DNA from: Anaerolineae bacterium | Lineage (GTDB): Bacteria > Chloroflexota > Anaerolineae > Promineifilales > Promineifilaceae | Reading direction: 5' to 3' | NCBI GenBank assembly: GCA_020848035.1 | Contig: JADLAX010000027.1 | Location: 41,528 to 73,527, forward strand | Length of the DNA stretch: 32,000 nucleotides | Shown: piece by piece, positions 1-32,000 of the stretch | Position numbering within the stretch: the first letter of the stretch is position 1 | Layout of the letters: every line of letters begins with the position of its first letter | Notes under the pieces: generated by a model | The model's database searches: none | The model's input: the letters and a program-made list of their open reading frames with translations, nothing else | What the model was told of the DNA's origin: nothing | Translations under genes and position numbers: made by a program

Positions 1-961
1 TCAGCGCCTGGCGGCACGGCTCGATGGAGCGCTTCACCAGCTCATCGGTCAGCTGTTCAAACTTGGCCCGGGAGAGGGTCAGGTTTAAATGCTTGGGTCC
101 GGTCGCATCGGCCGTTATATAGGGCAAATTAAGTTCGGTCTGCATGGTGGTAGACAGCTCGATCTTGGCTTTTTCGGACGCTTCCCGCAAACGCTGCAGC
201 GCCTGGCGGTCCTCACGCAGGTCGATGCCCTGGTCCATTTTGAACTGCTCGGCGGCCCAGTCGATAATCTTCTGGTCGAAGTCGTCACCGCCCAGGAAGG
301 TGTCGCCGTTGGTGGATTTCACCTCAAAAACGCCGTCGCCTACTTCCAGGATGGAAATATCGAAGGTACCGCCACCCAAATCGTAGACGGCAATCAGTTC
401 GTCGGCGTTGCTGCCCAGGCCATAGGCCAGGGACGAGGCCGTTGGCTCGTTGACGATGCGCAGCACTTCGAGGCCGGCAATCTTGCCTGCGTCCTTGGTT
501 GCCTGGCGCTGGCTGTCATTAAAGTAAGCGGGCACGGTGATAACTGCCTGGGTTACCGGCTGGCCCAAATAGGCTTCGGCATCGGCCTTGATTTTTTGCA
601 GGATCATGGCCGACACTTCCGGCGGGGAATATTCCCGATCGCTCAGCACAACACGCACATCACCATTGGGCGCTTTGCGCACTTCATAGGGGACGTATTT
701 CAGCGCTTTTTGCACCACGGGGTCATCAAATTTACGCCCCATGAAGCGCTTTACGGAAAAAACGGTGTTGAGCGGGTTGATGACCGCCTGACGCTTGGCT
801 ACCTGCCCCACTAATCGTTCGCCGGTTTTGGTGTTGATGGCGACGATGGAGGGGAAAGTACGGCCGCCTTCCGCGCTGGAGATGACAACCGGTTCGCCGC
901 CTTCCATAACGGCCGCTACGGAGTTTGTGGTTCCTAAATCGATTCCAATTATTTTGCCCAT
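1..961 (-). CDS. dnaK: Molecular chaperone DnaK (Hsp70), N-terminal ~320 codons; the C-terminal part lies beyond the window edge
   Basis: Absent from the ORF track because it runs off the window. The reverse complement from the ATG at 961-959 reads [27 protein letters not shown]...[20 protein letters not shown]...[12 protein letters not shown], the Hsp70 ATPase-domain signatures. It lies 23 nt downstream of grpE on the same strand. Confidence 0.95.
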
Positions 962-984
962 GTTTATTATTCCTTGTGTTTGTT

Positions 985-1560
985 TTACGCGGCTACGACA
1001 ACAAGCGACGGCCGTATCACACGATCTCCAATTTTGTACCCGGTTTGCAAGACGCGACAAACCACCCCGCTTTCGTACGCATCGGTCATTTCTTGGGTGA
1101 TGGCTTCATGCAGGTTTGGATCAAAAGGCTGCCCAACGGCTTCAATGGGGGTAACGTTAAACGTGTCCAGCGTTGCCAAAAGTTTGCGCTGCACCAGCTG
1201 GATACCTTCTAACCAGCTGTGGCCCTCAATTTCTGCGGGCAAATTTTCCATCGCCCGGTCAAAATCATCGACAATGGGCAGCAGCTTGTCGATGACGTTG
1301 GCCGTGGCATTGCCGTACGCATCGAGCCGCTGCTTTTCCATGCGCTTGCGGGCATTGGCAAACTCTGCCTGGCTGCGCAGCCAACGATCTTTGTAATCTT
1401 CGGCCTCGGCCTGAGCCGCGGCCAGCAGTTGTTCCACCGTGGGCGGTTCGGCCACGGCCGTTCCTGTCTCAACCTCGGTCACACCATCAGCGTCGTTGCC
1501 CGCGACTTCGGGTTCTTCCACGGCATTCTGAATTTCTTCAGCTCTGGATTGGTCATTCAC
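985..1560 (-). CDS. grpE: Nucleotide exchange factor GrpE
   Basis: 191-aa ORF with an acidic N-terminus followed by the GrpE core ([29 protein letters not shown]). It sits between hrcA and dnaK. Confidence 0.93.
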
Positions 1561-1574
1561 AAGCTCTTACCTCT

Positions 1575-2618
1575 CTAAACAGACTCTCTACGGTCTGGGT
1601 CTTCCAAATAGTAATCGTATACAAAACCGCTCATCAGGTTGGCCACATATTGCACGGCCGCGACGTTACGGCCGTATGACATGCGCGTCGGACCAATGAC
1701 AGCCACGGTACCGCTAAACTGGTCAGCCACACCGTAGCGGGAAAGAATAATCGAGCAATCTTTTAGCTCTTCCCAACGGCCGTCGCCGCCAATCACCACC
1801 TGCACCCCACCCGGCGACGTTTGCGTTTCGGCCAAAACATTCGCCAGCAAGGTCCGCTCTTCCAGCACCCGCACCGCCTGCCGGGTGCCTGCGTCCTCCA
1901 CAATATTCATCAATCCATCGCGGTAAATTTCGGTAATGGTGCGCGTATCGGAACGGCGCAGCGCTTCCAGCGTCAGCTTGGCCACGTCCGATTCCAGTTC
2001 GTCTAGATGCCCTGTATTCAAACGATAGATGGCCTCGTCATACGTAGCATCGGCCAGCAGCAAGTTCATACGGTCCGCCGCCGCGCTGAGGCGTGCCTGA
2101 GACAACGGTTCGGCCAGCGTCAGCATCTGCTGCTTCACCTCGCCGCCATACAGCACCAAAATCATCAGCACCAGGCGACCCTGCGTAGAAATGAGTTGGA
2201 GATGTTTAAAGCGGTTAGAGCGGGGGCGCGGCGCGGTCACAAAACTGGCCCCCAGGGAGGTGCGCGCCAGGATGGCCGCCGCCAGCTTCATCCACTGGTC
2301 CAGATCCAACCGGGCCTGGTGGAACTGGTGCCGGATCATCTGCTCTTCGTGGATGGGCAGGCGAAACTCACCCAGCAGCTTCTGCACAAAGTAGCGATAA
2401 CCAACCTCTGTAGGAATACGCCCGGCCGAGGTGTGCAGCTGGATCAGATAGCCCATCTCATCCAACGCCGCCAGTTCATGGCGCACCGTGGCCGAACTCA
2501 CGTCCAGGTCATACTGCTCAACCAGCCCTTTGGAACTCACCGGCTGGCCAGTTTCGACATAGGTACGAACAACTAAACCTAATATTTTTTCTTGTCGATC
2601 GGTCAGTATTTCAAACAT
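1575..2618 (-). CDS. hrcA: Heat-inducible transcriptional repressor HrcA
   Basis: The ORF track gives 1575-2678. The typical HrcA N-terminus (MFEILTDRQEKILGLVVRTYVETGQPVSS, winged helix) begins at the ATG at 2618, and the 20 extra codons fall inside a leader hairpin. A CIRCE element lies upstream and grpE-dnaK downstream. Confidence 0.92.
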   Translation of the reverse strand: MFEILTDRQEKILGLVVRTYVETGQPVSSKGLVEQYDLDVSSATVRHELAALDEMGYLIQLHTSAGRIPTEVGYRYFVQKLLGEFRLPIHEEQMIRHQFHQARLDLDQWMKLAAAILARTSLGASFVTAPRPRSNRFKHLQLISTQGRLVLMILVLYGGEVKQQMLTLAEPLSQARLSAAADRMNLLLADATYDEAIYRLNTGHLDELESDVAKLTLEALRRSDTRTITEIYRDGLMNIVEDAGTRQAVRVLEERTLLANVLAETQTSPGGVQVVIGGDGRWEELKDCSIILSRYGVADQFSGTVAVIGPTRMSYGRNVAAVQYVANLMSGFVYDYYLEDPDRRESV

Positions 2619-2638
2619 ATCGCGTTTCGACGAACATA

Positions 2639-2680
2639 CAATGAGACTAGTGTTGCCGCTTGCAAGTCCTAGTCTCATTG
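2639..2680 (-). promoter_or_regulatory. Perfect 12-bp stem / 18-nt loop hairpin in the hrcA 5' leader
   Basis: caatgagactag (2639-2650) pairs perfectly with ctagtctcattg (2669-2680). It lies between CIRCE and the hrcA ATG at 2618. Confidence 0.6.
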
Positions 2681-2694
2681 AGTTTGATATTTAG

Positions 2695-2721
2695 TTAGCA
2701 CTCTTGCTTTATGAGTGCTAA
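2695..2721. promoter_or_regulatory. CIRCE operator (HrcA binding site), perfect consensus
   Basis: TTAGCACTC-ttgctttat-GAGTGCTAA, an exact match to the TTAGCACTC-N9-GAGTGCTAA consensus. It lies 77 nt upstream of the hrcA start and just downstream of the putative promoter. Confidence 0.93.
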
Positions 2722-2736
2722 AAGGGTGCTTCAAAT

Positions 2737-2765
2737 ATCATAACATGCCGCCAAATAAGCGTCAA
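2737..2765 (-). promoter_or_regulatory. Putative sigma-70-type promoter of hrcA-grpE-dnaK
   Basis: The minus strand reads TTGACG (2765-2760), a 17-nt spacer, then TATGAT (2742-2737). CIRCE starts about 10-15 nt downstream of the -10 box, the usual arrangement. Confidence 0.55.
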
Positions 2766-2805
2766 ATAAGAACCATGTTAGATCAGGGGGTAAAACAGGT
2801 AAGAG

Positions 2806-4284
2806 TTAGTCTTGAGAGGAGAGGGAAGTGGTATCAGACGGCCGTATCTCGTCCAGCGCATCGGGCAGGGGTTCCTTACGGCTTTTGCGCTCGATAATTT
2901 GCCAGATCGTGCGCAGGATAATTTTGAGATCGAGCAAAATCGACCAGTTTTCCATGTACCACAAATCGTACTTGGTCCGTTCGGCAATGGAGGTGTCACC
3001 GCGCAAACCATTGACCTGCGCCCAACCGGTCATGCCGCCCTTTTCTTGGTGGCGATCCATGTAGCGCGGCACCGTCTGGCGAAACTGCTCAACGTAATGC
3101 GCCTGCTCCGGGCGCGGTCCCACCAGGCTCATCTCGCCCAGCAGCACGTTGATCAGGTTGGGCAGCTCATCGGCCTCAATTTTGCGAATGAAAGTGCCCA
3201 ACCGCGTCTGGCGCGGATCGTTATCGGTGGTCCAGCCAGGACCGTTCCGTTCCGCATCACGCCTCATAGAGCGAAACTTGATCATGCGGAATGGCTTGGC
3301 GTCTAACCCCATGCGCTCCTGCACAAAAAAGACCGGGCCGGGCGATTCCAGCTTGATGGCCATGGCAATCAACATCATCAACGGCGAGAGGATTACCAGG
3401 CCAAACGCCGCCCCCAGCACATCCATCAACCGCTTGAAGATGAGCAGGTAGCCACGCAGCGCATAATCGCGCACAGAGAGCAGCGGCAGCCCGCCTAATT
3501 CGTCAATGCTGGCCTGGGAGGTCACAAATTGGAATACATCGGGGAAGATTTTGATAGAAACCCGGCCACGTTCACAGTAAGAAATGACGCGCACGGTTTC
3601 GCGATGCCCTTTTTCTGGCATTGCAATGATCACTTCATTGATACCGAGCTGCTCAATCAGCACGGGCAAATCTTCCGGGCTGCCTAGAATTGGCATGCCG
3701 CCAAATTCTTTGCCGTTGTCTAGCCCATTTACCACGCCCATTAGCTCATAGCCCAGGTAGGGTGAATGCAAAATGCGCTGGATTACCGCATAAGCCATGT
3801 CACCGGTGCCCACCACAATGAGCCGATCTTTGCCCCAGCCCCGGTTGCGCAGGGCTGCCCGCACCATTTGGTGCAGGGCACGGCCCAAAACCAGCAGCAC
3901 AATGGTGATGACCCAGGCATAAATGATCATCGCCCGGGGATAATCGAGGATCACCCGGTCGCCCTTAAACAAGAAGGTGGTGAGCGCTACGGCCAGCAGG
4001 GTGCCGATGGAAACGGCCGCAAACACATAATAAAATTGGTCAACGCGAGAAACCGCCCGGGGAATGTAATACAGACGATAAAAAAACAGGGCAACCACGA
4101 TGGAGATAATCTGCACCATCAGCAAACCGGAATAGGCATTCAACGGCACAGTCGTGGCCAACGGTTCGGGCCAATCGATGACAATCCTCAGCCGGTAAGC
4201 CAACACGAAAGCGACAGCGATGAGGAAGGCATCCAGGATCACCAGAGAAATGGTGTATATCGTGCGAATCCGCTGTGTGGACAT
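2806..4284 (-). CDS. Polyprenyl-phosphate glycosyl-1-phosphate transferase (bacterial sugar transferase, WbaP/EpsB-like; exopolysaccharide or O-antigen initiation)
   Basis: 492 aa. It has N-terminal TM helices, a central Rossmann-like region (LIVVGTGDMA), and the C-terminal bacterial sugar-transferase domain (PGPVFFVQERMGLDAKPFRMIKFRSM...DELPNLINVLLGEMSLVGPRP). Confidence 0.87.
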   Translation of the reverse strand: MSTQRIRTIYTISLVILDAFLIAVAFVLAYRLRIVIDWPEPLATTVPLNAYSGLLMVQIISIVVALFFYRLYYIPRAVSRVDQFYYVFAAVSIGTLLAVALTTFLFKGDRVILDYPRAMIIYAWVITIVLLVLGRALHQMVRAALRNRGWGKDRLIVVGTGDMAYAVIQRILHSPYLGYELMGVVNGLDNGKEFGGMPILGSPEDLPVLIEQLGINEVIIAMPEKGHRETVRVISYCERGRVSIKIFPDVFQFVTSQASIDELGGLPLLSVRDYALRGYLLIFKRLMDVLGAAFGLVILSPLMMLIAMAIKLESPGPVFFVQERMGLDAKPFRMIKFRSMRRDAERNGPGWTTDNDPRQTRLGTFIRKIEADELPNLINVLLGEMSLVGPRPEQAHYVEQFRQTVPRYMDRHQEKGGMTGWAQVNGLRGDTSIAERTKYDLWYMENWSILLDLKIILRTIWQIIERKSRKEPLPDALDEIRPSDTTSLSSQD

Positions 4285-4435
4285 GATGGTATTGTATCAA
4301 AGTGCCAGAGGGCAACCAACCGACCAGGCAACGGCCGTCTGCCGTTCAGTCTTTGTTAAACCTACGTCAACGGCGCATTCATAAATTGATCCTATAATAA
4401 TGACAGACCTTTCTAATTTTCTATGGAGCAAGCAC

Positions 4436-5659
4436 ATGATTTCCCGTTTAGCCTCTAGCCTTAGCGTTATTGTTTTGAGCATCATTGTTTTTCTGGGTGG
4501 CTACGTTTTAGGCCAATCGCCCGTCGCACCTGTTCAAGTTTTTGCGGATACGGCCGTTTCCCCGCCCACCACCGCCGAATTTGAACCCTTTTGGGAAGTG
4601 TGGGAGTTGGTCCACGAGCGTTACCTGCGCCAGCCGGTAGACAACACTGCGCTCGTGGAAGGTGCCATCGAAGGGATGCTGGCCGCGTTAGGCGATCCGC
4701 ATACCAGCTACCTCTCCCCCGCAGACCAGCAGGCCGCAGAAGAATCTATGGATGGCGAATTCCAGGGCATTGGGGCTGAAGTGGAGGACGTAGACGGCAA
4801 TATCACCGTTGTAGCTCCCATCGACGGCTCTCCGGCGGCCGCGGCGGGCATTCAACCGGGCGATATTTTGCGCATGGCCGATGGTGTGGAGCTAACCGGC
4901 ATGGACGTGACGGAAGCTGCGGCCCTGGTGCGCGGCCCGGCGGGCACCACCGTCAGCCTGGTCATTGAACGGGAGGGCGAACTGCTAAACATCGACATTG
5001 TGCGAGACGTGATTAAGCTGGCCACCGTGCGCGGTGAAATTTTAGACCAAGGCATTGCCTATCTGCGCCTGAGCCGCTTTGGCAATACGACCGACGAGGA
5101 GTTGGAAGAGCTTTTACCGGGGCTGCTGGCCGAAAATCCTTCCGGGTTGATTCTAGACCTGCGCCGCAACCCTGGCGGTTCCCTCGAAACGGTGGTGGAA
5201 ATCGCCGACCAGTTTTTGGGCGACGGTCTGGCCCTGGTGGAACGTTTTGGCGATGGGGAGGAACGGCCGTTTGAAATCAGCGACGACGGGCTGGCCCAGG
5301 ATATCCCCATGGTGGTGCTCATTGACGAAGGCAGCGCCAGTGCCTCAGAAGTGCTGGCTGGCGCGATCCAGGATCGCGGACGAGGCGTGCTGATTGGGCA
5401 GATTTCCTTTGGCAAGGGTACCGTGCAAACCTGGCACACCTTGTCCAACAATGGCGGTGTGCGGGTAACAATTGCCGAGTGGCTGACGCCCAATAAAAGC
5501 TCCATCGACCAGGTGGGCCTGACGCCCGATTACTACATTCCCCTGCCCGACGTAGAAAACGGAGCGGCGTTTGAAGATACGCAGCTGCAAGCAGCCATCG
5601 ACTTTTTGCAGGGCAAAACGGTTATCAGCATTCCCCCGGAACCCAATCTGGAAAATTAG
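4436..5659 (+). CDS. S41 family carboxyl-terminal processing protease (PDZ domain, Ctp-like)
   Basis: The ORF track start is 4400. The ATG at 4436 is preceded by GGAG (4425-4428) and gives a signal-anchor N-terminus (MISRLASSLSVIVLSIIVFLGG). A PDZ region (GIGAEV...SPAAAAGIQPGDIL) and the S41 catalytic region (LIDEGSASASEVLAGA) are present. Confidence 0.88.
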   Translation: MISRLASSLSVIVLSIIVFLGGYVLGQSPVAPVQVFADTAVSPPTTAEFEPFWEVWELVHERYLRQPVDNTALVEGAIEGMLAALGDPHTSYLSPADQQAAEESMDGEFQGIGAEVEDVDGNITVVAPIDGSPAAAAGIQPGDILRMADGVELTGMDVTEAAALVRGPAGTTVSLVIEREGELLNIDIVRDVIKLATVRGEILDQGIAYLRLSRFGNTTDEELEELLPGLLAENPSGLILDLRRNPGGSLETVVEIADQFLGDGLALVERFGDGEERPFEISDDGLAQDIPMVVLIDEGSASASEVLAGAIQDRGRGVLIGQISFGKGTVQTWHTLSNNGGVRVTIAEWLTPNKSSIDQVGLTPDYYIPLPDVENGAAFEDTQLQAAIDFLQGKTVISIPPEPNLEN

Positions 5660-5674
5660 CGCCTGGCTTATATC

Positions 5675-5706
5675 GGGCAAAGGTGCGATAGCCTGCACCT
5701 TTGCCC
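5675..5706 (+). terminator. Strong hairpin after the protease gene (possible terminator, no T-tract)
   Basis: gggcaaaggtgc (5675-5686) pairs perfectly with gcacctttgccc (5695-5706) across an 8-nt loop, starting about 15 nt after the stop. No U-run follows, so the function is tentative. It overlaps the upstream-most TTG start offered by the ORF track for the next gene. Confidence 0.4.
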
Positions 5707-5766
5707 GACAACATTCACCCACCGCAGCCGTGGACAAATTCCCACCCCCTCAAGCAGGAGCAACCC

Positions 5767-7311
5767 TTGGCGATCATTCTCATTACCGGAGCAACCGACG
5801 GCATTGGTCTGGCATTGGCCCAGCAGTACACTTTGGCCAAACACCAGCTGATTTTGGTAGGACGACGGCCGTTTCCCCCCCACCCTGATCCGATGTTCAC
5901 CCCGCAAACCTACTGCCAGGCCGATCTGGCCCAGCCCGATGCCGCCGACACCATTGCCCACTGGCTGGAAAATCAGGGCATTCACACATTAGATTTGCTC
6001 ATCCACAACGCAGGAACCGGCTACTTTGGCGCGCTGGCCGCCCAGCCGCTGGACCAGATTGATGAGCTGCTCACCGCCAACCTGCACAGCCCAATCGCCA
6101 TCACCCACCGGCTGTTTCCCTGGTTGCAAAAGGCGCGGGGCCAGGTAGTGTTTGTCAGCTCGGTGGCGACGGCCGTTCCCACCCCCGAATACGCCGTCTA
6201 TGGGGCCAGCAAACTGGCGCTGGAAGGCTTTGCCCGCAGCCTGCGCGTGGAATGGCAGGGGCAGGTAACGGTGCAAACGATCCGGCCTGGGGCAACCCGC
6301 ACCGGAATGCACCAAAAAATCGGCCTGACCCAGGCACAAATGAATTGGGAAAAGTTTGCCCCGGCGGAAAAAGTGGCCCGCCAGATAATCCGGGCCATTG
6401 AACAGAAACGGCCGTCAGCCACCATCGGCTTGGGCAATCAATTGCTGCGCTTTGTGGGCAGAAACGGCCGTGTCCTGCTCGATCCTCTCCTACGCAGAAG
6501 AGCCACACCGCTTACCAGCCAGCCGACCAGGGCCAGCGCCGCGCCCATCTGCCTCATCACCGGGGCCGCCGACGGCATTGGCCGAGCGCTGGCGCTGCGT
6601 TATGCCCAGGCGGGCTATCACATCATTGGGCTGGACGTTGACGGCACCAAAGCGGCCCACACGCGAGCCGAGATCGTCGCCCAGGGCGGCCAGGCGGAAT
6701 TTATCCTGGGGGATTTGAGCAGCCGGGCCGAATTGGCCGCCATGCTGCCCCAACTGGCTACGCTTGGCCCATTCAGCTGCGTCATTCACAACGCAGGCAT
6801 CAGCGCCGTGGGGCGTTTTGAGGCGCTGCCACTGGACCGGCAGCAGGCGGTGCTGCACCTCAACTTGCATGCCCCGCTCTGGCTGACGGCCGAACTGTTC
6901 CGGCAAAAGTGGCTCATGCCGGACGCCCGCTTTATCTTCTTATCGTCGCTGTCTTATTTTGCCAGCTACCCGGGGGCGGCGGTCTATGCCGCCAGCAAGG
7001 ATGGCCTGGCCAACTATGCGCGCAGCCTGCAAGCCGCCTGGCGCGGCCGCTGCCTCACCGTGTTCCCTGGCCCGGTACGCACCGCCCACGCCCGCCGCTA
7101 CAGCCCAGACAACAGCCGGGAAGACGGCCGTATGCCCCCCGAAACGCTCGCCAACGCCATCTTCCGCGCCGAACAGGCAGGCAAATCCCGCCTAATTCCT
7201 GGCCCAGCCAACAGAATTATGGGATTCGCAGGTCATCTTTTCCCCGGCCTGCTGGAAATGGGGATGAAAAAGGTGATTTTGGAGAAGTTGGAGGAGAAGG
7301 TAATTGCGTAA
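5767..7311 (+). CDS. Tandem (double) short-chain dehydrogenase/reductase fusion protein
   Basis: Two complete SDR modules are present. Module 1 has ILITGATDGIG, HNAGTGYFG and YGASK. Module 2 has CLITGAADGIG, HNAGISAVG and YAASK. The start is moved from 5701 to the in-frame TTG at 5767, which has AGGAG (5756-5760) 6 nt upstream and gives the usual short SDR N-terminus. Confidence 0.85.
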   Translation: MAIILITGATDGIGLALAQQYTLAKHQLILVGRRPFPPHPDPMFTPQTYCQADLAQPDAADTIAHWLENQGIHTLDLLIHNAGTGYFGALAAQPLDQIDELLTANLHSPIAITHRLFPWLQKARGQVVFVSSVATAVPTPEYAVYGASKLALEGFARSLRVEWQGQVTVQTIRPGATRTGMHQKIGLTQAQMNWEKFAPAEKVARQIIRAIEQKRPSATIGLGNQLLRFVGRNGRVLLDPLLRRRATPLTSQPTRASAAPICLITGAADGIGRALALRYAQAGYHIIGLDVDGTKAAHTRAEIVAQGGQAEFILGDLSSRAELAAMLPQLATLGPFSCVIHNAGISAVGRFEALPLDRQQAVLHLNLHAPLWLTAELFRQKWLMPDARFIFLSSLSYFASYPGAAVYAASKDGLANYARSLQAAWRGRCLTVFPGPVRTAHARRYSPDNSREDGRMPPETLANAIFRAEQAGKSRLIPGPANRIMGFAGHLFPGLLEMGMKKVILEKLEEKVIA

Positions 7312-7328
7312 TTTGTAATTGGGCAATT
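7298..7328. repeat. Left arm of a 31-bp imperfect inverted repeat (28/31) bracketing the low-GC lipoprotein gene
   Basis: aggtaattgcgtaatttgtaattgggcaatt compared with the reverse complement of 7978-8008, aagtaattgagtaatttgtaattgggtaatt. The arm is built from GTAATTN words at spacings of 8, 7 and 8 nt and contains the SDR stop codon (7309-7311). Confidence 0.8.
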
Positions 7329-7849
7329 TATTGAGGCAAAAAGTCAAAACTGTCGATGATTGCCTCAGCAGCTTTCTCTGGCTCATACCCATCACCAATG
7401 GTAAAAATGACAGCCATCCGGTCTGAATTTTGGATCACGATTGTGTAAATTTCCATTTCGAAAGGAACATTGGCGGCTTGGATAATGTAAAAAGCAGATG
7501 CAATATCATATTTTGCGTGCTCGTAGGTGGACATTTGCACTCCGCTCAGAAGCTCTATATCTTTTAAATATTCATCAACTTGAAGTTGCACAGAATCAAC
7601 GGCCGTAGCCGCAGAAACCTCATCAAACACACGAATCCAAATCGTAACATCACCTTGTTCTTTTGCGTTAAACCAAACACCTTCATCTGGTTCACCCTGA
7701 TAAGGCTCCCAATAAGTTGGATGATTGATCGTAAAGCCCAAACTGGAATCGGTGTAAGTTTGATATCGCTGACATGCTGACAATGAAAAAAGCAGCATCA
7801 GCAAGAATACAAGAGGCTTCCGAACAAACTTTGGCACGAGTTTTTCCAT
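7328..7849 (-). CDS. Hypothetical lipoprotein (low-GC gene)
   Basis: 173 aa. Signal peptide with a lipobox (LLMLLFSLSAC). GC is about 40% in the two 60-nt stretches I counted, against about 60% in the flanks. No recognisable domain. Confidence 0.7.
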   Translation of the reverse strand: MEKLVPKFVRKPLVFLLMLLFSLSACQRYQTYTDSSLGFTINHPTYWEPYQGEPDEGVWFNAKEQGDVTIWIRVFDEVSAATAVDSVQLQVDEYLKDIELLSGVQMSTYEHAKYDIASAFYIIQAANVPFEMEIYTIVIQNSDRMAVIFTIGDGYEPEKAAEAIIDSFDFLPQ

Positions 7850-7881
7850 CGTCGGCGACTAGCTAGCAGAATTTTTCATCG

Positions 7882-7898
7882 GCAGATTACACAGATTT
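7882..7898. repeat. 17-mer GCAGATTACACAGATTT, identical copy at 23276-23292
   Basis: Exact 17/17 identity between two spacers 15 kb apart. Each copy is upstream of a minus-strand gene start, preceded by TTTTTCAT and embedded in AGATTT/AAATCT word repeats. Confidence 0.8.
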
Positions 7899-7977
7899 GA
7901 CAGATCTTTTAATCTTTTTAATCGGCGAAATCTTTGTTTTTTCTGGAAACTCATCCCCAATTTCTGGGCACCAACCC

Positions 7978-8008
7978 AATTACCCAATTACAAATTACTC
8001 AATTACTT
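7978..8008. repeat. Right arm of the 31-bp inverted repeat bracketing the low-GC lipoprotein gene
   Basis: aattacccaattacaaattactcaattactt. It contains the recN stop codon (8003-8005). See the left arm at 7298-7328. Confidence 0.8.
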
Positions 8009-9757
8009 AGCTTTCACGGCCGTTTTTGTCCCATTCGCCAGTGCCAGAATCGATTCAGCACCGCCGAGAGCGTGTTCGCCCTGGGTGCCCAGCATCGCGG
8101 CGAGTTCCTGCACCCGGCCGTCGCCCTCCAGCGTTTTGATGCGGGTGGTGGTACGGCCGTCCGCCTGGGCCTTACTAACGTGGAAATGAATGTCGCCATA
8201 ACCGGCCAGCTGCGGCAAATGGGTGACGACGATGACCTGGTGGTGAGCAACGGCCGTTAAACCCCACAACTTGCGCCCCACCACATCCCCCACCCGGCCG
8301 CCAATACCCTGGTCAATCTCGTCGAAGATGAGCGTGGGTGTCTGGTCCACCTGGGCCAGCGCCGTTTTCAGCGCCAGCATGAGGCGGGCCGTTTCACCAC
8401 CGCTGGCAACTTTGGCCATTGGCTTCAGCGGCTCGCCAGGATTGGTGGAAATGAGAAATTCAGCGTGATCAAAGCCCGTCTTGTCAAACGCCAGCCGCTC
8501 CCCCTCAACGTACAGGCCGTCAAATTGTGGTACCCGCTCAAACTGCACTTCAAATTGAGCGCCATCCATCTGCAAATCGGCGAGCTGGGTGACAACGGCC
8601 GTGGCCAAACGCGCCGCCGCCGCCTGCCGTTTTTTCGACAAAGCGAGGGCCATTTCACCGCAGCGCCGCAAATAAGTTTCTTCAGTTTTCACCAGCTCAG
8701 CAATACGCTCCTCGCTGTTGTCGATGCGGGTCAGCTCCAGTTTGGCCCGGTCGCGCAGCGCCAAAATTTTGCCAATGTCCTCGCCATATTTGCGTTTGAG
8801 CAGGTTGAGCAGCTCCAGCCGCTCCTCAACAAAATCGAGCCGACTGGGGTTGTACTCCACTTCATCCAGATAGCTTTGCAGCTCCGACGACACCTCGGTG
8901 AGCTGATAAATCAGCCCCTGCAGCCGCTCCAGCAGCGGTCCCTTCGTTTCATCATAGCGGGTAAGCTGAATGAGTGAGCGTTCGGCCTGGCCCAGCATAT
9001 CGGCCACGGCCTGGCTTTCGTCGTCCATGCCCGTGAGCAGGTTCACCGCCTCAGACGCCGCTTTCATCAGCTGTTCGGAATTGGCCAGGCGTGTTCGTTC
9101 GGCACGCAGCTCTTCTTCTTCCCCTTCCTTGAGCTTGGCCGCTTCAATCTCCTCGATCTGGTAACGCAGCATGTCGGCGCGCTGCGCCAGCATACGCTCA
9201 TTCTGGCGCAAGTCGGCCAGCTCGGTGCGAATCTCCAGGAGTGCGCCGATTTCCTGGGCCAGCGCCGTCCGTTCCACCTGGACCCCGGCGTAGGAATCGA
9301 GCAGCGGCAAGTGAGAGCGCGGCTGGAGCAGCGACAGGTGCTCACCCTGGCCGTGGATGTCGATCAGCGGTTCGGCCACATCGCGCAAGACGGAGAGGTT
9401 GACGGTACGGCCGTTGACCCGACAAATATTACGGCCGTTCAGCCGCAGCTCGCGGGACAGCAGAACGGCATCACCGTGCTCCTCCGCCTCGGCATCCAGC
9501 CCTTCGGCTTCCAGGATGGGGGCCACAATCTGCTTAAGCGCGTCAGACAGGGTAAAGGTCGCTTCAACGTACGCTTCGCCCGCGCCCGACCGCACCAGCG
9601 TGGTGTCGGCCCGCCCGCCCAACATCAGCATCACGGCGTCTAAAATAATGGACTTACCAGCGCCGGTTTCACCCGTCAGCACATTAAAGCCGCTGTGAAA
9701 GTGCAGGCGCAGCTCGTCGATGATGGCAAAATTTCGGATGTAGAGTTCTGTTAACAT
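8003..9757 (-). CDS. recN: DNA repair protein RecN
   Basis: 584 aa. N-terminal Walker A (MLTELYIRNFAIIDEL...LTGETGAGKSIILDA), a long coiled-coil middle, and a C-terminal SMC-like signature and Walker B (SGGETARLMLALK...LIFDEIDQGIGG). Confidence 0.95.
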   Translation of the reverse strand: MLTELYIRNFAIIDELRLHFHSGFNVLTGETGAGKSIILDAVMLMLGGRADTTLVRSGAGEAYVEATFTLSDALKQIVAPILEAEGLDAEAEEHGDAVLLSRELRLNGRNICRVNGRTVNLSVLRDVAEPLIDIHGQGEHLSLLQPRSHLPLLDSYAGVQVERTALAQEIGALLEIRTELADLRQNERMLAQRADMLRYQIEEIEAAKLKEGEEEELRAERTRLANSEQLMKAASEAVNLLTGMDDESQAVADMLGQAERSLIQLTRYDETKGPLLERLQGLIYQLTEVSSELQSYLDEVEYNPSRLDFVEERLELLNLLKRKYGEDIGKILALRDRAKLELTRIDNSEERIAELVKTEETYLRRCGEMALALSKKRQAAAARLATAVVTQLADLQMDGAQFEVQFERVPQFDGLYVEGERLAFDKTGFDHAEFLISTNPGEPLKPMAKVASGGETARLMLALKTALAQVDQTPTLIFDEIDQGIGGRVGDVVGRKLWGLTAVAHHQVIVVTHLPQLAGYGDIHFHVSKAQADGRTTTRIKTLEGDGRVQELAAMLGTQGEHALGGAESILALANGTKTAVKAK

Positions 9758-9770
9758 AGGATTTTGGCGC

Positions 9771-9820
9771 GGAGATGGGAGGGTGGGAAGGCAAAAGTGA
9801 AAAGTAAAAAGTGAAAAGTG
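9771..9820. repeat. Phased heptamer array (7 units), purine-rich on the plus strand
   Basis: ggagatg ggagggt gggaagg caaaagt gaaaagt aaaaagt gaaaagt, located in the recN-upstream spacer. Confidence 0.8.
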
Positions 9821-9849
9821 CTTCTTTTTTGCTCCCGTCTCTGCTTCAA

Positions 9850-10713
9850 CTATTTCATGTAGGCATATAAAGCCCCGCCAGCCACAAAGAGGAAAATACC
9901 GGGGCCAAGAAAGAGAATCAAGCTGGACAATCCACCCACCAAAAGATACGGCAGAAGCCAGACAAGGGTTCCCAAAATCAGCATCGCCACCATCACCTGC
10001 GGCAGATAACGGCCACGCCGCCGCCCAATCGCCTGCTTACTCAGCTGGCCAATAAACCGCCCGGCAATGCCCCCCACAAACAGCATGATGAAGTAGGTAA
10101 AAAAGCCGCCACCCAGGGCAAAACGAGACACCAGGTAACCGGCAACCAGACTCAACACCAGGCCAATGGCTGGGGCGATGATGTAGTCGAGGGTCTTGGC
10201 GTTGAAAAAGAGGTCTTCTTTTTCGCGAATGCAGTCTGGGCAGCTGTAGCCCACGGGGGTTTTCACGGCACAGCTGCTGCAAATCGGTTTGCCGCAGTTA
10301 TAGCAGCGCAGCGAGGTTGGCCGGTTGGGATGGCGATAGCAAACCAGTTCGTAGCTGTCGGTGGTGGCAACGGCCGCAGGCACCGGCTCTACCACGTTCG
10401 GCGCGAAGGCTTCGGCTTCTTCCTCAACTTCAGGCTCTTCAGCCCAGGCGGGCACCGGCTCTCCACGCAGTTCGGCCAGGGCACGAACCGCCGGGGCATA
10501 TTCAGGATTCAGCGCCACCGCTTTTTCGTAGGCCGCTTCTTGCTCGGTGGCAACGGCCGTCACCCGGCCCAAACCATACCACGCCTCAGCCACATCAGGT
10601 GCTTCCTCAATCAGCTGCCGGTACAGCTGTTCAGCGGCGGCACGCTTGCCCGAATCTCTAACCTTATCGGCCTGTCGCAGCAGCGAGCGCAGCCGGGGAT
10701 CTTGTATCTCCAT
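9850..10713 (-). CDS. TPR repeat / B-box-type zinc-ribbon / 4-TM membrane protein (function unknown)
   Basis: 287 aa. It has an N-terminal TPR-like region (AEQLYRQLIEEAPDVAEAWYGLGRV...YEKAVALNPEYA), a Cys-rich module (CYRHPNRPTSLRCYNCGKPICSSCAVKTPVGYSCPDC), and then four hydrophobic helices. Confidence 0.72.
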   Translation of the reverse strand: MEIQDPRLRSLLRQADKVRDSGKRAAAEQLYRQLIEEAPDVAEAWYGLGRVTAVATEQEAAYEKAVALNPEYAPAVRALAELRGEPVPAWAEEPEVEEEAEAFAPNVVEPVPAAVATTDSYELVCYRHPNRPTSLRCYNCGKPICSSCAVKTPVGYSCPDCIREKEDLFFNAKTLDYIIAPAIGLVLSLVAGYLVSRFALGGGFFTYFIMLFVGGIAGRFIGQLSKQAIGRRRGRYLPQVMVAMLILGTLVWLLPYLLVGGLSSLILFLGPGIFLFVAGGALYAYMK

Positions 10714-10762
10714 GAAAATTTATCCAAATTTGTAGAGACGTTGCCATGCAACGTCTCTACTA

Positions 10763-11593
10763 TTATCGTGAGTGACCTAAGCGGCCCATGAGCCGCCGGT
10801 AAAAATAGCCCGAACTTTCCACGCGGGCAAATTTGCAGCTGTTTTCCGACTTGGTCACCAGCACCACATCCTCATCCTCCAGCAAAATACCGTCGGTGCC
10901 GTCGGGCGTCAGGTAAGCGTGGTGATCCATATGCACCGTGATCGCAATTTCAGCCTGCTCGTGAAAAATAATCGCCCGATCAAAGGTGAGATGGGGAGCA
11001 ACAGGCACCACCACAAAGTTGGGCAGCTGGGGCGGCAAGAGCGGCCCGCCAGCGGCCATCGAATACGCGGTGGAGCCAGTGGGCGTGGCCACGATCAGGG
11101 CATCGGCGGTGTAGTTGGTGACGTGATCGCCATCCACATGCAGCTGAAAACGCACCACGCGGGCCTGACGGCCGCGTCCCACCACCACGTCGTTAAGGAC
11201 AGAGAAGGTATGCAAGATACGGCCGTTGCGCCGAATCCGCGCCGCCAGCATCAACCGGTTTTCCGTCCAAAAATCACCTTCCAACAACCGGGTCAGCTTC
11301 TCGGGCCAGTCATCAGGCTGGGCCTCGCTTAAAAACCCCACCCGCCCCAGGTTGATGCCAAAAATGGGCACATCTTCCACACAGGCGTAGCGCGCGGCGC
11401 GCAGCAGCGAACCATCACCGCCCAGCACAACCAGAAAGTCGCTACCGTGTACCAGTTGCCCCATGCGTGCCTCGTCGTAGGAGGAGCCAATCCAGGCGGT
11501 AACGCCGCGTTGGGTCAGCCAGGTCTCAATTTCCACAGCCAGCGGCTGCGACTCGGCCACCTTGGGGTGATGGAGAATGCCAATTCGTGTCAT
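10763..11593 (-). CDS. nadK: NAD(+) kinase
   Basis: 276 aa. GGDGSLL motif (FLVVLGGDGSLLRAAR), NDVVV, and TPTGSTAYSMAAGGP, the canonical NAD kinase motifs. Confidence 0.93.
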   Translation of the reverse strand: MTRIGILHHPKVAESQPLAVEIETWLTQRGVTAWIGSSYDEARMGQLVHGSDFLVVLGGDGSLLRAARYACVEDVPIFGINLGRVGFLSEAQPDDWPEKLTRLLEGDFWTENRLMLAARIRRNGRILHTFSVLNDVVVGRGRQARVVRFQLHVDGDHVTNYTADALIVATPTGSTAYSMAAGGPLLPPQLPNFVVVPVAPHLTFDRAIIFHEQAEIAITVHMDHHAYLTPDGTDGILLEDEDVVLVTKSENSCKFARVESSGYFYRRLMGRLGHSR

Positions 11594-11598
11594 AGATG

Positions 11599-11630
11599 GG
11601 ACACTGATTTACACTGATTTACACTGATTT
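11599..11630. repeat. GG + three perfect tandem decamers ACACTGATTT; left arm of an inverted bracket around the GxxExxY gene
   Basis: ggacactgatttacactgatttacactgattt. The reverse complement of 12051-12089 reads ggacactgattgacgctgataaacactgatatttgattt. The first 11 nt are identical and overall identity is about 27/32. Confidence 0.8.
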
Positions 11631-11642
11631 GGGGATGCATTT

Positions 11643-12038
11643 TCAACCTTTTAGGTTTGGTTTTCTCGCATTATCGAATATTTTGCGTTTCTTGGTAGCT
11701 GACGGCCCGAAGTTTAACAGTAGTCCTACTTCAAATGGCGTTGCCTTTAGATAATTTAGCAACTGCGCTTCATGTATCGGCAGCAAGCTCGCCACGGCCT
11801 TAAGCTCCACAATAATTTTGTCCTCAATTAACAAATCGGCAAAATACTCTCCTACAACTTCTCCACGATAATAAACCTGAATTGGTGCTTGCTGCTGCGC
11901 CTTTAGGCCTCTCGCCCGTAACTCTATTGCCATTGAGTTTTCGTAAACTCGTTCAAGAAAACCGTAACCCAGGCTGTTATAAACAGCGTAAAAAGCATCA
12001 ACGATTTGCTGCGTTACGTCCTGGTGTTTGTATTGCAT
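11643..12038 (-). CDS. GxxExxY family protein (PD-(D/E)XK nuclease-fold superfamily)
   Basis: 131 aa. It has the eponymous motif GFLERVY (LGYGFLERVYENSMAIEL) plus ADLLIEDKIIVELKA, a D...E-x-K-like core. GC is about 43% in the stretch I counted. Confidence 0.85.
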   Translation of the reverse strand: MQYKHQDVTQQIVDAFYAVYNSLGYGFLERVYENSMAIELRARGLKAQQQAPIQVYYRGEVVGEYFADLLIEDKIIVELKAVASLLPIHEAQLLNYLKATPFEVGLLLNFGPSATKKRKIFDNARKPNLKG

Positions 12039-12050
12039 ATAACACTCTGC

Positions 12051-12089
12051 AAATCAAATATCAGTGTTTATCAGCGTCAATCAGTGTCC
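12051..12089. repeat. Degenerate inverted copy of the ACACTGATTT decamer array (right arm)
   Basis: aaatcaaatatcagtgtttatcagcgtcaatcagtgtcc. It abuts and overlaps the hisS stop codon by 1 nt. Confidence 0.75.
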
Positions 12090-13354
12090 TATTTCTTCAA
12101 ATACGCAAGCACGTCGGTGAGTTTGACCAGGGTTTGCTCGCCGCCGTCTAACGGCCGTACCATCACCGCCCCCTGCTCCAGTTCCGCTTCACCCACGATG
12201 AGCACCGTCTGGATGTCGTGTTTGTTGGCTTCGCGCATCTGGCTTTTCATGCTGCGCTTATCGCGCGAGAAGGCCAGCCGGGCACCAATGCCCGCCGCCC
12301 GCAGTTGGAAGGTAAGCTGAACGGCCGCTTCCTTCGTAGCCCCACCAAAATGGGCCACCAAAACGGTCGGCTGCGCCGGTGCGAGCGGCGCGATGCCTGC
12401 TTCCTGCATGCTCAACACAATGCGCTCGATGCCGCTGCCAAAACCCACACCCGGCGTCGAGGGTCCGCCAATATCTTCCGCCAACCCATCGTACCGACCG
12501 CCGCCGCAAACGGCCGCTTGCGCCCCAATGCCCTCGGCCCACACTTCAAACACCGTCTTGGTGTAATAATCAATGCCGCGCACCAGGCGGAAATTGATGC
12601 TGTAACTCTGATCCAGCGCGTCCAGCAGCCCCCGCAGGTCGGTAAAATGGGCTTCACAGTCGTCACACAAGGAATCAATAATGTGCGGCGCATCGGCCAG
12701 CAGGACCTCCATGCCTGGCTCTTTGCTATCCAGCACCCGCAGCGGATTGCGCTGGATGCGCTCTTTGTCGATGTCAGCCAGCTTGTCCAGGTGCTGGGCC
12801 AGATATTCGGTGAGCTTTTGCACGTAAGCCGGTTTACACACCGGGCAGCCGGTGCTGTTGAGCTGGAAGGTCAGCCCCTGGAACCCCAGCGAACGGTACA
12901 GATTCATCGCCAGCATCATCACTTCCACGTCGGCGGCGGGATCGACTTCGCCCAAAATTTCGCAGTTGAACTGGCTGTGCTGGCGGTAACGCCCGGCCTG
13001 CTGCCGTTCGCGGCGGAAGGCCGGGCCAATGGTGTAGAGCTTCACTGGCTGCGGCCAGCTGCTCATGCCGTTCTGGATGTAGGCGCGCATAAATCCGGCC
13101 GTAAATTCCGGCCGCATCGTTAGCGTTACCCCCTCGGACTCTTCCAGGGTGTACATCTCTTTTTGCACAAAAAAGTCGGAACCTTCCCCCACACCGCGCT
13201 GGTACAGCTCGGTGTATTCCAGGATGGGTAAGTCGATGCGCTGGAAACCGTAGCGGTGGGCCAATTCGGTCGCCTTTTCGGTAATCAGGTCCCAATAGCG
13301 GCGTTCTTCCGGCAGGACATCCTGCATGCCCTTGGCGCGTTGTATTGCTGTCAA
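12089..13354 (-). CDS. hisS: Histidine--tRNA ligase
   Basis: Class II aaRS HisS motifs are present (RGMQDVLPEE, FRRERQQAGRYRQHSQF, GGGRYDGL). The ORF track start is a TTG at 13432 with no SD. The in-frame TTG at 13354 is preceded by GGGAGG 5 nt upstream and gives the normal HisS N-terminus (TAIQRAKGMQDVLP). Confidence 0.93.
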   Translation of the reverse strand: MTAIQRAKGMQDVLPEERRYWDLITEKATELAHRYGFQRIDLPILEYTELYQRGVGEGSDFFVQKEMYTLEESEGVTLTMRPEFTAGFMRAYIQNGMSSWPQPVKLYTIGPAFRRERQQAGRYRQHSQFNCEILGEVDPAADVEVMMLAMNLYRSLGFQGLTFQLNSTGCPVCKPAYVQKLTEYLAQHLDKLADIDKERIQRNPLRVLDSKEPGMEVLLADAPHIIDSLCDDCEAHFTDLRGLLDALDQSYSINFRLVRGIDYYTKTVFEVWAEGIGAQAAVCGGGRYDGLAEDIGGPSTPGVGFGSGIERIVLSMQEAGIAPLAPAQPTVLVAHFGGATKEAAVQLTFQLRAAGIGARLAFSRDKRSMKSQMREANKHDIQTVLIVGEAELEQGAVMVRPLDGGEQTLVKLTDVLAYLKK

Positions 13355-13506
13355 ACTTGCCTCCCAAGTTCTTAAATGCAGAGGACGCAGGATGTGCAGG
13401 TGTGACTGCCTGTAGGCTGGGTCTTCTGGCAATAGTTGTGTAAAGATTGGGGTATATTATAGCCAGATCAGGGGGATTTTGTAGCGTGGGATGGGAAACG
13501 GCCGTA

Positions 13507-13893
13507 TCACCCCACCTGGGTTGCCAACCACCACGTATTGCCGGTCGGGTCCTTCACCCCACCGCGCCGGTCAGGATCACCCTTCTGCATGGGCTCCTGC
13601 ACGGATTCGCCGCCAGCCGCCAGCGCCTTCTGGTACGTCGCATCCACATCGGGCACGTAAACATGCAGCCAGACAGGAAAAGCGGGATATCCTTCACCCC
13701 CATCGGCCAGCATGACAATCGTGTCGTCAATTTGCACCTCGCCGTGCATGAGGGTGCCGTCAGGGTTATCAAAACGACGTGTCACTTTGGCGTCGAATGT
13801 GGCCACCAAGAAATCGATGAGCTTCTGTGCGCCATCGACCATGATGTAGGCCGAAACGGACGCATAGCCTTCCGGTTTATAAAATTTTGTCAT
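13507..13893 (-). CDS. VOC (glyoxalase/bleomycin-resistance/dioxygenase) family protein
   Basis: 128 aa. The typical small VOC/PhnB-like pattern is present (ASVSAYIMVDGAQKLIDFLVATF...HGEVQIDDTIVMLAD...RRGGVKDPTGNTWWLA). Confidence 0.82.
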   Translation of the reverse strand: MTKFYKPEGYASVSAYIMVDGAQKLIDFLVATFDAKVTRRFDNPDGTLMHGEVQIDDTIVMLADGGEGYPAFPVWLHVYVPDVDATYQKALAAGGESVQEPMQKGDPDRRGGVKDPTGNTWWLATQVG

Positions 13894-13902
13894 AACTACC
13901 TC

Positions 13903-14193
13903 TCAATTGATAACGGTGAAGTAAGCACCAGGTGGCATATCGGCCAGCAGCGTTTTGATTTCCGCAATTTCTTCGGCGGTGATGTTTTTTACGGAAGCTT
14001 GATGCGCTTCAAGGCTGTCCCACACCTCAACAATCATAAACCGCGTGGGATCAGATTGGTTTTGGTAAACCTGGCATGCCTGCCCCCCGTCAGCGACTTC
14101 AATCGCCGGAACAATCACACGCTCGATGAAGGATCGGAGGGCATCTTCTTTGCCCGATTGGGCCACCATCTCGCCAATTCTGGCAACAGTCAT
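13903..14193 (-). CDS. Antibiotic-biosynthesis-monooxygenase (ABM) domain protein
   Basis: The ORF track gives 13903-14277. The ATG at 14193 has AGGAG 7 nt upstream and removes the overlap with the upstream gene. The ~96-aa ferredoxin-like ABM pattern is present (QACQVYQNQSDPTRFMIVEVWDSLEAHQAS). Confidence 0.72.
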   Translation of the reverse strand: MTVARIGEMVAQSGKEDALRSFIERVIVPAIEVADGGQACQVYQNQSDPTRFMIVEVWDSLEAHQASVKNITAEEIAEIKTLLADMPPGAYFTVIN

Positions 14194-14206
14194 CCTGTCT
14201 CTCCTT

Positions 14207-14743
14207 TTAGCCCAGACGCTGGGTGCAAGCGGAGGCCACCCCACAGCGGGCACAACGATTCCAGTCGTTATGGTCACGATCTAACTCAGGTTCATACATG
14301 TCTTCGCGCATCTCGGTGAGCAAATCGAGCAAATCTTCGCGCAGGCCGTCGGTGTAATCGACAGCGAAGGCGCGGTCTTTGTACTGGATGATGCCATGCG
14401 ACGGCCGTATCCCATATTCCCGCTCCACCAGCCAGCAGTACGCCGCCAGCTGGTAGATATGGCTCTCATACGGCTCGGTCGGGGCACGCGTGGCTTTTAT
14501 TTCCACCGGCACAATCGAACCATTGGCCTCTTCAACCAGGTAATCGGGTTTGCCCACCAGGCGCAAGTGGGGGTCGTAAAACGGCTCGGTGTTGGTAACC
14601 CAGGCACTGCCGGTGTCGCTGTATAGGATACGGCCGTCGGGCAGCCCAGCCTGCTCCGCCAAGACCCCGCTGCGCCACCACAGAAACAGCGCCACAGCCA
14701 GCAGCAAAAAGCCAAATCCCAGTGCGTAACCACCCCAAATCAT
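14207..14743 (-). CDS. Cas4-like PD-(D/E)XK nuclease, catalytic C-terminal part, with an N-terminal TM helix
   Basis: 178 aa. N-terminal TM helix (MIWGGYALGFGFLLLAVALFLWW), then the RecB/Cas4 motifs: D (GKPDYL), E-x-K (VPVEIKA), QxxxY (YQLAAY), and a C-terminal CxxCx5C (CARCGVASAC) Fe-S ligand triad. Confidence 0.75.
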   Translation of the reverse strand: MIWGGYALGFGFLLLAVALFLWWRSGVLAEQAGLPDGRILYSDTGSAWVTNTEPFYDPHLRLVGKPDYLVEEANGSIVPVEIKATRAPTEPYESHIYQLAAYCWLVEREYGIRPSHGIIQYKDRAFAVDYTDGLREDLLDLLTEMREDMYEPELDRDHNDWNRCARCGVASACTQRLG

Positions 14744-14749
14744 TGCGGT

Positions 14750-14989
14750 CTACCCACCTACGAATGAATAAGCCATCATGGCCACTACCACAAAAATCAA
14801 CACGTACGCCGCCCGCCGCAGCCAGACAGACTGCTGTACCAGGCTGCCATGCTGCCGATGATGCTGCGTGCCGCGAGCCAGCTCGCGCACATTTTCCGAG
14901 GCGATGCCCCGGCTGCGCTTAAGCCACCAACTGCGCCGACAGTACAAATAGTCACCAATTTCGCTTGCGCGGATCCAATTATCGCTCAT
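14750..14989 (-). CDS. Cas4-like nuclease, N-terminal part (first Fe-S cysteine helix) with a C-terminal TM helix
   Basis: 79 aa. IRASEIGDYLYCRRSWWL matches the Cas4 N-terminal Cys motif. It ends in a TM helix (AAYVLIFVVVAMMAYSFVGG). It is in the same frame as 14207-14743, separated only by TAG plus 2 codons. Confidence 0.6.
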   Translation of the reverse strand: MSDNWIRASEIGDYLYCRRSWWLKRSRGIASENVRELARGTQHHRQHGSLVQQSVWLRRAAYVLIFVVVAMMAYSFVGG

Positions 14990-14997
14990 ATGTTCTA

Positions 14998-15025
14998 ATT
15001 CTAGTCAATTCCGCCGCCCTGTCAA
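14998..15025 (-). promoter_or_regulatory. Near-consensus promoter giving a (near-)leaderless transcript for the Cas4-like operon
   Basis: The minus strand reads TTGACA (15025-15020), a 16-nt spacer, then TAGAAT (15003-14998). Only 8 nt separate the -10 box from the ATG at 14989, and there is no SD. Confidence 0.5.
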
Positions 15026-15178
15026 CCAGCTAAAACGCGACAGCGCAGAGGATTCATGGATTCATTTATTTTGTAGACCAGCGTGGATTTCACGTGCGCC
15101 AAAAGGGCAGCCCAAAGAGCTTTACGGCGGAATATTTACCATCTGAGAGGGCATTGCGAGAGGGCACCAGTCGCAGGA

Positions 15179-16135
15179 TTACGGCCGTATCAACACCTTC
15201 ACCACCCCTGGCTGAGCCGCGCGGACAAAAGCGGCCGTTGCCTCCGCCAGCGAGTATTCAGCAGTGATGAGCGACGCCGTGTCCAGGGCATTTCCGGCCA
15301 GCAGGCGCAGCGCCGGGGCAAATGGGCCGCAGCGCGACCCCGTAACGCTGATTTCCCCCACCACAATCTTGGTCAGATCAACCTGGCTGCCCCCGGCAAA
15401 GGTACTTTTGAGCACCAGGTTACCCAACGGCCGTACCAAACGCAGCGCCTCCGCCAAACCCGCCTCATTGCCCGTCACCTCAACCACAAAGTCGAACCAG
15501 TTGTCGGCGTAGTTGGTGGTAAGGCCGGTAGACAGTCCCCAGCTGGCAGGCAAGGCCAGCGAATCGGGACGGCGGCCCAGCAGGGTAACGTCTTCACCGG
15601 CCAGGTGCAGCACCTGGGCTACCAGCAAACCCAGGCGCCCCGGACCAATGACGGCCGTTTTAGCCGACGGCCGTATGACTAGCTGCTCGCGAATGCGCAG
15701 CGCTGCGGCCAGCGGTTCGGTAAAAATGGCCCGTTCGTCTGGCACATCATCGGGCACGCAGTGCAAATTGCGCACCGGCACCACCACGTACTCGGCAAAC
15801 ACCCCATCCTGGTTATGAATGCCCAGCGAACGCCGGTTGGGGCAATGCTCTGGGCCACTTTTGTGGCACGTTTCACACGTCTGGCAGCCACTATTGATGC
15901 TGGCCACCACACGCTGGCCCAGCCAGCCAGAATCGGCCGCTTGTTCAACCACACCAACAAATTCATGCCCCAATACGCCGGAAAAATCCGGCACGTACCC
16001 TTTAACAATTTCCAGGTCGGTGGCACAAATGCCCGCCAAAGTAACGCGCACCAGGACTTCATCCGCCTGGGGGATGGGCTCAGGGTAGTCTCGCTGCAAA
16101 ACGAGCTGACCCATACGACAAACAAGCGCTAACAT
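15179..16135 (-). CDS. Zinc-dependent alcohol dehydrogenase / MDR superfamily oxidoreductase
   Basis: 318 aa. Catalytic Zn motif (AGICATDLEIVKGY...GHEFVGVV), a structural Zn Cys cluster (CQTCETCHKSGPEHC), and a Rossmann motif (AVIGPGRLGLL). Confidence 0.88.
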   Translation of the reverse strand: MLALVCRMGQLVLQRDYPEPIPQADEVLVRVTLAGICATDLEIVKGYVPDFSGVLGHEFVGVVEQAADSGWLGQRVVASINSGCQTCETCHKSGPEHCPNRRSLGIHNQDGVFAEYVVVPVRNLHCVPDDVPDERAIFTEPLAAALRIREQLVIRPSAKTAVIGPGRLGLLVAQVLHLAGEDVTLLGRRPDSLALPASWGLSTGLTTNYADNWFDFVVEVTGNEAGLAEALRLVRPLGNLVLKSTFAGGSQVDLTKIVVGEISVTGSRCGPFAPALRLLAGNALDTASLITAEYSLAEATAAFVRAAQPGVVKVLIRP

Positions 16136-16152
16136 ATTTATTGGCTCCCGGG

Positions 16153-17577
16153 TTACCCATCCGTTGGCGTTGCGGATGGTGTCTCAACTGGTTGGGGCGT
16201 TTCACCGGTCGCTCCCGGCGTGGCCTCTGGTGTCCCTGATGCGGTTTCTAGCGGAACGGCCGTTCCCCCTCCCTGTAAAATTTGATCAAGCAGTGCATCC
16301 AGCGCGGCCAGCTCGGGCACAGCGGCGGTGTTGAACCATTGGCCATCGTAAACGGTGTCCGACCCACGCACCAGCAGCACCGACCGCGCGGCACTGGGCG
16401 TCGGTGTCACCGTGACCTCGGCTGTGCTTTCTGGCGCTAAAAAGGTCGTCAAACCCGTGCGCAAAAGACCACTTTCCAGCAGAGTCGTCGTCAGGCTAAT
16501 CACCTGGCTGCTGCCCAGCGTGGTGGTCACCGGCTGGCCAGCGCTGAGAGCGGCAACGGCCGTACCGTCGGCCAGAAGCGTCAGCTGCGCCCCATCTACC
16601 CGGTTATATTGCAGCACCGCCTCCAGCGGAAACTGTACCGGCGGGCGTTCCAACGTGGCGTCGCTGGCAGCCAGCATCTCAGCCAGCACGTCGTCCAGCG
16701 CCACATAAAGCGGCTGGATGGTGGTTGAAATGGCATACTCTGGGCAAACAAGAGCGATGAGCCGCTCCGAGCTGCGCCCGGCCACCAGCAGCGACTCTAA
16801 AGGCGTGCCGGGACAGGGGGCCGTGTACTGCTGCGCCAACGCCTGCGGATCGATGGCCGTGAAGGCACTCAACAAGGCAGGCGGCGCACCGGTTACTGGC
16901 TCCACTTCGCTTTTATGGGCCATCCAGCGAAACATACGGCCGTCATCCACCACCGCTACCCAATGAGCTGGCGCATAAGGCGAGGCGCTGCGGCGTAAGC
17001 CCACAATCGTATCGGATGGGAAGTAGGGGCCGAGCATCGTGGTGAAATAGTTCTCCAGGCTGGCCAGCAGCACTGGATCTTGCAGCCAGCCATCGCCCTG
17101 GGCATTGGAAAACGGCAGGTTGTAGCTGAGGCGGATGCAGGTATCGCAGCCAGCGGGTACGGGTTCCAGCACCAGATCGGGCAGCACCTGCTGCAAATCG
17201 AGCAGGACGCCCGCCTGGTTGTCGCGCTGCACCGAAAAACCGCTGCTTTCATCCACCAGAATAATCTGGCTGTTCACACCGCCTTGCAGGCGGCGGTCCA
17301 GCCCAATGGCAGGGATAGACAGGCGCAGTTCCACCACGTTGGCCCCAAAGGGAATCGGGGTAGTGGTTACCTCGGTGGGCAGGGGAGCCTGGGTTACGGT
17401 GACAACCGGAAAGTTACCTGGCTGGCTGCCCGGTGGCAGCGGTGTATAGGTGGGCGGAATTATGGGCGAGGTAGGCACCGGCAAATCGGTCAGATCGGTT
17501 TGGTCCGGTGACTGGCCGCCACAAGCCGCCAGGGCGATGCTTACCAGGAGCAGGAGGTAAAGCCAGAATTTTTGCAC
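16153..17577 (-). CDS. Hypothetical secreted lipoprotein, Pro/Thr-rich termini
   Basis: 474 aa. Lipobox signal peptide (LLLLVSIALAAC). No recognisable domain. The start lies 3 nt after the secF stop. Confidence 0.72.
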   Translation of the reverse strand: MQKFWLYLLLLVSIALAACGGQSPDQTDLTDLPVPTSPIIPPTYTPLPPGSQPGNFPVVTVTQAPLPTEVTTTPIPFGANVVELRLSIPAIGLDRRLQGGVNSQIILVDESSGFSVQRDNQAGVLLDLQQVLPDLVLEPVPAGCDTCIRLSYNLPFSNAQGDGWLQDPVLLASLENYFTTMLGPYFPSDTIVGLRRSASPYAPAHWVAVVDDGRMFRWMAHKSEVEPVTGAPPALLSAFTAIDPQALAQQYTAPCPGTPLESLLVAGRSSERLIALVCPEYAISTTIQPLYVALDDVLAEMLAASDATLERPPVQFPLEAVLQYNRVDGAQLTLLADGTAVAALSAGQPVTTTLGSSQVISLTTTLLESGLLRTGLTTFLAPESTAEVTVTPTPSAARSVLLVRGSDTVYDGQWFNTAAVPELAALDALLDQILQGGGTAVPLETASGTPEATPGATGETPQPVETPSATPTDG

Positions 17578-17580
17578 AAT

Positions 17581-18513
17581 TTACGCTTTTAAGAAGGGAA
17601 TCTCGTTCTTTTCCCAGGCAACCAGCAGGGGAACGGCCGTAAAAATCGAGCTGTACGTCCCGCTCAGCAGCCCCACGAACAAGATCGCAATAAAGGGCTT
17701 AATCGAAGCCCCACCAAAGAGCAAAATCGCTACCATGATGAACATGGCGTTAAGCTGGGTGGCCAACGACCGGTGGATTGTTTCCAGGATGGAGCGATTG
17801 ACCACACGCTCATACCGTTCTAACGGCCGTTTGCTGATATTTTCGCGAATGCGATCAAACACCACAATGGTATCTTGCAAAGAAAACCCGGCGACGGTGA
17901 GAACGGCCGTTAAAAAGAGCGCATCTACCTCCCAGCCCAAAATCATCCCGGTCAGCGCGGCAATCCCAAAGATGACCAGCAAATCGTGCAGCATAGCCAC
18001 GACGGCACACACACCATAGCGGAACGGATTTGGCACCTGGCGAAACACCACCATGATATACACCAGAATGATCGCCGACGCGACCAACACGGCAATAATT
18101 GCTGCATTCGTCACTTCACCCGCCACCGTACCGCTCACGCTCTCCACCTGGGTGCTGTCGGGCACCAGCGGCGCAAGATCGTTCAGGCGGGCCTCAATGG
18201 CCTGCACCTCTTCGGGGGTAACCGGCTCGGTGCGGATTTGCCAGGCGTTTTGCAAATTTTCGCCGCGCAGGGCAATGATACTGGGGTTGGTCACGCCCGC
18301 ATCCACAAACACTTCTTCAACGGCCGCTTCCGACACCGGCGCGGTAAATTGAATCTCAAACCGGGCCCCACCCCGGAAATCCACCCCCAGCAAAAACGGC
18401 GAACCCGTGGTGATGAACGAATAAACGATGGCCAGAATGCCCAGGCCAATGATCACGCCCGAAATAATAAAATAGGTCTTTCGCTTTTCAACAAGATTAA
18501 ATAAAAACATCAT
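17581..18513 (-). CDS. secF: Protein translocase subunit SecF
   Basis: 310 aa, six TM segments, with SecF-type motifs (GVDFRGG, DTIVVFDRIREN). It lies immediately downstream of secD. Confidence 0.93.
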   Translation of the reverse strand: MMFLFNLVEKRKTYFIISGVIIGLGILAIVYSFITTGSPFLLGVDFRGGARFEIQFTAPVSEAAVEEVFVDAGVTNPSIIALRGENLQNAWQIRTEPVTPEEVQAIEARLNDLAPLVPDSTQVESVSGTVAGEVTNAAIIAVLVASAIILVYIMVVFRQVPNPFRYGVCAVVAMLHDLLVIFGIAALTGMILGWEVDALFLTAVLTVAGFSLQDTIVVFDRIRENISKRPLERYERVVNRSILETIHRSLATQLNAMFIMVAILLFGGASIKPFIAILFVGLLSGTYSSIFTAVPLLVAWEKNEIPFLKA

Positions 18514-18534
18514 GCACCTGATGGAACCTGAAAG

Positions 18535-19863
18535 TTAAACACCCAGCAGCCAGCTGCTGCGACTGATGCGGTTGGCCAACTGCCCCAAAACCAAACGGAC
18601 AAAGGTTCTGGTGACAATAACGGCCGTAAACATGCTTACCATCACCCCAATCGCCAGCGTCAGGGCAAACCCCTGCACGGCGCTGGCCCCAAAGCTGCGG
18701 CCAAACGTCCACAACACCAGGCAAATCACCAGCGTGGCAATGTTGGAATCTCGGATGGAAGTCCAGGCACGATCAAAGCCGGTCAAAATCGCTTCGCGCA
18801 GCGAACTGCCCCGGCGCAGCTCTTCCTTCATGCGCTCGAACACCAAAATATTGGCGTCCACCGCCATGCCCGTGGAAAGCAAAAAGCCAGTGATAGCAGG
18901 CAGCGTAAGCGTTACCGGGATGGCCATGAAGATGGCCAGGTTGGCCACCGCGTACAAAATTAGGGCCAGATCGGCCAGAAAGCCGGGCAAACGGTAGTAA
19001 ATCAGCATAAAAAGCAGCACCACAGCCACGCCAATTGTGCCCGCTCGCACGCTGGCCGCCACCGACAGCTCGCCCAGGGTTGCCCCAATCTGGCGCGTGC
19101 TGTCGATGACCAGGGGAATAGGCAGACTGCCAAAACGCAGCTGCAGGGCCAATCGCTGCGCTTCTTCCAGGGAAAAGTTGCCGGTAATGGTACCCTGGCC
19201 TTCAATCACCGCGCTGATTTGTGGGCTGGAAATCACCTGCTTGTCCAGCACAATGGTCAGAAACTGGCCCTGATTGGCCCGCGTGTAGTTGGCAAACAGC
19301 TCACGCTCTTCGGCCCGCAGGGTGAAATCAACAAAATATTGGCCAAAATCGGTAGAAGCTGACTCCGCAGATTGAATCGCGGCCCCGGTCATCACTGTCT
19401 CATAGGTGGGAGCGGGCGCGACGCTCAAATTGCCAGCCTCGTCGTATTCACAACGCGAGGGGCCTTCATTCAACGTGGTGCGAATGCACGTCCCCTCCTC
19501 CAGCGGGAAGGAGCCGGTGTCGACAAACTCCAACAGTGCCGTCTCCTGGATCAAGGAAACCGCCTCATCAGGGTTGTCAATGCCGGGCAGCTCCACCAAA
19601 ATCCGGCGATCCCCCTCGGTTTGCACCAGGGGTTCGGCCACGCCGAGGGCGTTCACCCGTTGTTCAATAATCTGGCGCGACGTATCCAGCTGCGCCGGTT
19701 CAATCTCCACATCTTCCGGAAGATCGGCCTTGAGCAAAACTTGTAAACCGCCTTGTAGGTCCAACCCTTGCCGAATGGGGTAATTGGGATTTTGCACAAT
19801 CCAAATTGCCCAACCGGCAACCGCCAAAATGACGACCAGCCACAAATAATCTTTACCTTGCAT
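18535..19863 (-). CDS. secD: Protein translocase subunit SecD
   Basis: SecD periplasmic and TM regions are present (GLDLQGG, VLDKQVISSPQI, ANILVFERMKEE). The ORF track start is 19938. The ATG at 19863 (MQGKDYLWLVVILAVAG) gives the usual N-terminal TM anchor. Confidence 0.92.
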   Translation of the reverse strand: MQGKDYLWLVVILAVAGWAIWIVQNPNYPIRQGLDLQGGLQVLLKADLPEDVEIEPAQLDTSRQIIEQRVNALGVAEPLVQTEGDRRILVELPGIDNPDEAVSLIQETALLEFVDTGSFPLEEGTCIRTTLNEGPSRCEYDEAGNLSVAPAPTYETVMTGAAIQSAESASTDFGQYFVDFTLRAEERELFANYTRANQGQFLTIVLDKQVISSPQISAVIEGQGTITGNFSLEEAQRLALQLRFGSLPIPLVIDSTRQIGATLGELSVAASVRAGTIGVAVVLLFMLIYYRLPGFLADLALILYAVANLAIFMAIPVTLTLPAITGFLLSTGMAVDANILVFERMKEELRRGSSLREAILTGFDRAWTSIRDSNIATLVICLVLWTFGRSFGASAVQGFALTLAIGVMVSMFTAVIVTRTFVRLVLGQLANRISRSSWLLGV

Positions 19864-20015
19864 ACACTTTTGCCTGCTTCTCTTAAGAATTTCGGTTACC
19901 GTCTGACGGCAATGGTCGCTGTCGCCGGCCGGACACACAATTGGCGGATTATAACAGCCGGGTCAAGGGTCGCAACTTTCACAGTTTTAGAGCCCCCCGC
20001 AGCTTGGCAGCTTTC

Positions 20016-21125
20016 TCATCGAGGAGTGGTTTTCATGCCGAACAACGGCCGTATCCACCGAATCCGCTTCAGCAAAATCTCATACAGCAGCAAGCTCCCG
20101 CCCAAGGTCCCAGCCAGCAGCAAAAGCAGCTTGAAGGCCGCCCCCAGCGGCAGCGGCAAGATGACAAGCGCCAGCAGAAATTGCACAGGCATATGCACGA
20201 TGTAAACGGGGTAAACGGCCGTACTCAAATATCCAAGCGCCCGCGACGGCCGATTTAAGTAGATCGCCCCAAAACCTAAAATCGCCAACATCCAGAGCAT
20301 CGACTCCAGAGCAATCAGCCCATTAGGAACACCCTGGAATTGAAAATGGAACAAGCGCACCAGGTACATAATCAAAGCAAAGGCTGCCGCCAAAGCTCGC
20401 ACCTCAGTTAAGGCGTGCCAAAACGTATTTTGCAGCGACACAAACAGAAACCCCGTCAAAAAACAGATCAGCCCCAGCCAGAAGCCATGCGCAGTTTCGG
20501 CGTAGGTGACAAAGTCAGCGGGGTTAACCAGCCACGCTTCCACCATGAGCGGCAGGGCAAAGAGCAAGATGCCACCTGGCAGCTGGACCAGACGCCGCAA
20601 CCAGCCCAACACGGCATTGTCCGGCCACTTTTTTATAGCCATCAGCAGGGGCAGCAACAGCAGCACGTAGACAAAAATATTGCCGAGGAACCAGAGGTGA
20701 AATTGACCAGGCAAATAATAGGGGTCGGTATCGTAATAAATCATGGCGGCATAGGCGACGATGGGGTTAATAAAAAAGATGCCAAACCCAAACGGCAGCA
20801 AAATGCGCAGCGCCCGGTCTTGCAGCAGCTGCTGCCAACTGCGCCGCTTCAGGGCAAACCAGACCCCCATACCCGAAATGGCAAAGAGGATTGGAATGCG
20901 CCAGACGTTGATCAAGGCCATCGGAATCCAGAGATTTACCAAAGATTGTTCATTTTGCGGAAAGCCAAACAGGTAACCCCAGGGCTGAAAGCTCATGACA
21001 ACGTGGTAAACAATCAAAAGCCCTAGGGCCAGCGTGCGCAGCCAATCAATGTCGTAGCGGTGAGGGCTGAGGGTAGCTTCGGGCAGGGTGGTCAGATGCA
21101 GATCGGTTAACGACACGTTGCTCAT
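20016..21125 (-). CDS. Acyltransferase family 3 integral membrane protein
   Basis: 369 aa, about 10 TM helices. N-terminal acyltransferase_3 signature (RYDIDWLRTLALGLLIVYHV). Confidence 0.82.
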   Translation of the reverse strand: MSNVSLTDLHLTTLPEATLSPHRYDIDWLRTLALGLLIVYHVVMSFQPWGYLFGFPQNEQSLVNLWIPMALINVWRIPILFAISGMGVWFALKRRSWQQLLQDRALRILLPFGFGIFFINPIVAYAAMIYYDTDPYYLPGQFHLWFLGNIFVYVLLLLPLLMAIKKWPDNAVLGWLRRLVQLPGGILLFALPLMVEAWLVNPADFVTYAETAHGFWLGLICFLTGFLFVSLQNTFWHALTEVRALAAAFALIMYLVRLFHFQFQGVPNGLIALESMLWMLAILGFGAIYLNRPSRALGYLSTAVYPVYIVHMPVQFLLALVILPLPLGAAFKLLLLLAGTLGGSLLLYEILLKRIRWIRPLFGMKTTPR

Positions 21126-21134
21126 GTTTGCCCT

Positions 21135-22136
21135 CTATTTTTCAGTGAGAAGTTCTTCTGCGATGTTATGCACTTCCAGGCCCGCAAAACGGCCGTTCCC
21201 CACAAAAATCGGCTCATCTCGGCCACCCACCAGCCGCGATAGGCGCACCGTGGCCGTCGCCGTCAGCGATTCGGCGACGCGTTTGCCCATGTCTACCGTG
21301 GATGGCCCGGCCAGAATACCCGCCTCGCCCCGGCTGGCAATGATTTCCAACCGGTGTCTGGCTCCGGCGGTTTTGCCCGTCAGCACCCAGTGGATTTGCT
21401 CCCCGGCCACGGTCAGCGTCTCTGTTTTGGCCCCGGTGTAGGTGGCAAATTTGTACAGTACCCCCTCGTGCCAAAGACCCACGATGAAGCCTCTAAAACG
21501 CGTAAACTGCCAGGGGATCATGGCGATGGAGGCGGTAAGGCTGGTGCCAGGGCTGTGGGCAAAATGGTTGGTTTGCAGCCAGATCCAGGCTGAAGGGAAC
21601 GATTGGCCCCAATCTTTTTCAATGTAGCCACGGCCGTTTGTGAAATCCATCGCCTGGCTATCCACCGTCATCGTGCCGTAAATGGTGTGGTCGAAGCTGA
21701 GCACGCCGTGGTAACACTCCATCGTTGGCACCCAGGCGTACCAGCCCATAATGCCCGGCGCAGTAAGCGACACCGGCCACGGCCGTCCGCCGCCAAACTG
21801 CAAATCGGCCACAATTTTATGCTCCGGCCGGTCAATGAGCAGGCTCAGCGCCCGCGCCGTAAAGCGGCTGGCCCCAACATGCACCTCAAACCGGTCATCA
21901 GCCGCCCAAAACTGTTCCAACGGATAGCGGTGGTAAAACGTCTCTTTCGTGCTGCCGTTGAGCACCTGGATAAACGCGTGGGGATCTTCGCTGAGAAAAA
22001 CGCCGGGGATGATGGCGTATTTGTGCTGCGTGGTGGGGTCGATCAGCTTGAAGTACCAGCCTTCGAAAAACGGCCGTTTCTGGCCAAACCCATGATACCA
22101 GGCCGGGTTGAGCACGGTTGTCCAAAAGGGTCTCAT
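21135..22136 (-). CDS. Tocopherol-cyclase-like family protein (function in bacteria unknown)
   Basis: 333 aa. The N-terminal WYHGFGQKRPFFEGWYFKL matches the conserved (H..G..RFFEGWYF) signature of the VTE1/tocopherol cyclase family as I recall it. I did not check the remainder. Confidence 0.62.
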   Translation of the reverse strand: MRPFWTTVLNPAWYHGFGQKRPFFEGWYFKLIDPTTQHKYAIIPGVFLSEDPHAFIQVLNGSTKETFYHRYPLEQFWAADDRFEVHVGASRFTARALSLLIDRPEHKIVADLQFGGGRPWPVSLTAPGIMGWYAWVPTMECYHGVLSFDHTIYGTMTVDSQAMDFTNGRGYIEKDWGQSFPSAWIWLQTNHFAHSPGTSLTASIAMIPWQFTRFRGFIVGLWHEGVLYKFATYTGAKTETLTVAGEQIHWVLTGKTAGARHRLEIIASRGEAGILAGPSTVDMGKRVAESLTATATVRLSRLVGGRDEPIFVGNGRFAGLEVHNIAEELLTEK

Positions 22137-23218
22137 CGATCCGGCGTCACCGAGCGCACGTTGTTGAAAGTATTCACTTCCAAAATCCAGCGGCTGCCCG
22201 CGGTGAACTGGGTATATTCACTCAAGCTGTTGGGGGTGTAGGTATAGGAACGGCCGTCGGCATCAAAGATTACCTCATACGTTTCCGTCTCTTCCCCAAT
22301 CCGCTGGTCCTGCCCCAGTGACGGATTGGGCCACTGCGGGGCCAGATCATCACCCGTCAGCGTCACCAAATCAAACGTGCGCCATTGCAGCGCGGTAAAG
22401 GTGCAGTAATCGTCGTACACCTGGTATTCGCAATCCTGCACCACCTCGCCGACGCCCGTGCCCGTGTCTACCGTGTAGGGTGTGCCGCACACCTCCACTG
22501 CACCAGGGGCCGGATTGGCCTGGGTGCGCCGCACCTCCTGCTGGCAGGAAAGGATTTCGGCATCATCGGGCACGCGATCGCGCCAATCTTCATCCTCTAC
22601 CGGCGTCAGCGCCTCGATAGCCACCGCATATTCCCAGGAGACACCCTGCACTTCACCCACCACCTCTTCGGTGCGGCTGCTCAGAATCATCACGGCCAGG
22701 CAGGCGACCACAAACAGACCCAAAATGCCAAACAGGGCAAAGCGGGCCGTTTTAGACATGCCAGCGGCCCGTTTAACCTGGGGTTTGGCCGCCGCTTCTG
22801 GTGCCGCTTTGGGCAGCGCCGCGCCGCAATGCACGCAATGCCGCGCCGTGCCCGAATTCATCGTGCCGCAATAAGAACAGGCCACGTCGGGGGCCGCGTT
22901 TTTCTGGTGCGCGCCCACCACCTGCCCGGCTTCACGCGCTTTGGCCTCGGTGAGATCGGCCAGGCATTGGCTGCATTGATCGGCCGTAGCCGGGTTGCGT
23001 GTGCCGCAAAACGGACAGTGCACGTCTGGTCCAGCTTTGGCCTCAGCAATCAGTTTTTCATCCTGAATCAGCGTTTCCTGGGCCACCTGCTCAAACTGCA
23101 CATCGGCAGGCTGCGGCGCGCCGCAGTTGTGGCAAATCTTGTCGATCCCTTTGTTACGGGTGCCACAGGCGGGGCACTCCCACTCCAGATGAACATAGCC
23201 AACCGTTTTTTTGGTCAT
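22133..23218 (-). CDS. Triple zinc-ribbon, single-pass membrane protein with a Cys-containing extracytoplasmic domain
   Basis: 361 aa. Three CxxC-N10-11-CxxC ribbons (CPACGTRNKGIDKICHNCG, CPFCGTRNPATADQCSQC, CSYCGTMNSGTARHCVHCG), a TM helix (FALFGILGLFVVACLAVMIL), and a ~180-aa C-terminal domain. Its stop overlaps the next gene's start by 4 nt (ATGA). Confidence 0.8.
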   Translation of the reverse strand: MTKKTVGYVHLEWECPACGTRNKGIDKICHNCGAPQPADVQFEQVAQETLIQDEKLIAEAKAGPDVHCPFCGTRNPATADQCSQCLADLTEAKAREAGQVVGAHQKNAAPDVACSYCGTMNSGTARHCVHCGAALPKAAPEAAAKPQVKRAAGMSKTARFALFGILGLFVVACLAVMILSSRTEEVVGEVQGVSWEYAVAIEALTPVEDEDWRDRVPDDAEILSCQQEVRRTQANPAPGAVEVCGTPYTVDTGTGVGEVVQDCEYQVYDDYCTFTALQWRTFDLVTLTGDDLAPQWPNPSLGQDQRIGEETETYEVIFDADGRSYTYTPNSLSEYTQFTAGSRWILEVNTFNNVRSVTPDR

Positions 23219-23275
23219 TGCACGCTCCTGTCATGTGAGGAGAACAGTTTTCGAAGTTTTTCATGCACAGATTTC

Positions 23276-23292
23276 GCAGATTACACAGATTT
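23276..23292. repeat. Second copy of the 17-mer GCAGATTACACAGATTT
   Basis: Identical to 7882-7898. It lies 58-74 nt upstream of the zinc-ribbon gene start (23218) in a spacer rich in AGATTT/AAATCT words. Confidence 0.8.
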
Positions 23293-23412
23293 TCTGCTTA
23301 AATCTGCCAAATCCTTTAAATCTTGGATTGTTTGTAGCCAATCAAAAAGATTGTAGCGCAGGGGCGGGCTTGATTCAATCGGGTTTTTGTGGGGAAATGT
23401 GGCCTGCCAAAC

Positions 23413-23784
23413 CTATTCATCTAATTTCACGTGCCAGGTGATGCCGCTGTCAGCCAGCGTGGCCACGGCAAAGTCCATCTGGCCTGAGAAGACGTACAGC
23501 TCGGCGGCAAACATTCGGTCACCAACAAACTCCCGAAAAACGGCCGAAGATTCGCACAACGCCGCGTAACAGTCACGCAGTCTGGACAAGACCGAGAGCG
23601 CTTCTTGCCTGGTTGGCCGGGAAAAGGCATCCAGCCGGTGATAAAACGTCACCCTGGCCTCGGTCATGGTGGCCTCAACATCAATCCCGTCAACTGTACC
23701 AAGCGTGACCATCACCTGAGTCGATTGAAGCAGCTTGATGATTTCCTCACCAGAAAACCTTTTATCTTTCATAAGCTGACTCAA
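23413..23784 (-). CDS. Hypothetical protein
   Basis: 123-aa ORF 7 nt downstream of the hydrolase gene. It has a TTG start, with an alternative ATG at 23772. No motif recognised. Confidence 0.55.
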   Translation of the reverse strand: MSQLMKDKRFSGEEIIKLLQSTQVMVTLGTVDGIDVEATMTEARVTFYHRLDAFSRPTRQEALSVLSRLRDCYAALCESSAVFREFVGDRMFAAELYVFSGQMDFAVATLADSGITWHVKLDE

Positions 23785-23791
23785 AGCTGAC

Positions 23792-24847
23792 TTACGGCAG
23801 GCGTTCTAAAAAGTCCCCCAAGATGTGAACAAAATCGCCCGGCTTTTCAAAGTGGAAGCCGTGGCCCGAATCGACCTTCACAAAAACGACATCCGGGATA
23901 AGCGACCGGGCCAGTTCGGCATCTTTATCGTCCATCGCGGCCATCAAAATGCCTGCCTCGTCATAGCGCCAGTTGGTGTGGATGAGCACAGCGGGCACGC
24001 GGATGCGGCTCAGCGCGTCGGCGTGGTCAAATCCATCGTTCCACGAGCCGTCATAAAACGACGCGCCAAACCGGGGGTCGTAGGTGTGCAGCCCGCGCCA
24101 CAGCTCATTCATGACGGGCGGCATGTAGAACACTTTAACGGGTTCCTGGGGATATTTGGCCCGGTAGGTAAGCACGGTTTGGGTGAGCCGGGGCTGAAGC
24201 TCATTAAACAGGGTATAAAATTTGCCGTGCCGCACCTGGTAACTCACAAAATCTGTTTCGCCGCTGTTGACGAAGTTGTGGGCGGTGCTGGCCAGATCGA
24301 CGTAGTTCCAGGTTTTTTCGGCGCGTGGCAGCGTGGTGGTGAACAGCGGCGGGTCTTCCAGAATCACACCGCGCACGGTGTCCGGCGCGTTGGCGGCCAG
24401 CCACACCGCCAACAGCCCGCCAGACGAATGGCCAGACACCACGGCCGTTTCCCCAATCACCTCGCGGATAAACTGAGCCAGGTCACGCCCCAGCGCCGCG
24501 TTGGTATATTTTTCAGGAACACGGGCCGAACGGCCGTGTCCATAACAATCCACCGCAAAAACGTGGTACTGCTCCGCCAGGTCGGGCAGCACCCGGGCGT
24601 AGTTTTGCCAGTCTACCGCCTGCCCGTGAATCAGCAGCAGCGGCGGTCCGTTGTCCGGCCCTTCGGCATAGTTGATTTCACTGCCAGCGATGATGACCTG
24701 TTTTTCGACAAACCCGGCCCGCCACACGGCCGTCATGTTCCGCTTAAAGTAGGTCATGGTATGGAACACAAAAGCGCCCAGGCCCAAGGCGGCCAGCACC
24801 ACAACACCTGCCAAAATCCAAACGGCCGTACGCATCATCTTGTTCAC
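23792..24847 (-). CDS. Membrane-anchored alpha/beta hydrolase
   Basis: 351 aa. N-terminal TM helix, HG oxyanion motif (LLLIHGQAVDW), nucleophile elbow GHSSGG, and a late His (SGHGFHFE). Confidence 0.87.
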   Translation of the reverse strand: MNKMMRTAVWILAGVVVLAALGLGAFVFHTMTYFKRNMTAVWRAGFVEKQVIIAGSEINYAEGPDNGPPLLLIHGQAVDWQNYARVLPDLAEQYHVFAVDCYGHGRSARVPEKYTNAALGRDLAQFIREVIGETAVVSGHSSGGLLAVWLAANAPDTVRGVILEDPPLFTTTLPRAEKTWNYVDLASTAHNFVNSGETDFVSYQVRHGKFYTLFNELQPRLTQTVLTYRAKYPQEPVKVFYMPPVMNELWRGLHTYDPRFGASFYDGSWNDGFDHADALSRIRVPAVLIHTNWRYDEAGILMAAMDDKDAELARSLIPDVVFVKVDSGHGFHFEKPGDFVHILGDFLERLP

Positions 24848-24871
24848 TGCGGCTCCCTTCCTTTTAGGGTG

Positions 24872-25108
24872 TTACTCAACAGGCGGCTCAGCGCTGCCTA
24901 TCCCTTGCAAAACGCTGTCGGTAAATTCGGCAAACAACTCCTGACGCACAATGGCAATGCCGCGCTGCACATCGGCCAGCAGCAGCAAGGTATCGCCGGG
25001 CTTAATATTAAACATCTCACGGGCCGCCTTGGGGATAACAATCTGGCCCTTTTCCCCCACACGCACCGTGCTGGCAAATTTTCCTTCAGGAATTTCCATC
25101 ATCTTCAC
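24872..25108 (-). CDS. AbrB/MazE/SpoVT family DNA-binding protein
   Basis: 78 aa. The SpoVT-AbrB looped-hinge-helix pattern is present (VRVGEKGQIVIPKAAREMFNIKPGDTLLLL). GTG start at 25108, with alternative ATGs 6-9 nt downstream. Confidence 0.85.
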   Translation of the reverse strand: MKMMEIPEGKFASTVRVGEKGQIVIPKAAREMFNIKPGDTLLLLADVQRGIAIVRQELFAEFTDSVLQGIGSAEPPVE

Positions 25109-25109
25109 C

Positions 25110-25143
25110 GTATAACTGGTTGTATTTGTATAACTAGTATAAC
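25110..25143. promoter_or_regulatory. Three direct GTATAAC repeats immediately upstream of the AbrB-like gene (candidate operator)
   Basis: GTATAAC occurs at 25110, 25128 and 25137 (spacings of 18 and 9 nt), directly abutting the start codon region. Confidence 0.4.
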
Positions 25144-25434
25144 TTTTTCTGCCCTGGAGGACAAACTCAGTCTGGCGCCTAAAGACGTGGAACCGTTAAC
25201 GCCCCTGCTAGCGAGACAAGGCCCCATGAGTCTTTAAAAAATTACTTGGGTAATGTCAAGTCTCGCAAGGAGCATATGGCAAGGGCTTTGCCGAGCGGAA
25301 GATTCTCTGGTTATTCAGCGGGCGGGATGCTTCGGGGGATACTTCGGCGGCCTCAGCACAGGCTCTCAGCATGACAACGTTGTTACCCGAGTTAATGTTT
25401 AATCTTCAAAAGGGACTACTGTAAAAGCCAAATT

Positions 25435-25473
25435 GGGCAGCCCAACTGGGCAGGCCAACCGGGCAGCCCGAAC
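25435..25473. repeat. Three tandem 13-mers GGGCAGSCCRAMY
   Basis: gggcagcccaact gggcaggccaacc gggcagcccgaac, located in the 430-bp non-coding gap. Confidence 0.75.
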
Positions 25474-25538
25474 GGACTACCACAACCAGTTGTTTGGTTT
25501 TCGTCACTGGCGGCTGGGCGCTGTCTGCAAGGTGCGGC

Positions 25539-25967
25539 CTACCAGGCCGCCAACTCTTTCTGGGCGATGATTTTGTCCACCTTGATCCGCACCAGCAGCT
25601 CGCCGGGCACGCTGTTGCGCTGGCCAAACGCTTCGGCCTGGTCTGCACCCATGTAGCGTGCACCAATGCGGGTGGCCCACTTCCGGCTCTCGGCCGGGTC
25701 GTCGGTAATTTCCACAGTGCCTTCCACCAGCACAAAGGCATACGGGGCTATTTCTTCATCAACGGTGAGGGCGATACGGCCGTCCCGCACCAAATTTTTC
25801 CCCTTCACCGATTCATGCCAGGTATTGAAGATCAAATCCTCCCCATCCAGCACAAACCAGATAGGGGCCACATGAGGACGGCCGTCGGCCCGTACCGTCG
25901 CCAACTTGCCCGTGCGCGTGCCCGTGGCCAGAAATTCATACGCTTCCGCCTTGCTCATCTTTTTCAT
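25539..25967 (-). CDS. Pyridoxamine 5'-phosphate oxidase (PPOX) family, probable F420-dependent class protein
   Basis: 142 aa. Typical split-barrel PPOX N-terminus (EAYEFLATGTRTGKLATVRADGRPHVAPIWFVLDGEDLIF). GGGAGG SD upstream. Confidence 0.82.
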   Translation of the reverse strand: MKKMSKAEAYEFLATGTRTGKLATVRADGRPHVAPIWFVLDGEDLIFNTWHESVKGKNLVRDGRIALTVDEEIAPYAFVLVEGTVEITDDPAESRKWATRIGARYMGADQAEAFGQRNSVPGELLVRIKVDKIIAQKELAAW

Positions 25968-26124
25968 CGTTTACCTCCCGGTTAAGTTTTTAGGTAGACA
26001 TCTGGTAGAATAGCATTCTTACGTCCCACGCTGAAGAAGGAATGGGATTACGGCCGTTCTTAGTACCGCTTAATCATTTTAGGCCAAAATTGTGGGAGAA
26101 TAGAGCGTAAGTGCATAATCGAGT

Positions 26125-26247
26125 GATGGAAGAAGGAAGAAGGAAGAAGAAAAAGTGAAAAGTAAAAAGTAGACGTTCACCTACCACTTTTGACTTATCA
26201 CTTTTCACTAATCACTTCACTCAATCCTCTCTCACTTTTAACTCACT
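26125..26247. repeat. Inverted pair of phased heptamer arrays (7 purine-rich units, then 10 pyrimidine-rich units)
   Basis: gatggaa gaaggaa gaaggaa gaagaaa aagtgaa aagtaaa aagtaga (26125-26173), then cacctac cactttt gacttat cactttt cactaat cacttca ctcaatc ctctctc actttta actcact (26178-26247). It ends 16 nt before the UPF0182 ATG. Confidence 0.82.
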
Positions 26248-26263
26248 CCGAAGGACGGGAAAA

Positions 26264-29170
26264 ATGAGTCGTGACAACTGGGACATCCCAGAAGTGTTTC
26301 GCCGGGCTATGGAAGAGGCCGGCTGGGAAGGCAATAAAGGTGAGGGCAATGAAGGGGGCGAAGGCGGCGGTCAGCGCCCGCCCATTCCCAATCGCCCAAC
26401 ACAGCCGGGCCGCAGCAACCGCAGTTGGTGGATCGTTGGCATTCTCTTTTTGTTGTTCATCAGCCTCAACTGGATAGTGGGGGTTTATACCGATTGGCTC
26501 TGGTTCAACGAGCTAAATTACCAGAGCGTCTGGCTAAAGCGCTGGAGCTACCAGCTGGGCAGCTTTATCGCCTTTTTTCTAGTTGCCTTCCTTATTTTCT
26601 GGGGCAACTGGCGGCTGGCACGCCAGCGGGCTATCAAGGCCACCCCGCCGTTTTACCCGCGTTTTCTGCAAATCCGCGGCATCCCCTGGCTCATGAGTGG
26701 CGCGGCCCTTTTGTTGGCCTTTGGCTTTGCCAGCTCTATTGCCGTGCGCTGGGACGAATTTCTGCTTTTTCTCAACCGCGTACCTTTTGGCACGGCCGAT
26801 CCCATCTTTGGCCGCGATATCAGCTTCTATCTGTTTGAGCTGCCCGTCTACGAGGCGCTGCAGCAGTGGGCCAGCTCCTTGCTGCTGCTGACGCTGCTGG
26901 GCGTGCTGGCCATTTACGCTGTGAACAACATCGTTGATATTCAGCGGGGCAAGTGGCGGCCGCAGGAATCGGTAATTTTGCGGCAGCATGTGGCCCTGCT
27001 GGCGGCACTGATTTTGCTGCTGTGGGCTGTAGGCTACCTGTTCCAGATTTTTAACCTCAACTATTCACCCCGTGGGGTGGTGTTTGGGGCCAGCTACACC
27101 GACATGAACGCGACGATCTATGCCCTGTATGCCCAAATGGCCTTCATGGGGCTGGCGGCGCTGGTGATGTTGTTTAATGTCTTTCGGCTGAGTTTACGGC
27201 CGTTGCTCCTCATTGGCGCTCTCTGGCTGGCGGCCACAGTGTTGCTGGGTGGCGTCTATCCCGCTATCTTACAGCGGTACGAAGTGGAACCCAATGAACT
27301 GGTGCGCGAGACACCCTACATCCAGTACAACATCGAATTTACCCGCCTGGGCTTTAACCTGGACAAGATTGAAGTACGCAACTTCAGCGAGGTTGATACC
27401 CTAAGCCAGGGTGACGTTACAACCAACAGCGCCGTGTTGTCGAACATTCGCTTGTGGGATTATCGGCCATTACAGCTTACCTTCACCCAATTGCAGGCGT
27501 TACGGCCGTATTACGTCTTTGGTGAAGTCGATATCGATCGCTACGAAATTGACGGTGAAATCCAGCAAGTCATGCTGGCCGCCCGCGAACTCGACAAAAG
27601 CAAGCTATCTTCCCTCTCCTGGGTCAACGAAAGGCTGGAATTCACCCACGGCTATGGCATCGTCATGAACCCCGTCGACCGCTTTACCACCGACGGCCAG
27701 CCCGAATTTTTCATCAAAAACCTGCCGCCAGAGAGTGAAATCCCGCTGCAAGTTACCCGCCCCGAAATCTACTACGGCGAATTCACCAATGACGAGGTGT
27801 TTGTTGGCAGCGCCCGCGAAGAGTTTAGCTACCCCAGCGGTAACGAAAACGTCTACTCCAGCTACGAAGGCAGCGGCGGTGTACCGCTCGACAACTTCCT
27901 CAAACGCATAGCCTTTGCCCTCCGCCTCGGCGACGCCAACGTCCTGCTCAGCGATGAAATCAACACCCAAACCCGGGTGCAAATCCACCGCCAGATTCAG
28001 GAACGGGTGCGGCTGCTGACCCCCTTCCTGGCCCTGGACAGCGATCCCTACGTGGTGCTCACGAATGATGGCAACCTCATCTGGGTGCAGGATGCCTTTA
28101 CCTACAGCAGGCGTTTCCCCTACGCGACACCCAACAGCATCCTGCCCAACAGCGATATTCCCGGCGAGCTTGCCAATATTAACTACGTGCGCAACGCCGT
28201 TAAAATCACCATTGATGCCTACAACGGAACCGTCAACTACTACGTTGTGGACGAACAAGACCCCATCATCCAATCATACAGCCGTGCCTTCCCTGGTCTC
28301 TTTAAGCCGTTCAGCGAAATGCCGGAAAATCTGCAAAACCATCTACGCTACCCGGAAGATTTGTTCACCATTCAGGCGCAGCAATACCTGCGCTACCACA
28401 TGACCGACGTCCGCGTTTTCTTCAACCAGGAAGACGTGTGGCAAATCCCGCAAGAGGTGTATGAAGGCAATCAGCAGCTAATGGAGCCGTACTATGTCAT
28501 CATGCCGCTGCCTGGGGAAACAGAAAGTGAATACTTACTTATCCAACCGTTTAACCCCACCGGCAAAGACAACATGATCGCCTGGATGGCCGCCCGCAAC
28601 GATCCCGCCAACTACGGCCAGTTGGTGATGTATGAACTGCCCAAGCAGGAGCTTGTTTTTGGCCCGATGCAAATCGAAAGCCGCATCAACCAGGATTCCT
28701 TCATCTCGCAGCAGTTTGCCCTCTGGGATCAGGGTGGCTCCAACGTGCTGCGCGGCAATCTGCTGGTGATTCCTCTGGGCAACAGCTTTTTGTACGTGGA
28801 ACCCATCTACCTGCAAGCCTCAACCAGCGCTCTGCCCGAACTCAAGCGGGTGATCGTGGCCACCGATACCCGGATCGCCATGGATTTGACGCTAGACCGG
28901 GCCTTAACGGCCCTGCTGGCCGCCGAGCCGGGCGAAATTACGCCTGAGCTTGAAGGGCTGGAAACGGCCGAAGATCCAGTACCCGAACCAACTACACCCA
29001 CCATCCCCACTGCCCCGCTTGATGCCTCCGTGGAAGAGCTGATCGCCTCGGCCAACGCCCACTTTGAAGCGGCTCAAGCAGCCCAGCAAAGCGGCGATTG
29101 GGCCACCTACGGCGCTGAATTGAAAGCTCTGGAAAGTGACCTGGCCCGGTTAATGGAACTGACGGAGTAG
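26264..29170 (+). CDS. UPF0182 family large membrane protein
   Basis: 968 aa. Gly/Glu/Pro-rich N-terminus, about 7 TM helices, then a large soluble region with UPF0182-typical stretches (YIQYNIEFTR, LWDYRPL, LRPYYVFGEVDIDRY, LIQPFNPTGKDNMIAWMAA). Confidence 0.88.
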   Translation: MSRDNWDIPEVFRRAMEEAGWEGNKGEGNEGGEGGGQRPPIPNRPTQPGRSNRSWWIVGILFLLFISLNWIVGVYTDWLWFNELNYQSVWLKRWSYQLGSFIAFFLVAFLIFWGNWRLARQRAIKATPPFYPRFLQIRGIPWLMSGAALLLAFGFASSIAVRWDEFLLFLNRVPFGTADPIFGRDISFYLFELPVYEALQQWASSLLLLTLLGVLAIYAVNNIVDIQRGKWRPQESVILRQHVALLAALILLLWAVGYLFQIFNLNYSPRGVVFGASYTDMNATIYALYAQMAFMGLAALVMLFNVFRLSLRPLLLIGALWLAATVLLGGVYPAILQRYEVEPNELVRETPYIQYNIEFTRLGFNLDKIEVRNFSEVDTLSQGDVTTNSAVLSNIRLWDYRPLQLTFTQLQALRPYYVFGEVDIDRYEIDGEIQQVMLAARELDKSKLSSLSWVNERLEFTHGYGIVMNPVDRFTTDGQPEFFIKNLPPESEIPLQVTRPEIYYGEFTNDEVFVGSAREEFSYPSGNENVYSSYEGSGGVPLDNFLKRIAFALRLGDANVLLSDEINTQTRVQIHRQIQERVRLLTPFLALDSDPYVVLTNDGNLIWVQDAFTYSRRFPYATPNSILPNSDIPGELANINYVRNAVKITIDAYNGTVNYYVVDEQDPIIQSYSRAFPGLFKPFSEMPENLQNHLRYPEDLFTIQAQQYLRYHMTDVRVFFNQEDVWQIPQEVYEGNQQLMEPYYVIMPLPGETESEYLLIQPFNPTGKDNMIAWMAARNDPANYGQLVMYELPKQELVFGPMQIESRINQDSFISQQFALWDQGGSNVLRGNLLVIPLGNSFLYVEPIYLQASTSALPELKRVIVATDTRIAMDLTLDRALTALLAAEPGEITPELEGLETAEDPVPEPTTPTIPTAPLDASVEELIASANAHFEAAQAAQQSGDWATYGAELKALESDLARLMELTE

Positions 29171-29239
29171 ATGAGGGATAAAGGATGAGAGATGAGGGAT
29201 GAGAGATGAGGGATGAGGGATGAAGTGGGAGGTGAGAGG
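29170..29239. repeat. Ten-unit phased heptamer array GATGAGR
   Basis: gatgagg gataaag gatgaga gatgagg gatgaga gatgagg gatgagg gatgaag tgggagg tgagagg. It starts at the last base of the UPF0182 stop codon. Confidence 0.85.
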
Positions 29240-29316
29240 GGGCTGTTTTGGCTTTCACTTCTCATTTTTCTGTCAAGTCCTAAAATAAGTTGACACAAAA
29301 TAGTGACTACTTCACA

Positions 29317-30132
29317 TCATTTATCAAAATGAATTTCAGCAGGTTTGGCATAGCCCAACGACAAATGTGGGCGGTCGTAGTTGTACAGCCAAACCGCTTC
29401 GGCCACAGCCTGTTGCGCGTGCGCCACATTGACAAACAGGTCATCAAGACCATACTCGTTCTTTAAAATGCCGTTCATACGTTCGGCCAAAGCGTTGTCG
29501 TAGCAGTTGCCTACCTCACCCATGCTGGGTAGCAAGCTGTGCTCTCTGAGGCAATCACGGTACGGCCAAGAAGTGTATTGCACGCCATGGTCGGAATGAT
29601 GGACCAACCCGGCCACCGGACAATGGGCCTGGTTGATAGCCAGCTGCAAAGCACGCAGGCAGCCTTCCGTGGCCAAAGAGGTAGAAATATCATAACCGAC
29701 AATAAAGCGCGAAAAGGCATCGGTCAGCAGAGCCAGATAGACAAAGCCCGTTTCCGTCGTGATGTAGGTGATGTCACCAACCCACGCTTGATAGGGAGCC
29801 TCCAACGTCAATTCCGCCAGACGATTGGGGCAACGCCAGGAGCCAGCTAAGGTGGTTCGCCGTTGATTCCGCTTGGGGACAATCAGTAACTCATGGGCGC
29901 GTAGCAGGTTAAAAAAAGCATCTCGACCACGGGTAATCTCCAGGTTTCCCCAGCAGGGCCGCAGTTCATGATACAGCTTGCGTCCTCCCATCTGGGGATG
30001 GAGCCGCCGTTTTTCTTTGACCAAGTCCAGGAGGATCTGGTTCTCAGCTTCCTGTTGCTGCTGTCGCTGTTTGGCTTGAAAGTAGGCTTGACGGCTGATG
30101 TCAAACCAGGTCACGGCGGCTTGAGTCGTCAC
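29317..30132 (-). CDS. IS3-family transposase OrfB (DDE/rve integrase domain)
   Basis: WVGDITYITTETGFVYLALLTDAFSRFIVGY (first D), HSDHGVQYTS (second D), NCYDNALAERMNGILKNE (E). The frame is -1 relative to orfA, so the natural product is probably an OrfAB fusion. Confidence 0.9.
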   Translation of the reverse strand: MTTQAAVTWFDISRQAYFQAKQRQQQQEAENQILLDLVKEKRRLHPQMGGRKLYHELRPCWGNLEITRGRDAFFNLLRAHELLIVPKRNQRRTTLAGSWRCPNRLAELTLEAPYQAWVGDITYITTETGFVYLALLTDAFSRFIVGYDISTSLATEGCLRALQLAINQAHCPVAGLVHHSDHGVQYTSWPYRDCLREHSLLPSMGEVGNCYDNALAERMNGILKNEYGLDDLFVNVAHAQQAVAEAVWLYNYDRPHLSLGYAKPAEIHFDK

Positions 30133-30155
30133 TTGGTCGGCTTGCCGGATATGGT

Positions 30156-30521
30156 CTATGATTTCTTGCCGAAATTTTTTTTAAGGTCTAGGCGCAACGC
30201 TTCACTGGCCACCGTGAGTGTCGCTTCCAACATGCGGTTATCCAGGGTACTTTGAGCCAGGGCTGATTCCAACTCGGCGACCCGTCGTTTGAGTGCTTTG
30301 AGCCCCTCCTGGTCTTCGGCTGTTTGGATGACTACCAGCTCGGCACGGTAACCAAAACGGCCGTATCGTTCGATCCATCGTTGCACGGTGAGATGCGACC
30401 CGATACCGTATTTGTCGCGCAAGCTGTAAATGCTGGCCCCGGCTTCATATTCACGCACAACTTGTTGCTTGAAGGCCAGGCTGTAACGTCTGACGGTTTC
30501 TTTTTTCATAAGGTTGCCCAT
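30156..30521 (-). CDS. IS3-family transposase OrfA (HTH)
   Basis: 121 aa. RRYSLAFKQQVVREYEAGASIYSLRDKYGIGSHLTVQRWIERY HTH region plus a leucine-zipper-like tail. The alternative start is the ATG at 30509. Confidence 0.88.
   Translation of the reverse strand: MGNLMKKETVRRYSLAFKQQVVREYEAGASIYSLRDKYGIGSHLTVQRWIERYGRFGYRAELVVIQTAEDQEGLKALKRRVAELESALAQSTLDNRMLEATLTVASEALRLDLKKNFGKKS
30175..30182 (-). other. A8 slippery run: candidate programmed -1 ribosomal frameshift site of the IS3 transposase
   Basis: The minus strand reads CTT AAA AAA AAT near the end of orfA. The orfB frame is exactly -1 relative to orfA (first-base coordinates are 2 mod 3 for orfA and 0 mod 3 for orfB). Confidence 0.7.
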
Positions 30522-30572
30522 CCTAAAGGGTAATTATATCTGTCAACTATATTTAGGACGGGTCAGGTCATT

Positions 30573-30612
30573 CACTTCTCACTTCTCACTTCTCACTTTT
30601 TACTTCTCACTG
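30573..30612. repeat. Phased heptamer array CACTTCT (about 5.5 units)
   Basis: cacttct cacttct cacttct cactttt tacttct cactg, directly after the IS3 right end and 7 nt before the DinB-family ATG. A remnant, tttcacttctcattttt, lies on the other side of the IS (29254-29270). Confidence 0.85.
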
Positions 30613-30618
30613 TCAAAC

Positions 30619-31083
30619 ATGAGTAAACGTGCCGTTCTCCTGGATGCCCTGGCCAGTATGCCCCAAGATGTGGCTTTCATGCTGCGCCGGGCGGAGGGGA
30701 CGGCCGTTTACCACCGCCCTACCCCCCAGGAATGGTCCATCGCCGATGTGCTGCTGCACCTGGCCACGATGGAACGACTGGTCCTGACCCGGCTGCAAAA
30801 GATCGTTCAGGAGGAACGGCCGTTTCTCCCCACCCTTCACCCGGAAACCCAACCAGAACCCGATCCCCGACCGCTGGCCGAGCTGGTAACGGCCGTCCAC
30901 GACGCCCGCCAGCAAACCCTCACCTTCCTCCATACCCTCAAGGCAGGCGATTGGCAGCGAACGGCCGTGCACGAAACCCTCGGCGCAACCAGGTTTCGCT
31001 TCATGGTCCAGCTCCTCGTCGACCACGACACCGAGCATCTCAACCAGATCATCGAAATTCAAACCAGTCTCAAATCCCGCTAA
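30619..31083 (+). CDS. DinB-family (DinB_2 four-helix bundle) protein
   Basis: The ORF track start at 30514 lies inside the IS terminal repeat. The ATG at 30619 gives MSKRAVLLDALASMP... with DinB-type His motifs (DVLLHLATMERL, LLVDHDTEHLNQI). Confidence 0.82.
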   Translation: MSKRAVLLDALASMPQDVAFMLRRAEGTAVYHRPTPQEWSIADVLLHLATMERLVLTRLQKIVQEERPFLPTLHPETQPEPDPRPLAELVTAVHDARQQTLTFLHTLKAGDWQRTAVHETLGATRFRFMVQLLVDHDTEHLNQIIEIQTSLKSR

Positions 31084-31115
31084 CGATATTTTTCCGGAAT
31101 CCGTCGATTTCAGTT

Positions 31116-31182
31116 GTCATTCCCGCGTAGGCGGGAATCTACTCCGGTGAACCTGATGGATACCCGCCTACGCGGGTATGAC
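31116..31182. repeat. REP/BIME-like pair of inverted GC-rich hairpins
   Basis: gtcATTCCCGCgtagGCGGGAAT (31116-31138) and ATACCCGCctacGCGGGTATgac (31160-31182). Each forms an 8-bp stem with a 4-nt loop. The two arms are 21/23 reverse complements, separated by a 21-nt spacer. Confidence 0.7.
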
Positions 31183-31351
31183 ACACTTTCTGAAGCTGCC
31201 GTATGGAAAGATCGTACTGAACGCTAAATTCCCCGGCCGCGCGGTTGACAGTGGCGCAGAAAACGTTAAGCTTCCAGCTGTGATGACTGGCTGCGACCCA
31301 ACGGCCGTACCCGCCAGGAGGCATCACCATTCCGTCATGATGAGGTTACCG

Positions 31352-32000
31352 ATGAACAAACTTGAACAACTGCTGGCAGACAACGATTACCTGATCGCCG
31401 ATGGCGGCATGGGCACCATGCTCATGGCCGCCGGTTTGGAGCAGGGCGATCCGCCAGAAATGTGGAACATTCTGCATCCCGACCGCATTCGCGCCGTGCA
31501 TCGTGGGTATATCGAAGCCGGTTCCCAGATTATTCTCACCAACTCCTTTGGCGGCACCTGCTTCCGCCTCAAGCTGCACAAGCTGCAAGACCGCGCCTTT
31601 GAGCTGAACAAAGCCGCTGCCGAACTGGCCCGCGCCGAAGCCGACGCCGCCGACCATCCGGTGGTGGTGGGCGGCTCGCTTGGCCCGTCGGGCGAAATTA
31701 TGGAGCCAGTCGGTGCGCTTAGCTTTGCTGAGGCCGTGGCCGGGTTTGCCGAGCAAGCCGCCGGGCTGGCCGCTGGCGGCGTAGACGTGCTGTGGATCGA
31801 AACGATGAGCGACATCAGCGAGGTGCGCGCTGCCGTTGAAGGCTGCCGCCAGGCGACCGACCTGCCCATTGTGGCCACGATGACCTTTGACACCAACGGC
31901 CGTACCATGATGGGCGTCACCCCGGCGCAGGCGTATGCCGAACTCAGCGCCATGAACCTCACCGCCCTGGGTGGCAACTGCGGCAATGGCCCGGCCGAAA
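31352..32000 (+). CDS. Homocysteine S-methyltransferase domain protein (MetH N-terminal module or stand-alone Hcy methyltransferase), 5' part; continues beyond the window
   Basis: Not in the ORF track because it is open-ended. ATG at 31352 with GAGG 6 nt upstream. It reads MNKLEQLLADNDYLIADGGMGTMLMAAGL...IILTNSFGG...VDVLWIETMSD...ALGGNCGNGP, the Hcy-binding (S-methyl_trans) domain signatures. Confidence 0.87.
   Translation, partial: MNKLEQLLADNDYLIADGGMGTMLMAAGLEQGDPPEMWNILHPDRIRAVHRGYIEAGSQIILTNSFGGTCFRLKLHKLQDRAFELNKAAAELARAEADAADHPVVVGGSLGPSGEIMEPVGALSFAEAVAGFAEQAAGLAAGGVDVLWIETMSDISEVRAAVEGCRQATDLPIVATMTFDTNGRTMMGVTPAQAYAELSAMNLTALGGNCGNGPAE

Follow-up and report, generated by a model that had tools for sequence, protein, structure and literature searches.

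A HIP-like palindromic octamer in a Promineifilaceae lineage of the Chloroflexota

The window analysed here is a 32-kb stretch of an uncultured Chloroflexota (Promineifilaceae) genome, and it contains 60 exact copies of the palindrome ACGGCCGT, about one per 500 bases (1.9/kb). Our exact-match search returned the same number and the same coordinates as the original prediction. The window GC content measures 56.5% rather than the roughly 58% it had given. All sites described below are exact matches. Within genes the word reads T-A-V in frame 0, x-G-R in frame 1 and x-R-P-x in frame 2, and the peptide given for each site thus indicates its frame; fractions are the relatives that keep the site.

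At the left end, grpE (−) carries sites at 1008–1015 (I-R-P-S) and 1454–1461 (T-A-V), hrcA (−) at 1668–1675 (Y-G-R) and 1776–1783 (D-G-R), and a sugar transferase gene (−) at 2838–2845 (I-R-P-S). The site at 4331–4338 is intergenic, lying in the divergent spacer between the sugar transferase gene and a ctpB-like peptidase gene (+), which itself has sites at 4550–4557 (T-A-V) and 5263–5270 (E-R-P-F; 1/2 clade relatives). A double adh_short gene (+) follows, with sites at 5865–5872 (R-R-P-F), 6169–6176 (T-A-V), 6408–6415 (K-R-P-S), 6464–6471 (N-G-R) and 7124–7131 (D-G-R; 1/1), and a hypothetical 173-aa gene (−) has one at 7599–7606 (T-A-V). In recN (−) the word occurs at 8016–8023 (T-A-V; 4/4 clade relatives), 8153–8160 (D-G-R; 4/6), 8250–8257 (T-A-V; 3/6), 8595–8602 (T-A-V; 3/6), 9407–9414 (N-G-R; 7/7) and 9431–9438 (N-G-R; 7/7). 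The site at 10553–10560 in a TPR/B-box gene (−; T-A-V) is kept in 0/8 relatives and is therefore lineage-specific.

The middle of the window holds sites in the NAD kinase gene (−) at 11219–11226 (N-G-R; 9/9), in hisS (−) at 12151–12158 (V-R-P-L; 10/10) and in the hisS/glyoxalase intergenic spacer at 13498–13505, where L004, L006 and L010 have an orthologous ACGGCCGT. A Cas4-like PD-(D/E)XK gene (−) has sites at 14401–14408 (I-R-P-S; 8/13) and 14630–14637 (D-G-R; 6/13). The Zn-ADH gene (−) has one at its 3' end, 15181–15188 (I-R-P-stop), and others at 15427–15434 (V-R-P-L; 12/16), 15651–15658 (T-A-V; 15/16) and 15667–15674 (I-R-P-S; 7/16). A hypothetical 474-aa gene (−) carries the word at 16256–16263 (T-A-V; 3/10), 16556–16563 (T-A-V; 8/16) and 16936–16943 (D-G-R; 15/18), and secF (−) at 17633–17640 (T-A-V; 20/27), 17823–17830 (K-R-P-L; 14/27) and 17903–17910 (T-A-V; 22/27). 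The secD (−) site at 18620–18627 (T-A-V) is kept in 26/27 clade relatives, and outgroups have ACCGCCAT or ACGGCCAT there instead.

Further right, an acyltransferase_3 gene (−) has sites at 20045–20052 (I-R-P-L) and 20215–20222 (T-A-V). Those in a tocopherol-cyclase-like gene (−) at 21189–21196 (N-G-R), 21630–21637 (N-G-R), 21779–21786 (G-R-P-W) and 22070–22077 (K-R-P-F), in a Zn-ribbon protein gene (−) at 22250–22257 (D-G-R), and in an alpha/beta hydrolase gene (−) at 24441–24448 (T-A-V), 24530–24537 (H-G-R) and 24726–24733 (T-A-V) are all kept in L003; a further hydrolase site, 24822–24829 (T-A-V), is ACGATTAT in that relative. A PNPOx-like gene (−) carries 25776–25783 (D-G-R) and 25878–25885 (D-G-R), its divergent spacer with a UPF0182 gene the intergenic site 26050–26057, and the UPF0182 gene (+) 27196–27203 (L-R-P-L) and 27502–27509 (L-R-P-Y). 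The longest stretch free of ACGGCCGT, 2855 bases after 27502, covers the rest of UPF0182 and the orfB of an IS3 element. The only site in this element of ~1.2 kb lies in orfA (−) at 30357–30364 (Y-G-R). A DinB_2 gene (+) has sites at 30700–30707 (T-A-V), 30816–30823 (E-R-P-F), 30889–30896 (T-A-V) and 30961–30968 (T-A-V), and an intergenic site follows at 31301–31308. The last, 31896–31903, lies outside any credible gene; the ORF overlapping it, 31387–31986 (−), scores negative for coding and matches no Pfam family. Acquired DNA is site-poor: the IS3 element has a single site over its 1.2 kb, and the PDDEXK_3 gene, of low GC3, lacks the word. Copies also occur in resident (pro)phages and plasmid-like elements.

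The excess over chance that had been claimed is borne out, since ACGGCCGT is about 70 times more frequent than expected (60 copies vs 0.6–2.8). Dinucleotide-preserving shuffles (n = 100) gave a mean of 0.64 and a maximum of 4, and Markov models trained on the window gave 0.76, 0.66, 1.27 and 2.8 at orders 0, 1, 2 and 3. At orders 4, 5 and 6 the expectation climbs to 7.3, 22.6 and 52.9. This climb is circular because the shorter words come mostly from ACGGCCGT itself, which supplies 60/91 CGGCCG, 60/74 ACGGCCG and 60/65 CGGCCGT in the window. A ratio near 1 at maximal order, which the original prediction had named as a refutation, is therefore no argument against the excess for a word so abundant. 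The runner-up palindromic octamer has only 5 copies in the window, and 27 loci from related genomes (480 kb) contain 845 copies of ACGGCCGT vs ~12 expected per strand (order 3, sites masked).

The word is also free-standing, as had been proposed. Positions beyond its 8 bases carry at most about 0.4 bit of information, and the flanks are not conserved. One longer dispersed repeat would be expected to bring conserved flanks with it; none are present, and the spacing of sites is close to exponential (CV 1.08), which excludes this explanation for the window. The flank bias reported earlier is present but weak: A stands at −1 in 31/60 copies in the window and in 53% of those pooled over the clade, and nothing further out is conserved. 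Terminal one-off variants, put beforehand at ~15–20, number 19 in the window (ACGGCCGC 9, ACGGCCGA 5, TCGGCCGT 2, CCGGCCGT 2, GCGGCCGT 1) and inner ones 6, vs 60 full copies, and the full palindrome is indeed the favoured form. Across related genomes outer-base one-offs are enriched (T 4.6x, G 2.8x) and inner variants stand at 0.4–1.2x. The pattern resembles that of an enzyme recognition site: the CGGCCG core is a classical type II site of 6 bp, and 75% of half-sites have A as their 5' neighbour.

Neither codon usage nor peptide content accounts for these copies. Coding sites are spread over the three frames (21/17/17), with T-A-V, x-G-R and R-P-x readings all present and an NGR...NGR pair at 9407/9431 in recN, and 5/60 sites are non-coding in a window that is 10% non-coding DNA; the spacer copies at 4331, 13498, 26050 and 31301 do lie outside genes. 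Shuffling synonymous codons yields 4.8 copies (maximum 11) vs the 55 observed in coding sequence, and 55/59 positions at which the protein permits the word carry it. The permitting peptides are themselves enriched 3–5 fold (TAV 21 vs 4.3 expected, [NDHY]GR 18 vs 5.7, RP[FLSYCW] 22 vs 7.7), and at the same positions outgroup peptides are word-compatible in only 53/228. A sequence-specific pressure at the DNA level thus holds ACGGCCGT at about 1.9/kb across the chromosome. It works in spacers as well as in all reading frames, fills nearly all positions at which the protein can accommodate the word, and has altered amino-acid sequences.

Alignment of orthologs shows the conservation beyond flanks that a HIP-like reading implies. 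The clade with ACGGCCGT comprises about 27 related genomes (0.5–3.2 sites/kb), and its sites lie at orthologous positions, conserved well above their flanks. Identity is 0.94 at the site vs 0.79 in the flanks for near relatives, 0.79 vs 0.66 for far relatives with the word, and 0.64 vs 0.64 for family members without it; the constraint is confined to exactly the 8 bases. At 74–79% nucleotide identity, 75–100% of window sites are retained vs 12–18% for control 8-mers, and family members lacking the word (61–63% identity) retain 0 of 16–19. Near relatives show 24 relative-only vs 20 window-only sites, and such a balance of gains and losses fits saturation. Placed along a SecDF tree, the word changes between lineages: the sister clade L028 has CCGGCCGG (56 in 21 kb), the sister lineage L034 TGCCGGCA (39 in 21 kb) and the sister lineage L029 CGGCCG with mixed flanks (6.9/kb). 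Other family members keep relict CGGCCG cores at orthologous positions, and distant Anaerolineae have none of these words. The pressure thus keeps ACGGCCGT at orthologous positions over family-level divergence, and the word has switched between sister clades.

What agent could exert this pressure? The original prediction had pointed to CGGCCG- or GGCC-specific methyltransferases and Vsr-like enzymes as candidates. We favour, by inference, a modification enzyme coupled to biased repair, recombination or uptake. The agent would be a dimeric protein reading palindromes, and the likeliest candidate is a solitary DNA modification enzyme with CGGCCG specificity and an outer-base preference. An m5C, m4C or m6A methyltransferase is the candidate type, and a phosphorothioation system is conceivable. 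In line with the proposal made for HIP1 of cyanobacteria, modified sites would then gain an advantage during repair, recombination or DNA uptake. Conversion or replacement of one-off words would continue up to saturation of the genome, and word changes would follow replacement or re-targeting of the enzyme. We found neither a methyltransferase nor a Vsr-type nuclease or competence gene in the 32-kb window, in 80 syntenic loci or in some 0.5 Mb of viral and metagenomic DNA rich in the word; the sole restriction-modification system found is of MvaI/BcnI (CCNGG) type, and none of these searches tied a methyltransferase to the word. The one-off spectrum of related genomes shows no selective loss of C-to-T products (observed/expected 1.02 for ATGGCCGT, 0.72 for ACGGCTGT/ACAGCCGT, 0.86 for ACGGTCGT/ACGACCGT), and a simple T:G repair drive of the Vsr kind leaves no visible trace in it. 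The same anatomy would also result from uptake bias or from protein binding to unmodified DNA, and the present data fit drive and selection alike. For the explanation as a whole, a HIP with a palindrome-reading protein, a modification enzyme and favoured sites, we see an even chance.

ACGGCCGT is a HIP of a Promineifilaceae lineage: a free-standing 8-bp word built of an EagI-type CGGCCG and an A/T flank. HIP1 and its alternates have been described in cyanobacteria (Elhai 2015, PMC4390886; Xu et al. 2018, PMC5861425), and the known words, all cyanobacterial, are GCGATCGC, GGGATCCC, TCGATCGA, GGCGCC, GCsGC and rCCGGy. ACGGCCGT matches none of them, and we found no report of it, or of any Chloroflexota HIP, in the searchable literature. 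The HIP-like reading is supported by its density (1.9/kb), its outer-base variants, its conservation beyond flanks and its replacement by other words. Like the cyanobacterial HIPs, it is a type-II-like hexamer extended by one flanking base and occurs at 1–2 per kb, its one-off variants lie mainly at the outer bases as in HIP1 (PMC4390886), and its sites outlast their flanks while other palindromes replace the word in related lineages. For every cyanobacterial HIP a cognate methyltransferase exists (PMC4390886), and natural transformation is >100-fold higher with methylated HIP1 (bioRxiv 10.1101/2024.09.10.611283). ACGGCCGT is much like HIP1, the unexplained word of cyanobacteria, but it has its own sequence and belongs to another phylum, the Chloroflexota, and it extends such palindromes beyond the cyanobacteria.

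The window holds exactly 60 copies of ACGGCCGT, the number counted in the original prediction and at the same positions, which amounts to one per 533 bases or 1875 per Mb. The word is a perfect palindrome of 75% GC in DNA of 56.5% GC, and the runner-up palindromic octamer in the window has 5 copies. Dinucleotide-preserving shuffles of the window contain 0.64 copies on average and 4 at most. Markov models fitted to the window expect 0.76, 0.66, 1.27 and 2.8 copies at orders 0, 1, 2 and 3, respectively, and 7.3, 22.6 and 52.9 at orders 4, 5 and 6. This Markov comparison had been proposed together with the original prediction, and at orders 0-3 the excess is large, with observed/expected ratios of ~20-90 depending on the model order. 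The maximal-order expectation of 52.9, close to the observed 60, might suggest that the excess simply follows from composition, codon usage, frequent peptides or some longer dispersed repeat (REP, MITE). However, the near-1 ratio is circular, because at orders 4-6 the sub-word counts come from the ACGGCCGT sites themselves: 60 of the 91 CGGCCG, 60 of the 74 ACGGCCG and 60 of the 65 CGGCCGT lie inside the word. Instead of these orders we used low Markov orders, a masked background and codon shuffles.

Our gene model comprises 30 genes and covers 90% of the window. These include, in order, dnaK (partial), grpE, hrcA, a sugar transferase, a CtpB-like peptidase, a double short-chain dehydrogenase, recN, a TPR protein, NAD kinase, a PDDEXK_3 gene, hisS, a glyoxalase, ABM, a Cas4-like nuclease, a Zn-ADH, a 474-aa unknown protein, secF, secD, an acyltransferase, a tocopherol-cyclase-like gene, a Zn-ribbon protein, a hydrolase, a PNPOx-like gene, UPF0182, an IS3 element and a DinB_2 gene. 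An ORF at window 89-814 (+) that matches Pfam PF10712 ('NAD-specific glutamate dehydrogenase') was rejected as a gene, being an antisense shadow of dnaK (window 2-961, -). The 474-aa protein (window 16153-17577, -), encoded between the Zn-ADH gene and secF, has no Pfam family; it is conserved in other Promineifilaceae at 28-90% identity, and no match to it was found in the distant Anaerolineae loci that have secF-secD. Scans of the window for tRNA and Rfam families returned nothing.

Fifty-five of the sites are genic, with a frame split of 21/17/17, and encode T-A-V, [NDHY]-G-R or R-P-[FLSYCW]; the spacers hold 5/60, about the non-coding share of the window. These peptides are indeed common in the window proteins, as a peptide-level origin of the excess would have it: word-compatible tripeptides are 3-5 fold enriched (TAV 21 vs 4.3 expected, [NDHY]GR 18 vs 5.7, RP[FLSYCW] 22 vs 7.7). 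Yet a synonymous-codon shuffle that keeps the proteins and the codon usage (500 trials) yields only 4.8 copies, with a maximum of 11, against the 55 observed, and the word occupies 55 of the 59 positions (93%) at which the proteins permit it. The peptides themselves are enriched only through the word. At the positions of window sites, outgroup peptides are word-compatible in 53/228 cases, and wordless relatives carry other peptides at 77% of positions; most ACGGCCGT sites therefore needed an amino-acid change.

Outside the 8 bases we found no conserved sequence, bar an A at -1 and a T at +1 in about half of the sites. Extension of the word to AACGGCCGTT is weak, its share of 29% of sites being the expectation for two independent half-site preferences. 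Site spacing in the window is near exponential (CV 1.08). Given the absence of flank conservation, this spacing and the codon shuffle, longer dispersed repeats and codon effects are excluded. This bears out the original prediction, which had held that the excess is not a codon or peptide effect and had named a single longer repeat with conserved flanks as the alternative to be checked.

The same spacing bears on whether ACGGCCGT might be the binding site of an abundant nucleoid-associated or chromosome-organising protein, with selection acting on the distribution of sites. A palindrome suits a dimeric binding protein, and the 10-100 kb periodicity of HIP1, the highly iterated palindrome (HIP) of cyanobacteria, has been taken as a sign of a structural role (PMC5861425). 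However, the near-exponential spacing holds at the 20-32 kb scale of a locus, with no short-range periodicity at the scales visible there, and the 93% occupancy and the forced amino-acid changes point to a pervasive pressure rather than to a need for spaced sites. We consider such a structural role very improbable.

The exact RecN protein of the window recurs on two independently assembled Logan contigs, so the window sequence is no assembly oddity. A SecD-based scan with one genome per species gave 80 loci, all from Chloroflexota metagenome-assembled genomes. The nearest are those of a Chloroflexota MAG (KLAP72) at 95% identity and of Ca. Leptofilum and Promineifilaceae at 84-89%. The lineage is uncultured and classified at NCBI as Chloroflexota; Ardenticatenia; Promineifilales; Promineifilaceae. 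We counted palindromic octamers in every SecD locus and read the clades from a SecDF tree. In the window's clade (the window and the loci L003-L027, L033 and L045) ACGGCCGT occurs at 0.5-3.2/kb with a median of 1.7, and 480 kb pooled from this clade hold 845 sites vs ~12 expected under a masked order-3 model, a ~70-fold excess. Neighbouring clades carry CGGCCG with mixed flanks (107 copies in the 15.6 kb of locus L029; 3.5-4.3/kb in L038, L043 and L054) or CCGGCCGG (56 copies in the 21.3 kb of L028:1-21314, JACKCB01, where shuffles give 2.0; 30 copies in L069). The outer-base preference thus differs between clades. In a separate clade (L034, L035, L037 and L047) the dominant word is TGCCGGCA, with 39 copies in the 21.4 kb of L034:1-21386 (OZ244996.1, Promineifilaceae) where shuffles give 0.76. 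At 51% GC, L034 contains 0 CGGCCG and only 3 GGCC, a scarcity that is a restriction-like avoidance footprint. We note that TGCCGGCA is ACGGCCGT reversed, which is also its complement. Genomes with ACGGCCGT include OZ244997.1 (Ca. Leptofilum), PABI01, JACKBN01 and JACKBU01, and JBFMFT01 and CAVPPE01 carry flank-free CGGCCG. No hyper-abundant palindrome was seen in the ~26 loci of more distant Anaerolineae. Some metagenome contigs are even denser in ACGGCCGT, namely L253:1-12463 (Ga0116151_10001610; 3.8/kb at 65% GC) and L262 (6.7/kb over 2.3 kb), so that the word spans hosts of 43-67% GC.

Window sites were placed onto relatives via codon alignments, the ortholog comparison proposed along with the original prediction. 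Of the window sites, 75-100% are retained in clade members of 74-79% nucleotide identity, vs 12-18% of control octamers, and about half in those of 63-66% identity, vs 4-7%, whereas wordless family members (61-63% identity) retain none of 16-19. The step in identity coincides exactly with the 8 bases of the word: near relatives show 0.94 at the site and 0.79 in the flanks, far relatives with the word 0.79 and 0.66, and family members without it 0.64 in both. The sites are conserved beyond their flanks. Sites common to nearly the whole clade are found in secD (26/27), secF (22/27), ADH (15/16), hisS (10/10) and NAD kinase (9/9), and the non-coding spacer site at 13498 is kept in relatives as well. 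A by-product of composition, codons, peptides or repeats is refuted by the flank, outgroup-peptide, codon-shuffle and identity-profile evidence, together with the presence of sites in all three frames and in spacers, and we give it practically no credence.

Among near relatives, 24 relative-only sites stand beside 20 window-only sites, and this near-balance suggests equilibrium. In other family members the CGGCCG core occupies 14-38% of the positions orthologous to window sites, where the background is 0.1-0.5% per position. In the word-poor genomes (L031, L032, L036, L040, L046 and L049) it is found at 12/83 orthologous positions against a background of ~0.1% per position, and these cores look like relics of a decayed ancestral enrichment. 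The orthologous cores as a whole fit an ancestral CGGCCG enrichment followed by later flank preferences, decay or replacement, although convergent gain at the same tolerant positions could also account for them.

These observations show a DNA-level, genome-wide pressure that is specific for exactly 8 bases and prevails over codon choice and over many amino acids. It persists across family-level divergence, and its word changes from one sister clade to another. Within the window's clade, 75% of CGGCCG half-sites have A as their 5' flank. One-off variants in the pooled clade reach 4.6x (T), 2.8x (G) and 1.0x (C) of expectation at the outer base and 0.4-1.2x, at or below expectation, at the inner bases; in the window we count 19 outer vs 6 inner variants. 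The pooled one-off spectrum shows no selective depletion of the C-to-T products of ACGGCCGT, and a simple Vsr-like signature is therefore absent. Several 6-bp palindromes are strongly avoided in the same 480 kb (window, L003-L027, L033 and L045), namely CCTAGG, CTCGAG, GGGCCC, ACTAGT, GAGCTC, GTCGAC and GGATCC, at O/E values of 0.03-0.18, and probably record the action of restriction systems, whether past or still present. Restriction sites usually end up avoided, and the abundance of CGGCCG is thus the opposite of what they show.

The word is unevenly spread among genes. Highly conserved genes are poor in it (dnaK has 0 in 960 nt; secD, hisS and UPF0182 have ~0.7/kb), and less constrained genes carry 3-7/kb. 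The IS3-family element (window 29317-30521, -), with orfA encoding HTH_Tnp_1 and orfB encoding rve, contains one ACGGCCGT in 1.2 kb. It is multicopy, since identical OrfB sequences turn up on 8 contigs, most of which are collapsed 1.3-kb repeats, in six sequencing runs; walking outward from the transposase yielded only such collapsed 1.3-kb contigs. The PDDEXK_3 gene (window 11643-12038, -) has no ACGGCCGT and a GC3 of 0.42 vs ~0.7 in its neighbours, and we found it in one relative only (L008). This gene was probably inserted recently between those for NAD kinase and HisS, and both it and the IS3 element are likely recent arrivals in which the word is scarce.

Scarcity in newly arrived DNA (1 site in the IS3 element, 0 in the PDDEXK_3 gene) is also what would be seen if ACGGCCGT were an uptake or 'self' sequence like DUS and USS, maintained by the preference of a competence receptor and by homologous recombination, with no modification involved. 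Uptake sequences classically show a density of ~1-2 per kb, occurrence in all frames, a reshaped proteome and lineage dialects that share core positions, as reported by Frye et al. 2013 and by Findlay and Redfield 2009 (cited in PMC3497702), and all of these are seen with ACGGCCGT. A role as uptake or transformation signal has lately been proposed for HIP1 itself (bioRxiv 10.64898/2026.06.24.733823, 10.1101/2024.09.10.611283). However, known uptake sequences are asymmetric words of 9-12 nt, whereas ACGGCCGT, like all its sister words, is a perfect palindrome with a classical type II site at its core. Moreover, one clade has changed every core base (CGGCCG to GCCGGC), which resembles the replacement of an enzyme and not the gradual drift of a receptor, and we see no enrichment at gene ends or terminators and an intergenic share about equal to the non-coding fraction. 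A pure uptake sequence is thus possible but rather unlikely.

IMG/VR scans for clusters of ACGGCCGT gave ~25 contigs with 2-4 sites per kb. L351:3-8206 (IMGVR_UViG_3300022675_000018) has a host-like 2.2/kb, with sites within its terminase, portal and protease-capsid genes, and L326:1256-3661, at 1.7/kb, encodes a tape-measure protein; both are phage or prophage contigs. Others reach 3.5-4 sites per kb, namely L098:1-13185 and a single 65-kb contig covered by L151, L335, L342 and L348. They encode ParA/ParB, FtsK/SpoIIIE-like proteins, a transglycosylase, an anti-repressor and a PAPS-reductase-like protein, and look like plasmid- or ICE-like elements. A search of PLSDB with the FtsK-like protein of L098 found no Chloroflexota plasmids. 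The presence of the word in phage and plasmid-like contigs indicates that the pressure acts on resident mobile elements too. We dropped a comparison of density between mobile elements and chromosome, as these contigs were found by scanning for site clusters and are hence biased.

A density of 2-4 per kb in (pro)phage and plasmid-like contigs is what mimicry of a host tag would predict, and ACGGCCGT could be a palindromic, Chi-like 'self' tag, read by a RecBCD/AddAB-type helicase-nuclease or a defence system that would spare or recombine word-rich DNA, and enriched by selection. The word is short, GC-rich, lineage-specific and over-represented like Chi, a resemblance already noted for HIPs (PMC4390886), and a Chi-like boost of homologous recombination appears in the HIP1 preprint (bioRxiv 10.1101/2024.09.10.611283). 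However, that density is subject to the bias of the cluster-seeking scans, known Chi sites are asymmetric and replication-oriented as a palindrome cannot be, and their excess lies far below ~70-fold. We regard a Chi-like tag as improbable.

A cognate enzyme was sought in all the DNA at hand. Pfam searches of all ORFs found no methyltransferase, Vsr-like nuclease or restriction enzyme in the window, and no methyltransferase, nickase or competence gene tied to ACGGCCGT was found in the window and the ~20-kb pieces of relatives. Motif scans (PCQxFS/ENV and [DNS]PP[YFW]) covered the 80 SecD loci, 120 + 33 viral loci and 120 metagenome loci, and most matches proved by Pfam to be other proteins. The single restriction-modification system in all fetched DNA lies in a word-rich mobile element beside an IS1595 transposase (L350:8314-10738) and pairs an MvaI/BcnI-family nuclease with an SPPY-motif N6_N4 methyltransferase (L350:9015-9827). 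Because of this partner the methyltransferase is probably of CCNGG type and unrelated to CGGCCG. Two candidates on the 65-kb plasmid-like contig were rejected: L151:2546-3640 has a methyltransferase-like fold (FTP/DPAVGSG) but lacks the catalytic NPPY motif, and the PAPS-reductase-like protein of L151 is not DndC (103 bits vs the DndC cut-off of 290).

What reads the word would, we infer, be a dimeric protein, like those that read type II sites. This reader is, on the HIP1 analogy, probably a solitary modification enzyme, whose marked sites would be favoured in repair, recombination or uptake. Every cyanobacterial HIP has a cognate methyltransferase (PMC4390886), methylated HIP1 raises natural transformation and recombination (bioRxiv 10.1101/2024.09.10.611283), and HIP1 abundance correlates with type IV secretion system proteins, a relation that the authors connect with DNA uptake (bioRxiv 10.64898/2026.06.24.733823). 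The modification may be other than methylation, such as phosphorothioation, for which CGGCCG is the preferred context of Dnd in Streptomyces lividans (PMC6435447). The full exchange of the core from CGGCCG to GCCGGC in one clade looks like the replacement of such an enzyme. This modification-linked reading of ACGGCCGT stands at about even chances.

We give roughly equal weight for and against the broader proposal that Promineifilaceae possess a HIP system independent of that of cyanobacteria, whose word was re-specified several times within one family, from an ancestral CGGCCG to A-CGGCCG-T, C-CGGCCG-G and a flank-free form, with replacement by T-GCCGGC-A in one clade. If true, this would be a portable, re-targetable sequence drive acting across the genome, in which an enzyme that recognises or modifies DNA works together with repair, recombination or uptake, and which changes codons in the thousands and marks resident phages and plasmids too. 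HIP function could then be studied in a second natural system, independent of the first and equipped with its own 'specificity swap' controls. For ~30 years HIP1 has had no settled function, and such palindromes have been regarded as peculiar to cyanobacteria; the same anatomy in a second, unrelated phylum shows that the phenomenon is general. Four word types in one family on a resolvable tree offer a test, namely which gene changes whenever the word changes. The case further shows how strongly such a pressure can shape proteins, as judged from the tripeptide enrichment and the occupancy of permitted positions. Promineifilaceae are common filamentous bacteria of activated sludge, and in this family ACGGCCGT could serve as a practical marker for binning, for assigning phages and plasmids to hosts and for detecting recently acquired DNA.

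Among known systems, several share single traits with ACGGCCGT. The DUS of Neisseriaceae and the USS of Pasteurellaceae also occur at ~1 per kb, come as related dialects in related taxa at the family level, affect proteins and reflect molecular drive rather than a need at each site; unlike the 8-bp palindrome, they are non-palindromic, have a known receptor (ComP) or a demonstrated uptake bias and, in the case of DUS, often form inverted pairs at terminators. Very-short-patch repair at the Dcm sites (CCWGG) of E. coli is likewise a methylation-linked process in which an enzyme converts near-miss words and biases oligonucleotide frequencies, but its effect is small and leaves a clear deficit of T-containing near-misses, whereas here the excess is ~70-fold and no such deficit is seen. 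Chi is also a short, GC-rich, over-represented and lineage-varying word, but its enrichment is modest and it has the asymmetry and replication skew that ACGGCCGT, a palindrome without orientation, does not show. REP, BIME and MITE elements share the high copy number and palindromic character, but are longer (20-150 nt), mostly intergenic units with conserved flanks, whereas ACGGCCGT is a bare octamer and mostly genic. We know of no genome-wide target enrichment in Dnd hosts, and no dnd genes were seen in the DNA read here. The Dnd system of S. lividans nevertheless prefers the same hexamer, placing GpsGCC within CGGCCG (PMC6435447).

The closest match is with the cyanobacterial HIPs, as the original prediction had proposed. 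Five HIP hallmarks are seen in the window and its relatives: a short, GC-rich, perfect palindrome; an abundance far above expectation and above that of any other palindromic octamer; a free-standing, dispersed distribution; conservation between relatives; and one-off deviations at the first or last base, as for HIP1 (PMC4390886). A sixth, a word-specific methyltransferase, was not found in the 32-kb window and the ~20-kb pieces of relatives; the cyanobacterial case is defined by CGATCG and GATC methyltransferases, whose counterpart was not found in the DNA read here. ACGGCCGT and the cyanobacterial words (the HIP1 word GCGATCGC, the alternates GGGATCCC and TCGATCGA, GGCGCC, GCsGC and rCCGGy) alike have a 6-bp type-II-like core with one flanking base on each side. 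The cyanobacterial words reach 1000-2000 copies per Mb, a range that includes the 1875 per Mb of ACGGCCGT, and they too occur in all frames and in spacers, are conserved beyond flanks and codons and are scarce in recently acquired DNA. In cyanobacteria, too, other palindromes replace the word in some lineages, and the GCCGGC core of TGCCGGCA fits the alternate rCCGGy. The differences are the lack of a GATC core and the phylum, the closest genomes here being Promineifilaceae of the Chloroflexota. All HIP words described to date are cyanobacterial and none contains CGGCCG (PMC4390886), and full-text literature, in a coverage that leaves out most subscription journals, yielded no prior report of ACGGCCGT, of a Chloroflexota HIP or of CGGCCG over-representation. 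A cyanobacterial host is a taxonomic habit of the known HIPs and not a mechanistic criterion, and we class ACGGCCGT as a HIP whose system extends the class to a second phylum, has a word of its own and splits into several dialects within a single family.

Follow-up and report, generated by a model that had tools for sequence, protein, structure and literature searches.

The window, a stretch of 32,000 nucleotides (32 kb) from a Promineifilaceae (Anaerolineae) genome, contains a lipoprotein gene that is bracketed by an inverted repeat (Table 1). On one side it is adjoined by recN, and on the other side a double short-chain dehydrogenase (SDR) gene converges on it. An earlier note on this DNA had placed the insert between two convergently ending genes. 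This holds for the SDR gene but not for recN, which shares the minus strand with the lipoprotein gene. The insert thus follows recN in a string of genes that run in one direction. As described in the same note, the insert is low in GC (0.42 at positions 7201-8000 vs 0.62-0.67 in the flanks), and the TAA stop codons of the SDR gene and recN are located in the left and right arms, respectively. The SDR gene is present in the window and at the related locus L002. It is absent in the relatives L003, L004, L205, and L217, in which ctpB is directly next to the left arm position. In L002, the SDR frame has no stop codon at the equivalent of 7309-7311, and reading continues through 10 array codons. 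The AAG-TAA-TTG context of the recN stop codon was also found in L205, which has no array. Neither a minus-strand promoter match nor a terminator match was detected in 7200-8100, and Rfam gave no match at E<=1 over 6500-9000.

Table 1. Positions (numbered in the window) and characteristics of the genes, arms, and repeat arrays
Feature	Position	Strand	Characteristics
SDR (double short-chain dehydrogenase gene)	5701..7311	+	convergent on the cassette
Left arm	7300..7328	+	four tandem units: GTAATTGC, GTAATTT, GTAATTGG, GCAATT
SDR stop codon TAA	7309..7311	+	within the left arm
Lipoprotein gene (cargo)	7328..7849	-	GC 0.42; lipobox LSAC; PsbP/Mog1-like predicted fold
Nested second repeat hairpin	7883..7932	.	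CAGATnnnn x3, then nnnnAATC x3; recN-lipoprotein spacer
Right arm	7978..8006	-	four tandem units: GTAATTGA, GTAATTT, GTAATTGG, GTAATT
recN stop codon TAA	8003..8005	-	within the right arm
recN	8003..9757	-	upstream of the lipoprotein gene, same strand
AAAAGTG x4 array	9793..9820	+	spacer upstream of recN
Second cassette, left arm	11601..11630	+	ACACTGATTT x3; ends 7 nt ahead of the NAD kinase start codon
Second cassette, cargo (gene of a 131-aa GxxExxY protein)	11643..12038	-	TIGR04256, E 9e-42; GC 0.43
Second cassette, right arm	12059..12088	-	GACACTGATT, GACGCTGATA, AACACTGATA; directly after the hisS stop codon
Repeat hairpin	26128..26217	.	GGAAGAA x3, AAAAGTG x3, inverted CACTTTT/TCACTTA x6; short loop, usual kind

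A repeat search returned an inverted repeat of 29 nt with 27 of 29 positions (93%) complementary and with its arms 649 nt apart. Direct reading also bore out the 28/31 match of the 31-mers initially proposed (7298-7328 and 7978-8008) and the identical 8-7-8 word spacing in the left and right arms. The left arm begins three codons ahead of the SDR stop codon and finishes at the lipoprotein stop codon, while the recN stop codon falls within the first unit of the right arm. Four non-palindromic GTAATTN(N) units in tandem make up each arm, which has no unique terminus. Of the claimed terminal inverted repeat (TIR), the inverted repeat was therefore retained, but the unique terminal sequence was not. 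The arms are AT-rich and internally repetitive, as would be expected if they resembled each other by chance similarity of AT-rich low-complexity words. However, none of 100 dinucleotide shuffles gave any match to the degenerate 29-mer, which occurs at two sites only in the whole window, the two arms. Moreover, the arms share the irregular 8-7-8 spacing and two of the three spacer blocks, and this arrangement has been conserved in four relatives and at an empty site. The probability of a chance similarity is thus negligible.

The encoded protein has a lipobox (LSAC) at residues 23-26, with a Cys that is invariant in six sequences, and is predicted to be a low-GC PsbP-fold lipoprotein. Its assignment as a lipoprotein agrees with the earlier note, but its length does not: instead of 173 aa, it probably comprises 169 aa starting from GTG at 7835-7837, since L002 lacks the upstream ATG. 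All close homologues are located at one locus, recN-ctpB. The lipoprotein is also related (38%) to genes located directly after Rhs toxin tips, and the remote homologues P0126 and P0127 lie 12-14 nt after such tips. Orphan immunity genes are a concept known from Rhs/polymorphic toxin systems. Since homologues directly follow Rhs toxin tips, we read the lipoprotein gene as immunity-like, a putative function deduced from position only. No Rhs toxin homologue was found in the 32-kb window, and no toxin gene adjoins the lipoprotein gene, which would therefore be at most an orphan immunity gene. Like the orphan immunity genes of Rhs/polymorphic toxin systems, it is small, fast-evolving, low in GC, and apparently horizontally exchanged; unlike Rhs-associated immunity genes, it has no toxin gene in its 32-kb surroundings. 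The synonymous divergence (dS) of the lipoprotein gene was 0.087 between the window and L002 (0.25-0.43 in the flanks), 0.19 between L003 and L004 (0.87 in the flanks), and 1.71 between the window and L003 (0.75 in the flanks). This discordance indicates that the gene was exchanged between lineages and has a history unlike that of its flanks.

At the orthologous site, the lipoprotein gene and the arrays were found in four related genomes, including L002, L003, and L004. In these three, arrays flank the gene on both sides, and unit numbers, spacings, and variable bases differ. For example, four vs two units and 8-7-8 vs 7-8-8 spacing were found among them and the window. The deeper relatives L128, L129, and L136 are without the insert, and their recN and ctpB genes are directly convergent. 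The comparison with an empty site recommended in the earlier note was possible in L217 (Ca. Leptofilum proximum; RecN 94% identical at the amino acid level, dS 0.67). Here the lipoprotein gene is missing and both arms are retained. The site reads GTAATTGA GTAATTGA GTAATTT - GCTCGC - AAATTACCC AATTAC, corresponding to 3 + 2 GTAATT units and a 6-nt loop, and beyond its arms the right flank is shared with L003 and L004. The hairpin has a folding energy of -17.2 kcal/mol (-8.9 +/- 2.5 for shuffles). Since both arms are kept at the empty site, they are, judging from this comparison, a property of the site and not termini brought by the insert. The low GC content of the segment between the arms and its absence from the deeper relatives and L217 support the view that it behaves as a discrete accessory insert. 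The opposite constellation was found in L205, where the lipoprotein gene is present at the orthologous position without arrays, a finding that the earlier note had named as one that would speak against its interpretation. This shows that the gene can be kept without the arms.

These data bear on the proposed TIR-bounded, MITE-like cargo element, in which the arms would be the TIRs of a non-autonomous transposon with its transposase encoded elsewhere. Like a MITE or a TIR-bounded cargo transposon, the insert is short, lacks an internal transposase, and is enclosed by a genuine inverted repeat; it carries one low-GC gene. The gene is also missing in some relatives, and its history is discordant with the flanks. 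In contrast to MITEs, both arms stay at the empty site of L217, and the L205 lineage has the gene without arms. No target-site duplication was detected: the sequences GGAGAAG (7293-7299) and TTAGCTT (8007-8013) outside the arms are not direct repeats. The arm repeat has no second copy elsewhere in the window, no dispersed copies exist among the known homologues, and the close homologues are confined to one locus. In addition, the arms consist of simple tandem repeats whose unit number varies, and no transposase recurs beside such arrays. We therefore consider a MITE-like element very improbable.

A second cassette is located at 11601-12088 of the window. Here inverted arrays of the ACACTGATTT x3 type, with a period of 10 nt, bracket a GxxExxY gene. 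The GxxExxY family is also known from rRNA intervening sequences (IVSs). In L212 and L213, the arms of this cassette (core ACACTG) are conserved at saturated dS, and in L207 their unit number is polymorphic (three vs two). In L126, the same arms enclose an unrelated element of 255 nt, and the homology between L126 and L212 breaks exactly at the inner arm edges. The empty state of the GxxExxY site in L217 looks like a loss when the sequences are compared. At the hisS-nadK junction of L130, we found a TAACTGA-type array (CAGTTAT x3). No inverted arrays were detected around other downstream inserts in L125, L127, L130, and L134.

A change of cargo within one pair of arms and breakpoints at the inner edges of these arms would be expected at an active recombination site, where a specialised recombinase or nuclease that recognises hairpins or repeats inserts and swaps loop cassettes in a manner comparable to the folded attC sites of integrons. 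The empty and occupied states of one hairpin, the horizontal exchange of the cassette, and the occurrence of two such cassettes in one window are compatible with this possibility. However, neither cassette has an integrase or recombinase gene in its vicinity. Mobile elements are represented in the window by just one pair of genes, of the IS3 type (29317-30521), and this pair is flanked by other arrays, not by GTAATT arrays. The arms contain no GTTRRRY core as in integron cassettes, and no integrase was found among the window ORFs. Furthermore, no protein family recurs beside the arrays, the at least seven unit sequences in the window would require many specificities, and the arm variation is explained by unit-level slippage. 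Taken together, a dedicated recombination site seems unlikely.

Approximately 10 arrays with at least seven different unit sequences were found in the 32-kb window, where they fill most intergenic spacers. As shown by the AAAAGTG array in the spacer ahead of recN, such arrays are typical of the spacers in this genome. The recN loci of related Chloroflexota (0.5 Mb) contain 113 arrays, 55 of them with a period of 7; ten same-unit inverted pairs with loops of 5-60 nt were counted vs one direct pair. Arrays of GTAATTN were detected in more than 120 stretches from more than eight phyla (Cyanobacteria, Acidobacteriota, Bacteroidota, Chloroflexota, Planctomycetota, and others). They are intergenic in 131 of 145 cases, and their near neighbours were inverted in 10 cases and direct in 6. 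The six-base core of the unit is conserved and the spacer bases vary. The same loci carry 307 arrays of other units. Two characteristics of heptamer-type simple sequences were found at the recN-ctpB site: at least three head-to-tail units of 5-11 nt (four per arm) and a unit number that differs between close relatives (four vs two, as well as three vs two for the second cassette in L207).

We compared the 196 ORFs neighbouring GTAATT arrays by all-against-all BLAST and found no recurrent family and no recurrent transposase. Given this lack of recurrence, the idea that the arrays are the ends of one mobile gene family (encoding a four-helix-bundle/IVS protein, a GxxExxY protein, or a transposase) was rejected. 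Among the 120 GTAATT-array loci, GxxExxY was encoded by one other ORF only, which does not adjoin any array. We also considered a three-frame translational stop block, since each unit contains TAA and the period is 7-8. The arrays were oriented forward in 55 and reverse in 48 cases relative to the adjacent gene end, and this idea was rejected as well. A literature search for the exact repeat unit, using doubled-unit strings, returned nothing relevant.

Ribbon-helix-helix repressors bind direct and inverted heptad arrays. By analogy, the GTAATT units could be operator arrays for a sequence-specific DNA-binding protein that covers the DNA on either side of the foreign gene, so that the gene is silenced or regulated. 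The conserved six-base core with variable spacer bases would suit a binding site, as would the conservation of the ACACTG core of the second cassette at saturated dS and its 10-nt period, which corresponds to one helical turn. In contrast, periods of 7-8 nt place successive sites on different helix faces, and the sites are missing in L205. Many unrelated units occur in one genome, and no neighbouring gene is shared across the more than eight phyla. An operator function is thus quite unlikely.

The recN-ctpB hairpin belongs to the class of heptamer-dominated simple-sequence arrays, which includes STRR, long simple sequence repeats, and TAACTGA repeats. STRR of cyanobacteria were reportedly described by Mazel et al. 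in 1990. Heptamer-dominated long simple sequence repeats were analyzed by Mrazek et al. 2007, as summarised in PMC4679880. As far as that summary describes them, long simple sequence repeats/STRR resemble the arrays of the window in having units of 7-10 nt in 3-10 copies at almost exclusively intergenic positions, many unit families per genome with period 7 as the commonest, a copy number that varies between relatives, and an occurrence in the same phyla (Cyanobacteria, Bacteroidota, and others). The arrays described here differ in their Chloroflexota host, in forming inverted-pair hairpins very often, and in that two of the loops hold whole genes. TAACTGA intergenic direct repeats are known from Beggiatoaceae, Cyanobacteria, and Bacteroidetes (MacGregor 2015, PMC4679880). 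Like GTAATTN, TAACTGA is a stop-codon-containing heptamer that recurs in the spacers of distant phyla, although no mechanism of transfer is apparent. TAACTGA repeats mostly precede start codons directly and share one orientation, and a single indirect repeat was reported (PMC4679880). In contrast, the unit studied here is GTAATTN, inverted pairs are common, there is no orientation bias (55 vs 48), and the arms abut stop codons.

The REP/BIME elements of enterobacteria and pseudomonads are similarly multi-copy, intergenic, and near gene 3' ends, and often form inverted pairs that give rise to DNA or mRNA stem-loops. They are also preferred insertion targets. Unlike the arms, which consist of non-palindromic tandem arrays, REP units are imperfect palindromes (20-40 nt). 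They are also associated with RAYT transposases, and no RAYT was seen among the neighbouring genes here. An IVS of 23S rRNA is a foreign segment with a small ORF at a helix tip and with flanking inverted repeats, and in Coxiella variable-copy tandem heptamers are found at the IVS border (PMC4990558). The two cassettes would likewise correspond to inserts at the tip of a predicted inverted-repeat helix within a predicted host transcription unit, but they reside in protein-gene operons and not in rRNA, and an excision by RNase III, as in IVSs, is hypothetical for them.

MFE and centroid folds paired the arms in both cassettes (z -4.1 and -5.7), and the arms are thus predicted to form an RNA stem. 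The predicted pairing differs among relatives: in L002, only about 15 nt of the arms pair in register, the duplex energy changes from -37 in the window to about -19 in L003, and pairing is weak in L003 and L004 and absent in L205. Clean compensatory changes between the arms were not found among the relatives of both cassettes, in which the spacer bases have drifted around conserved cores. The lack of clean co-variation and the weaker duplexes of L002 and L003 argue against strong selection for a long perfect stem.

We conclude that the arms are probably the halves of an intergenic short-tandem-repeat hairpin (GTAATT plus one or two variable bases), the loop of which holds an accessory gene. 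The arms of different relatives differ by entire units that were gained or lost. The arrays may arise and be resized by replication slippage, and the likeness of the arms may be upheld by hairpin-templated correction or by selection for pairing. Cargo could be gained and lost at the hairpin tip without transposition, for example by loop breakage or by recombination in the short arm homology. If recN and the lipoprotein gene are co-transcribed, as predicted, the arms would pair over approximately 29 bp into a stem and loop out the foreign cistron, similar to the stems of rRNA intervening sequences. The earlier note had mentioned a paired structural element insulating the insert as an alternative. 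The paired hairpin at the site is in agreement with this and is close to the reading we favour, while an insulating effect is predicted only.

An inverted repeat around a low-GC gene mimics a transposon, though here the repeat appears to be a property of the site. In array-rich genomes, such loci would be misannotated by automated MITE or cargo-element searches. Our data also show that heptamer-type arrays, known mainly from cyanobacteria, are abundant in a wastewater Chloroflexota lineage, preferentially as hairpins. In the conserved hisS-nadK-recN string, the content of at least two hairpin loops varies among relatives, and the variable segments are bounded by the arm edges. A far-reaching extension, by analogy, would be that accessory genes generally dock at inverted-array hairpins in Chloroflexota and perhaps also in other phyla rich in arrays. 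Cargo would be captured, swapped, and lost at the tip within housekeeping operons, and the arms would excise or insulate the cistron in RNA, like the stems of rRNA IVSs. The hairpins would then be a functional, transferable platform rather than inert slippage products. We regard this extension as speculative and rather unlikely. If the variation in loop content between relatives proves general, it would offer a testable route by which small accessory genes, such as immunity-like lipoproteins and GxxExxY nuclease-fold proteins, enter and leave operons without disruption, and a role for the heptamer arrays, which are widespread and have so far had no function assigned.

The spacer between recN and the lipoprotein gene, previously described as a spacer with AGATTT words, is itself a nested inverted array of 9-nt units. 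This second hairpin is absent from the allele-B relatives L003 and L004, and its 9-nt unit was found again at 23266-23330 of the window.

Direct reading confirmed the inverted repeat described in the earlier note, whose 31-mers match at 28/31 positions. A degenerate 29-mer matched the window only at the two arm positions, and 0/100 dinucleotide-preserving shuffles gave a match. The low GC content claimed for the insert was also found (0.42 over 7201-8000 vs 0.62-0.67 on either side), as were the stops of both neighbours inside the arms, at 7309-7311 for the double short-chain dehydrogenase (SDR) gene and at 8003-8005 for recN. The description of these neighbours as convergent needs one correction: recN (minus strand) is co-directional with the lipoprotein gene, and the insert lies downstream of recN, at the end of the co-directional string hisS/GxxExxY/NAD kinase/TPR protein/recN/lipoprotein. 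The AGATTT-word spacer upstream of the lipoprotein gene is present but consists of a nested second inverted array of 9-nt units. Nor is the arm a unique terminus, since it is composed of four tandem units (GTAATTGC, GTAATTT, GTAATTGG and GCAATT), the other arm being a near-copy. The 9-nt unit family CACAGATTT (inverted AAATCTG) forms short-loop hairpins in several unrelated spacers of the window and of relatives.

Features discussed, with window positions unless a locus from a related genome (L number) is named
Feature	Position	Remarks
Left arm / right arm	7300-7328 / 7978-8006	29 nt, 93% complementary, 649 nt apart; repeat search
Lipoprotein gene	7328-7849	same strand as recN, downstream of recN
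Lipoprotein source		Anaerolineae MAG, proteins MCC6603558/9
recN	8003-9757	same strand as lipoprotein gene
Double-SDR gene	5701-7311	plus strand
Nested inverted array	7883-7932	9-nt unit family CACAGATTT
Other CACAGATTT arrays	23266-23330; L138 2161-2250, 8349-8447; L141 5055-5137
Inverted ACACTGATTT x3 arrays	11601-11630 and 12059-12088	bracket GxxExxY gene
Heptamer arrays flanking IS3-family pair	29169-29238 and 30572-30611	AGATGAG x10 and TCACTTC x6
IS3-family orfA; orfB	30156-30521; 29317-30132
Heptamers and methyltransferase-like gene	L125 1332-1700	after recN stop
Inverted arrays, hisS-nadK spacer	L130 1076-1161	GTAATCA/CAGTTAT x6, GATAACC x5
Remote lipoprotein homologues	L214 833-1345; L215 879-1391; L216 857-1387	after Rhs core/toxin tips
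Octamer ACGGCCGT, examples	7599-7606; 8016-8023; 9407-9414
CIRCE-type inverted repeat	2696-2722; L217 ~10761-10787	TTAGCACTC-N9-GAGTGCTAA
hrcA	1575-2678

A search of 5.8 billion clustered proteins returned only five close relatives of the lipoprotein. In L002 (lipoprotein 93% identical in amino acids), the order is recN-lipoprotein-SDR-ctpB; the recN-side arm is identical to that of the window, and the other arm differs in make-up (GTAATTG, GTAATTCA, GTAATTGA, GTAATTT). L003 and L004 (61% and 58%) show recN-lipoprotein-ctpB without SDR; a four-unit array follows recN, and a two-unit array starts exactly at the lipoprotein stop. The arms are thus tandem arrays that alter by whole units. L205 (58%) has the gene at the same site without arrays; the recN stop retains only a single AAG-TAA-TTG, and 3' of the gene lies a GC-rich hairpin. 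The converse was seen in L217 (Candidatus Leptofilum proximum GCA_016710325.1; RecN 94% identical, dS to the window 0.5-0.85), where neither lipoprotein nor SDR is present. Its 54-nt recN-ctpB spacer reads GTAATTGA GTAATTGA GTAATTT-GCTCGC-AAATTACCC AATTAC, folds into a hairpin of -17.2 kcal/mol (-8.9 +/- 2.5 for shuffles) and continues into the flank TTCTCCACATCTA, which matches the flank beyond the two-unit arm in L003 and L004. Hence, arms are kept without the gene and the gene is kept without arms.

The earlier note had read the insert as a MITE-like, TIR-bounded cassette and proposed looking for an empty SDR-recN junction in relatives. An empty site exists in L217, at its recN-ctpB junction, but it retains the arms, which are therefore not the termini of a transposable element. 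In the window, neither a target duplication directly outside the arms nor a second copy of the arm pair was detected, and no lipoprotein homologue with GTAATT arms was found at another chromosomal site. L205, with the same gene at the same place and no arrays, also speaks against the MITE reading. Of the defining features tested for MITEs and for integron cassettes, the locus shows none.

A variable hot spot lies 3' of recN. In deeper relatives (RecN 60-67%), recN and ctpB are directly convergent and their spacers carry other heptamer arrays, such as the inverted pair GACTGGA/GATTGGA x7, loop, TCTCCAA x4 in L128. The double-SDR gene occurs in the window and L002 only (vs L003, L004, L205 and L217), and its C-terminus extends variably into the array (EKVIA* in the window, GKVIGNSVIE* in L002). 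RecN length varies from 580 to 588 aa within the 90% cluster, and among the loci read, the differing ends fall inside the array in L003, L004 and L217. In L125 (RecN 84% identical), GTAAATT-like heptamers after the recN stop are followed by a low-GC methyltransferase-like gene and no lipoprotein.

Synonymous divergence of the lipoprotein gene was discordant with that of its neighbours in three comparisons: dS was 0.087 against 0.25-0.43 for the flanks (window vs L002), 0.19 against 0.87 (L003 vs L004), and 1.71 against 0.75 (window vs L003). A gene-specific rate was rejected because it cannot yield values both below and above those of the flanks. The pattern instead indicates that the alleles fall into deep classes, A in the window and L002, B in L003 and L004, and C in L205, which recently spread between lineages, showing that the history of the cargo is separate from that of its flanks. 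Identity falls at the arm on the SDR/ctpB side in both comparisons; the recN side is too short for resolution.

In a second cassette, inverted ACACTGATTT x3 arrays bracket a low-GC GxxExxY gene (131 aa; TIGR04256, E 9e-42), with the stop of hisS on one side and the start of the NAD kinase gene on the other. Where relatives encode a GxxExxY protein of 75-99% identity, synteny and arms are conserved, the L207 arm having two units vs three. Here, dS is saturated and concordant between cargo and flanks, indicating an old cassette; the ACACTG cores are still kept. In L126, the same arms surround an unrelated 255-nt non-coding element, and homology to L212 ends exactly at the inner arm edges. Cargo boundaries thus coincide with inner arm edges at two sites. 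L130 and L138 carry inverted arrays of other units at the hisS-nadK site and lack the gene. The empty L217 site has only TAG-GAC-TCAGTGTCC-CATTTATG, which looks like a loss that removed the hairpin tip.

The arms belong to the heptamer-type simple-sequence-repeat class. About 10 short tandem arrays of period 7-10 occupy most window spacers >40 nt. TRF detected 113 arrays across 0.5 Mb of related recN loci, 55 of them of period 7, and same-unit pairs with 5-60 nt loops were inverted in ten cases vs one direct. When a single genome of each species was scanned for three GTAATT units at 7-8 nt spacing, at least 120 stretches matched. Among the matches listed, arrays occurred in Cyanobacteria, Acidobacteriota, Bacteroidota, Chloroflexota, Planctomycetota, Ignavibacteria and others, and 131/145 lay outside long ORFs. 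Many had 4-10 identical units, far beyond the ~70 three-unit matches expected by chance in the whole collection (our arithmetic, uniform composition). The same matches showed no bias in orientation towards or away from the end of the adjacent gene (55 against 48) and no recurrent neighbouring gene family; 10/16 near-neighbour arrays were inverted, and these loci held 307 arrays of other units, 352/470 arrays being of period 7. Among the inverted neighbours, L083, L010 and L091 have arms oriented as in the window, but with 5-28 nt loops. Heptanucleotides are the commonest long simple-sequence repeats of bacteria, slippage has been proposed as their origin, and TAACTGA repeats are common to Beggiatoaceae, Cyanobacteria and Bacteroidetes (PMC4679880). 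One array in L130 contains CAGTTAT, a rotation of the TAACTGA reverse complement, so this family reaches Chloroflexota. An IS3-family transposase pair in the window lies between two different heptamer arrays; arrays may be preferred insertion targets.

The cargo has the lipobox LSAC and a weak PsbP_2 match. Its medium-confidence model (pLDDT 67.5) gave PsbP/Mog1-fold proteins as best structural matches, and only 12 relatives emerged when 1.84 billion representatives were searched with a profile. The genes of two remote homologues, P0126 (38% identical over full length) and P0127, start 12-14 nt after Rhs ORFs; these open with the last part of the RHS repeat-associated core domain, and a common C-terminal tip follows. 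The position directly after an Rhs toxin tip is canonical for an immunity gene. The tips at L214, L215 and L216 share the C-terminal domain VSAGHVFRY...LDMYYYG, without a Pfam match, and together with the lipoprotein homologues represent a candidate new toxin-immunity pair. No Rhs toxin homologue was found in the window. Judging from its homologues' position, the cargo is probably an orphan immunity-like lipoprotein, which would fit its low GC, fast divergence and exchange between lineages.

We propose that the arrays originate by slippage and that either the mechanism itself or selection for a stem favours inverted pairing. Cargo would then enter, be replaced or be lost at the hairpin tip, possibly through breakage of an extruded hairpin or recombination in the 20-30 nt arm homology. 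In predicted minus-strand RNA, the arms of both cassettes pair in minimum-energy and centroid folds (z -4.1 and -5.7), and neither promoter nor terminator consensus was found between recN and the lipoprotein gene. A long-range stem looping out the foreign cistron is therefore plausible as a prediction, reminiscent of rRNA intervening sequences, in which RNase III processes a looped-out segment (PMC4990558); that likeness is in geometry only. Against strong selection for the stem are spacer bases without co-variation between arms, in-register pairing of only ~15 nt in L002, duplexes weakened to some -19 to -22 kcal/mol in L003/L004, and the armless L205. REP/BIME elements are alike in position and pairing but differ in unit structure. 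New relative to the literature found are the abundance of heptamer-type arrays in Chloroflexota, their strong tendency toward inverted pairs, and whole genes, variable in content, within the loops.

The 32 kb contain 60 copies of the palindromic octamer ACGGCCGT, against 0.64 expected from shuffles. Most copies lie within genes, the low-GC lipoprotein gene included, and the octamer is visible in relatives too (L003, L214). It is a highly iterated palindrome resembling HIP1, here in a Chloroflexota genome. Upstream of hrcA is a CIRCE-type inverted repeat, and the same element is present in L217.

Follow-up and report, generated by a model that had tools for sequence, protein, structure and literature searches.

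Short tandemly repeated repetitive (STRR) heptanucleotides are said to have been originally described in cyanobacteria by Mazel et al. in 1990. Proteobacteria carry REP/BIME and REPIN-RAYT elements, imperfect palindromes that lie in intercistronic and 3' spacers, reach many copies per genome and fold into stem-loops in mRNA. A REPIN is an inverted pair and is spread by a RAYT transposase, the gene of which has REPs on its flanks. STRR heptamers between hupS and hupL form hairpins, for which a role in transcript stability or translational coupling has been proposed (PMC2670836). In Chloroflexus aurantiacus, (GATAGRA)n heptamer satellites are scattered over the genome in 22 copies (Subirana & Messeguer 2019, PMC6749651). 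Almost all of the TAACTGA heptamers of Beggiatoaceae, Cyanobacteria and Bacteroidetes are direct repeats (1 of 170 sets is inverted), and they are predicted to stay unstructured (MacGregor 2015, PMC4679880). According to the summary of Mrazek (2007) given there, heptanucleotides are the commonest class of long simple sequence repeats (SSRs, 5–11 nt) in most genomes.

The window (the whole stretch of DNA analyzed, 32,000 nt) has its best named gene matches in Ardenticatenaceae, Promineifilaceae and Ca. Leptofilum, all Chloroflexota. The host is a sludge-type Promineifilaceae/'Ardenticatenaceae' bacterium and not a (heterocystous) cyanobacterium, in line with the preliminary description, which had found the gene content not to look cyanobacterial. 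Its heptamer arrays resemble cyanobacterial STRR in the tandem 7-nt unit, the intergenic and dispersed location, the presence of several word families per genome, the capacity for hairpins between co-transcribed genes and the co-occurrence of a highly iterated octamer palindrome, so that the earlier label of STRR-like is apt. The words differ, being CACTTYT/RAAGTG, GATGAGG and GGAAGAA rather than CCCCAGT, TTGGTCA and CAACAGT. With the Chloroflexus satellites they share the phylum, a purine-rich heptamer, many dispersed sites and restriction to a species or lineage, but neither the class (Anaerolineae/Promineifilaceae versus Chloroflexia) nor the word, and hairpins or inverted arms, the dominant architecture in the window, are not mentioned in that report (PMC6749651). 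Like the TAACTGA repeats and other long SSRs, they belong to the phylogenetically scattered intergenic heptamer tandems, of two to six or more copies, that often end a few nt before a start codon and have slippage as their assumed generator; unlike TAACTGA, most of them pair with a complementary arm. As imperfect palindromes in intercistronic spacers they also recall REP/BIME and REPIN elements, but their arms are tandem arrays of 7–10-nt words instead of unique sequences of 20–40 nt. Since STRR-type heptamers have been described before, in cyanobacteria, Chloroflexus and other bacteria, the arrays are a new example and not a new kind of element. The earlier view that they are unusual outside cyanobacteria does not hold, given the heptamers of Beggiatoaceae, Bacteroidetes and Chloroflexus and a scan that found the heptamer word of the window arrays in more than 120 stretches from many phyla.

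Period-7 arrays lie at 9793–9820, 26125–26247, 29170–29239 and 30575–30612, all non-coding and outside the called genes. The calls made by Tandem Repeats Finder (TRF) were:
9793–9820: AAAAGTG, 4 copies
26128–26149: GGAAGAA, 3.1 copies
26150–26171: AAAAAGT, 3.1 copies
26177–26217: TCACTTA, 5.9 copies, 67% matches
29169–29238: AGATGAG, 10.3 copies
30572–30611: TCACTTC, 5.7 copies

When the sequence was scanned for self-matches at periods 4–12, with a threshold of 23 identical positions in 28, three segments emerged, all of them at period 7; 200 block shuffles yielded none at any of these periods. Purines make up a fraction of either 0.81–1.0 or 0.14–0.27 in the arrays. The heptamer periodicity, the strong strand asymmetry and the position next to gene ends that had been described are thus confirmed. 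Most of the arrays are arms of quasi-palindromes, purine-rich on the 5' side (AAAAGTG, AGAAGTG, GATGAGG, GGAAGAA) and then pyrimidine-rich (CACTTTT, CACTTCT), and the pair takes up the non-coding spacer, beginning at the upstream stop codon and ending just before the downstream start codon. Two word pairs had been given as shared; RAAGTG/CACTTY is common to all three array-bearing spacers, and the GATGAGG type was seen as the arm at 29170–29239. The arrays are real, slippage-prone simple repeats that mostly form hairpin arms between genes, and are not an assembly artefact, because the sister strain L002, assembled independently from another run (SRR28277414), and NCBI MAGs have orthologous arrays.

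The spacer between the UPF0182 gene and a DinB-family gene contains the following features:
29170–29239, + strand: purine arm of ten in-phase GATGAGG-type units (TRF and sequence)
29240–29254, + strand: ancestral hairpin loop, GGGCTGTTTTGGCTT
29255–29261, + strand: first unit of the pyrimidine arm, TCACTTC, ending in the left CTTC (4 nt) of the target-site duplication made by the IS
29262–30574, − strand: IS3-family insertion sequence (IS), 1,313 bp (Pfam rve/rve_3, HTH_Tnp_1)
30156–30521, − strand: orfA of the IS
29317–30132, − strand: orfB of the IS
30575–30612, + strand: rest of the pyrimidine arm, made up of the duplicated CTTC and then CACTTCT/CACTTTT units

The purine arm begins at 29170, on the G that completes TAG, the UPF0182 stop codon, and the pyrimidine arm stops 6 nt before the DinB-family ATG (30619). 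The IS has imperfect terminal inverted repeats, a 4-bp duplication (CTTC) and an A8 slippery run near 30174–30181, and is absent from the sister strain. Deletion of the IS and one CTTC in silico restores a perfect 7-nt register across the pyrimidine arm, and 29170–29239, 29255–29261 and 30575–30612 are one ancestral spacer interrupted by the IS. All four sets of coordinates reported earlier do hold arrays, but there are three ancestral array-bearing spacers rather than four, because the IS split one array.

With the IS removed, this spacer is predicted to fold at −47.9 kcal/mol with 44 bp (z −4.05; none of 200 shuffles as good), compared with −29.8 kcal/mol for the antisense strand and −27.5 kcal/mol without G.U pairs, so the modelled stem would require G.U pairs and form on the sense strand only. 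Each of the spacers folded gave a long imperfect stem, at −30.4 (z −4.7) in L003, −31.7 (−7.5) in L004, −29.4 (−5.6) in L098 and −32.3 kcal/mol (−9.8) in L070, with weak z-scores for the 3' spacer of L002 (−1.3) and for L005 (−0.4). In all four genomes where a DinB-family gene follows UPF0182 the spacer holds a tandem-armed hairpin, made of heptamers in the window, L002 and L003 (with differing words) and of decamers in L004. Geometry was measured by hand, from printed sequences and ORF lists, for 10 co-directional gene pairs: the stop codon lies between 17 nt inside and 12 nt upstream of the 5' arm, and the next start codon 6–31 nt beyond the 3' arm.

The reading we favor, at about an even chance, is that the arrays are STRR-type heptanucleotide repeats of Promineifilaceae acting as intercistronic or leader RNA stem-loops. 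Judging from position and folding, the transcribed arms would form long stem-loops rich in A-U and G.U pairs, at the base of which the stop codon of the upstream gene would come close to the start codon of the downstream one. The stem may then be an mRNA-stabilizing or processing structure or a device for translational coupling, the same roles as were proposed for the hupS-hupL hairpins. These would not be canonical terminators, because no U-tract follows the stems. The arms are resized by replication slippage, with pairing able to survive the slips.

Two arms make up the leader of the UPF0182 gene:
26125–26174, + strand: purine arm, GGAAGAA in three copies, then three AAAAGTG-type units
26177–26247, + strand: pyrimidine arm, about nine imperfect CACTTTT-type units

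The pyrimidine arm ends 16 nt before the UPF0182 ATG (26264), and the leader (26115–26255) has a predicted fold of −32.9 kcal/mol (z −2.07). The period of 7 reported for 26125–26247 stands, but the phase is not exact, as the pyrimidine arm is imperfect and has one 1-nt slip between 26213 and 26233. This leader also bears on the suggestion that the homopurine-homopyrimidine tracts form triplexes (H-DNA) and act through DNA topology. Strand asymmetry is strong, and a single mirror-like tract of 28 nt (26128–26155) consists of purines only. However, the sister strain retains only about 15 nt of this tract, all other units (AAAAGTG, GATGAGG) carry a T on their purine strand that interrupts the homopurine run every 7 nt, and the GTAATTG, CAGATTT and ACACTGATTT families have the same architecture with no purine bias; a triplex role is scarcely credible.

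The third spacer is the leader of a RecN-like gene:
8003–9757, − strand: RecN-like gene
9793–9820, transcribed − strand: CACTTTT array of four units (AAAAGTG on the + strand; TRF and sequence)
9771–9792, − strand: C-rich segment CCTTCCCACCCTCCCATCTCC, putative 3' half of an outer stem enclosing the array, pairing with GAGACGGGAG at about 9826–9843

The array reported at 9771–9820 is reduced to 9793–9820, since GGAGATG GGAGGGT GGGAAGG at 9771–9792 is merely purine-rich, without a TRF call, and was rejected as a repeated word. That segment may instead belong to the outer stem, which has 10 predicted pairs, two of them with compensatory changes among four genomes, a weak indication. The array ends 35 nt 5' of the ATG and is largely unpaired in the predicted fold, and this leader may be a variant form with a single CU-rich array in the loop of a short stem.

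The arrays could also be read as sets of binding sites, for an RNA-binding regulator of CU-rich repeats near starts (S1, cold-shock or CsrA-like) or for a DNA-binding regulator or nucleoid protein. The CACTTYT arrays end 6, 16 and 35 nt 5' of the three start codons, recN and the DinB-family gene have no obvious Shine-Dalgarno sequence, and several genera retain this word. An RNA-binding regulator of this kind has been proposed for the TAACTGA heptamers just 5' of starts (MacGregor 2015, PMC4679880), and heptamer deletion altered Nostoc recO/recF reporter activity (bioRxiv 10.1101/2022.06.06.494920). However, with at least six word families and four periods present together, many binders would be required, most repeats are predicted to be paired with their complement and not exposed, copy number is not conserved, and orientation shows no preference across phyla, so that we hold this explanation to be quite improbable.

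The sister strain is about 95–96% identical to the window in this region at the DNA level (UPF0182 gene, 98.2%), and its purine arm, orthologous to 29170–29239, is shorter by one 7-nt indel, while its pyrimidine arm differs by exactly 14 nt. The recN-leader array has three units in L126, one 7-nt unit apart from the window, and about five in L127 and L128. This length polymorphism between strains, in steps of 7 or 14 nt, is the signature of replication slippage. A stem of tandem words still pairs after a slip, and so such stems tolerate and accumulate slippage. Orthologous spacers of other genera keep a tandem-armed hairpin, with other words or a 10-nt period. Nor are the arrays confined to one locus: in the Promineifilaceae L098, L116 and L121 and the Anaerolinea MAG L070, TRF called inverted heptamer arrays lying side by side at sites that are not orthologous, and such pairs are dispersed and typical of the lineage.

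Slippage might be the whole story, with heptamer SSRs born in dispensable intergenic DNA, inverted arms arising by intramolecular template switching, which also keeps them similar (quasi-palindrome correction), and no function in RNA or cell. Words and copy numbers do turn over fast among close relatives, one genome carries many different words, and polymerase slippage is blamed for the abundance of heptanucleotides in the Mrazek (2007) summary (PMC4679880). In many other phyla the window word forms one-directional arrays with no orientation preference relative to flanking genes. Among 19 hairpins, folding energy was better for the sense strand in 6, for the antisense in 11 and equal in 2; there is no general sense-strand advantage, and hence RNA-level selection is not demonstrated and could be absent. 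Against such a neutral origin, four genomes with a DNA identity of about 85% share the position of the recN-leader array, the UPF0182-DinB hairpin is kept in four of four, the arms hug stop and start codons, and one stem is predicted to pair as sense RNA only, via G.U. The purine arm is also 5' in about 10 of 10 adjacent pairs (window, L003, L070 and pattern-scan loci, the latter 6/6 with none in the opposite order), and random template switching should yield both orders. We regard a purely neutral origin as rather unlikely, though it deserves some weight. Slippage alone would not predict the fixed order of purine and then pyrimidine arm, which could point to common descent by mobility.

Other word families of the window are:
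7300–7329, no strand assigned: GTAATTG-type array, an arm of the 8-nt-period family (TRF)
7974–8006, no strand assigned: CAATTAC-type array, the partner arm (TRF)
7883–7940, − strand: CAGATT/AATCT word hairpin, −12.8 kcal/mol, z −2.65
23266–23320, − strand: hairpin of CACAGATTT in three copies and AAATCTG, arms of 9-nt period, −21.4 kcal/mol, z −4.26
11601–11630, no strand assigned: decamer arm, ACACTGATTT in three copies, flanking a GxxExxY (PDDEXK_3) gene at 11643–12038
12059–12088, no strand assigned: inverted decamer arm, three AATCAGTGT-type copies, on the opposite side of that gene

These families had been called unrelated, but they repeat the architecture of the heptamers, in which tandem words form inverted arms; their periods are 8, 9 and 10 nt. 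The arms at 7300–7329 and 7974–8006 are complementary at 27 of 29 positions and span a lipoprotein gene (7328–7849), and arms of this type are adjacent in L128, giving a simple hairpin. The CACAGATTT/AAATCTG hairpin is conserved in the sister strain (6314–6340). GxxExxY nuclease genes are typically bordered by 3+3 inverted decamers.

The elements might be REPIN- or MITE-like, with tandem-armed palindromes as non-autonomous copies spread by a protein encoded elsewhere and the heptamers as one of several families. The decamer family, which like REPIN-RAYT has a gene (here a nuclease) between its inverted arms, gives direct evidence: a GxxExxY gene with its 3+3 decamers is an insertion separating hisS from nadK, two genes that overlap or abut each other in L126 and L127, 61 of 76 metagenomic relatives of the gene have the same flanks, and decamer hairpins without an ORF also exist. 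Arms co-vary within loci (33 of 62 match versus 5.8 expected), the same word and arm polarity recur at non-orthologous loci of different genera, and one orthologous spacer holds heptamers or decamers depending on the genome. None of the heptamer hairpins, however, showed a filled or empty site, a defined end or a target-site duplication, close strains differ only by 7-nt copy-number steps, orthologous arrays are vertically inherited across genera, and the window has no Y1 (RAYT) transposase; as an account of the heptamers, mobility is improbable.

The canonical STRR words, TAACTGA and HIP1 do not occur as tandems in the window. A HIP-like palindrome had also been noted, and it does co-occur with the arrays: it is ACGGCCGT, not the cyanobacterial GCGATCGC, and is present 60 times in the window, where about 1–3 occurrences are expected.

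Arrays with a period of seven nucleotides were detected by TRF at the following positions in the window, each with 3–10 tandem copies of a heptanucleotide unit, and the raw sequence agrees with these calls when it is laid out in 7-nt register.

9793-9820, AAAAGTG, 4 copies
26128-26149, GGAAGAA, 3.1 copies
26150-26171, AAAAAGT, 3.1 copies
26177-26217, TCACTTA, 5.9 copies
29169-29238, AGATGAG, 10.3 copies
30572-30611, TCACTTC, 5.7 copies

A self-match scan at lags of 4–12, requiring 23 or more identities in 28 positions, returned three segments in the window, every one at lag 7, and none at any of these lags in 200 block shuffles, so that both checks confirm the 7-nt periodicity noted in the preliminary description. 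The purine fraction is 0.81–1.0 in one kind of array and 0.14–0.27 in the other. All arrays lie outside called genes and 7 is not divisible by 3, so a coding explanation was dropped, and an assembly artefact was ruled out because independent assemblies carry the arrays too. The arrays had been placed hard against gene ends, and these positions are right: the stop codon of the UPF0182 gene ends at 29170 and the ATG of the DinB-family gene is at 30619. Two boundaries required revision. The stretch 9771-9792, previously counted as part of a heptamer array, is purine-rich with no repeated word, and of the strict phasing ascribed to 26125-26247 the periodic array stands, but its pyrimidine arm (26177-26247) is imperfect and contains one phase slip.

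The spacer between the UPF0182 and DinB-family genes carries an insertion sequence:

29262-30574, minus-strand ORFs, IS3-family element (domains rve, rve_3 and HTH_Tnp_1)
30156-30521, minus strand, orfA of this element
29317-30132, minus strand, orfB of this element

The terminal inverted repeats of the element are imperfect, its target duplication is 4 bp long (CTTC), and it went into the first unit of a heptamer arm. The sister strain L002, which comes from a different sequencing run and has a UPF0182 gene 98.2% identical in DNA (about 95–96% over the region), lacks the element; there, the DinB-family gene directly follows UPF0182, and the 110 nt spacer is laid out as a GATGAGG array, a short loop and three copies of TCACTTC. 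With the element and one CTTC taken out of the window, three CACTTCT units are followed by CACTTTT, TACTTCT and CACTG in perfect register; a single arm was thus split in two, the remnant at 29254-29270 and the array at 30573-30612. The four array-bearing spacers counted in the preliminary description thus reduce to three ancestral ones within 32 kb, one of them split by the element. In this spacer the purine arm begins at the UPF0182 stop, and 6 nt separate the end of the pyrimidine arm from the DinB-family ATG. An A8 run near 30174-30181 (minus strand) in the IS3-family element fits a -1 frameshift site.

The same opposition of arms is seen in the UPF0182 leader, with its purine arm at 26125-26174 and its pyrimidine arm next, at 26177-26247. 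Word families in other spacers had been regarded as unrelated to the heptamers, but they have this inverted-arm architecture as well:

7883-7940, CAGATT/AATCT hairpin
23266-23320, CACAGATTT/AAATCTG hairpin, z -4.26
7300-7329 and 7974-8006, GTAATTG facing CAATTAC across a lipoprotein gene, complementary at 27 of 29 positions
around the GxxExxY gene, three copies of ACACTGATTT facing three inverted copies

Among relatives with orthologous regions, the UPF0182–DinB spacer of L003 has AAAAGTG/ATAAGTG facing ACTTTTC/ACTTTTT, and that of L004 has a decamer pair, four copies of AAACACAGAT facing ATCCGTGTTTATCTGTGT. In L005 a transposase follows UPF0182, and the spacer has no more than a G+C-rich inverted repeat, whose z is insignificant. 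A CACTTTT array of 3 to about 5 units is present in the recN leader of all four genomes compared. The architecture is kept at orthologous spacers while the sequence turns over. Adjacent inverted heptamer pairs also occur at non-orthologous sites in three other Promineifilaceae loci (L098, L116 and L121) and in an Anaerolinea MAG (L070). In ten co-directional gene pairs, measured by hand on the sequences and ORF lists, the stop codon of the upstream gene falls between 17 nt inside the 5' arm and 12 nt upstream of it, and the next start codon is 6–31 nt after the 3' arm. The purine arm is 5' in every adjacent pair built from CACTTYT words, that is, in the window, L003, L070 and six of six further pairs among the matches listed, three of the six being from other phyla.

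Lengths differ between strains by whole units. In the UPF0182–DinB spacer, L002 is set apart from the window by one 7-nt unit (GGAGGTG) of the purine arm and exactly 14 nt of the pyrimidine arm, and in the recN leader a single 7-nt unit separates the window from the relative L126; the spacer upstream of UPF0182 is too diverged to be scored cleanly. No heptamer array was found to be present in one and absent from another of these close genomes, all differences being 7-nt steps. Such steps are the signature of replication slippage, and a neutral origin of the arrays, by slippage together with template switching, is a rival explanation that is possible but rather improbable.

Long imperfect stems are predicted for both the UPF0182-leader and the UPF0182–DinB spacers. 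For the latter, as reconstructed in the window without the IS, the predicted energy is -47.9 kcal/mol (44 base pairs, z -4.05), and none of 200 shuffles folded as well. Its GAUGAGG and CACUUCU words can pair only through G.U pairs, and the predicted energy of -47.9 kcal/mol in the sense strand falls to -29.8 in the antisense strand and to -27.5 when G.U pairs are disallowed. Of the two strands of the recN leader, the sense RNA is predicted to be the less structured, leaving a CU-rich tract exposed; a flanking stem shows two compensatory pairs among four sequences, which is too weak to count as covariation.

The arrays are non-coding, lineage-wide, slippage-prone and hairpin-capable, and they fill the spacer from stop to start with a fixed arm polarity. 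Their position and predicted folding suggest that transcribed spacers would form intercistronic or leader stem-loops, which may stabilise or process the mRNA; alternatively, since the base of the stem brings the upstream stop and the next start together, it could couple translation of the two flanking cistrons. Support at the RNA level is mixed, and this explanation is therefore given an even chance and four rivals are kept. In its favour, sense-strand folding of the UPF0182–DinB stem is far more stable, but this is the only clearly sense-specific stem, and no consistent sense advantage was found over 19 hairpins. Nor do CACTTYT arrays in other phyla show an orientation preference towards genes among the matches listed. 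A first count among these matches had found a stop followed by a purine array in 44 cases against 10, but it was dropped because purine arrays have TGA in each of the three frames; classified by the dominant ORF, the listed arrays comprise 18 and 19 co-directional cases for the two orientations, 15 divergent and 10 convergent. A reading of the arrays as binding sites for a protein is kept as an improbable rival. Mimicry of the Shine-Dalgarno/anti-Shine-Dalgarno pair was considered, as CACTTCT resembles CACCTCC and GGAGGTG is present at 29228-29234, and was set aside: the other word families do not fit, and this GGAGGTG is missing from L002.

The preliminary description also raised triplex (H-DNA) formation. 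Only 26128-26155 has a mirror-symmetric R.Y tract that is unbroken for about 15 nt or more; in all the other arrays a T every 7 nt breaks the purine run, so the arrays do not belong to the H-DNA mirror-repeat class, and as an explanation of them H-DNA is very improbable. Intrinsic terminators have a G+C-rich stem and a U-tract, and both are missing here: by eye, the stems are rich in A-U and G.U pairs and are followed by CAAAC-ATG or similar with no U-run, so they are not canonical terminators. A promoter and terminator scan of the UPF0182 leader came back empty, with no terminator site in 25900-26300. Two extended -10-like boxes (TCTGGTAGAAT and TGTGGGAGAAT) are seen in this leader at 25997-26110, separated by some 60 nt of conserved sequence with ACGGCCGTTCT and TTAATCATTTTAGGCCAAAA in it and with no Rfam match. 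This segment is kept in five genomes with differing arrays (the window, L002:9752-9865, L003:9668-9790, L004:9755-9880 and L005:9789-9900), and may be a tandem promoter or leader element.

The co-occurrence of a HIP-like palindrome with the arrays was borne out. The octamer palindrome ACGGCCGT has 60 copies in 32 kb (for example at 1008, 26050 and 30700), against 0.7–2.8 expected under Markov models of order 1–3. It was also found in L002–L005, L057, L098, L116 and L121, at 22–43 copies per 23 kb in relatives and 9–17 copies per 8 kb in further Promineifilaceae loci; two other loci from Anaerolineae lack it. The word GCGATCGC has a single copy in the window, and ACGGCCGT can be classed, by its frequency, as a HIP1-like highly iterated palindrome with a word other than GCGATCGC. 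The gene content had been described as not cyanobacterial, and Pfam annotation revealed an ordinary bacterial gene set: dnaK-grpE-hrcA, a sugar transferase, a CtpA-like protease, an SDR fusion, a RecN-like ATPase, a TPR/B-box protein, NAD kinase, HisRS, a Cas4-like nuclease, secDF, an acyltransferase, a tocopherol-cyclase-like protein, an alpha/beta hydrolase, the UPF0182 membrane protein, the IS3-family element and the DinB-family protein. The best named matches of the UPF0182 and HisRS proteins (78–100% identity) are all from Chloroflexota (Ardenticatenaceae, Candidatus Promineifilaceae, Candidatus Leptofilum and Anaerolineae MAGs), in agreement with the earlier statement, and on this basis the host is taken to be a filamentous member of the Chloroflexota and not a cyanobacterium. 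Across the window there were no Rfam matches at gathering thresholds or at E <= 1, and no tRNA genes were found. A Pfam NAD-GH match (PF10712) at 89-814 on the plus strand lies opposite dnaK, the N-terminus of which reads on the minus strand near 964; this match is an antisense-ORF artefact tied to PF10712 and not a real gene.

Heptanucleotide tandem units, dispersed non-coding copies and hairpins between genes are features that the window arrays share with STRR sequences, whose hosts are cyanobacteria, classically heterocyst-forming ones, whereas the host here belongs to the Chloroflexota. Canonical STRR words are CCCCAGT, TTGGTCA and CAACAGT. Tandem dimers of these three are absent from the window, and neither TAACTGA nor HIP1 is among the words used there. 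STRR hairpins between hupS and hupL have been proposed to act in transcript stability or translational coupling (PMC2670836), and in Nostoc heptamer repeats near start codons alter reporter expression (bioRxiv 10.1101/2022.06.06.494920). TAACTGA heptamers just upstream of start codons occur in Beggiatoaceae, Cyanobacteria and Bacteroidetes (MacGregor 2015, PMC4679880); the pyrimidine arrays of the window end 6, 16 and 35 nt upstream of starts and, unlike those repeats, are mostly paired with an inverted arm. As summarised in PMC4679880, Mrazek (2007) found heptanucleotides to be the most abundant class of long SSRs in most prokaryotic genomes and proposed polymerase slippage. The window arrays are alike in unit size, non-coding location and whole-unit length polymorphism, and they fall within the long-SSR class (units of 5–11 nt, longer than chance and mostly non-coding). 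Within the Chloroflexota, 22 dispersed satellites derived from (GATAGRA)n have been described in Chloroflexus aurantiacus (PMC6749651), and in the library searched no publication was found in which STRR and Chloroflexi appear together. A scan for three consecutive YACTTYT units, with one genome per species, returned at least 120 stretches in Bacteroidota, Cyanobacteria, Acidobacteriota, Gemmatimonadota, Planctomycetota, Chloroflexota and others, mostly one-directional arrays among the matches listed. The arrays are therefore of a known repeat kind, and what distinguishes them is that in this lineage they are predominantly paired into stop-to-start hairpins: they are arms of such hairpins and not loose microsatellites. 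STRR-type arrays and a HIP-like octamer occur together in Promineifilaceae, filamentous Chloroflexota of activated sludge, so this 'cyanobacterial' pairing is not restricted to cyanobacteria. The hairpins suggest a concrete, testable role, in cistron insulation or translational coupling, for a repeat class known since 1990. The arrays are also usable as strain-level length markers in 7-nt steps, and are a likely source of assembly breaks in MAGs.

One of the tandem-armed structures encloses a gene:

11594-12088, GxxExxY cassette (PF13366, TIGR04256; gene at 11643-12038) with decamer arms, between hisS and nadK

The gene is flanked by three decamers of the GACACTGATT type and three inverted decamers. 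In the relatives L126 and L127 hisS and nadK overlap (TAAATG) or abut (TAGATG), and in L128 they are separated by only 20 nt, of which 13 nt (GGAC-TCAGT-GTCC) look like an arm vestige; by this comparison the cassette of the window is an insertion. Of 76 metagenomic GxxExxY relatives with enough flank (from L129–L208), 61 carry inverted decamers in the same polarity, at minimum 2+2 and typically 3+3, and two carry them in the opposite polarity. The decamer word varies between loci, and the arms match within a locus in 33 of 62 cases (5.8 expected by permutation); the co-varying inverted arms may explain why the GxxExxY gene family is multi-copy. Hairpins of these decamers that lack an ORF are also present, for example at L004:12884-12960, L183 and L172, and beside some GxxExxY gene copies. 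No description of decamer-flanked GxxExxY genes was found in the literature.

The cassette resembles a REPIN/RAYT system, but its nuclease is of the PD-(D/E)XK type, and no Y1_Tnp (RAYT) match was found among the genes of the 32-kb window. That the tandem-armed palindromes with 7-, 8-, 9- and 10-nt words, decamers and heptamers included, are REPIN-like families that copy and spread is a further rival explanation, and an unlikely one. The autonomous form of the decamer family would be the GxxExxY nuclease gene between GGGAC(A/G)C(N)GAT...ATC(N)G(C/T)GTCCC arms, the ORF-less decamer hairpins would be the non-autonomous form, and the heptamer hairpins would be elements of the same kind with a partner gene that is missing or acts in trans. 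Features of MITEs were not seen for the heptamer hairpins, which show neither a target duplication nor a filled and empty site, the sole duplication (CTTC) being that of the IS3-family element. If the REPIN-like explanation were true, a mobile system driven by a nuclease, and not plain slippage, would have left behind STRR-like arrays in general.

Several further repeats were observed. The GTAATTG/CAATTAC arms (7300-8006) bracket a lipoprotein gene (7328-7849) with a signal peptide ending in LSAC and no Pfam match. In L128 (14901-14960), which lacks this gene, the two arms lie side by side as a hairpin flanked by convergent genes, and in L126 (14841-16106) they surround 1.2 kb of apparently non-coding DNA; the hairpin locus is also found at L127:14873-15470, and its loop is a variable insertion site. 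In a Gemmatimonadota MAG (L035:3340-4070), a membrane-protein gene has nine copies of CACTTCT abutting its ATG and six of AGAAGTG after its stop. This is the window's word in a different phylum, with the arms around the gene in reverse order; the 5' and 3' ends of its mRNA could pair. Downstream of the DinB-family gene (31116-31181) are a pair of G+C-rich palindromic units, GTCATTCCCGCGTAGGCGGGAATC and the inverted copy GATACCCGCCTACGCGGGTATGAC, which form a REP-like element of yet another family; L002 has unrelated sequence at this site. A 13-nt tandem array (25426-25469, AGCCCAACTGGGC, 3.4 copies) lies in a long non-coding stretch (24848-25538) that in L002 is replaced by PadR and DUF2812 genes. 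The spacer from nadK to the B-box gene (10714-10762) contains an ordinary, non-tandem hairpin, TAGAGACGTTGC-ATG-GCAACGTCTCTA, which is kept in four genomes (the window, L126:12070-12135, L127:12098-12163 and L128:12115-12180) and partly duplicated in three of them.

Follow-up and report, generated by a model that had tools for sequence, protein, structure and literature searches.

A GxxExxY gene between inverted arrays

In the 32,000-nt stretch of DNA analysed here (the window), a block of 495 bp (11594..12088, minus strand), delimited by comparison with relatives in which the hisS|nadK junction is empty, lies between hisS, the upstream neighbour encoding histidine-tRNA ligase (12089..13354, minus strand), and nadK, the downstream neighbour encoding NAD kinase (10763..11593, minus strand), which is translationally coupled to hisS in relatives. 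The hisS start was taken from the 421-aa gene calls on strain contigs, the longest hisS open reading frame (ORF) extending to 13432. The block has a GC content of 0.43–0.45 compared with ~0.60 in its flanks, and the sole ORF between its two terminal arrays (11643..12038, minus strand) encodes a 131-aa GxxExxY protein, a minimal PD-(D/E)XK protein of RecB/Cas4-like type. The upstream, hisS-proximal arm (12059..12092, minus strand) reads ATAGGACACTGAT TGACGCTGAT AAACACTGAT on the gene strand, three inward-pointing units that match the family consensus AAT-D-GG-ACRCDGAT x3, and a 20-nt leader, ATTTGATTTGCAGAGTGTTAT (12039..12058, minus strand), T-rich and with a weak Shine–Dalgarno-like GCAGAG, connects the inner unit to the ATG. 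The downstream, nadK-proximal arm (11596..11630, plus strand, that is, also inward) consists of ATGGG followed by three copies of ACACTGATTT. The TAG stop codon of hisS (12089–12091) lies in the outer end of the upstream array, overlapping its last base, and the ATG of nadK lies 2 nt past the ATGGGAC end of the nadK-proximal arm.

An inverted-repeat search recovered the arms as 11596–11628 and 12060–12092 (33 nt, 85% complementary, 431 nt between them), and TRF recovered both arrays with a period of 10. There are five exact copies of the 8-mer ACACTGAT in the window, all of them within the two arrays and at 10-nt spacing. An earlier note on this DNA had described a left flank of GG plus three perfect copies of ACACTGATTT, which is present at 11599–11630 (units at 11601–11630), and a right flank for which the reverse complement of 12051–12089 indeed reads GGACACTGATTGACGCTGATAAACACTGATATTTGATTT, its first 11 nt being the same as those of the left flank; the lone low-GC gene that it placed between nadK and hisS was likewise confirmed, with both neighbours on the same strand.

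Several other readings of the arrays were tried and rejected. A sigma-70 reading (TTGACG...TATTTG) would have a 14-nt spacer, a mini-ORF reading (ATG-GGA-CRC-DGA-TGA) finds its ATG in only ~40% of ends, and a DnaA-box reading matches at 6/9 positions (TTATCCGTGT versus TTATCCACA), with mismatches in the essential CACA. The palindrome ACGGCCGT is absent from the cassette, which is not significant at ~0.9 copies expected.

The encoded protein resembles RecB-family nucleases

The 131-aa ORF matched the TIGR04256 profile with 142.1 bits (cut-off 35, E 9e-42) and the PF13366 (PDDEXK_3) profile with 143.8 bits (cut-off 22, E 4e-42). In an alignment of 33 sequences G26, E29, Y32, D68, E78 and K80 were invariant or nearly so, and E29, D68, E78, K80 and Q92xxxY96 were invariant, so that the catalytic pattern E...D...ExK is complete and is followed by the QxxxY of the RecB family (Q92-L-L-N-Y96). 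The predicted structure (pLDDT 85) gave Cas4 SSO0001 (E 8e-4, TM 0.52), lambda exonuclease and the AdnAB nuclease as top Foldseek matches, at TM values of only ~0.5, and a PDB sequence search with the protein returned no match. The four-cysteine Fe–S cluster of Cas4 is absent, there being no cysteine in the 131 aa, and the neighbours are hisS and nadK, not cas genes. Searches of PADLOC and PHROGs, a tblastn search of the INPHARED phage collection and two peptide patterns run against IMG/VR found no match or GxxExxY relative. Together, the invariant residues, the model, the structural matches and the strain substitution pattern described below make the protein look like an active nuclease, and tandem two-domain fusions among some family members suggest that it may function as a dimer.

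The family is large (26,861 clusters at 50% identity, E<=1e-3); the window has a single copy, and several metagenome-assembled genomes contributed two loci each. A 2012 survey of PD-(D/E)XK proteins lists the family as "Unknown, multiple transfers" (PMC3424549). Literature searches on the family, on the repeat sequences, on RAYT/REPIN in connection with endonucleases and on proteins of intervening sequences turned up incidental mentions only, and we found no published description of a cassette with phased-word ends.

A conserved word brackets GxxExxY genes in many phyla

Across the family the arrays follow one pattern: about three ACRCDGAT units per side, in a 10-bp phase and pointing inward, with AAT-D-GGAC at the outer end. 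Words were present on both sides of 65 of 78 homologues (56–78% amino acid identity, many phyla) and were missing from one or both sides of ~13 of the 78 genes under a strict pattern. Within 300 nt of these 78 genes, the ACRCNGA core occurred 214 times in forward orientation upstream and 198 times in reverse orientation downstream, with ~11 expected in each case, corresponding to 8.8 per kb in the flanks versus a background of 0.89 per kb. The modal array was 3+3 units, the period was 10 in 121 cases and 9 in 30, and the N of ACRCNGA was almost never C (2 of ~320 flanking words). Word-flanked GxxExxY genes were found in Chloroflexota, Planctomycetota, Bacteroidota, Nitrospirota, Acidobacteriota, Desulfobacterota, Spirochaetota, Gemmatimonadota and others, and more distant homologues (33–53% identity) from cultured Bacteroides, Gemmatirosa, Treponema, a Fusobacteria bacterium and Sphingomonas also carried the words. 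Leaders had a median length of 27 nt and contained GGAG, GAGG or AGGA in 27 of 67. Chance resemblance between two AT-rich flanks might be argued from the 8-mer with one mismatch, which is not significantly enriched across the window (22 found versus 14.7 expected); however, all five exact copies sit in the arrays at 10-nt spacing and the pattern recurs in the homologues, so this explanation is already refuted and has a negligible probability.

The word variant was associated with the protein. When two proteins shared at least 78% identity and their flanks were unrelated, their words had similarities of 1.00 at R and 0.88 at D, compared with ~0.55 and ~0.40 for distant pairs, an association reached by none of 2,000 permutations. 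At the level of sequence comparison, the word variant was shown to track the protein across unrelated sites, gene and word being linked. The earlier note had suggested a general mechanism in this genome that works with unrelated repeat words, and this part of its reading finds only partial support: ACRCDGAT is conserved and family-specific across phyla, rather than arbitrary and put in place by machinery of this genome. Its suggestion that GxxExxY genes may travel between inverted arrays fared better, as the pattern is present in most homologues.

Where the word varies, the two arms of one element agreed (R, 0.87 versus 0.47; D, 0.67 versus 0.30), whereas the 2-nt spacers of paired arms showed no agreement beyond background (0.47 versus 0.42), and 44 gene-less hairpins likewise agreed at word positions and not at spacers. 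Because agreement is confined to the words, the comparison favours putative sites of protein binding over a base-paired stem. The variable position D showed no asymmetry between strands. The cassette had the same orientation as the upstream gene at 45 of 60 loci. GxxExxY genes are often co-oriented within operons, as at hisS|nadK, fabD|fabG and radA|....

These data bear on a role in RNA, by which the arms would pair in the hisS–GxxExxY–nadK transcript into a long interrupted helix that, as in rRNA intervening sequences, would serve RNase III-type processing or insulation and thereby excise or buffer the inserted gene; the arrays would then be selected for pairing. RNAfold closed the whole gene with an arm pairing of 11+8+8 bp (z = −5.6), the co-orientation with upstream genes also speaks for it, and the stem would set the hisS stop codon beside the nadK start codon. 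However, the spacers are no more complementary than background, in contrast to a word that stays the same from phylum to phylum, A/T swaps at D between arms cause mismatches, pairing alone requires neither a fixed 8-mer nor a 10-nt period, and none of the loci lies in rRNA: the window gave no Rfam match, and universal 23S/16S motifs gave only scattered chance matches in the loci. We consider this role quite unlikely. A search of the window, the cassette, the spacer of relative L006 and 18 hairpin loci against Rfam 15 returned no gathering-score match over an array or hairpin; the L006 sequence gave just two weak sub-threshold matches (E 0.21 and 0.38), which were taken as chance.

The block is an insertion that looks old

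The order hisS–nadK–TPR/B-box membrane protein–recN is conserved among 80 relatives. Since the hisS stop and the nadK ATG are 0–3 nt apart in the closest relatives (L001, L002, L004, L005, L007, L010 and L042), the block is an insertion, and the comparison of this junction bears out the foreign origin that the earlier note had proposed for the gene. L003, sister to the window lineage, carries TAGGAC-TCAGTGTCCCAT, an exact footprint equal to the window element minus its interior, and in L009 and L006 only the ends are left. L008 has the same left arm, including the ACGC middle unit, together with a 78%-identical gene. The context of the L008 contig changes exactly at the cassette. In L283 and L288 the number of units is 2 rather than 3.

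Sixteen strain contigs had the cassette at the same site with invariant flanks, and the strain variants differed by 8–9 synonymous and 2–3 non-synonymous changes in the GxxExxY gene. Judged from these contigs, the cassette is fixed within the species, with purifying selection acting on the protein. Because the strains share site and flanks and L008 shares the derived arm feature, the cassette at hisS|nadK looks old and vertically inherited. A search for target-site duplications of 2–5 nt at all offsets in 88 elements yielded only the palindromic AT of the inverted repeat itself. No known transposase or recombinase (DDE, serine, tyrosine or HUH/Y1) was found, PF13366 being the only match to the sole ORF of the cassette. 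Of the features of class II terminal inverted repeat (TIR) transposons and MITEs, the inverted repeats at the termini, the polymorphism of insertion and the occurrence of related copies at unrelated sites were found.

Most arrays carry no gene

An unbiased scan for the three-unit array, for which all figures refer to the matches listed, identified at least 119 genomic loci, archaea and cyanobacteria included, plus 24 viral contigs. Among the matches listed, most loci were solo arrays or hairpins devoid of a gene, and no protein family other than GxxExxY recurred beside the arrays. An inverted partner accompanied 59 of the 136 arrays listed, mostly 0–200 nt away; the other 77 had no good partner within 2 kb, which also counts against pairing of the arms in a transcript. 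Only ~4 of the 136 arrays listed enclosed the GxxExxY gene, and for this reason the arrays could depend on another, unlinked factor. Arrays are likely break points in metagenome assembly.

Two gene-less hairpins lie in the window itself. The first (23266..23324, plus strand; period 9) consists of CACAGATTT CGCAGATTA CACAGATTT, a loop, and AAATCTGCC AAATCCTTT AAATCTT; it belongs to the ACRCDGAT word class and aligns with copies in L006. The second (7881..7936, plus strand), of the same subfamily, has the units GGCAGATTA CACAGATTT GACAGATCT ... TTAATCTTT TTAATCGGCG AAATCTTTG and sits within a hairpin of GTAATTG arrays at recN.

The solo arrays are relevant to a purely cis-regulatory function, in which the array would be an operator- or iteron-like site for the nuclease or neighbouring genes and would have no part in mobility. 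Three phased sites ~20–30 nt upstream of the start codon would suit such a function, as would the solo arrays of a viral contig, each of which precedes a Shine–Dalgarno-like sequence and a start codon. Yet the gene also has an equal array, inverted, on its downstream side, a scan of the cassette flanks on the gene strand found nothing promoter-like or terminator-like, and the orientation of solo arrays, relative to crude ORF calls, was biased at most weakly: 39 versus 35 with respect to ORF starts (no bias) and 45 versus 25 with respect to the end of the upstream gene (roughly p 0.02 by estimate). Presence/absence polymorphism and gene-less hairpins would also be left unexplained, and we regard regulation in cis as a very unlikely sole function.

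The predominance of gene-less copies lends itself to a homing variant, in which the hairpins are the primary dispersed repeat, the arrays predate the gene, and the nuclease gene copies itself into loops bearing its cognate word. Among the matches listed, gene-less hairpins far outnumber gene-bearing ones; the gene is always between arms; elements 11 nt apart cluster in L089; hairpin loops elsewhere in the clade have accepted other insertions; and cognate recognition would account equally well for the tracking of the protein by the word variant. Against this, no lineage has an intact gene-less ACACTGAT hairpin at hisS|nadK, where only footprints or decayed ends occur, and in the closest relatives the junction lacks any spacer. 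We judge homing into pre-existing hairpins to be unlikely, and prefer a cassette that arrived with its own ends.

The recN hairpin and other local arrays

The earlier note had assigned the same architecture and mechanism to an island at 7298–8008, and had proposed a general mechanism from the pair. The GTAATTG arrays of this island proved to be an orthologous hairpin 3′ of recN that in relatives has no gene inside (L003) or other content (L006), and because it is present in relatives without a gene, the two islands do not share one mechanism. What can be kept of the general proposal is that array-enclosed DNA has been gained and lost in both.

A version of that proposal, in which arbitrary-word hairpins of this clade receive or stabilize small foreign genes and the ACACTGATTT arrays are one such hairpin, can draw on several observations: the hisS–nadK spacers of the more distant relatives L014, L015 and L017 hold gene-less inverted arrays of other words, the recN hairpin occurs both with and without a gene, and an IS3 element lies between AGATGAG and TCACTTC arrays. 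For the hisS|nadK locus it is contradicted, as GxxExxY genes of unrelated phyla are flanked by this word class, which goes with the protein rather than with the host, cassettes with different word variants coexist in one genome (L083/L088, L091/L134 and L111/L146), and the junction of the nearest relatives has no hairpin. We give this version little probability.

A putative repeat-plus-nuclease cassette

The explanation that we favour, with slightly better than an even chance of being right, is that of a ~0.5-kb nuclease-gene cassette, of a kind found across the bacteria, with its own conserved word ends, inserted at hisS|nadK and putatively related to gene-less derivatives as RAYT is to REP. 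The best reading by analogy is a selfish cassette, in which a minimal RecB-like nuclease would be paired with its cognate repeats. We propose that the inverted ACRCDGAT triplets, spaced by one helical turn (10 bp), would form the cassette ends and belong to the cassette rather than to this genome; that the cassette would have entered hisS|nadK in an ancestor of the Leptofilum-like lineage (Promineifilaceae, Chloroflexota); and that it would have been deleted or have decayed in sister lineages. The six phased words may be sites at which the encoded nuclease binds and/or cleaves, the three of each end sharing a helix face, as in multi-site transposon ends. The nuclease could then mobilize or maintain both the gene-bearing cassette and the far commoner gene-less hairpins and solo arrays, in the relationship that RAYT transposases have to REP/REPIN repeats, by an unrelated nuclease fold.

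A wider proposal, that GxxExxY/PDDEXK_3 proteins are dedicated nucleases of cross-phylum mobile or self-maintaining ACRCDGAT repeats in bacteria, archaea and possibly phages, is tentative, and we would sooner expect it to fail than to hold. If true, it would define a new prokaryotic repeat-plus-nuclease superfamily, transposon-like or REPIN-like, built on a minimal RecB-like PD-(D/E)XK enzyme. The tie between gene and word would itself provide a second, independent nuclease–genomic repeat relationship of the RAYT/REPIN type, would explain why GxxExxY genes are apparently multi-copy, horizontally scattered and wedged in operons, and would bring to light hairpins and arrays of intergenic DNA that are widespread as a class yet lie outside current RNA and repeat libraries. 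A sequence-defined DNA partner, six phased 8-bp words whose variant tracks the protein, would make an unannotatable gene a testable system.

Comparison with known systems

An integron cassette has a single 3′ attC, with an integron integrase and attI nearby, whereas the present gene has a corresponding array on each side and sits between two housekeeping genes, hisS and nadK. The ORF-containing intervening sequences of 23S rRNA similarly have a small ORF within inverted repeats able to form a long transcript stem, but the present cassette lies in an mRNA operon rather than in rRNA. The ORF family classically tied to 23S intervening sequences is a four-helix-bundle protein. The heptameric STRR of cyanobacteria are also short words tandemly repeated in the intergenic DNA of filamentous bacteria; they form longer 7-mer runs with no gene, whereas ACRCDGAT occurs as three units in a 10-bp phase, inverted and with one protein family. 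The AAAAGTG, AGATGAG and TCACTTC arrays of the window resemble STRR.

Free-standing homing endonuclease genes are likewise tiny selfish nuclease ORFs between conserved genes, patchy among relatives, but they have no bracketing inverted arrays and encode LAGLIDADG, GIY-YIG, HNH or, in some cases, PD-(D/E)XK enzymes. TIR transposons with multi-site ends include Mu, Tn7 and CACTA/En-Spm, beside which stand MITEs and the eukaryotic Foldback elements, whose TIRs consist of short tandem repeats. The cassette shares with this group inverted ends of phased short words and non-coding derivatives that outnumber coding copies; it is likewise polymorphic for presence and absence and has related copies at unrelated sites. 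It differs in its size of ~0.5 kb, its 131-aa protein, and the lack of a DDE or other known transposase and of a detected target-site duplication.

The closest likeness in our preferred reading is to RAYT and its REP/REPIN repeats (PMC3686654 and general knowledge for the RAYT side), in which a small nuclease gene lies between inverted copies of a short repeat that is dispersed through intergenic DNA in far greater number without the gene, frequently in inverted orientation as pairs that form hairpins. No target-site duplication accompanies either, and the hisS|nadK cassette is likewise long-lived and vertically inherited. The two differ in enzyme, RecB-like PD-(D/E)XK in the cassette as against the HUH/Y1 (IS200/IS605-like) transposase of RAYT; in repeat, three phased 8-mers per arm as against the single imperfect palindrome of REP; and in distribution, RAYT being mostly single-copy and proteobacterial and GxxExxY a very large, apparently multi-copy family across many phyla.

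The cassette is an insertion between hisS and nadK

The hisS–nadK interval of the window holds a cassette made of a GxxExxY gene and two inverted arrays of a phased 8-bp word, ACRCDGAT. The nadK-proximal array (11599-11630, plus strand) reads GG(ACACTGATTT)x3, and the reverse complement of the hisS-proximal array (12051-12089) reads GGACACTGATTGACGCTGATAAACACTGATATTTGATTT. A repeat search returned arms of 33 nt each (11596-11628 and 12060-12092) that are 85% complementary and separated by 431 nt, TRF gave period 10 for both arrays, and all five exact copies of ACACTGAT in the 32-kb window lie within them. The sole ORF between the arms (11643-12038, minus strand) encodes a 131-aa protein matching the TIGR04256 GxxExxY (E 9e-42) and PF13366 PDDEXK_3 (E 4e-42) profiles. 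The bracketing of this gene by inverted decamer arrays, reported in the earlier note, is real. The cassette has a GC content of 0.43-0.45 against about 0.60 in its flanks, and its outer word-to-outer word span is 487 bp, compared with a family median of 527 bp. The three genes hisS, GxxExxY and nadK all run on the minus strand; hisS terminates at a TAG that shares the outer base of the upstream arm, and the nadK ATG lies 2 nt outside the ATGGGAC end of the nadK-proximal arm.

A hisS-based search retrieved 80 related loci from Promineifilaceae/Ardenticatenales MAGs (best 94% amino acid identity), in which the gene order hisS-nadK-TPR/B-box membrane protein-recN is conserved; these matches place the window in a Candidatus Leptofilum-like organism of the Chloroflexota. 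In seven of these (L001, L002, L004, L005, L007, L010 and L042), the hisS stop is only 0-3 nt from the nadK ATG; relative to these empty junctions, the window carries 495 extra bases (11594-12088), and the block is thus an insertion. The junction of L003, sister to the window lineage in a hisS NJ tree, reads TAATAGGAC-TCAGTGTCCCATTT, which is exactly the window element minus everything between GGAC and TCAGTGTCC. Remnants are present in L009 (CCAGTGTCCCAC) and in L006 (ATAGGAAC...AAATCAGTGT...CAGTGTCCCAT, enclosing 290 bp of other material), and L008 retains the left arm GGACACTGATTTACGCTGATAAACACTGG, whose ACGC middle unit matches that of the window, and a 78% identical gene, after which its contig context changes. 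Because the arms share such details, a single old insertion with subsequent repeated loss or recombination is favoured over many independent hits. In 16 strain-level contigs with 98-99% identical proteins, the gene always lies at hisS|nadK with invariant flanks, and the window copy appears old and vertically inherited. Compared with it, the strain genes carry 10-12 substitutions, of which 8-9 are synonymous and 2-3 non-synonymous, and the protein is therefore under purifying selection; one 10-nt unit of the upstream arm is missing in two strain contigs, so the arrays change by unit slippage.

Three further features of this locus were observed. The first codons of nadK (11583-11593, ATGACACGAAT) contain ACACGAAT, one mismatch from ACRCDGAT, where L001 has ATGACGCGAAT; the resemblance could mark a target-like site or be coincidental. 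Several relatives (L004, L008, L010 and L030, around 5950) have a two-unit reverse array such as CACAGAGGACGCAGA immediately 5′ of the hisS start, so family words also occur on the other side of the hisS locus. About 100 nt of GC-rich and apparently structured sequence (7255-7365) in the L006 remnant element gave no significant Rfam match.

Phased words flank GxxExxY genes across phyla

We retrieved 80 loci encoding GxxExxY homologues (56-69% identity) from Anaerolineae, Planctomycetota, Bacteroidota, Nitrospirota, Acidobacteriota, Desulfuromonadales, Ignavibacteria, KSB1 and others, and for each gene aligned the 150 nt upstream to the reverse complement of the 150 nt downstream. The median local score was 31.5, compared with about 15 for shuffled flanks, and the aligned arms were nearly always one kind of sequence (for example, ATGGGACGCGGATGAACGCGGATGAACGCGGAT, GGACACGGATGAACACGGA and GGACGCTGATAAACGCTGAT). 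Within 300 nt upstream there were 214 forward occurrences of the core ACRCNGA, in which C is essentially absent at N, and within 300 nt downstream 198 reverse ones (about 11 expected in each case); word density was 8.8 per kb in flanks against a background of 0.89 per kb. Words flanked the gene on both sides in 65 of 78 loci and on at least one side in 77. The consensus is AAT-D-GG|ACRCDGAT| followed by inner units (G/A)A|ACRCDGAT, with a modal 3+3 pattern and units spaced by 10 nt (121 cases) or 9 nt (30 cases). The cassette architecture is conserved across the GxxExxY family and across phyla, and the decamer is a family-specific signature.

Replicons of cultured organisms encode more distant homologues (33-53% identity) that such words accompany as well: inverted ACRCDGAGG x3 at radA|GxxExxY in Bacteroides finegoldii (NZ_OY725952.1, L323), a complete ACGCGGAT hairpin in Gemmatirosa kalamazoonensis (NZ_CP007129.1), one unit per side in Treponema saccharophilum, a plasmid-borne example in a Fusobacteria bacterium and ACGCGAAG-type words, upstream only, at fabD|GxxExxY|fabG in Sphingomonas parapaucimobilis (NZ_CP155749.1, L324). 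As at hisS|nadK, the genes in L323 and L324 are co-oriented within housekeeping contexts; in total, 45 of 60 cassettes share the orientation of the gene upstream of them. In locus L081 (17-756), the cassette left end shows at least four tandem duplications (period 80 nt), and in L089 (2337-3139) a hairpin, a cassette and a second hairpin are spaced 11 nt apart, suggesting that elements insert beside one another.

Word variant and protein are linked

In pairwise comparisons, protein identity predicted the word variant. Pairs at least 78% identical, whose 1.35-kb flanks have no detectable homology, agreed at R (1.00) and D (0.88); agreement was about 0.55 and 0.40 for pairs below 70% identity, and the observed gene-word agreement was reached in 0 of 2000 permutations. 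Because different variants can also coexist among the cassettes of one MAG, the arrays either move together with the gene or specifically match it, and are not a property of the host genome. The cassette idea of the earlier note was thus right and extends family-wide across phyla, but its arbitrary word and genome-specific mechanism were wrong, and local word hairpins are a less probable account of the arrays.

The two arms of one element agreed more than arms of different elements at R (0.87 vs 0.47), D (0.67 vs 0.30) and T7 (0.77 vs 0.40), but not beyond background at the two spacer bases (0.47 vs 0.42). Units inside a single arm share R and D (0.79), and 44 gene-less hairpins behaved alike (R 0.79 vs 0.48; spacer 0.49 vs 0.41). 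Conservation and homogenisation concern the helically phased 8-mer and not base pairing, as would be expected for putative repeated protein-binding sites. The arms can pair as RNA (11+8+8 bp, z = -5.6), as an RNase III-type stem would require, but word conservation exceeds pairing conservation, and we consider such a stem less likely than binding sites.

The protein resembles a minimal PD-(D/E)XK nuclease

Across 33 homologues, E29, D68, E78, K80 and the RecB-family motif Q92xxxY96 do not vary, and an AlphaFold model (pLDDT 85) shows a nuclease core reduced to alpha-alpha-beta-beta-beta-alpha-beta; the enzyme seems to be intact and under selection. The best PDB matches, all modest, were Cas4 SSO0001, lambda exonuclease, the AdnAB nuclease domain and tRNA-splicing endonucleases. 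Cas4 identity was ruled out because the 131-aa protein has no cysteines. Natural tandem fusions of two GxxExxY domains (250-277 aa; P0121-P0125 and other retrieved proteins) suggest that the enzyme works as a dimer. The family comprises 26,861 clusters at 50% identity (E<=1e-3).

Gene-less arrays are abundant

Scanning one genome per species with GGACRCNGATNNACRCNGATNNACRCNGAT revealed at least 119 array stretches; the matches listed include ANME-1 and Halobacteria archaea, Fischerella, Anabaena, many Desulfobacterota and a complete betaproteobacterial genome, and 24 IMG/VR contigs also carry an array. Among the matches listed, 59 of 136 arrays with enough flank had an inverted partner, in 54 cases within 200 nt, forming hairpins too short for a gene; 77 had no good partner, and only four or five loci contained GxxExxY, the only protein family recurring beside arrays in different loci. 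Gene-less copies are thus abundant, and homing of the gene into pre-existing cognate hairpins is conceivable at a lower probability. Two hairpins of a period-9 subfamily (7881-7936 and 23266-23324), neither enclosing a gene, lie in the window itself and align with two L006 copies, one of them in the L006 hisS-nadK spacer.

In one viral contig (IMGVR_UViG_3300033991_000115; L297, L312), five or more solo ACGCGGAT x3 arrays all precede a CGGAAGGA-like sequence, and most also precede a nearby start codon, which suggests a possible regulatory use in phage. For the arrays as a whole, an operator or iteron role seems less probable than nuclease recognition.

Other word arrays in the window and its relatives

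A mechanism shared with the island at 7298-8008, as the earlier note had proposed, did not hold up: the GTAATTG hairpin there (inverted arrays at 7300-7328 and 7978-8006, just after recN) is an orthologous feature of the recN 3′ end. It encloses a secreted- or lipoprotein-like 173-aa protein without a Pfam match (7328-7849); this gene is shared by the window and L002, L006 has only a CAGATT-word hairpin, and the hairpin is gene-less in L003, which has therefore lost the interior of both array-bracketed islands. The hisS-nadK spacers of L014, L015 and L017 hold gene-less inverted arrays of unrelated words (GTGTCAGG; CAATCTG; TAGTGATC with CAAACACY), and hairpins built of word arrays are thus a clade-wide feature of intergenic DNA that does not depend on the GxxExxY word.

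AAAAGTG x4 (9793-9820, between recN and the TPR/B-box gene) and a gene-less hairpin of a different word (26128-26217; a composite of GGAAGAA x3 and AAAAAGT x3 facing CACTTTT-type x6) are reminiscent of cyanobacterial STRR repeats. An IS3-family element (29317-30521; orfA HTH_Tnp_1, 30156-30521; orfB rve, 29317-30132) is flanked by AGATGAG x10 (29169-29238) and TCACTTC x6 (30572-30611), another mobile element lodged among word arrays. The palindrome ACGGCCGT, a HIP1-like hyper-iterated palindrome in a Chloroflexota genome, occurs 60 times in the 32-kb window (0.64 expected), mostly in coding regions (for example, 8016, 12151 and 26050); its absence from the 495-bp cassette is not significant alone.

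Comparison with known systems

A nuclease-plus-dispersed-repeat system is the best class for the cassette: the GxxExxY nuclease would recognise the words and could drive the spread or maintenance of cassettes and hairpins. The system appears undescribed; searches of the literature and of Rfam yielded neither a paper on the arrays nor a model for them, and PDDEXK_3 is entered as "Unknown ... multiple transfers" in a 2012 survey of the superfamily (PMC3424549). In the layout of its ends the cassette resembles multi-site transposons and Foldback-type TIRs, but unlike a classical transposon the cassettes have neither target-site duplications nor any known transposase, and the apparent age and vertical inheritance of the window copy also speak against one. 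The closest functional analogue of this proposed pairing of a nuclease with a dispersed repeat is the relationship between RAYTs and REP-REPIN sequences.

Follow-up and report, generated by a model that had tools for sequence, protein, structure and literature searches.

We consider it likely that a gene pair found in a 32,000-nucleotide stretch of DNA (the window) encodes a conserved Cas4-family Fe-S nuclease of the Chloroflexota that is naturally split into two co-transcribed, single-pass membrane proteins. Both genes lie on the reverse strand. The first, ORF-N, encodes a small subunit of 79 aa (coding sequence 14753-14989, or 14750-14989 with its stop codon), and there is no alternative start codon between the upstream in-frame stop and its ATG. 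The second, ORF-C, encodes a large subunit of 178 aa (14207-14743) and starts with the ATG at 14741-14743. The junction between them (14744-14758, reverse strand) comprises an SD-like GGTGGG (14753-14758), which is located inside the last ORF-N codons and 9 nt ahead of the ORF-C ATG, the TAG stop codon (14750-14752), and the 6-nt spacer ACC GCA (ACCGCA, 14744-14749), with ORF-C in the same frame as ORF-N. A preliminary description of this DNA had reported two ORFs in one frame with a TAG between them and an SD-like element before the ATG, and these sequence statements were reproduced here.

The pair has a housekeeping context (secDF, hisS, nadK, recN). We fetched 80 loci from relatives, of which 78 were evaluable and two were cut by contig ends; hisS, nadK, a TPR protein, an ADH, and secDF were the neighbors kept across the 80 loci. 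Neither a CRISPR-like array nor a cas gene was found within the window, as had been described before, and the pair showed no linkage to cas1/cas2 or to an array of the kind expected of a CRISPR adaptation module (CAS-Cas4). Functional ties to downstream genes were considered and set aside: the ABM and glyoxalase genes are present only in this lineage, and the association with hisS and nadK is one of synteny with no obvious pathway. A genome scan found 400 species-level relatives, the pair is kept in hundreds of Chloroflexota species, and in all 78 evaluable species loci an ORF-N homolog was directly upstream of ORF-C on the same strand.

On the evidence of profile searches, the Cas4/PD-(D/E)XK homology of the pair is real, which bears out the earlier proposal of a Cas4-like nuclease. 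Both halves match TIGR00372, ORF-N at profile positions 2-53 (E 6e-4, 19.7 bits alone) and ORF-C at positions 63-179 (E 3e-17, 63.0 bits alone), and the curated cut-off of 65 bits was passed only by an artificial concatenation of ORF-N and ORF-C (78.8 bits). Forty-seven of 49 ORF-N homologs match the N-terminal part of TIGR00372, and Cas4 chains were the only matches when the ORF-N profile was compared with the PDB. ORF-N, which contains EIGDYLYCRRSWWL and ends in AAYVLIFVVVAMMAYSFVGG, consists of the Cas4 N-terminal helical element (Cys17, Gly40/His44) followed by a C-terminal membrane anchor. Its Cys17 (codon 14939-14941) and G40/H44 (His44 codon 14858-14860) align to the Cas4 cysteine and to the metal-ligand motif GxxxH of 8D3L_I and 4R5Q_A; Cys17 and G40 are invariant, and H44 is found in at least 90% of the ORF-N homologs.

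These small proteins are uniform in size. All 69 ORF-N homologs were 75-128 aa long, and an exhaustive HMM search of a 1.84-billion-protein library with the ORF-N profile returned 1,092 clusters (50% identity) at E <= 1e-3, the best 150 of which were all 55-139 aa with none fused. The named homologs in public sources are called 'hypothetical protein', except for a few that JGI labels Cas4. The ORF-C partner is publicly annotated as a complete Cas4 or PD-(D/E)XK protein.

The large subunit begins with a hydrophobic helix (GGYALGFGFLLLAVALFLWW) and continues through a conserved GLPxGxxxYxD linker into a RecB/Cas4 nuclease core. The catalytic motifs are present as D67 (in PDYLV), E81-x-K83, and Q98xxxY102, followed by the cysteine triad C164xxC167x5C173, and D67, E81, K83, Q98, Y102, and the triad cysteines are invariant among 117 homologs. 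The AlphaFold2 model of ORF-C (pLDDT 79.3, pTM 0.65) returned the Cas4 chains 8D3Q_J, 8D3L_I, and 7MI5_A as its top Foldseek matches (E about 1e-5, probability 1.00, TM about 0.49). As modelled, ORF-C folds as a Cas4 core with the Cas4/RecB nuclease fold.

The metal ligands of SSO0001 are His62, Asp99, and Glu113 (PMC13621843). Because Cys17 and GxxxH are in ORF-N, and D, ExK, QxxxY, and CxxCx5C are in ORF-C, the two proteins probably share in forming both the active site and the Fe-S site. That the catalytic and cysteine motifs are divided between two ORFs agrees with the preliminary description, which had also held that the cluster needs the ORF-N cysteine in addition to the ORF-C triad. The ligands are divided in this way, but C103 and the triad give four conserved cysteines within ORF-C in 68/79 loci, so obligatory sharing of the cluster rests on homology and is not proven. 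These four cysteines speak for a reading that we find rather unlikely, in which ORF-C is a self-sufficient membrane-anchored nuclease with its cluster on C103/C164/C167/C173 and ORF-N is a small accessory membrane protein (a regulator, inhibitor, or stabilizer) and not a structural part of the catalytic domain. The confident folding of the core alone would also suit self-sufficiency, as would the activity reported for a cluster-less solo-Cas4 mutant, cited in PMC13621843. What argues against it is that the homology of ORF-N covers precisely the Cas4 region absent from ORF-C (profile positions 2-53 vs. 63-179) and that the Fe-S cysteine and GxxxH of ORF-N are invariant or nearly so. ORF-C, for its part, lacks one Cas4 Fe-S ligand and one metal ligand and has no substitute for the ORF-N histidine, and in the model of ORF-C by itself the Cys-triad tail was of low confidence and poorly ordered, as one would expect were a partner absent.

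The pair also differs from a single soluble Cas4 polypeptide in that each of its two genes encodes a predicted transmembrane helix, which confirms the hydrophobic helices that had been described on both sides of the break. Helix 1 (ORF-N residues 60-79, AAYVLIFVVVAMMAYSFVGG; 14753-14812, reverse strand) is predicted to run from the cytoplasm to the outside, and helix 2 (ORF-C residues 4-23, GGYALGFGFLLLAVALFLWW; 14675-14734, reverse strand) from the outside to the cytoplasm. In every intact locus both helices had a Kyte-Doolittle 19-mer value above 1.7, and in every species both hydrophobic segments were at least 20 residues long with a mean hydropathy of about 2-3. The 12 residues before helix 1 hold a mean of 3.06 K+R vs. 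0.19 after it, and the ORF-N tail past this helix averages 2.4 residues. The reverse applies to helix 2 (0.01 K+R before vs. 2.04 after), where the N-terminal tail of ORF-C averages 2.3 residues. This positive-inside pattern in both subunits gives a topology that fits a cut hairpin; the charge distribution puts the soluble parts of both subunits on the cytoplasmic side, with the break in the outer turn. Membrane insertion of both subunits is predicted from hydrophobicity and charge only.

Both helices were modelled as long continuous helices; in the ORF-C model residues 2-32 are helical, with block-mean pLDDT values of 83, 96, and 75 over residues 1-30. These continuous helices, the length and hydropathy of the segments in every species, and the textbook positive-inside asymmetry with terminal tails of about two residues make it improbable that the helices are not transmembrane and serve as a soluble or peripheral hydrophobic zipper that dimerizes the halves. 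The zipper would accommodate the sole natural fusion found, P0007, in which the halves are joined by a single 24-residue hydrophobic stretch; if the halves have to come together, topology does not allow this stretch to be a linker that spans the membrane.

The contig of P0007 retains the conserved promoter described below, its model was poor (pLDDT 72.5, pTM 0.38), and the fold search with that model gave weak Cas4 matches (E 0.07, TM about 0.25). The single hydrophobic stretch is hard to square with a strict two-helix topology, unless this singleton is defective or artefactual.

Comparison across relatives changed the interpretation of the junction. The preliminary description had treated the exact split by one in-frame TAG as a feature of the gene, but among 79 loci the relative frames 0/+1/+2 were distributed 30/19/30 and the ORF-N stop codons were TAG in 33, TAA in 25, and TGA in 21. 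The gap between the genes had a median of 7 nt and ranged from -8 to +201, with overlaps of 4-8 nt; the genes overlap (ATGA) in at least six loci, and in about 20 they are 40-201 nt apart, with spacers that are filled with short repeats and contain stops. A shared frame is unremarkable, because it has a one-in-three chance and is not kept among relatives, and the in-frame TAG is a lineage-specific coincidence that does not characterize the system. In every locus ORF-C had a start codon of its own (ATG in 72/79), and an SD-like motif was found ahead of it in 35/79 loci. Of the earlier proposal of a two-subunit membrane-anchored nuclease made by termination-reinitiation, the two subunits are supported and reinitiation is not required, because of the loci with 40-201-nt spacers.

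The two ORFs evolve together (distance matrices correlated at r = 0.82, with 0/999 permutations as high), and both are under strong purifying selection, with dN/dS of 0.094 for ORF-N (0.118 for its helix 1 part) and 0.056 for ORF-C. Distant family members keep the two-gene design. A search with the fused query found 2,585 homologs, the best 120 of which were nearly all C-type proteins of 172-191 aa. In this search C-only matches would rank below any fused homolog of about 45% identity or higher, and no uninterrupted fused homolog besides P0007 was among the best 120; fused relatives may stand further down the homolog lists than the best 120-150.

Programmed stop-codon readthrough or recoding, which would yield one fused, hairpin-containing Cas4 polypeptide, is refuted as an explanation of this arrangement, although an in-frame TAG with a 6-nt spacer is common to the closest relatives (L001, L004, L005, L007, L008, and L011). 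Frame 0 is found about as often as expected by chance, L002, L003, and L009, which are also close relatives, have the two ORFs in different frames and TAA stops, and neither the type of stop nor a readthrough context is conserved; the overlapping loci and the long, stop-containing spacers also speak against it. The remaining suggestion, a fresh nonsense pseudogene in which the TAG recently inactivated a membrane-hairpin Cas4 gene, could be drawn from this window alone, where the ORFs are in frame with one stop codon between them, but it is refuted, since the break has the same position in each of the 78 evaluable species loci while frames, stops, and spacers vary, selection is not relaxed (dN/dS < 0.1 for both ORFs), ORF-C has a start codon throughout, the disruption is not restricted to a lineage, and P0007 is the one fused homolog found, with no other in the best 120 fused-query matches and none in the best 150 ORF-N-profile matches.

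The split pair is preceded by a sigma-70-type promoter (14998-15025, reverse strand; 11/12 match) with a -35 element TTGACA (15020-15025), a 16-nt spacer, and a -10 element TAGAAT (14998-15003) that ends 8 nt ahead of the ORF-N ATG. A promoter matching at 9/12 or better, with its -10 ending 7-8 nt before the ATG, was found in 65/78 species loci, and ORF-N is without an SD in 74/79 loci. A -10 this near the ATG implies a leaderless or nearly leaderless mRNA, and the ORF-N transcript is probably leaderless. Next to the promoter and overlapping the ORF-N start is a nearly invariant block, TAGAACATATGAGC. Cross-locus conservation delimits a 16-nt block, TAGAACATATGAGCGA (14982-14997, reverse strand), that spans the probable transcription start and the first ORF-N codons and has an information content of about 1.6-2 bits per position. 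The ORF-N Ser2 codon is almost always AGC, though six codons are possible. In 632 kb there were 67 copies of AGAACATATG, against an expectation of 1.2, and every copy was at the start of an ORF-N. AGAACAT was considered as a general signature of leaderless starts and ruled out, as the 10-mer is found at ORF-N starts only.

Chloroflexi LexA recognizes the Gram-positive (Cheo) box. The block (AGAACATATGAGCG) matches this Cheo/LexA box (CGAACATATGTTCG) at 11/14, its variation is confined to spacer positions, and, like SOS operators, it lies over the promoter and start site. The GAAC half-site alone is perfect, and the second half-site is GAGC, unlike that of the Cheo box GAAC-N4-GTTC, the type of B. 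subtilis LexA consensus cited in PMC4234289. The block resembles an operator, possibly a LexA-like one. No lexA or recA homologs were found in the window or the 80 loci, and no Cheo-like box was found at recN, which is upstream in the same window. Perfect GAAC-N4-GTTC sites in the window and the 80 loci were at chance frequency, and most of them belong to an unrelated palindrome, ACGGCCGT.

In the arrangement that we favor, the pair would be transcribed from the strongly conserved promoter, with its -10 only 7-8 nt from the ORF-N ATG, and translation of ORF-C would begin at a start codon of its own, in many cases after an SD that lies within the last ORF-N codons. ORF-N would contribute the helical element of the Cas4 N terminus, which carries the first of the Fe-S cysteines and the metal-binding histidine of GxxxH, and would be tail-anchored through its C-terminal helix. 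ORF-C would contribute an N-terminal anchor helix, the nuclease core (D, ExK, QxxxY), and the CxxCx5C triad. Each protein would expose about two residues on the outside, with the soluble parts facing the cytoplasm. The antiparallel helices may then associate within the membrane as the two arms of a cut hairpin. The halves would thereby unite as a single Cas4-like domain, held at the inner membrane face, whose active site would be composite and whose [4Fe-4S] site would probably be so too. That the two proteins assemble, bind an Fe-S cluster, cut DNA, and insert into the membrane, and that the start is leaderless, are our inferences. As for the role, our best guess is that the pair works at the membrane in DNA repair or the processing of DNA ends, independently of CRISPR. 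More tentatively, and with some doubt, the pair could be a phylum-wide split enzyme whose catalytic center and [4Fe-4S] cluster form solely on pairing of the transmembrane helices, giving assembly-gated, membrane-located DNA processing that is unrelated to CRISPR and maybe damage-induced via a Cheo-like operator over a leaderless start.

If this is true, the pair would be a previously unrecognized housekeeping factor for DNA repair or handling in filamentous Chloroflexota. A vertically inherited, membrane-tethered, two-subunit solo-Cas4 in a housekeeping locus argues for CRISPR-independent DNA metabolism. The finding bears on annotation, as the small subunit, whose publicly named homologs are nearly all called 'hypothetical protein', makes up over 1,000 clusters at 50% identity. 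The pair would also be a natural case in which two polypeptides held by transmembrane helices jointly form the Fe-S 'staple' and the active site, and it would offer a ready-made model for split-protein complementation and the tolerance of gene fission. The conserved promoter/operator over a probably leaderless start provides an experimental handle on control of the pair.

Compared with CRISPR Cas4 (TIGR00372/PF01930; SSO0001 4IC1, Pcal_0546 4R5Q, type I-C 8D3L, Cas4-Cas1 7MI5), the pair has similar RecB-like core motifs and shares the N-terminal cysteine, the C-terminal CxxCx5C, and the GxxxH histidine. Unlike CRISPR Cas4, it is encoded as two polypeptides, has the extra conserved C103 in ORF-C, and has housekeeping synteny in place of nearby cas1, cas2, or CRISPR. 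It also has about 80 extra residues, inserted between profile positions 53 and 63, that hold the two hydrophobic helices and GLPxGxxxYxD. A comparison closer to home is the Chloroflexi solo-Cas4 (Hudaiberdiev et al., 2017; PMC5704561), likewise a non-CRISPR Cas4 of this phylum, and the pair is probably that clade or part of it. In the main text of that report the words 'transmembrane' and 'split' are absent, 'membrane' appears in an unrelated enzyme name only, and no second small gene is described. Our literature search turned up nothing relevant on a Cas4 that is split or bound to the membrane; the JCVI-syn3.0 paper concerns a different Cas4-like fusion.

The Fe-S 'iron-staple' nuclease domains (AddB/AdnAB, Dna2, EXO5, MGME1) belong to the same fold class, which was among the structural matches of the ORF-C model. 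In these enzymes, as is established for AddB and Cas4, a cluster on one N-terminal and three C-terminal cysteines ties the N-terminal helix to the domain. In contrast to the pair, AddB/AdnAB, Dna2, EXO5, and MGME1 each have the nuclease as a soluble domain of one polypeptide chain, and in AddB/AdnAB and Dna2 this chain includes a helicase or helicase-like module as well, whereas the staple of the pair would have to join two separate membrane proteins.

The pair lies on the minus strand of the window. The upstream gene, ORF-N (CDS 14753-14989, 79 aa), contains EIGDYLYCRRSWWL, carries the C-terminal hydrophobic stretch AAYVLIFVVVAMMAYSFVGG, and is closed by a TAG at 14750-14752. Six bases (ACCGCA) separate this stop from the ATG of ORF-C (14741-14743), which is in frame with ORF-N across the TAG and has GGTGGG 9 nt upstream of it. 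ORF-C (178 aa, ending at 14207) starts with GGYALGFGFLLLAVALFLWW and carries D67, E81-x-K83, Q98xxxY102 and C164xxC167x5C173. The two ORFs, shared frame, motifs, and Shine-Dalgarno (SD)-like element of the preliminary description were all reproduced in this minus-strand reading.

Profile searches matched ORF-N to positions 2-53 of the cas4 profile TIGR00372 (E 6e-4) and ORF-C to positions 63-179 (E 3e-17); the concatenated proteins scored 78.8 bits against a curated cut-off of 65. These matches show the ORFs to be, at the sequence level, consecutive pieces of one domain, and they bear out the proposed Cas4/PD-(D/E)XK homology. The N-terminal part of the model was matched individually by 47 of 49 ORF-N homologs, and Cas4 proteins were the only PDB chains matched by the ORF-N profile. 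Among these 49 homologs M1, A8, S9, C17, and G40 are invariant, and S2, E10, Y14, R19, W21, W22, H44, H47, and G48 are retained in 90% or more. Cys17 aligns with the N-terminal cysteine of Cas4 and G40/H44 with its G...H motif; the metal ligands of the Cas4 protein SSO0001 are His62, Asp99, and Glu113 (PMC13621843). ORF-N is therefore the most likely source of one Fe-S ligand and of one ligand of the catalytic metal.

The nuclease core is in ORF-C, where D67, E81, K83, Q98, Y102, C103, C164, C167, and C173 show no variation among 117 homologs. The structure predicted for ORF-C by AlphaFold2 (pLDDT 79.3, pTM 0.65) is confident for the N-terminal helix and core and poorly defined for the tail with the cysteine triad. 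Its top structural matches were the Cas4 chains 8D3Q_J, 8D3L_I, and 7MI5_A (E about 1e-5, probability 1.00), followed by MGME1, ACE1, AdnAB, SSO0001, Dna2, and EXO5. The idea that the Fe-S ligands are divided between the ORFs stands insofar as Cys17 and the triad are both conserved, but C103 gives ORF-C four conserved cysteines of its own, so that a shared cluster is likely by homology, short of proof. Unlike canonical Cas4, the pair has an insertion of ~80 residues between profile positions 53 and 63, made up of two hydrophobic helices and a conserved GLPxGxxxYxD linker. In its extended form, GLPxGxxxYxD...W, the linker motif covers ORF-C residues 33-48 (about 14600-14647 of the window, minus strand) and connects the anchor helix with the nuclease core. 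Its G33, P35, G37, Y41, D43, and W48 vary little or not at all; it lacks a counterpart in canonical Cas4 and is modeled with low confidence.

Among the best database hits, relatives of both genes are nearly always separate proteins. The concatenated sequence retrieved 2,585 homologs, the best 120 of which, from metagenome-assembled genomes of Anaerolineae and other Chloroflexota, were nearly all 172-191 aa long and spanned the ORF-C part only. With ORF-N as the query, 69 proteins were retrieved, 75-128 aa long and annotated for the most part as "hypothetical protein." When its profile HMM was run exhaustively against 1.84 billion representatives, 1,092 clusters passed E <= 1e-3 and 350 passed E <= 1e-10. 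All of the top 150 clusters were 55-139 aa long and ended just past the hydrophobic helix, and none was a fused form. In a further scan, covering a single genome for each GTDB species, 400 relatives were confirmed, and we analyzed the best 80 loci. An ORF-N homolog lay directly upstream of ORF-C on the same strand in 78 of 80, the other two being interrupted by contig ends; every evaluable locus was split, and the homolog collection proposed at the outset yielded split genes rather than single uninterrupted ORFs. Even distant small-subunit members are followed by a Cas4-like ORF starting with its own hydrophobic helix.

A fresh nonsense pseudogene, one of three readings offered for the in-frame TAG, is ruled out by this universal split together with strong purifying selection on both ORFs (Nei-Gojobori dN/dS: ORF-N, 0.094; its hydrophobic tail alone, 0.118; ORF-C, 0.056). 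Stop-codon readthrough would draw on the shared frame, which is present in the window but not kept across loci: ORF-C is in frame 0, +1, or +2 relative to the ORF-N stop in 30, 19, and 30 loci, and the stop is TAG in 33, TAA in 25, and TGA in 21. ORF-C usually starts 0-10 nt after the stop; spacing ranges from an 8-nt overlap to 201 nt (median 7), with ATGA overlaps in several loci and short tandem repeats occupying the long spacers. Among the close relatives of the window, three (L002, L003, L009) are out of frame with a TAA stop and two (L006, L010) have 76-nt spacers. We therefore reject readthrough and, from these comparisons, take the split to be ancestral and universal in the family and the in-frame TAG a coincidence of one sublineage. 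Pairwise distances of ORF-N and ORF-C also co-vary (Mantel r = 0.82, 0/999 permutations), and the two-gene design is very probably real and functional.

Two loci hold variants of the family. In L084 (3001-3560) the small-subunit variant P0310 has two hydrophobic helices and precedes a normal anchored C subunit. L085 (3001-3908; P0276) has its C subunit in two fragments (76 + 82 aa), the result of a frameshift or of an error in long-read sequencing; the small subunit of this locus has an insertion, and an SSB gene lies upstream.

The third reading, a two-subunit membrane-anchored nuclease, holds for the two conserved, selected genes and for a predicted helix in each; the pairing of the halves is what we infer. 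A 19-residue segment of mean hydropathy >1.7 is kept in both proteins in all intact loci. The 12 residues leading into the ORF-N helix hold on average 3.06 Lys+Arg, against 0.19 on the far side, where the tail is about 2.4 residues long; for the ORF-C helix the values are 0.01 before and 2.04 after, and its N-terminal tail measures about 2.3 residues. By the positive-inside rule, the soluble parts of both proteins are predicted to be cytoplasmic, and the ORF-N C-terminus and ORF-C N-terminus to meet at the outer face like a severed hairpin turn. The helices would then pair, reconstituting one Cas4-like domain as a composite Fe-S nuclease at the cytoplasmic face of the membrane, an assembly that we consider fairly likely. 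Such an enzyme may act on DNA ends or single-stranded DNA, serving the cell outside CRISPR and perhaps in connection with DNA damage.

The sole fused homolog found, P0007 (236 aa, L081 347-1057), is a singleton; its metagenome contig, 1.2 kb long, retains the family promoter. In P0007 the front half of the ORF-N helix runs on into the back half of the ORF-C helix, leaving a single 24-residue hydrophobic stretch, and its predicted structure is of poor quality. Such a fusion could come from a genuine in-frame deletion or from faulty assembly. It represents a defective deletion variant or else warns against taking the two-pass picture too strictly.

By fold and motifs the pair is a predicted Cas4-family nuclease. 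It probably corresponds to the solo-Cas4 that Hudaiberdiev et al. 2017 (PMC5704561) noted in many Chloroflexi as a monophyletic group. Whereas canonical Cas4 is a single soluble polypeptide, the pair consists of two, predicted to be membrane-anchored, and in contrast to CRISPR-associated Cas4 it has no CRISPR linkage. A split or membrane-anchored Cas4 is described neither in that paper nor in the other literature searched, in line with the initial impression that such a nuclease is uncharacterized, and ORF-N is treated as hypothetical in public annotation; the putative obligately two-gene, membrane-tethered Cas4 would thus be a new form of a known family.

Upstream of ORF-N (within 14982-15025, minus strand) is a promoter, TTGACA-16-TAGAAT, followed by TAGAACAT and the ATG. 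Its conserved form, TTGACA-N16-18-TAAAAT and then a (T)AGAACAT-ATG-AGC block, is found there in about 72 of 78 loci; in 65 of 78 the promoter scores at least 9/12 with the -10 element ending 7-8 nt before the ATG. No SD precedes ORF-N in 74 of 79 loci and the ORF-N of the window has no alternative start codon, so that, given this short distance, the mRNA is likely leaderless or nearly so. Leaderless genes with a TAtaaT signal have been reported in some Chloroflexi (PMC3160421). For ORF-C, 35 of 79 loci have an SD-like motif embedded in the last codons of ORF-N; because long spacers exist, translational coupling is not obligatory.

The nucleotides of the start block, TAGAACATATGAGCGA, are almost invariant even at 40-50% protein identity, with the Ser2 codon nearly always AGC and rare variants changed only at spacer positions. 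The 10-mer AGAACATATG occurs 67 times in 632 kb (the window and 80 loci) vs 1.2 expected, only at ORF-N starts. The block matches the Gram-positive LexA (Cheo) consensus CGAACATATGTTCG at 11 of 14 positions, with one perfect GAAC half-site; the B. subtilis LexA consensus is GAAC-N4-GTTC (cited in PMC4234289). Neither lexA nor recA occurs in the window or the 80 loci, and no Cheo-like box lies upstream of recN in the window. A LexA-type operator is conceivable but less likely than not, and SOS control of the pair would be rather doubtful.

The pair sits in a syntenic housekeeping region with the minus-strand order secD, secF, lipoprotein, Zn-ADH, ORF-N, ORF-C, ABM, glyoxalase, hisS, PDDEXK_3 protein, nadK, TPR/B-box protein, and recN; hisS, nadK, and the TPR gene lie downstream in 42-45 of the best 80 of 400 relatives. 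The window holds no cas gene, CRISPR array, or defense island, confirming the absence of CRISPR arrays and other cas genes first noticed from the sequence. The PDDEXK_3 protein (11643-12038, minus strand; PF13366, E 4e-42), between hisS and nadK, is a small PD-(D/E)XK protein unrelated to the pair, and neighborhood clustering of the 80 loci recovered no conserved family matching it. At 8003-9757 (minus strand) and 10763-11593, recN follows nadK with both genes pointing the same way, an arrangement also seen in L085. A plus-strand ORF (89-814) adjoining grpE and hrcA matches PF10712, "NAD-specific glutamate dehydrogenase" (E 1e-70). PF10712 often matches the antisense strand of dnaK, and this ORF may be a spurious frame opposite dnaK.

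Two kinds of repeats were found. The palindrome ACGGCCGT, often AACGGCCGTT, occurs 699 times vs 13.8 expected in the 632 kb (about 50-fold), in 64 of 81 sequences and also inside genes; the window has eight copies (5262, 8249, 16255, 17822, 17902, 21188, 22069, 30815) vs 0.1 expected. In this Anaerolineae clade it has the behavior of a highly iterated palindrome (HIP1-like); the one paper returned by our literature search does not contain it. Intergenic short tandem repeats built from units some 7-10 nt long (AATTACC, AAAAGTG, TCACTTC, ACGGATT, CAGTGAA, and similar) lie at 7978-8006, 9793-9819, 11601-11630, 26185-26217, 29169-29238, and 30572-30611. The 7-nt array at 29169-29238 adjoins an rve-family integrase (IS element transposase; 29317-30132, minus strand). 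Like repeats fill long ORF-N/ORF-C spacers in L006, L010, L014, L016-L018, L021, L033, L040, L060, and other loci, and both sets resemble short tandem repeat families that occur in filamentous bacteria.
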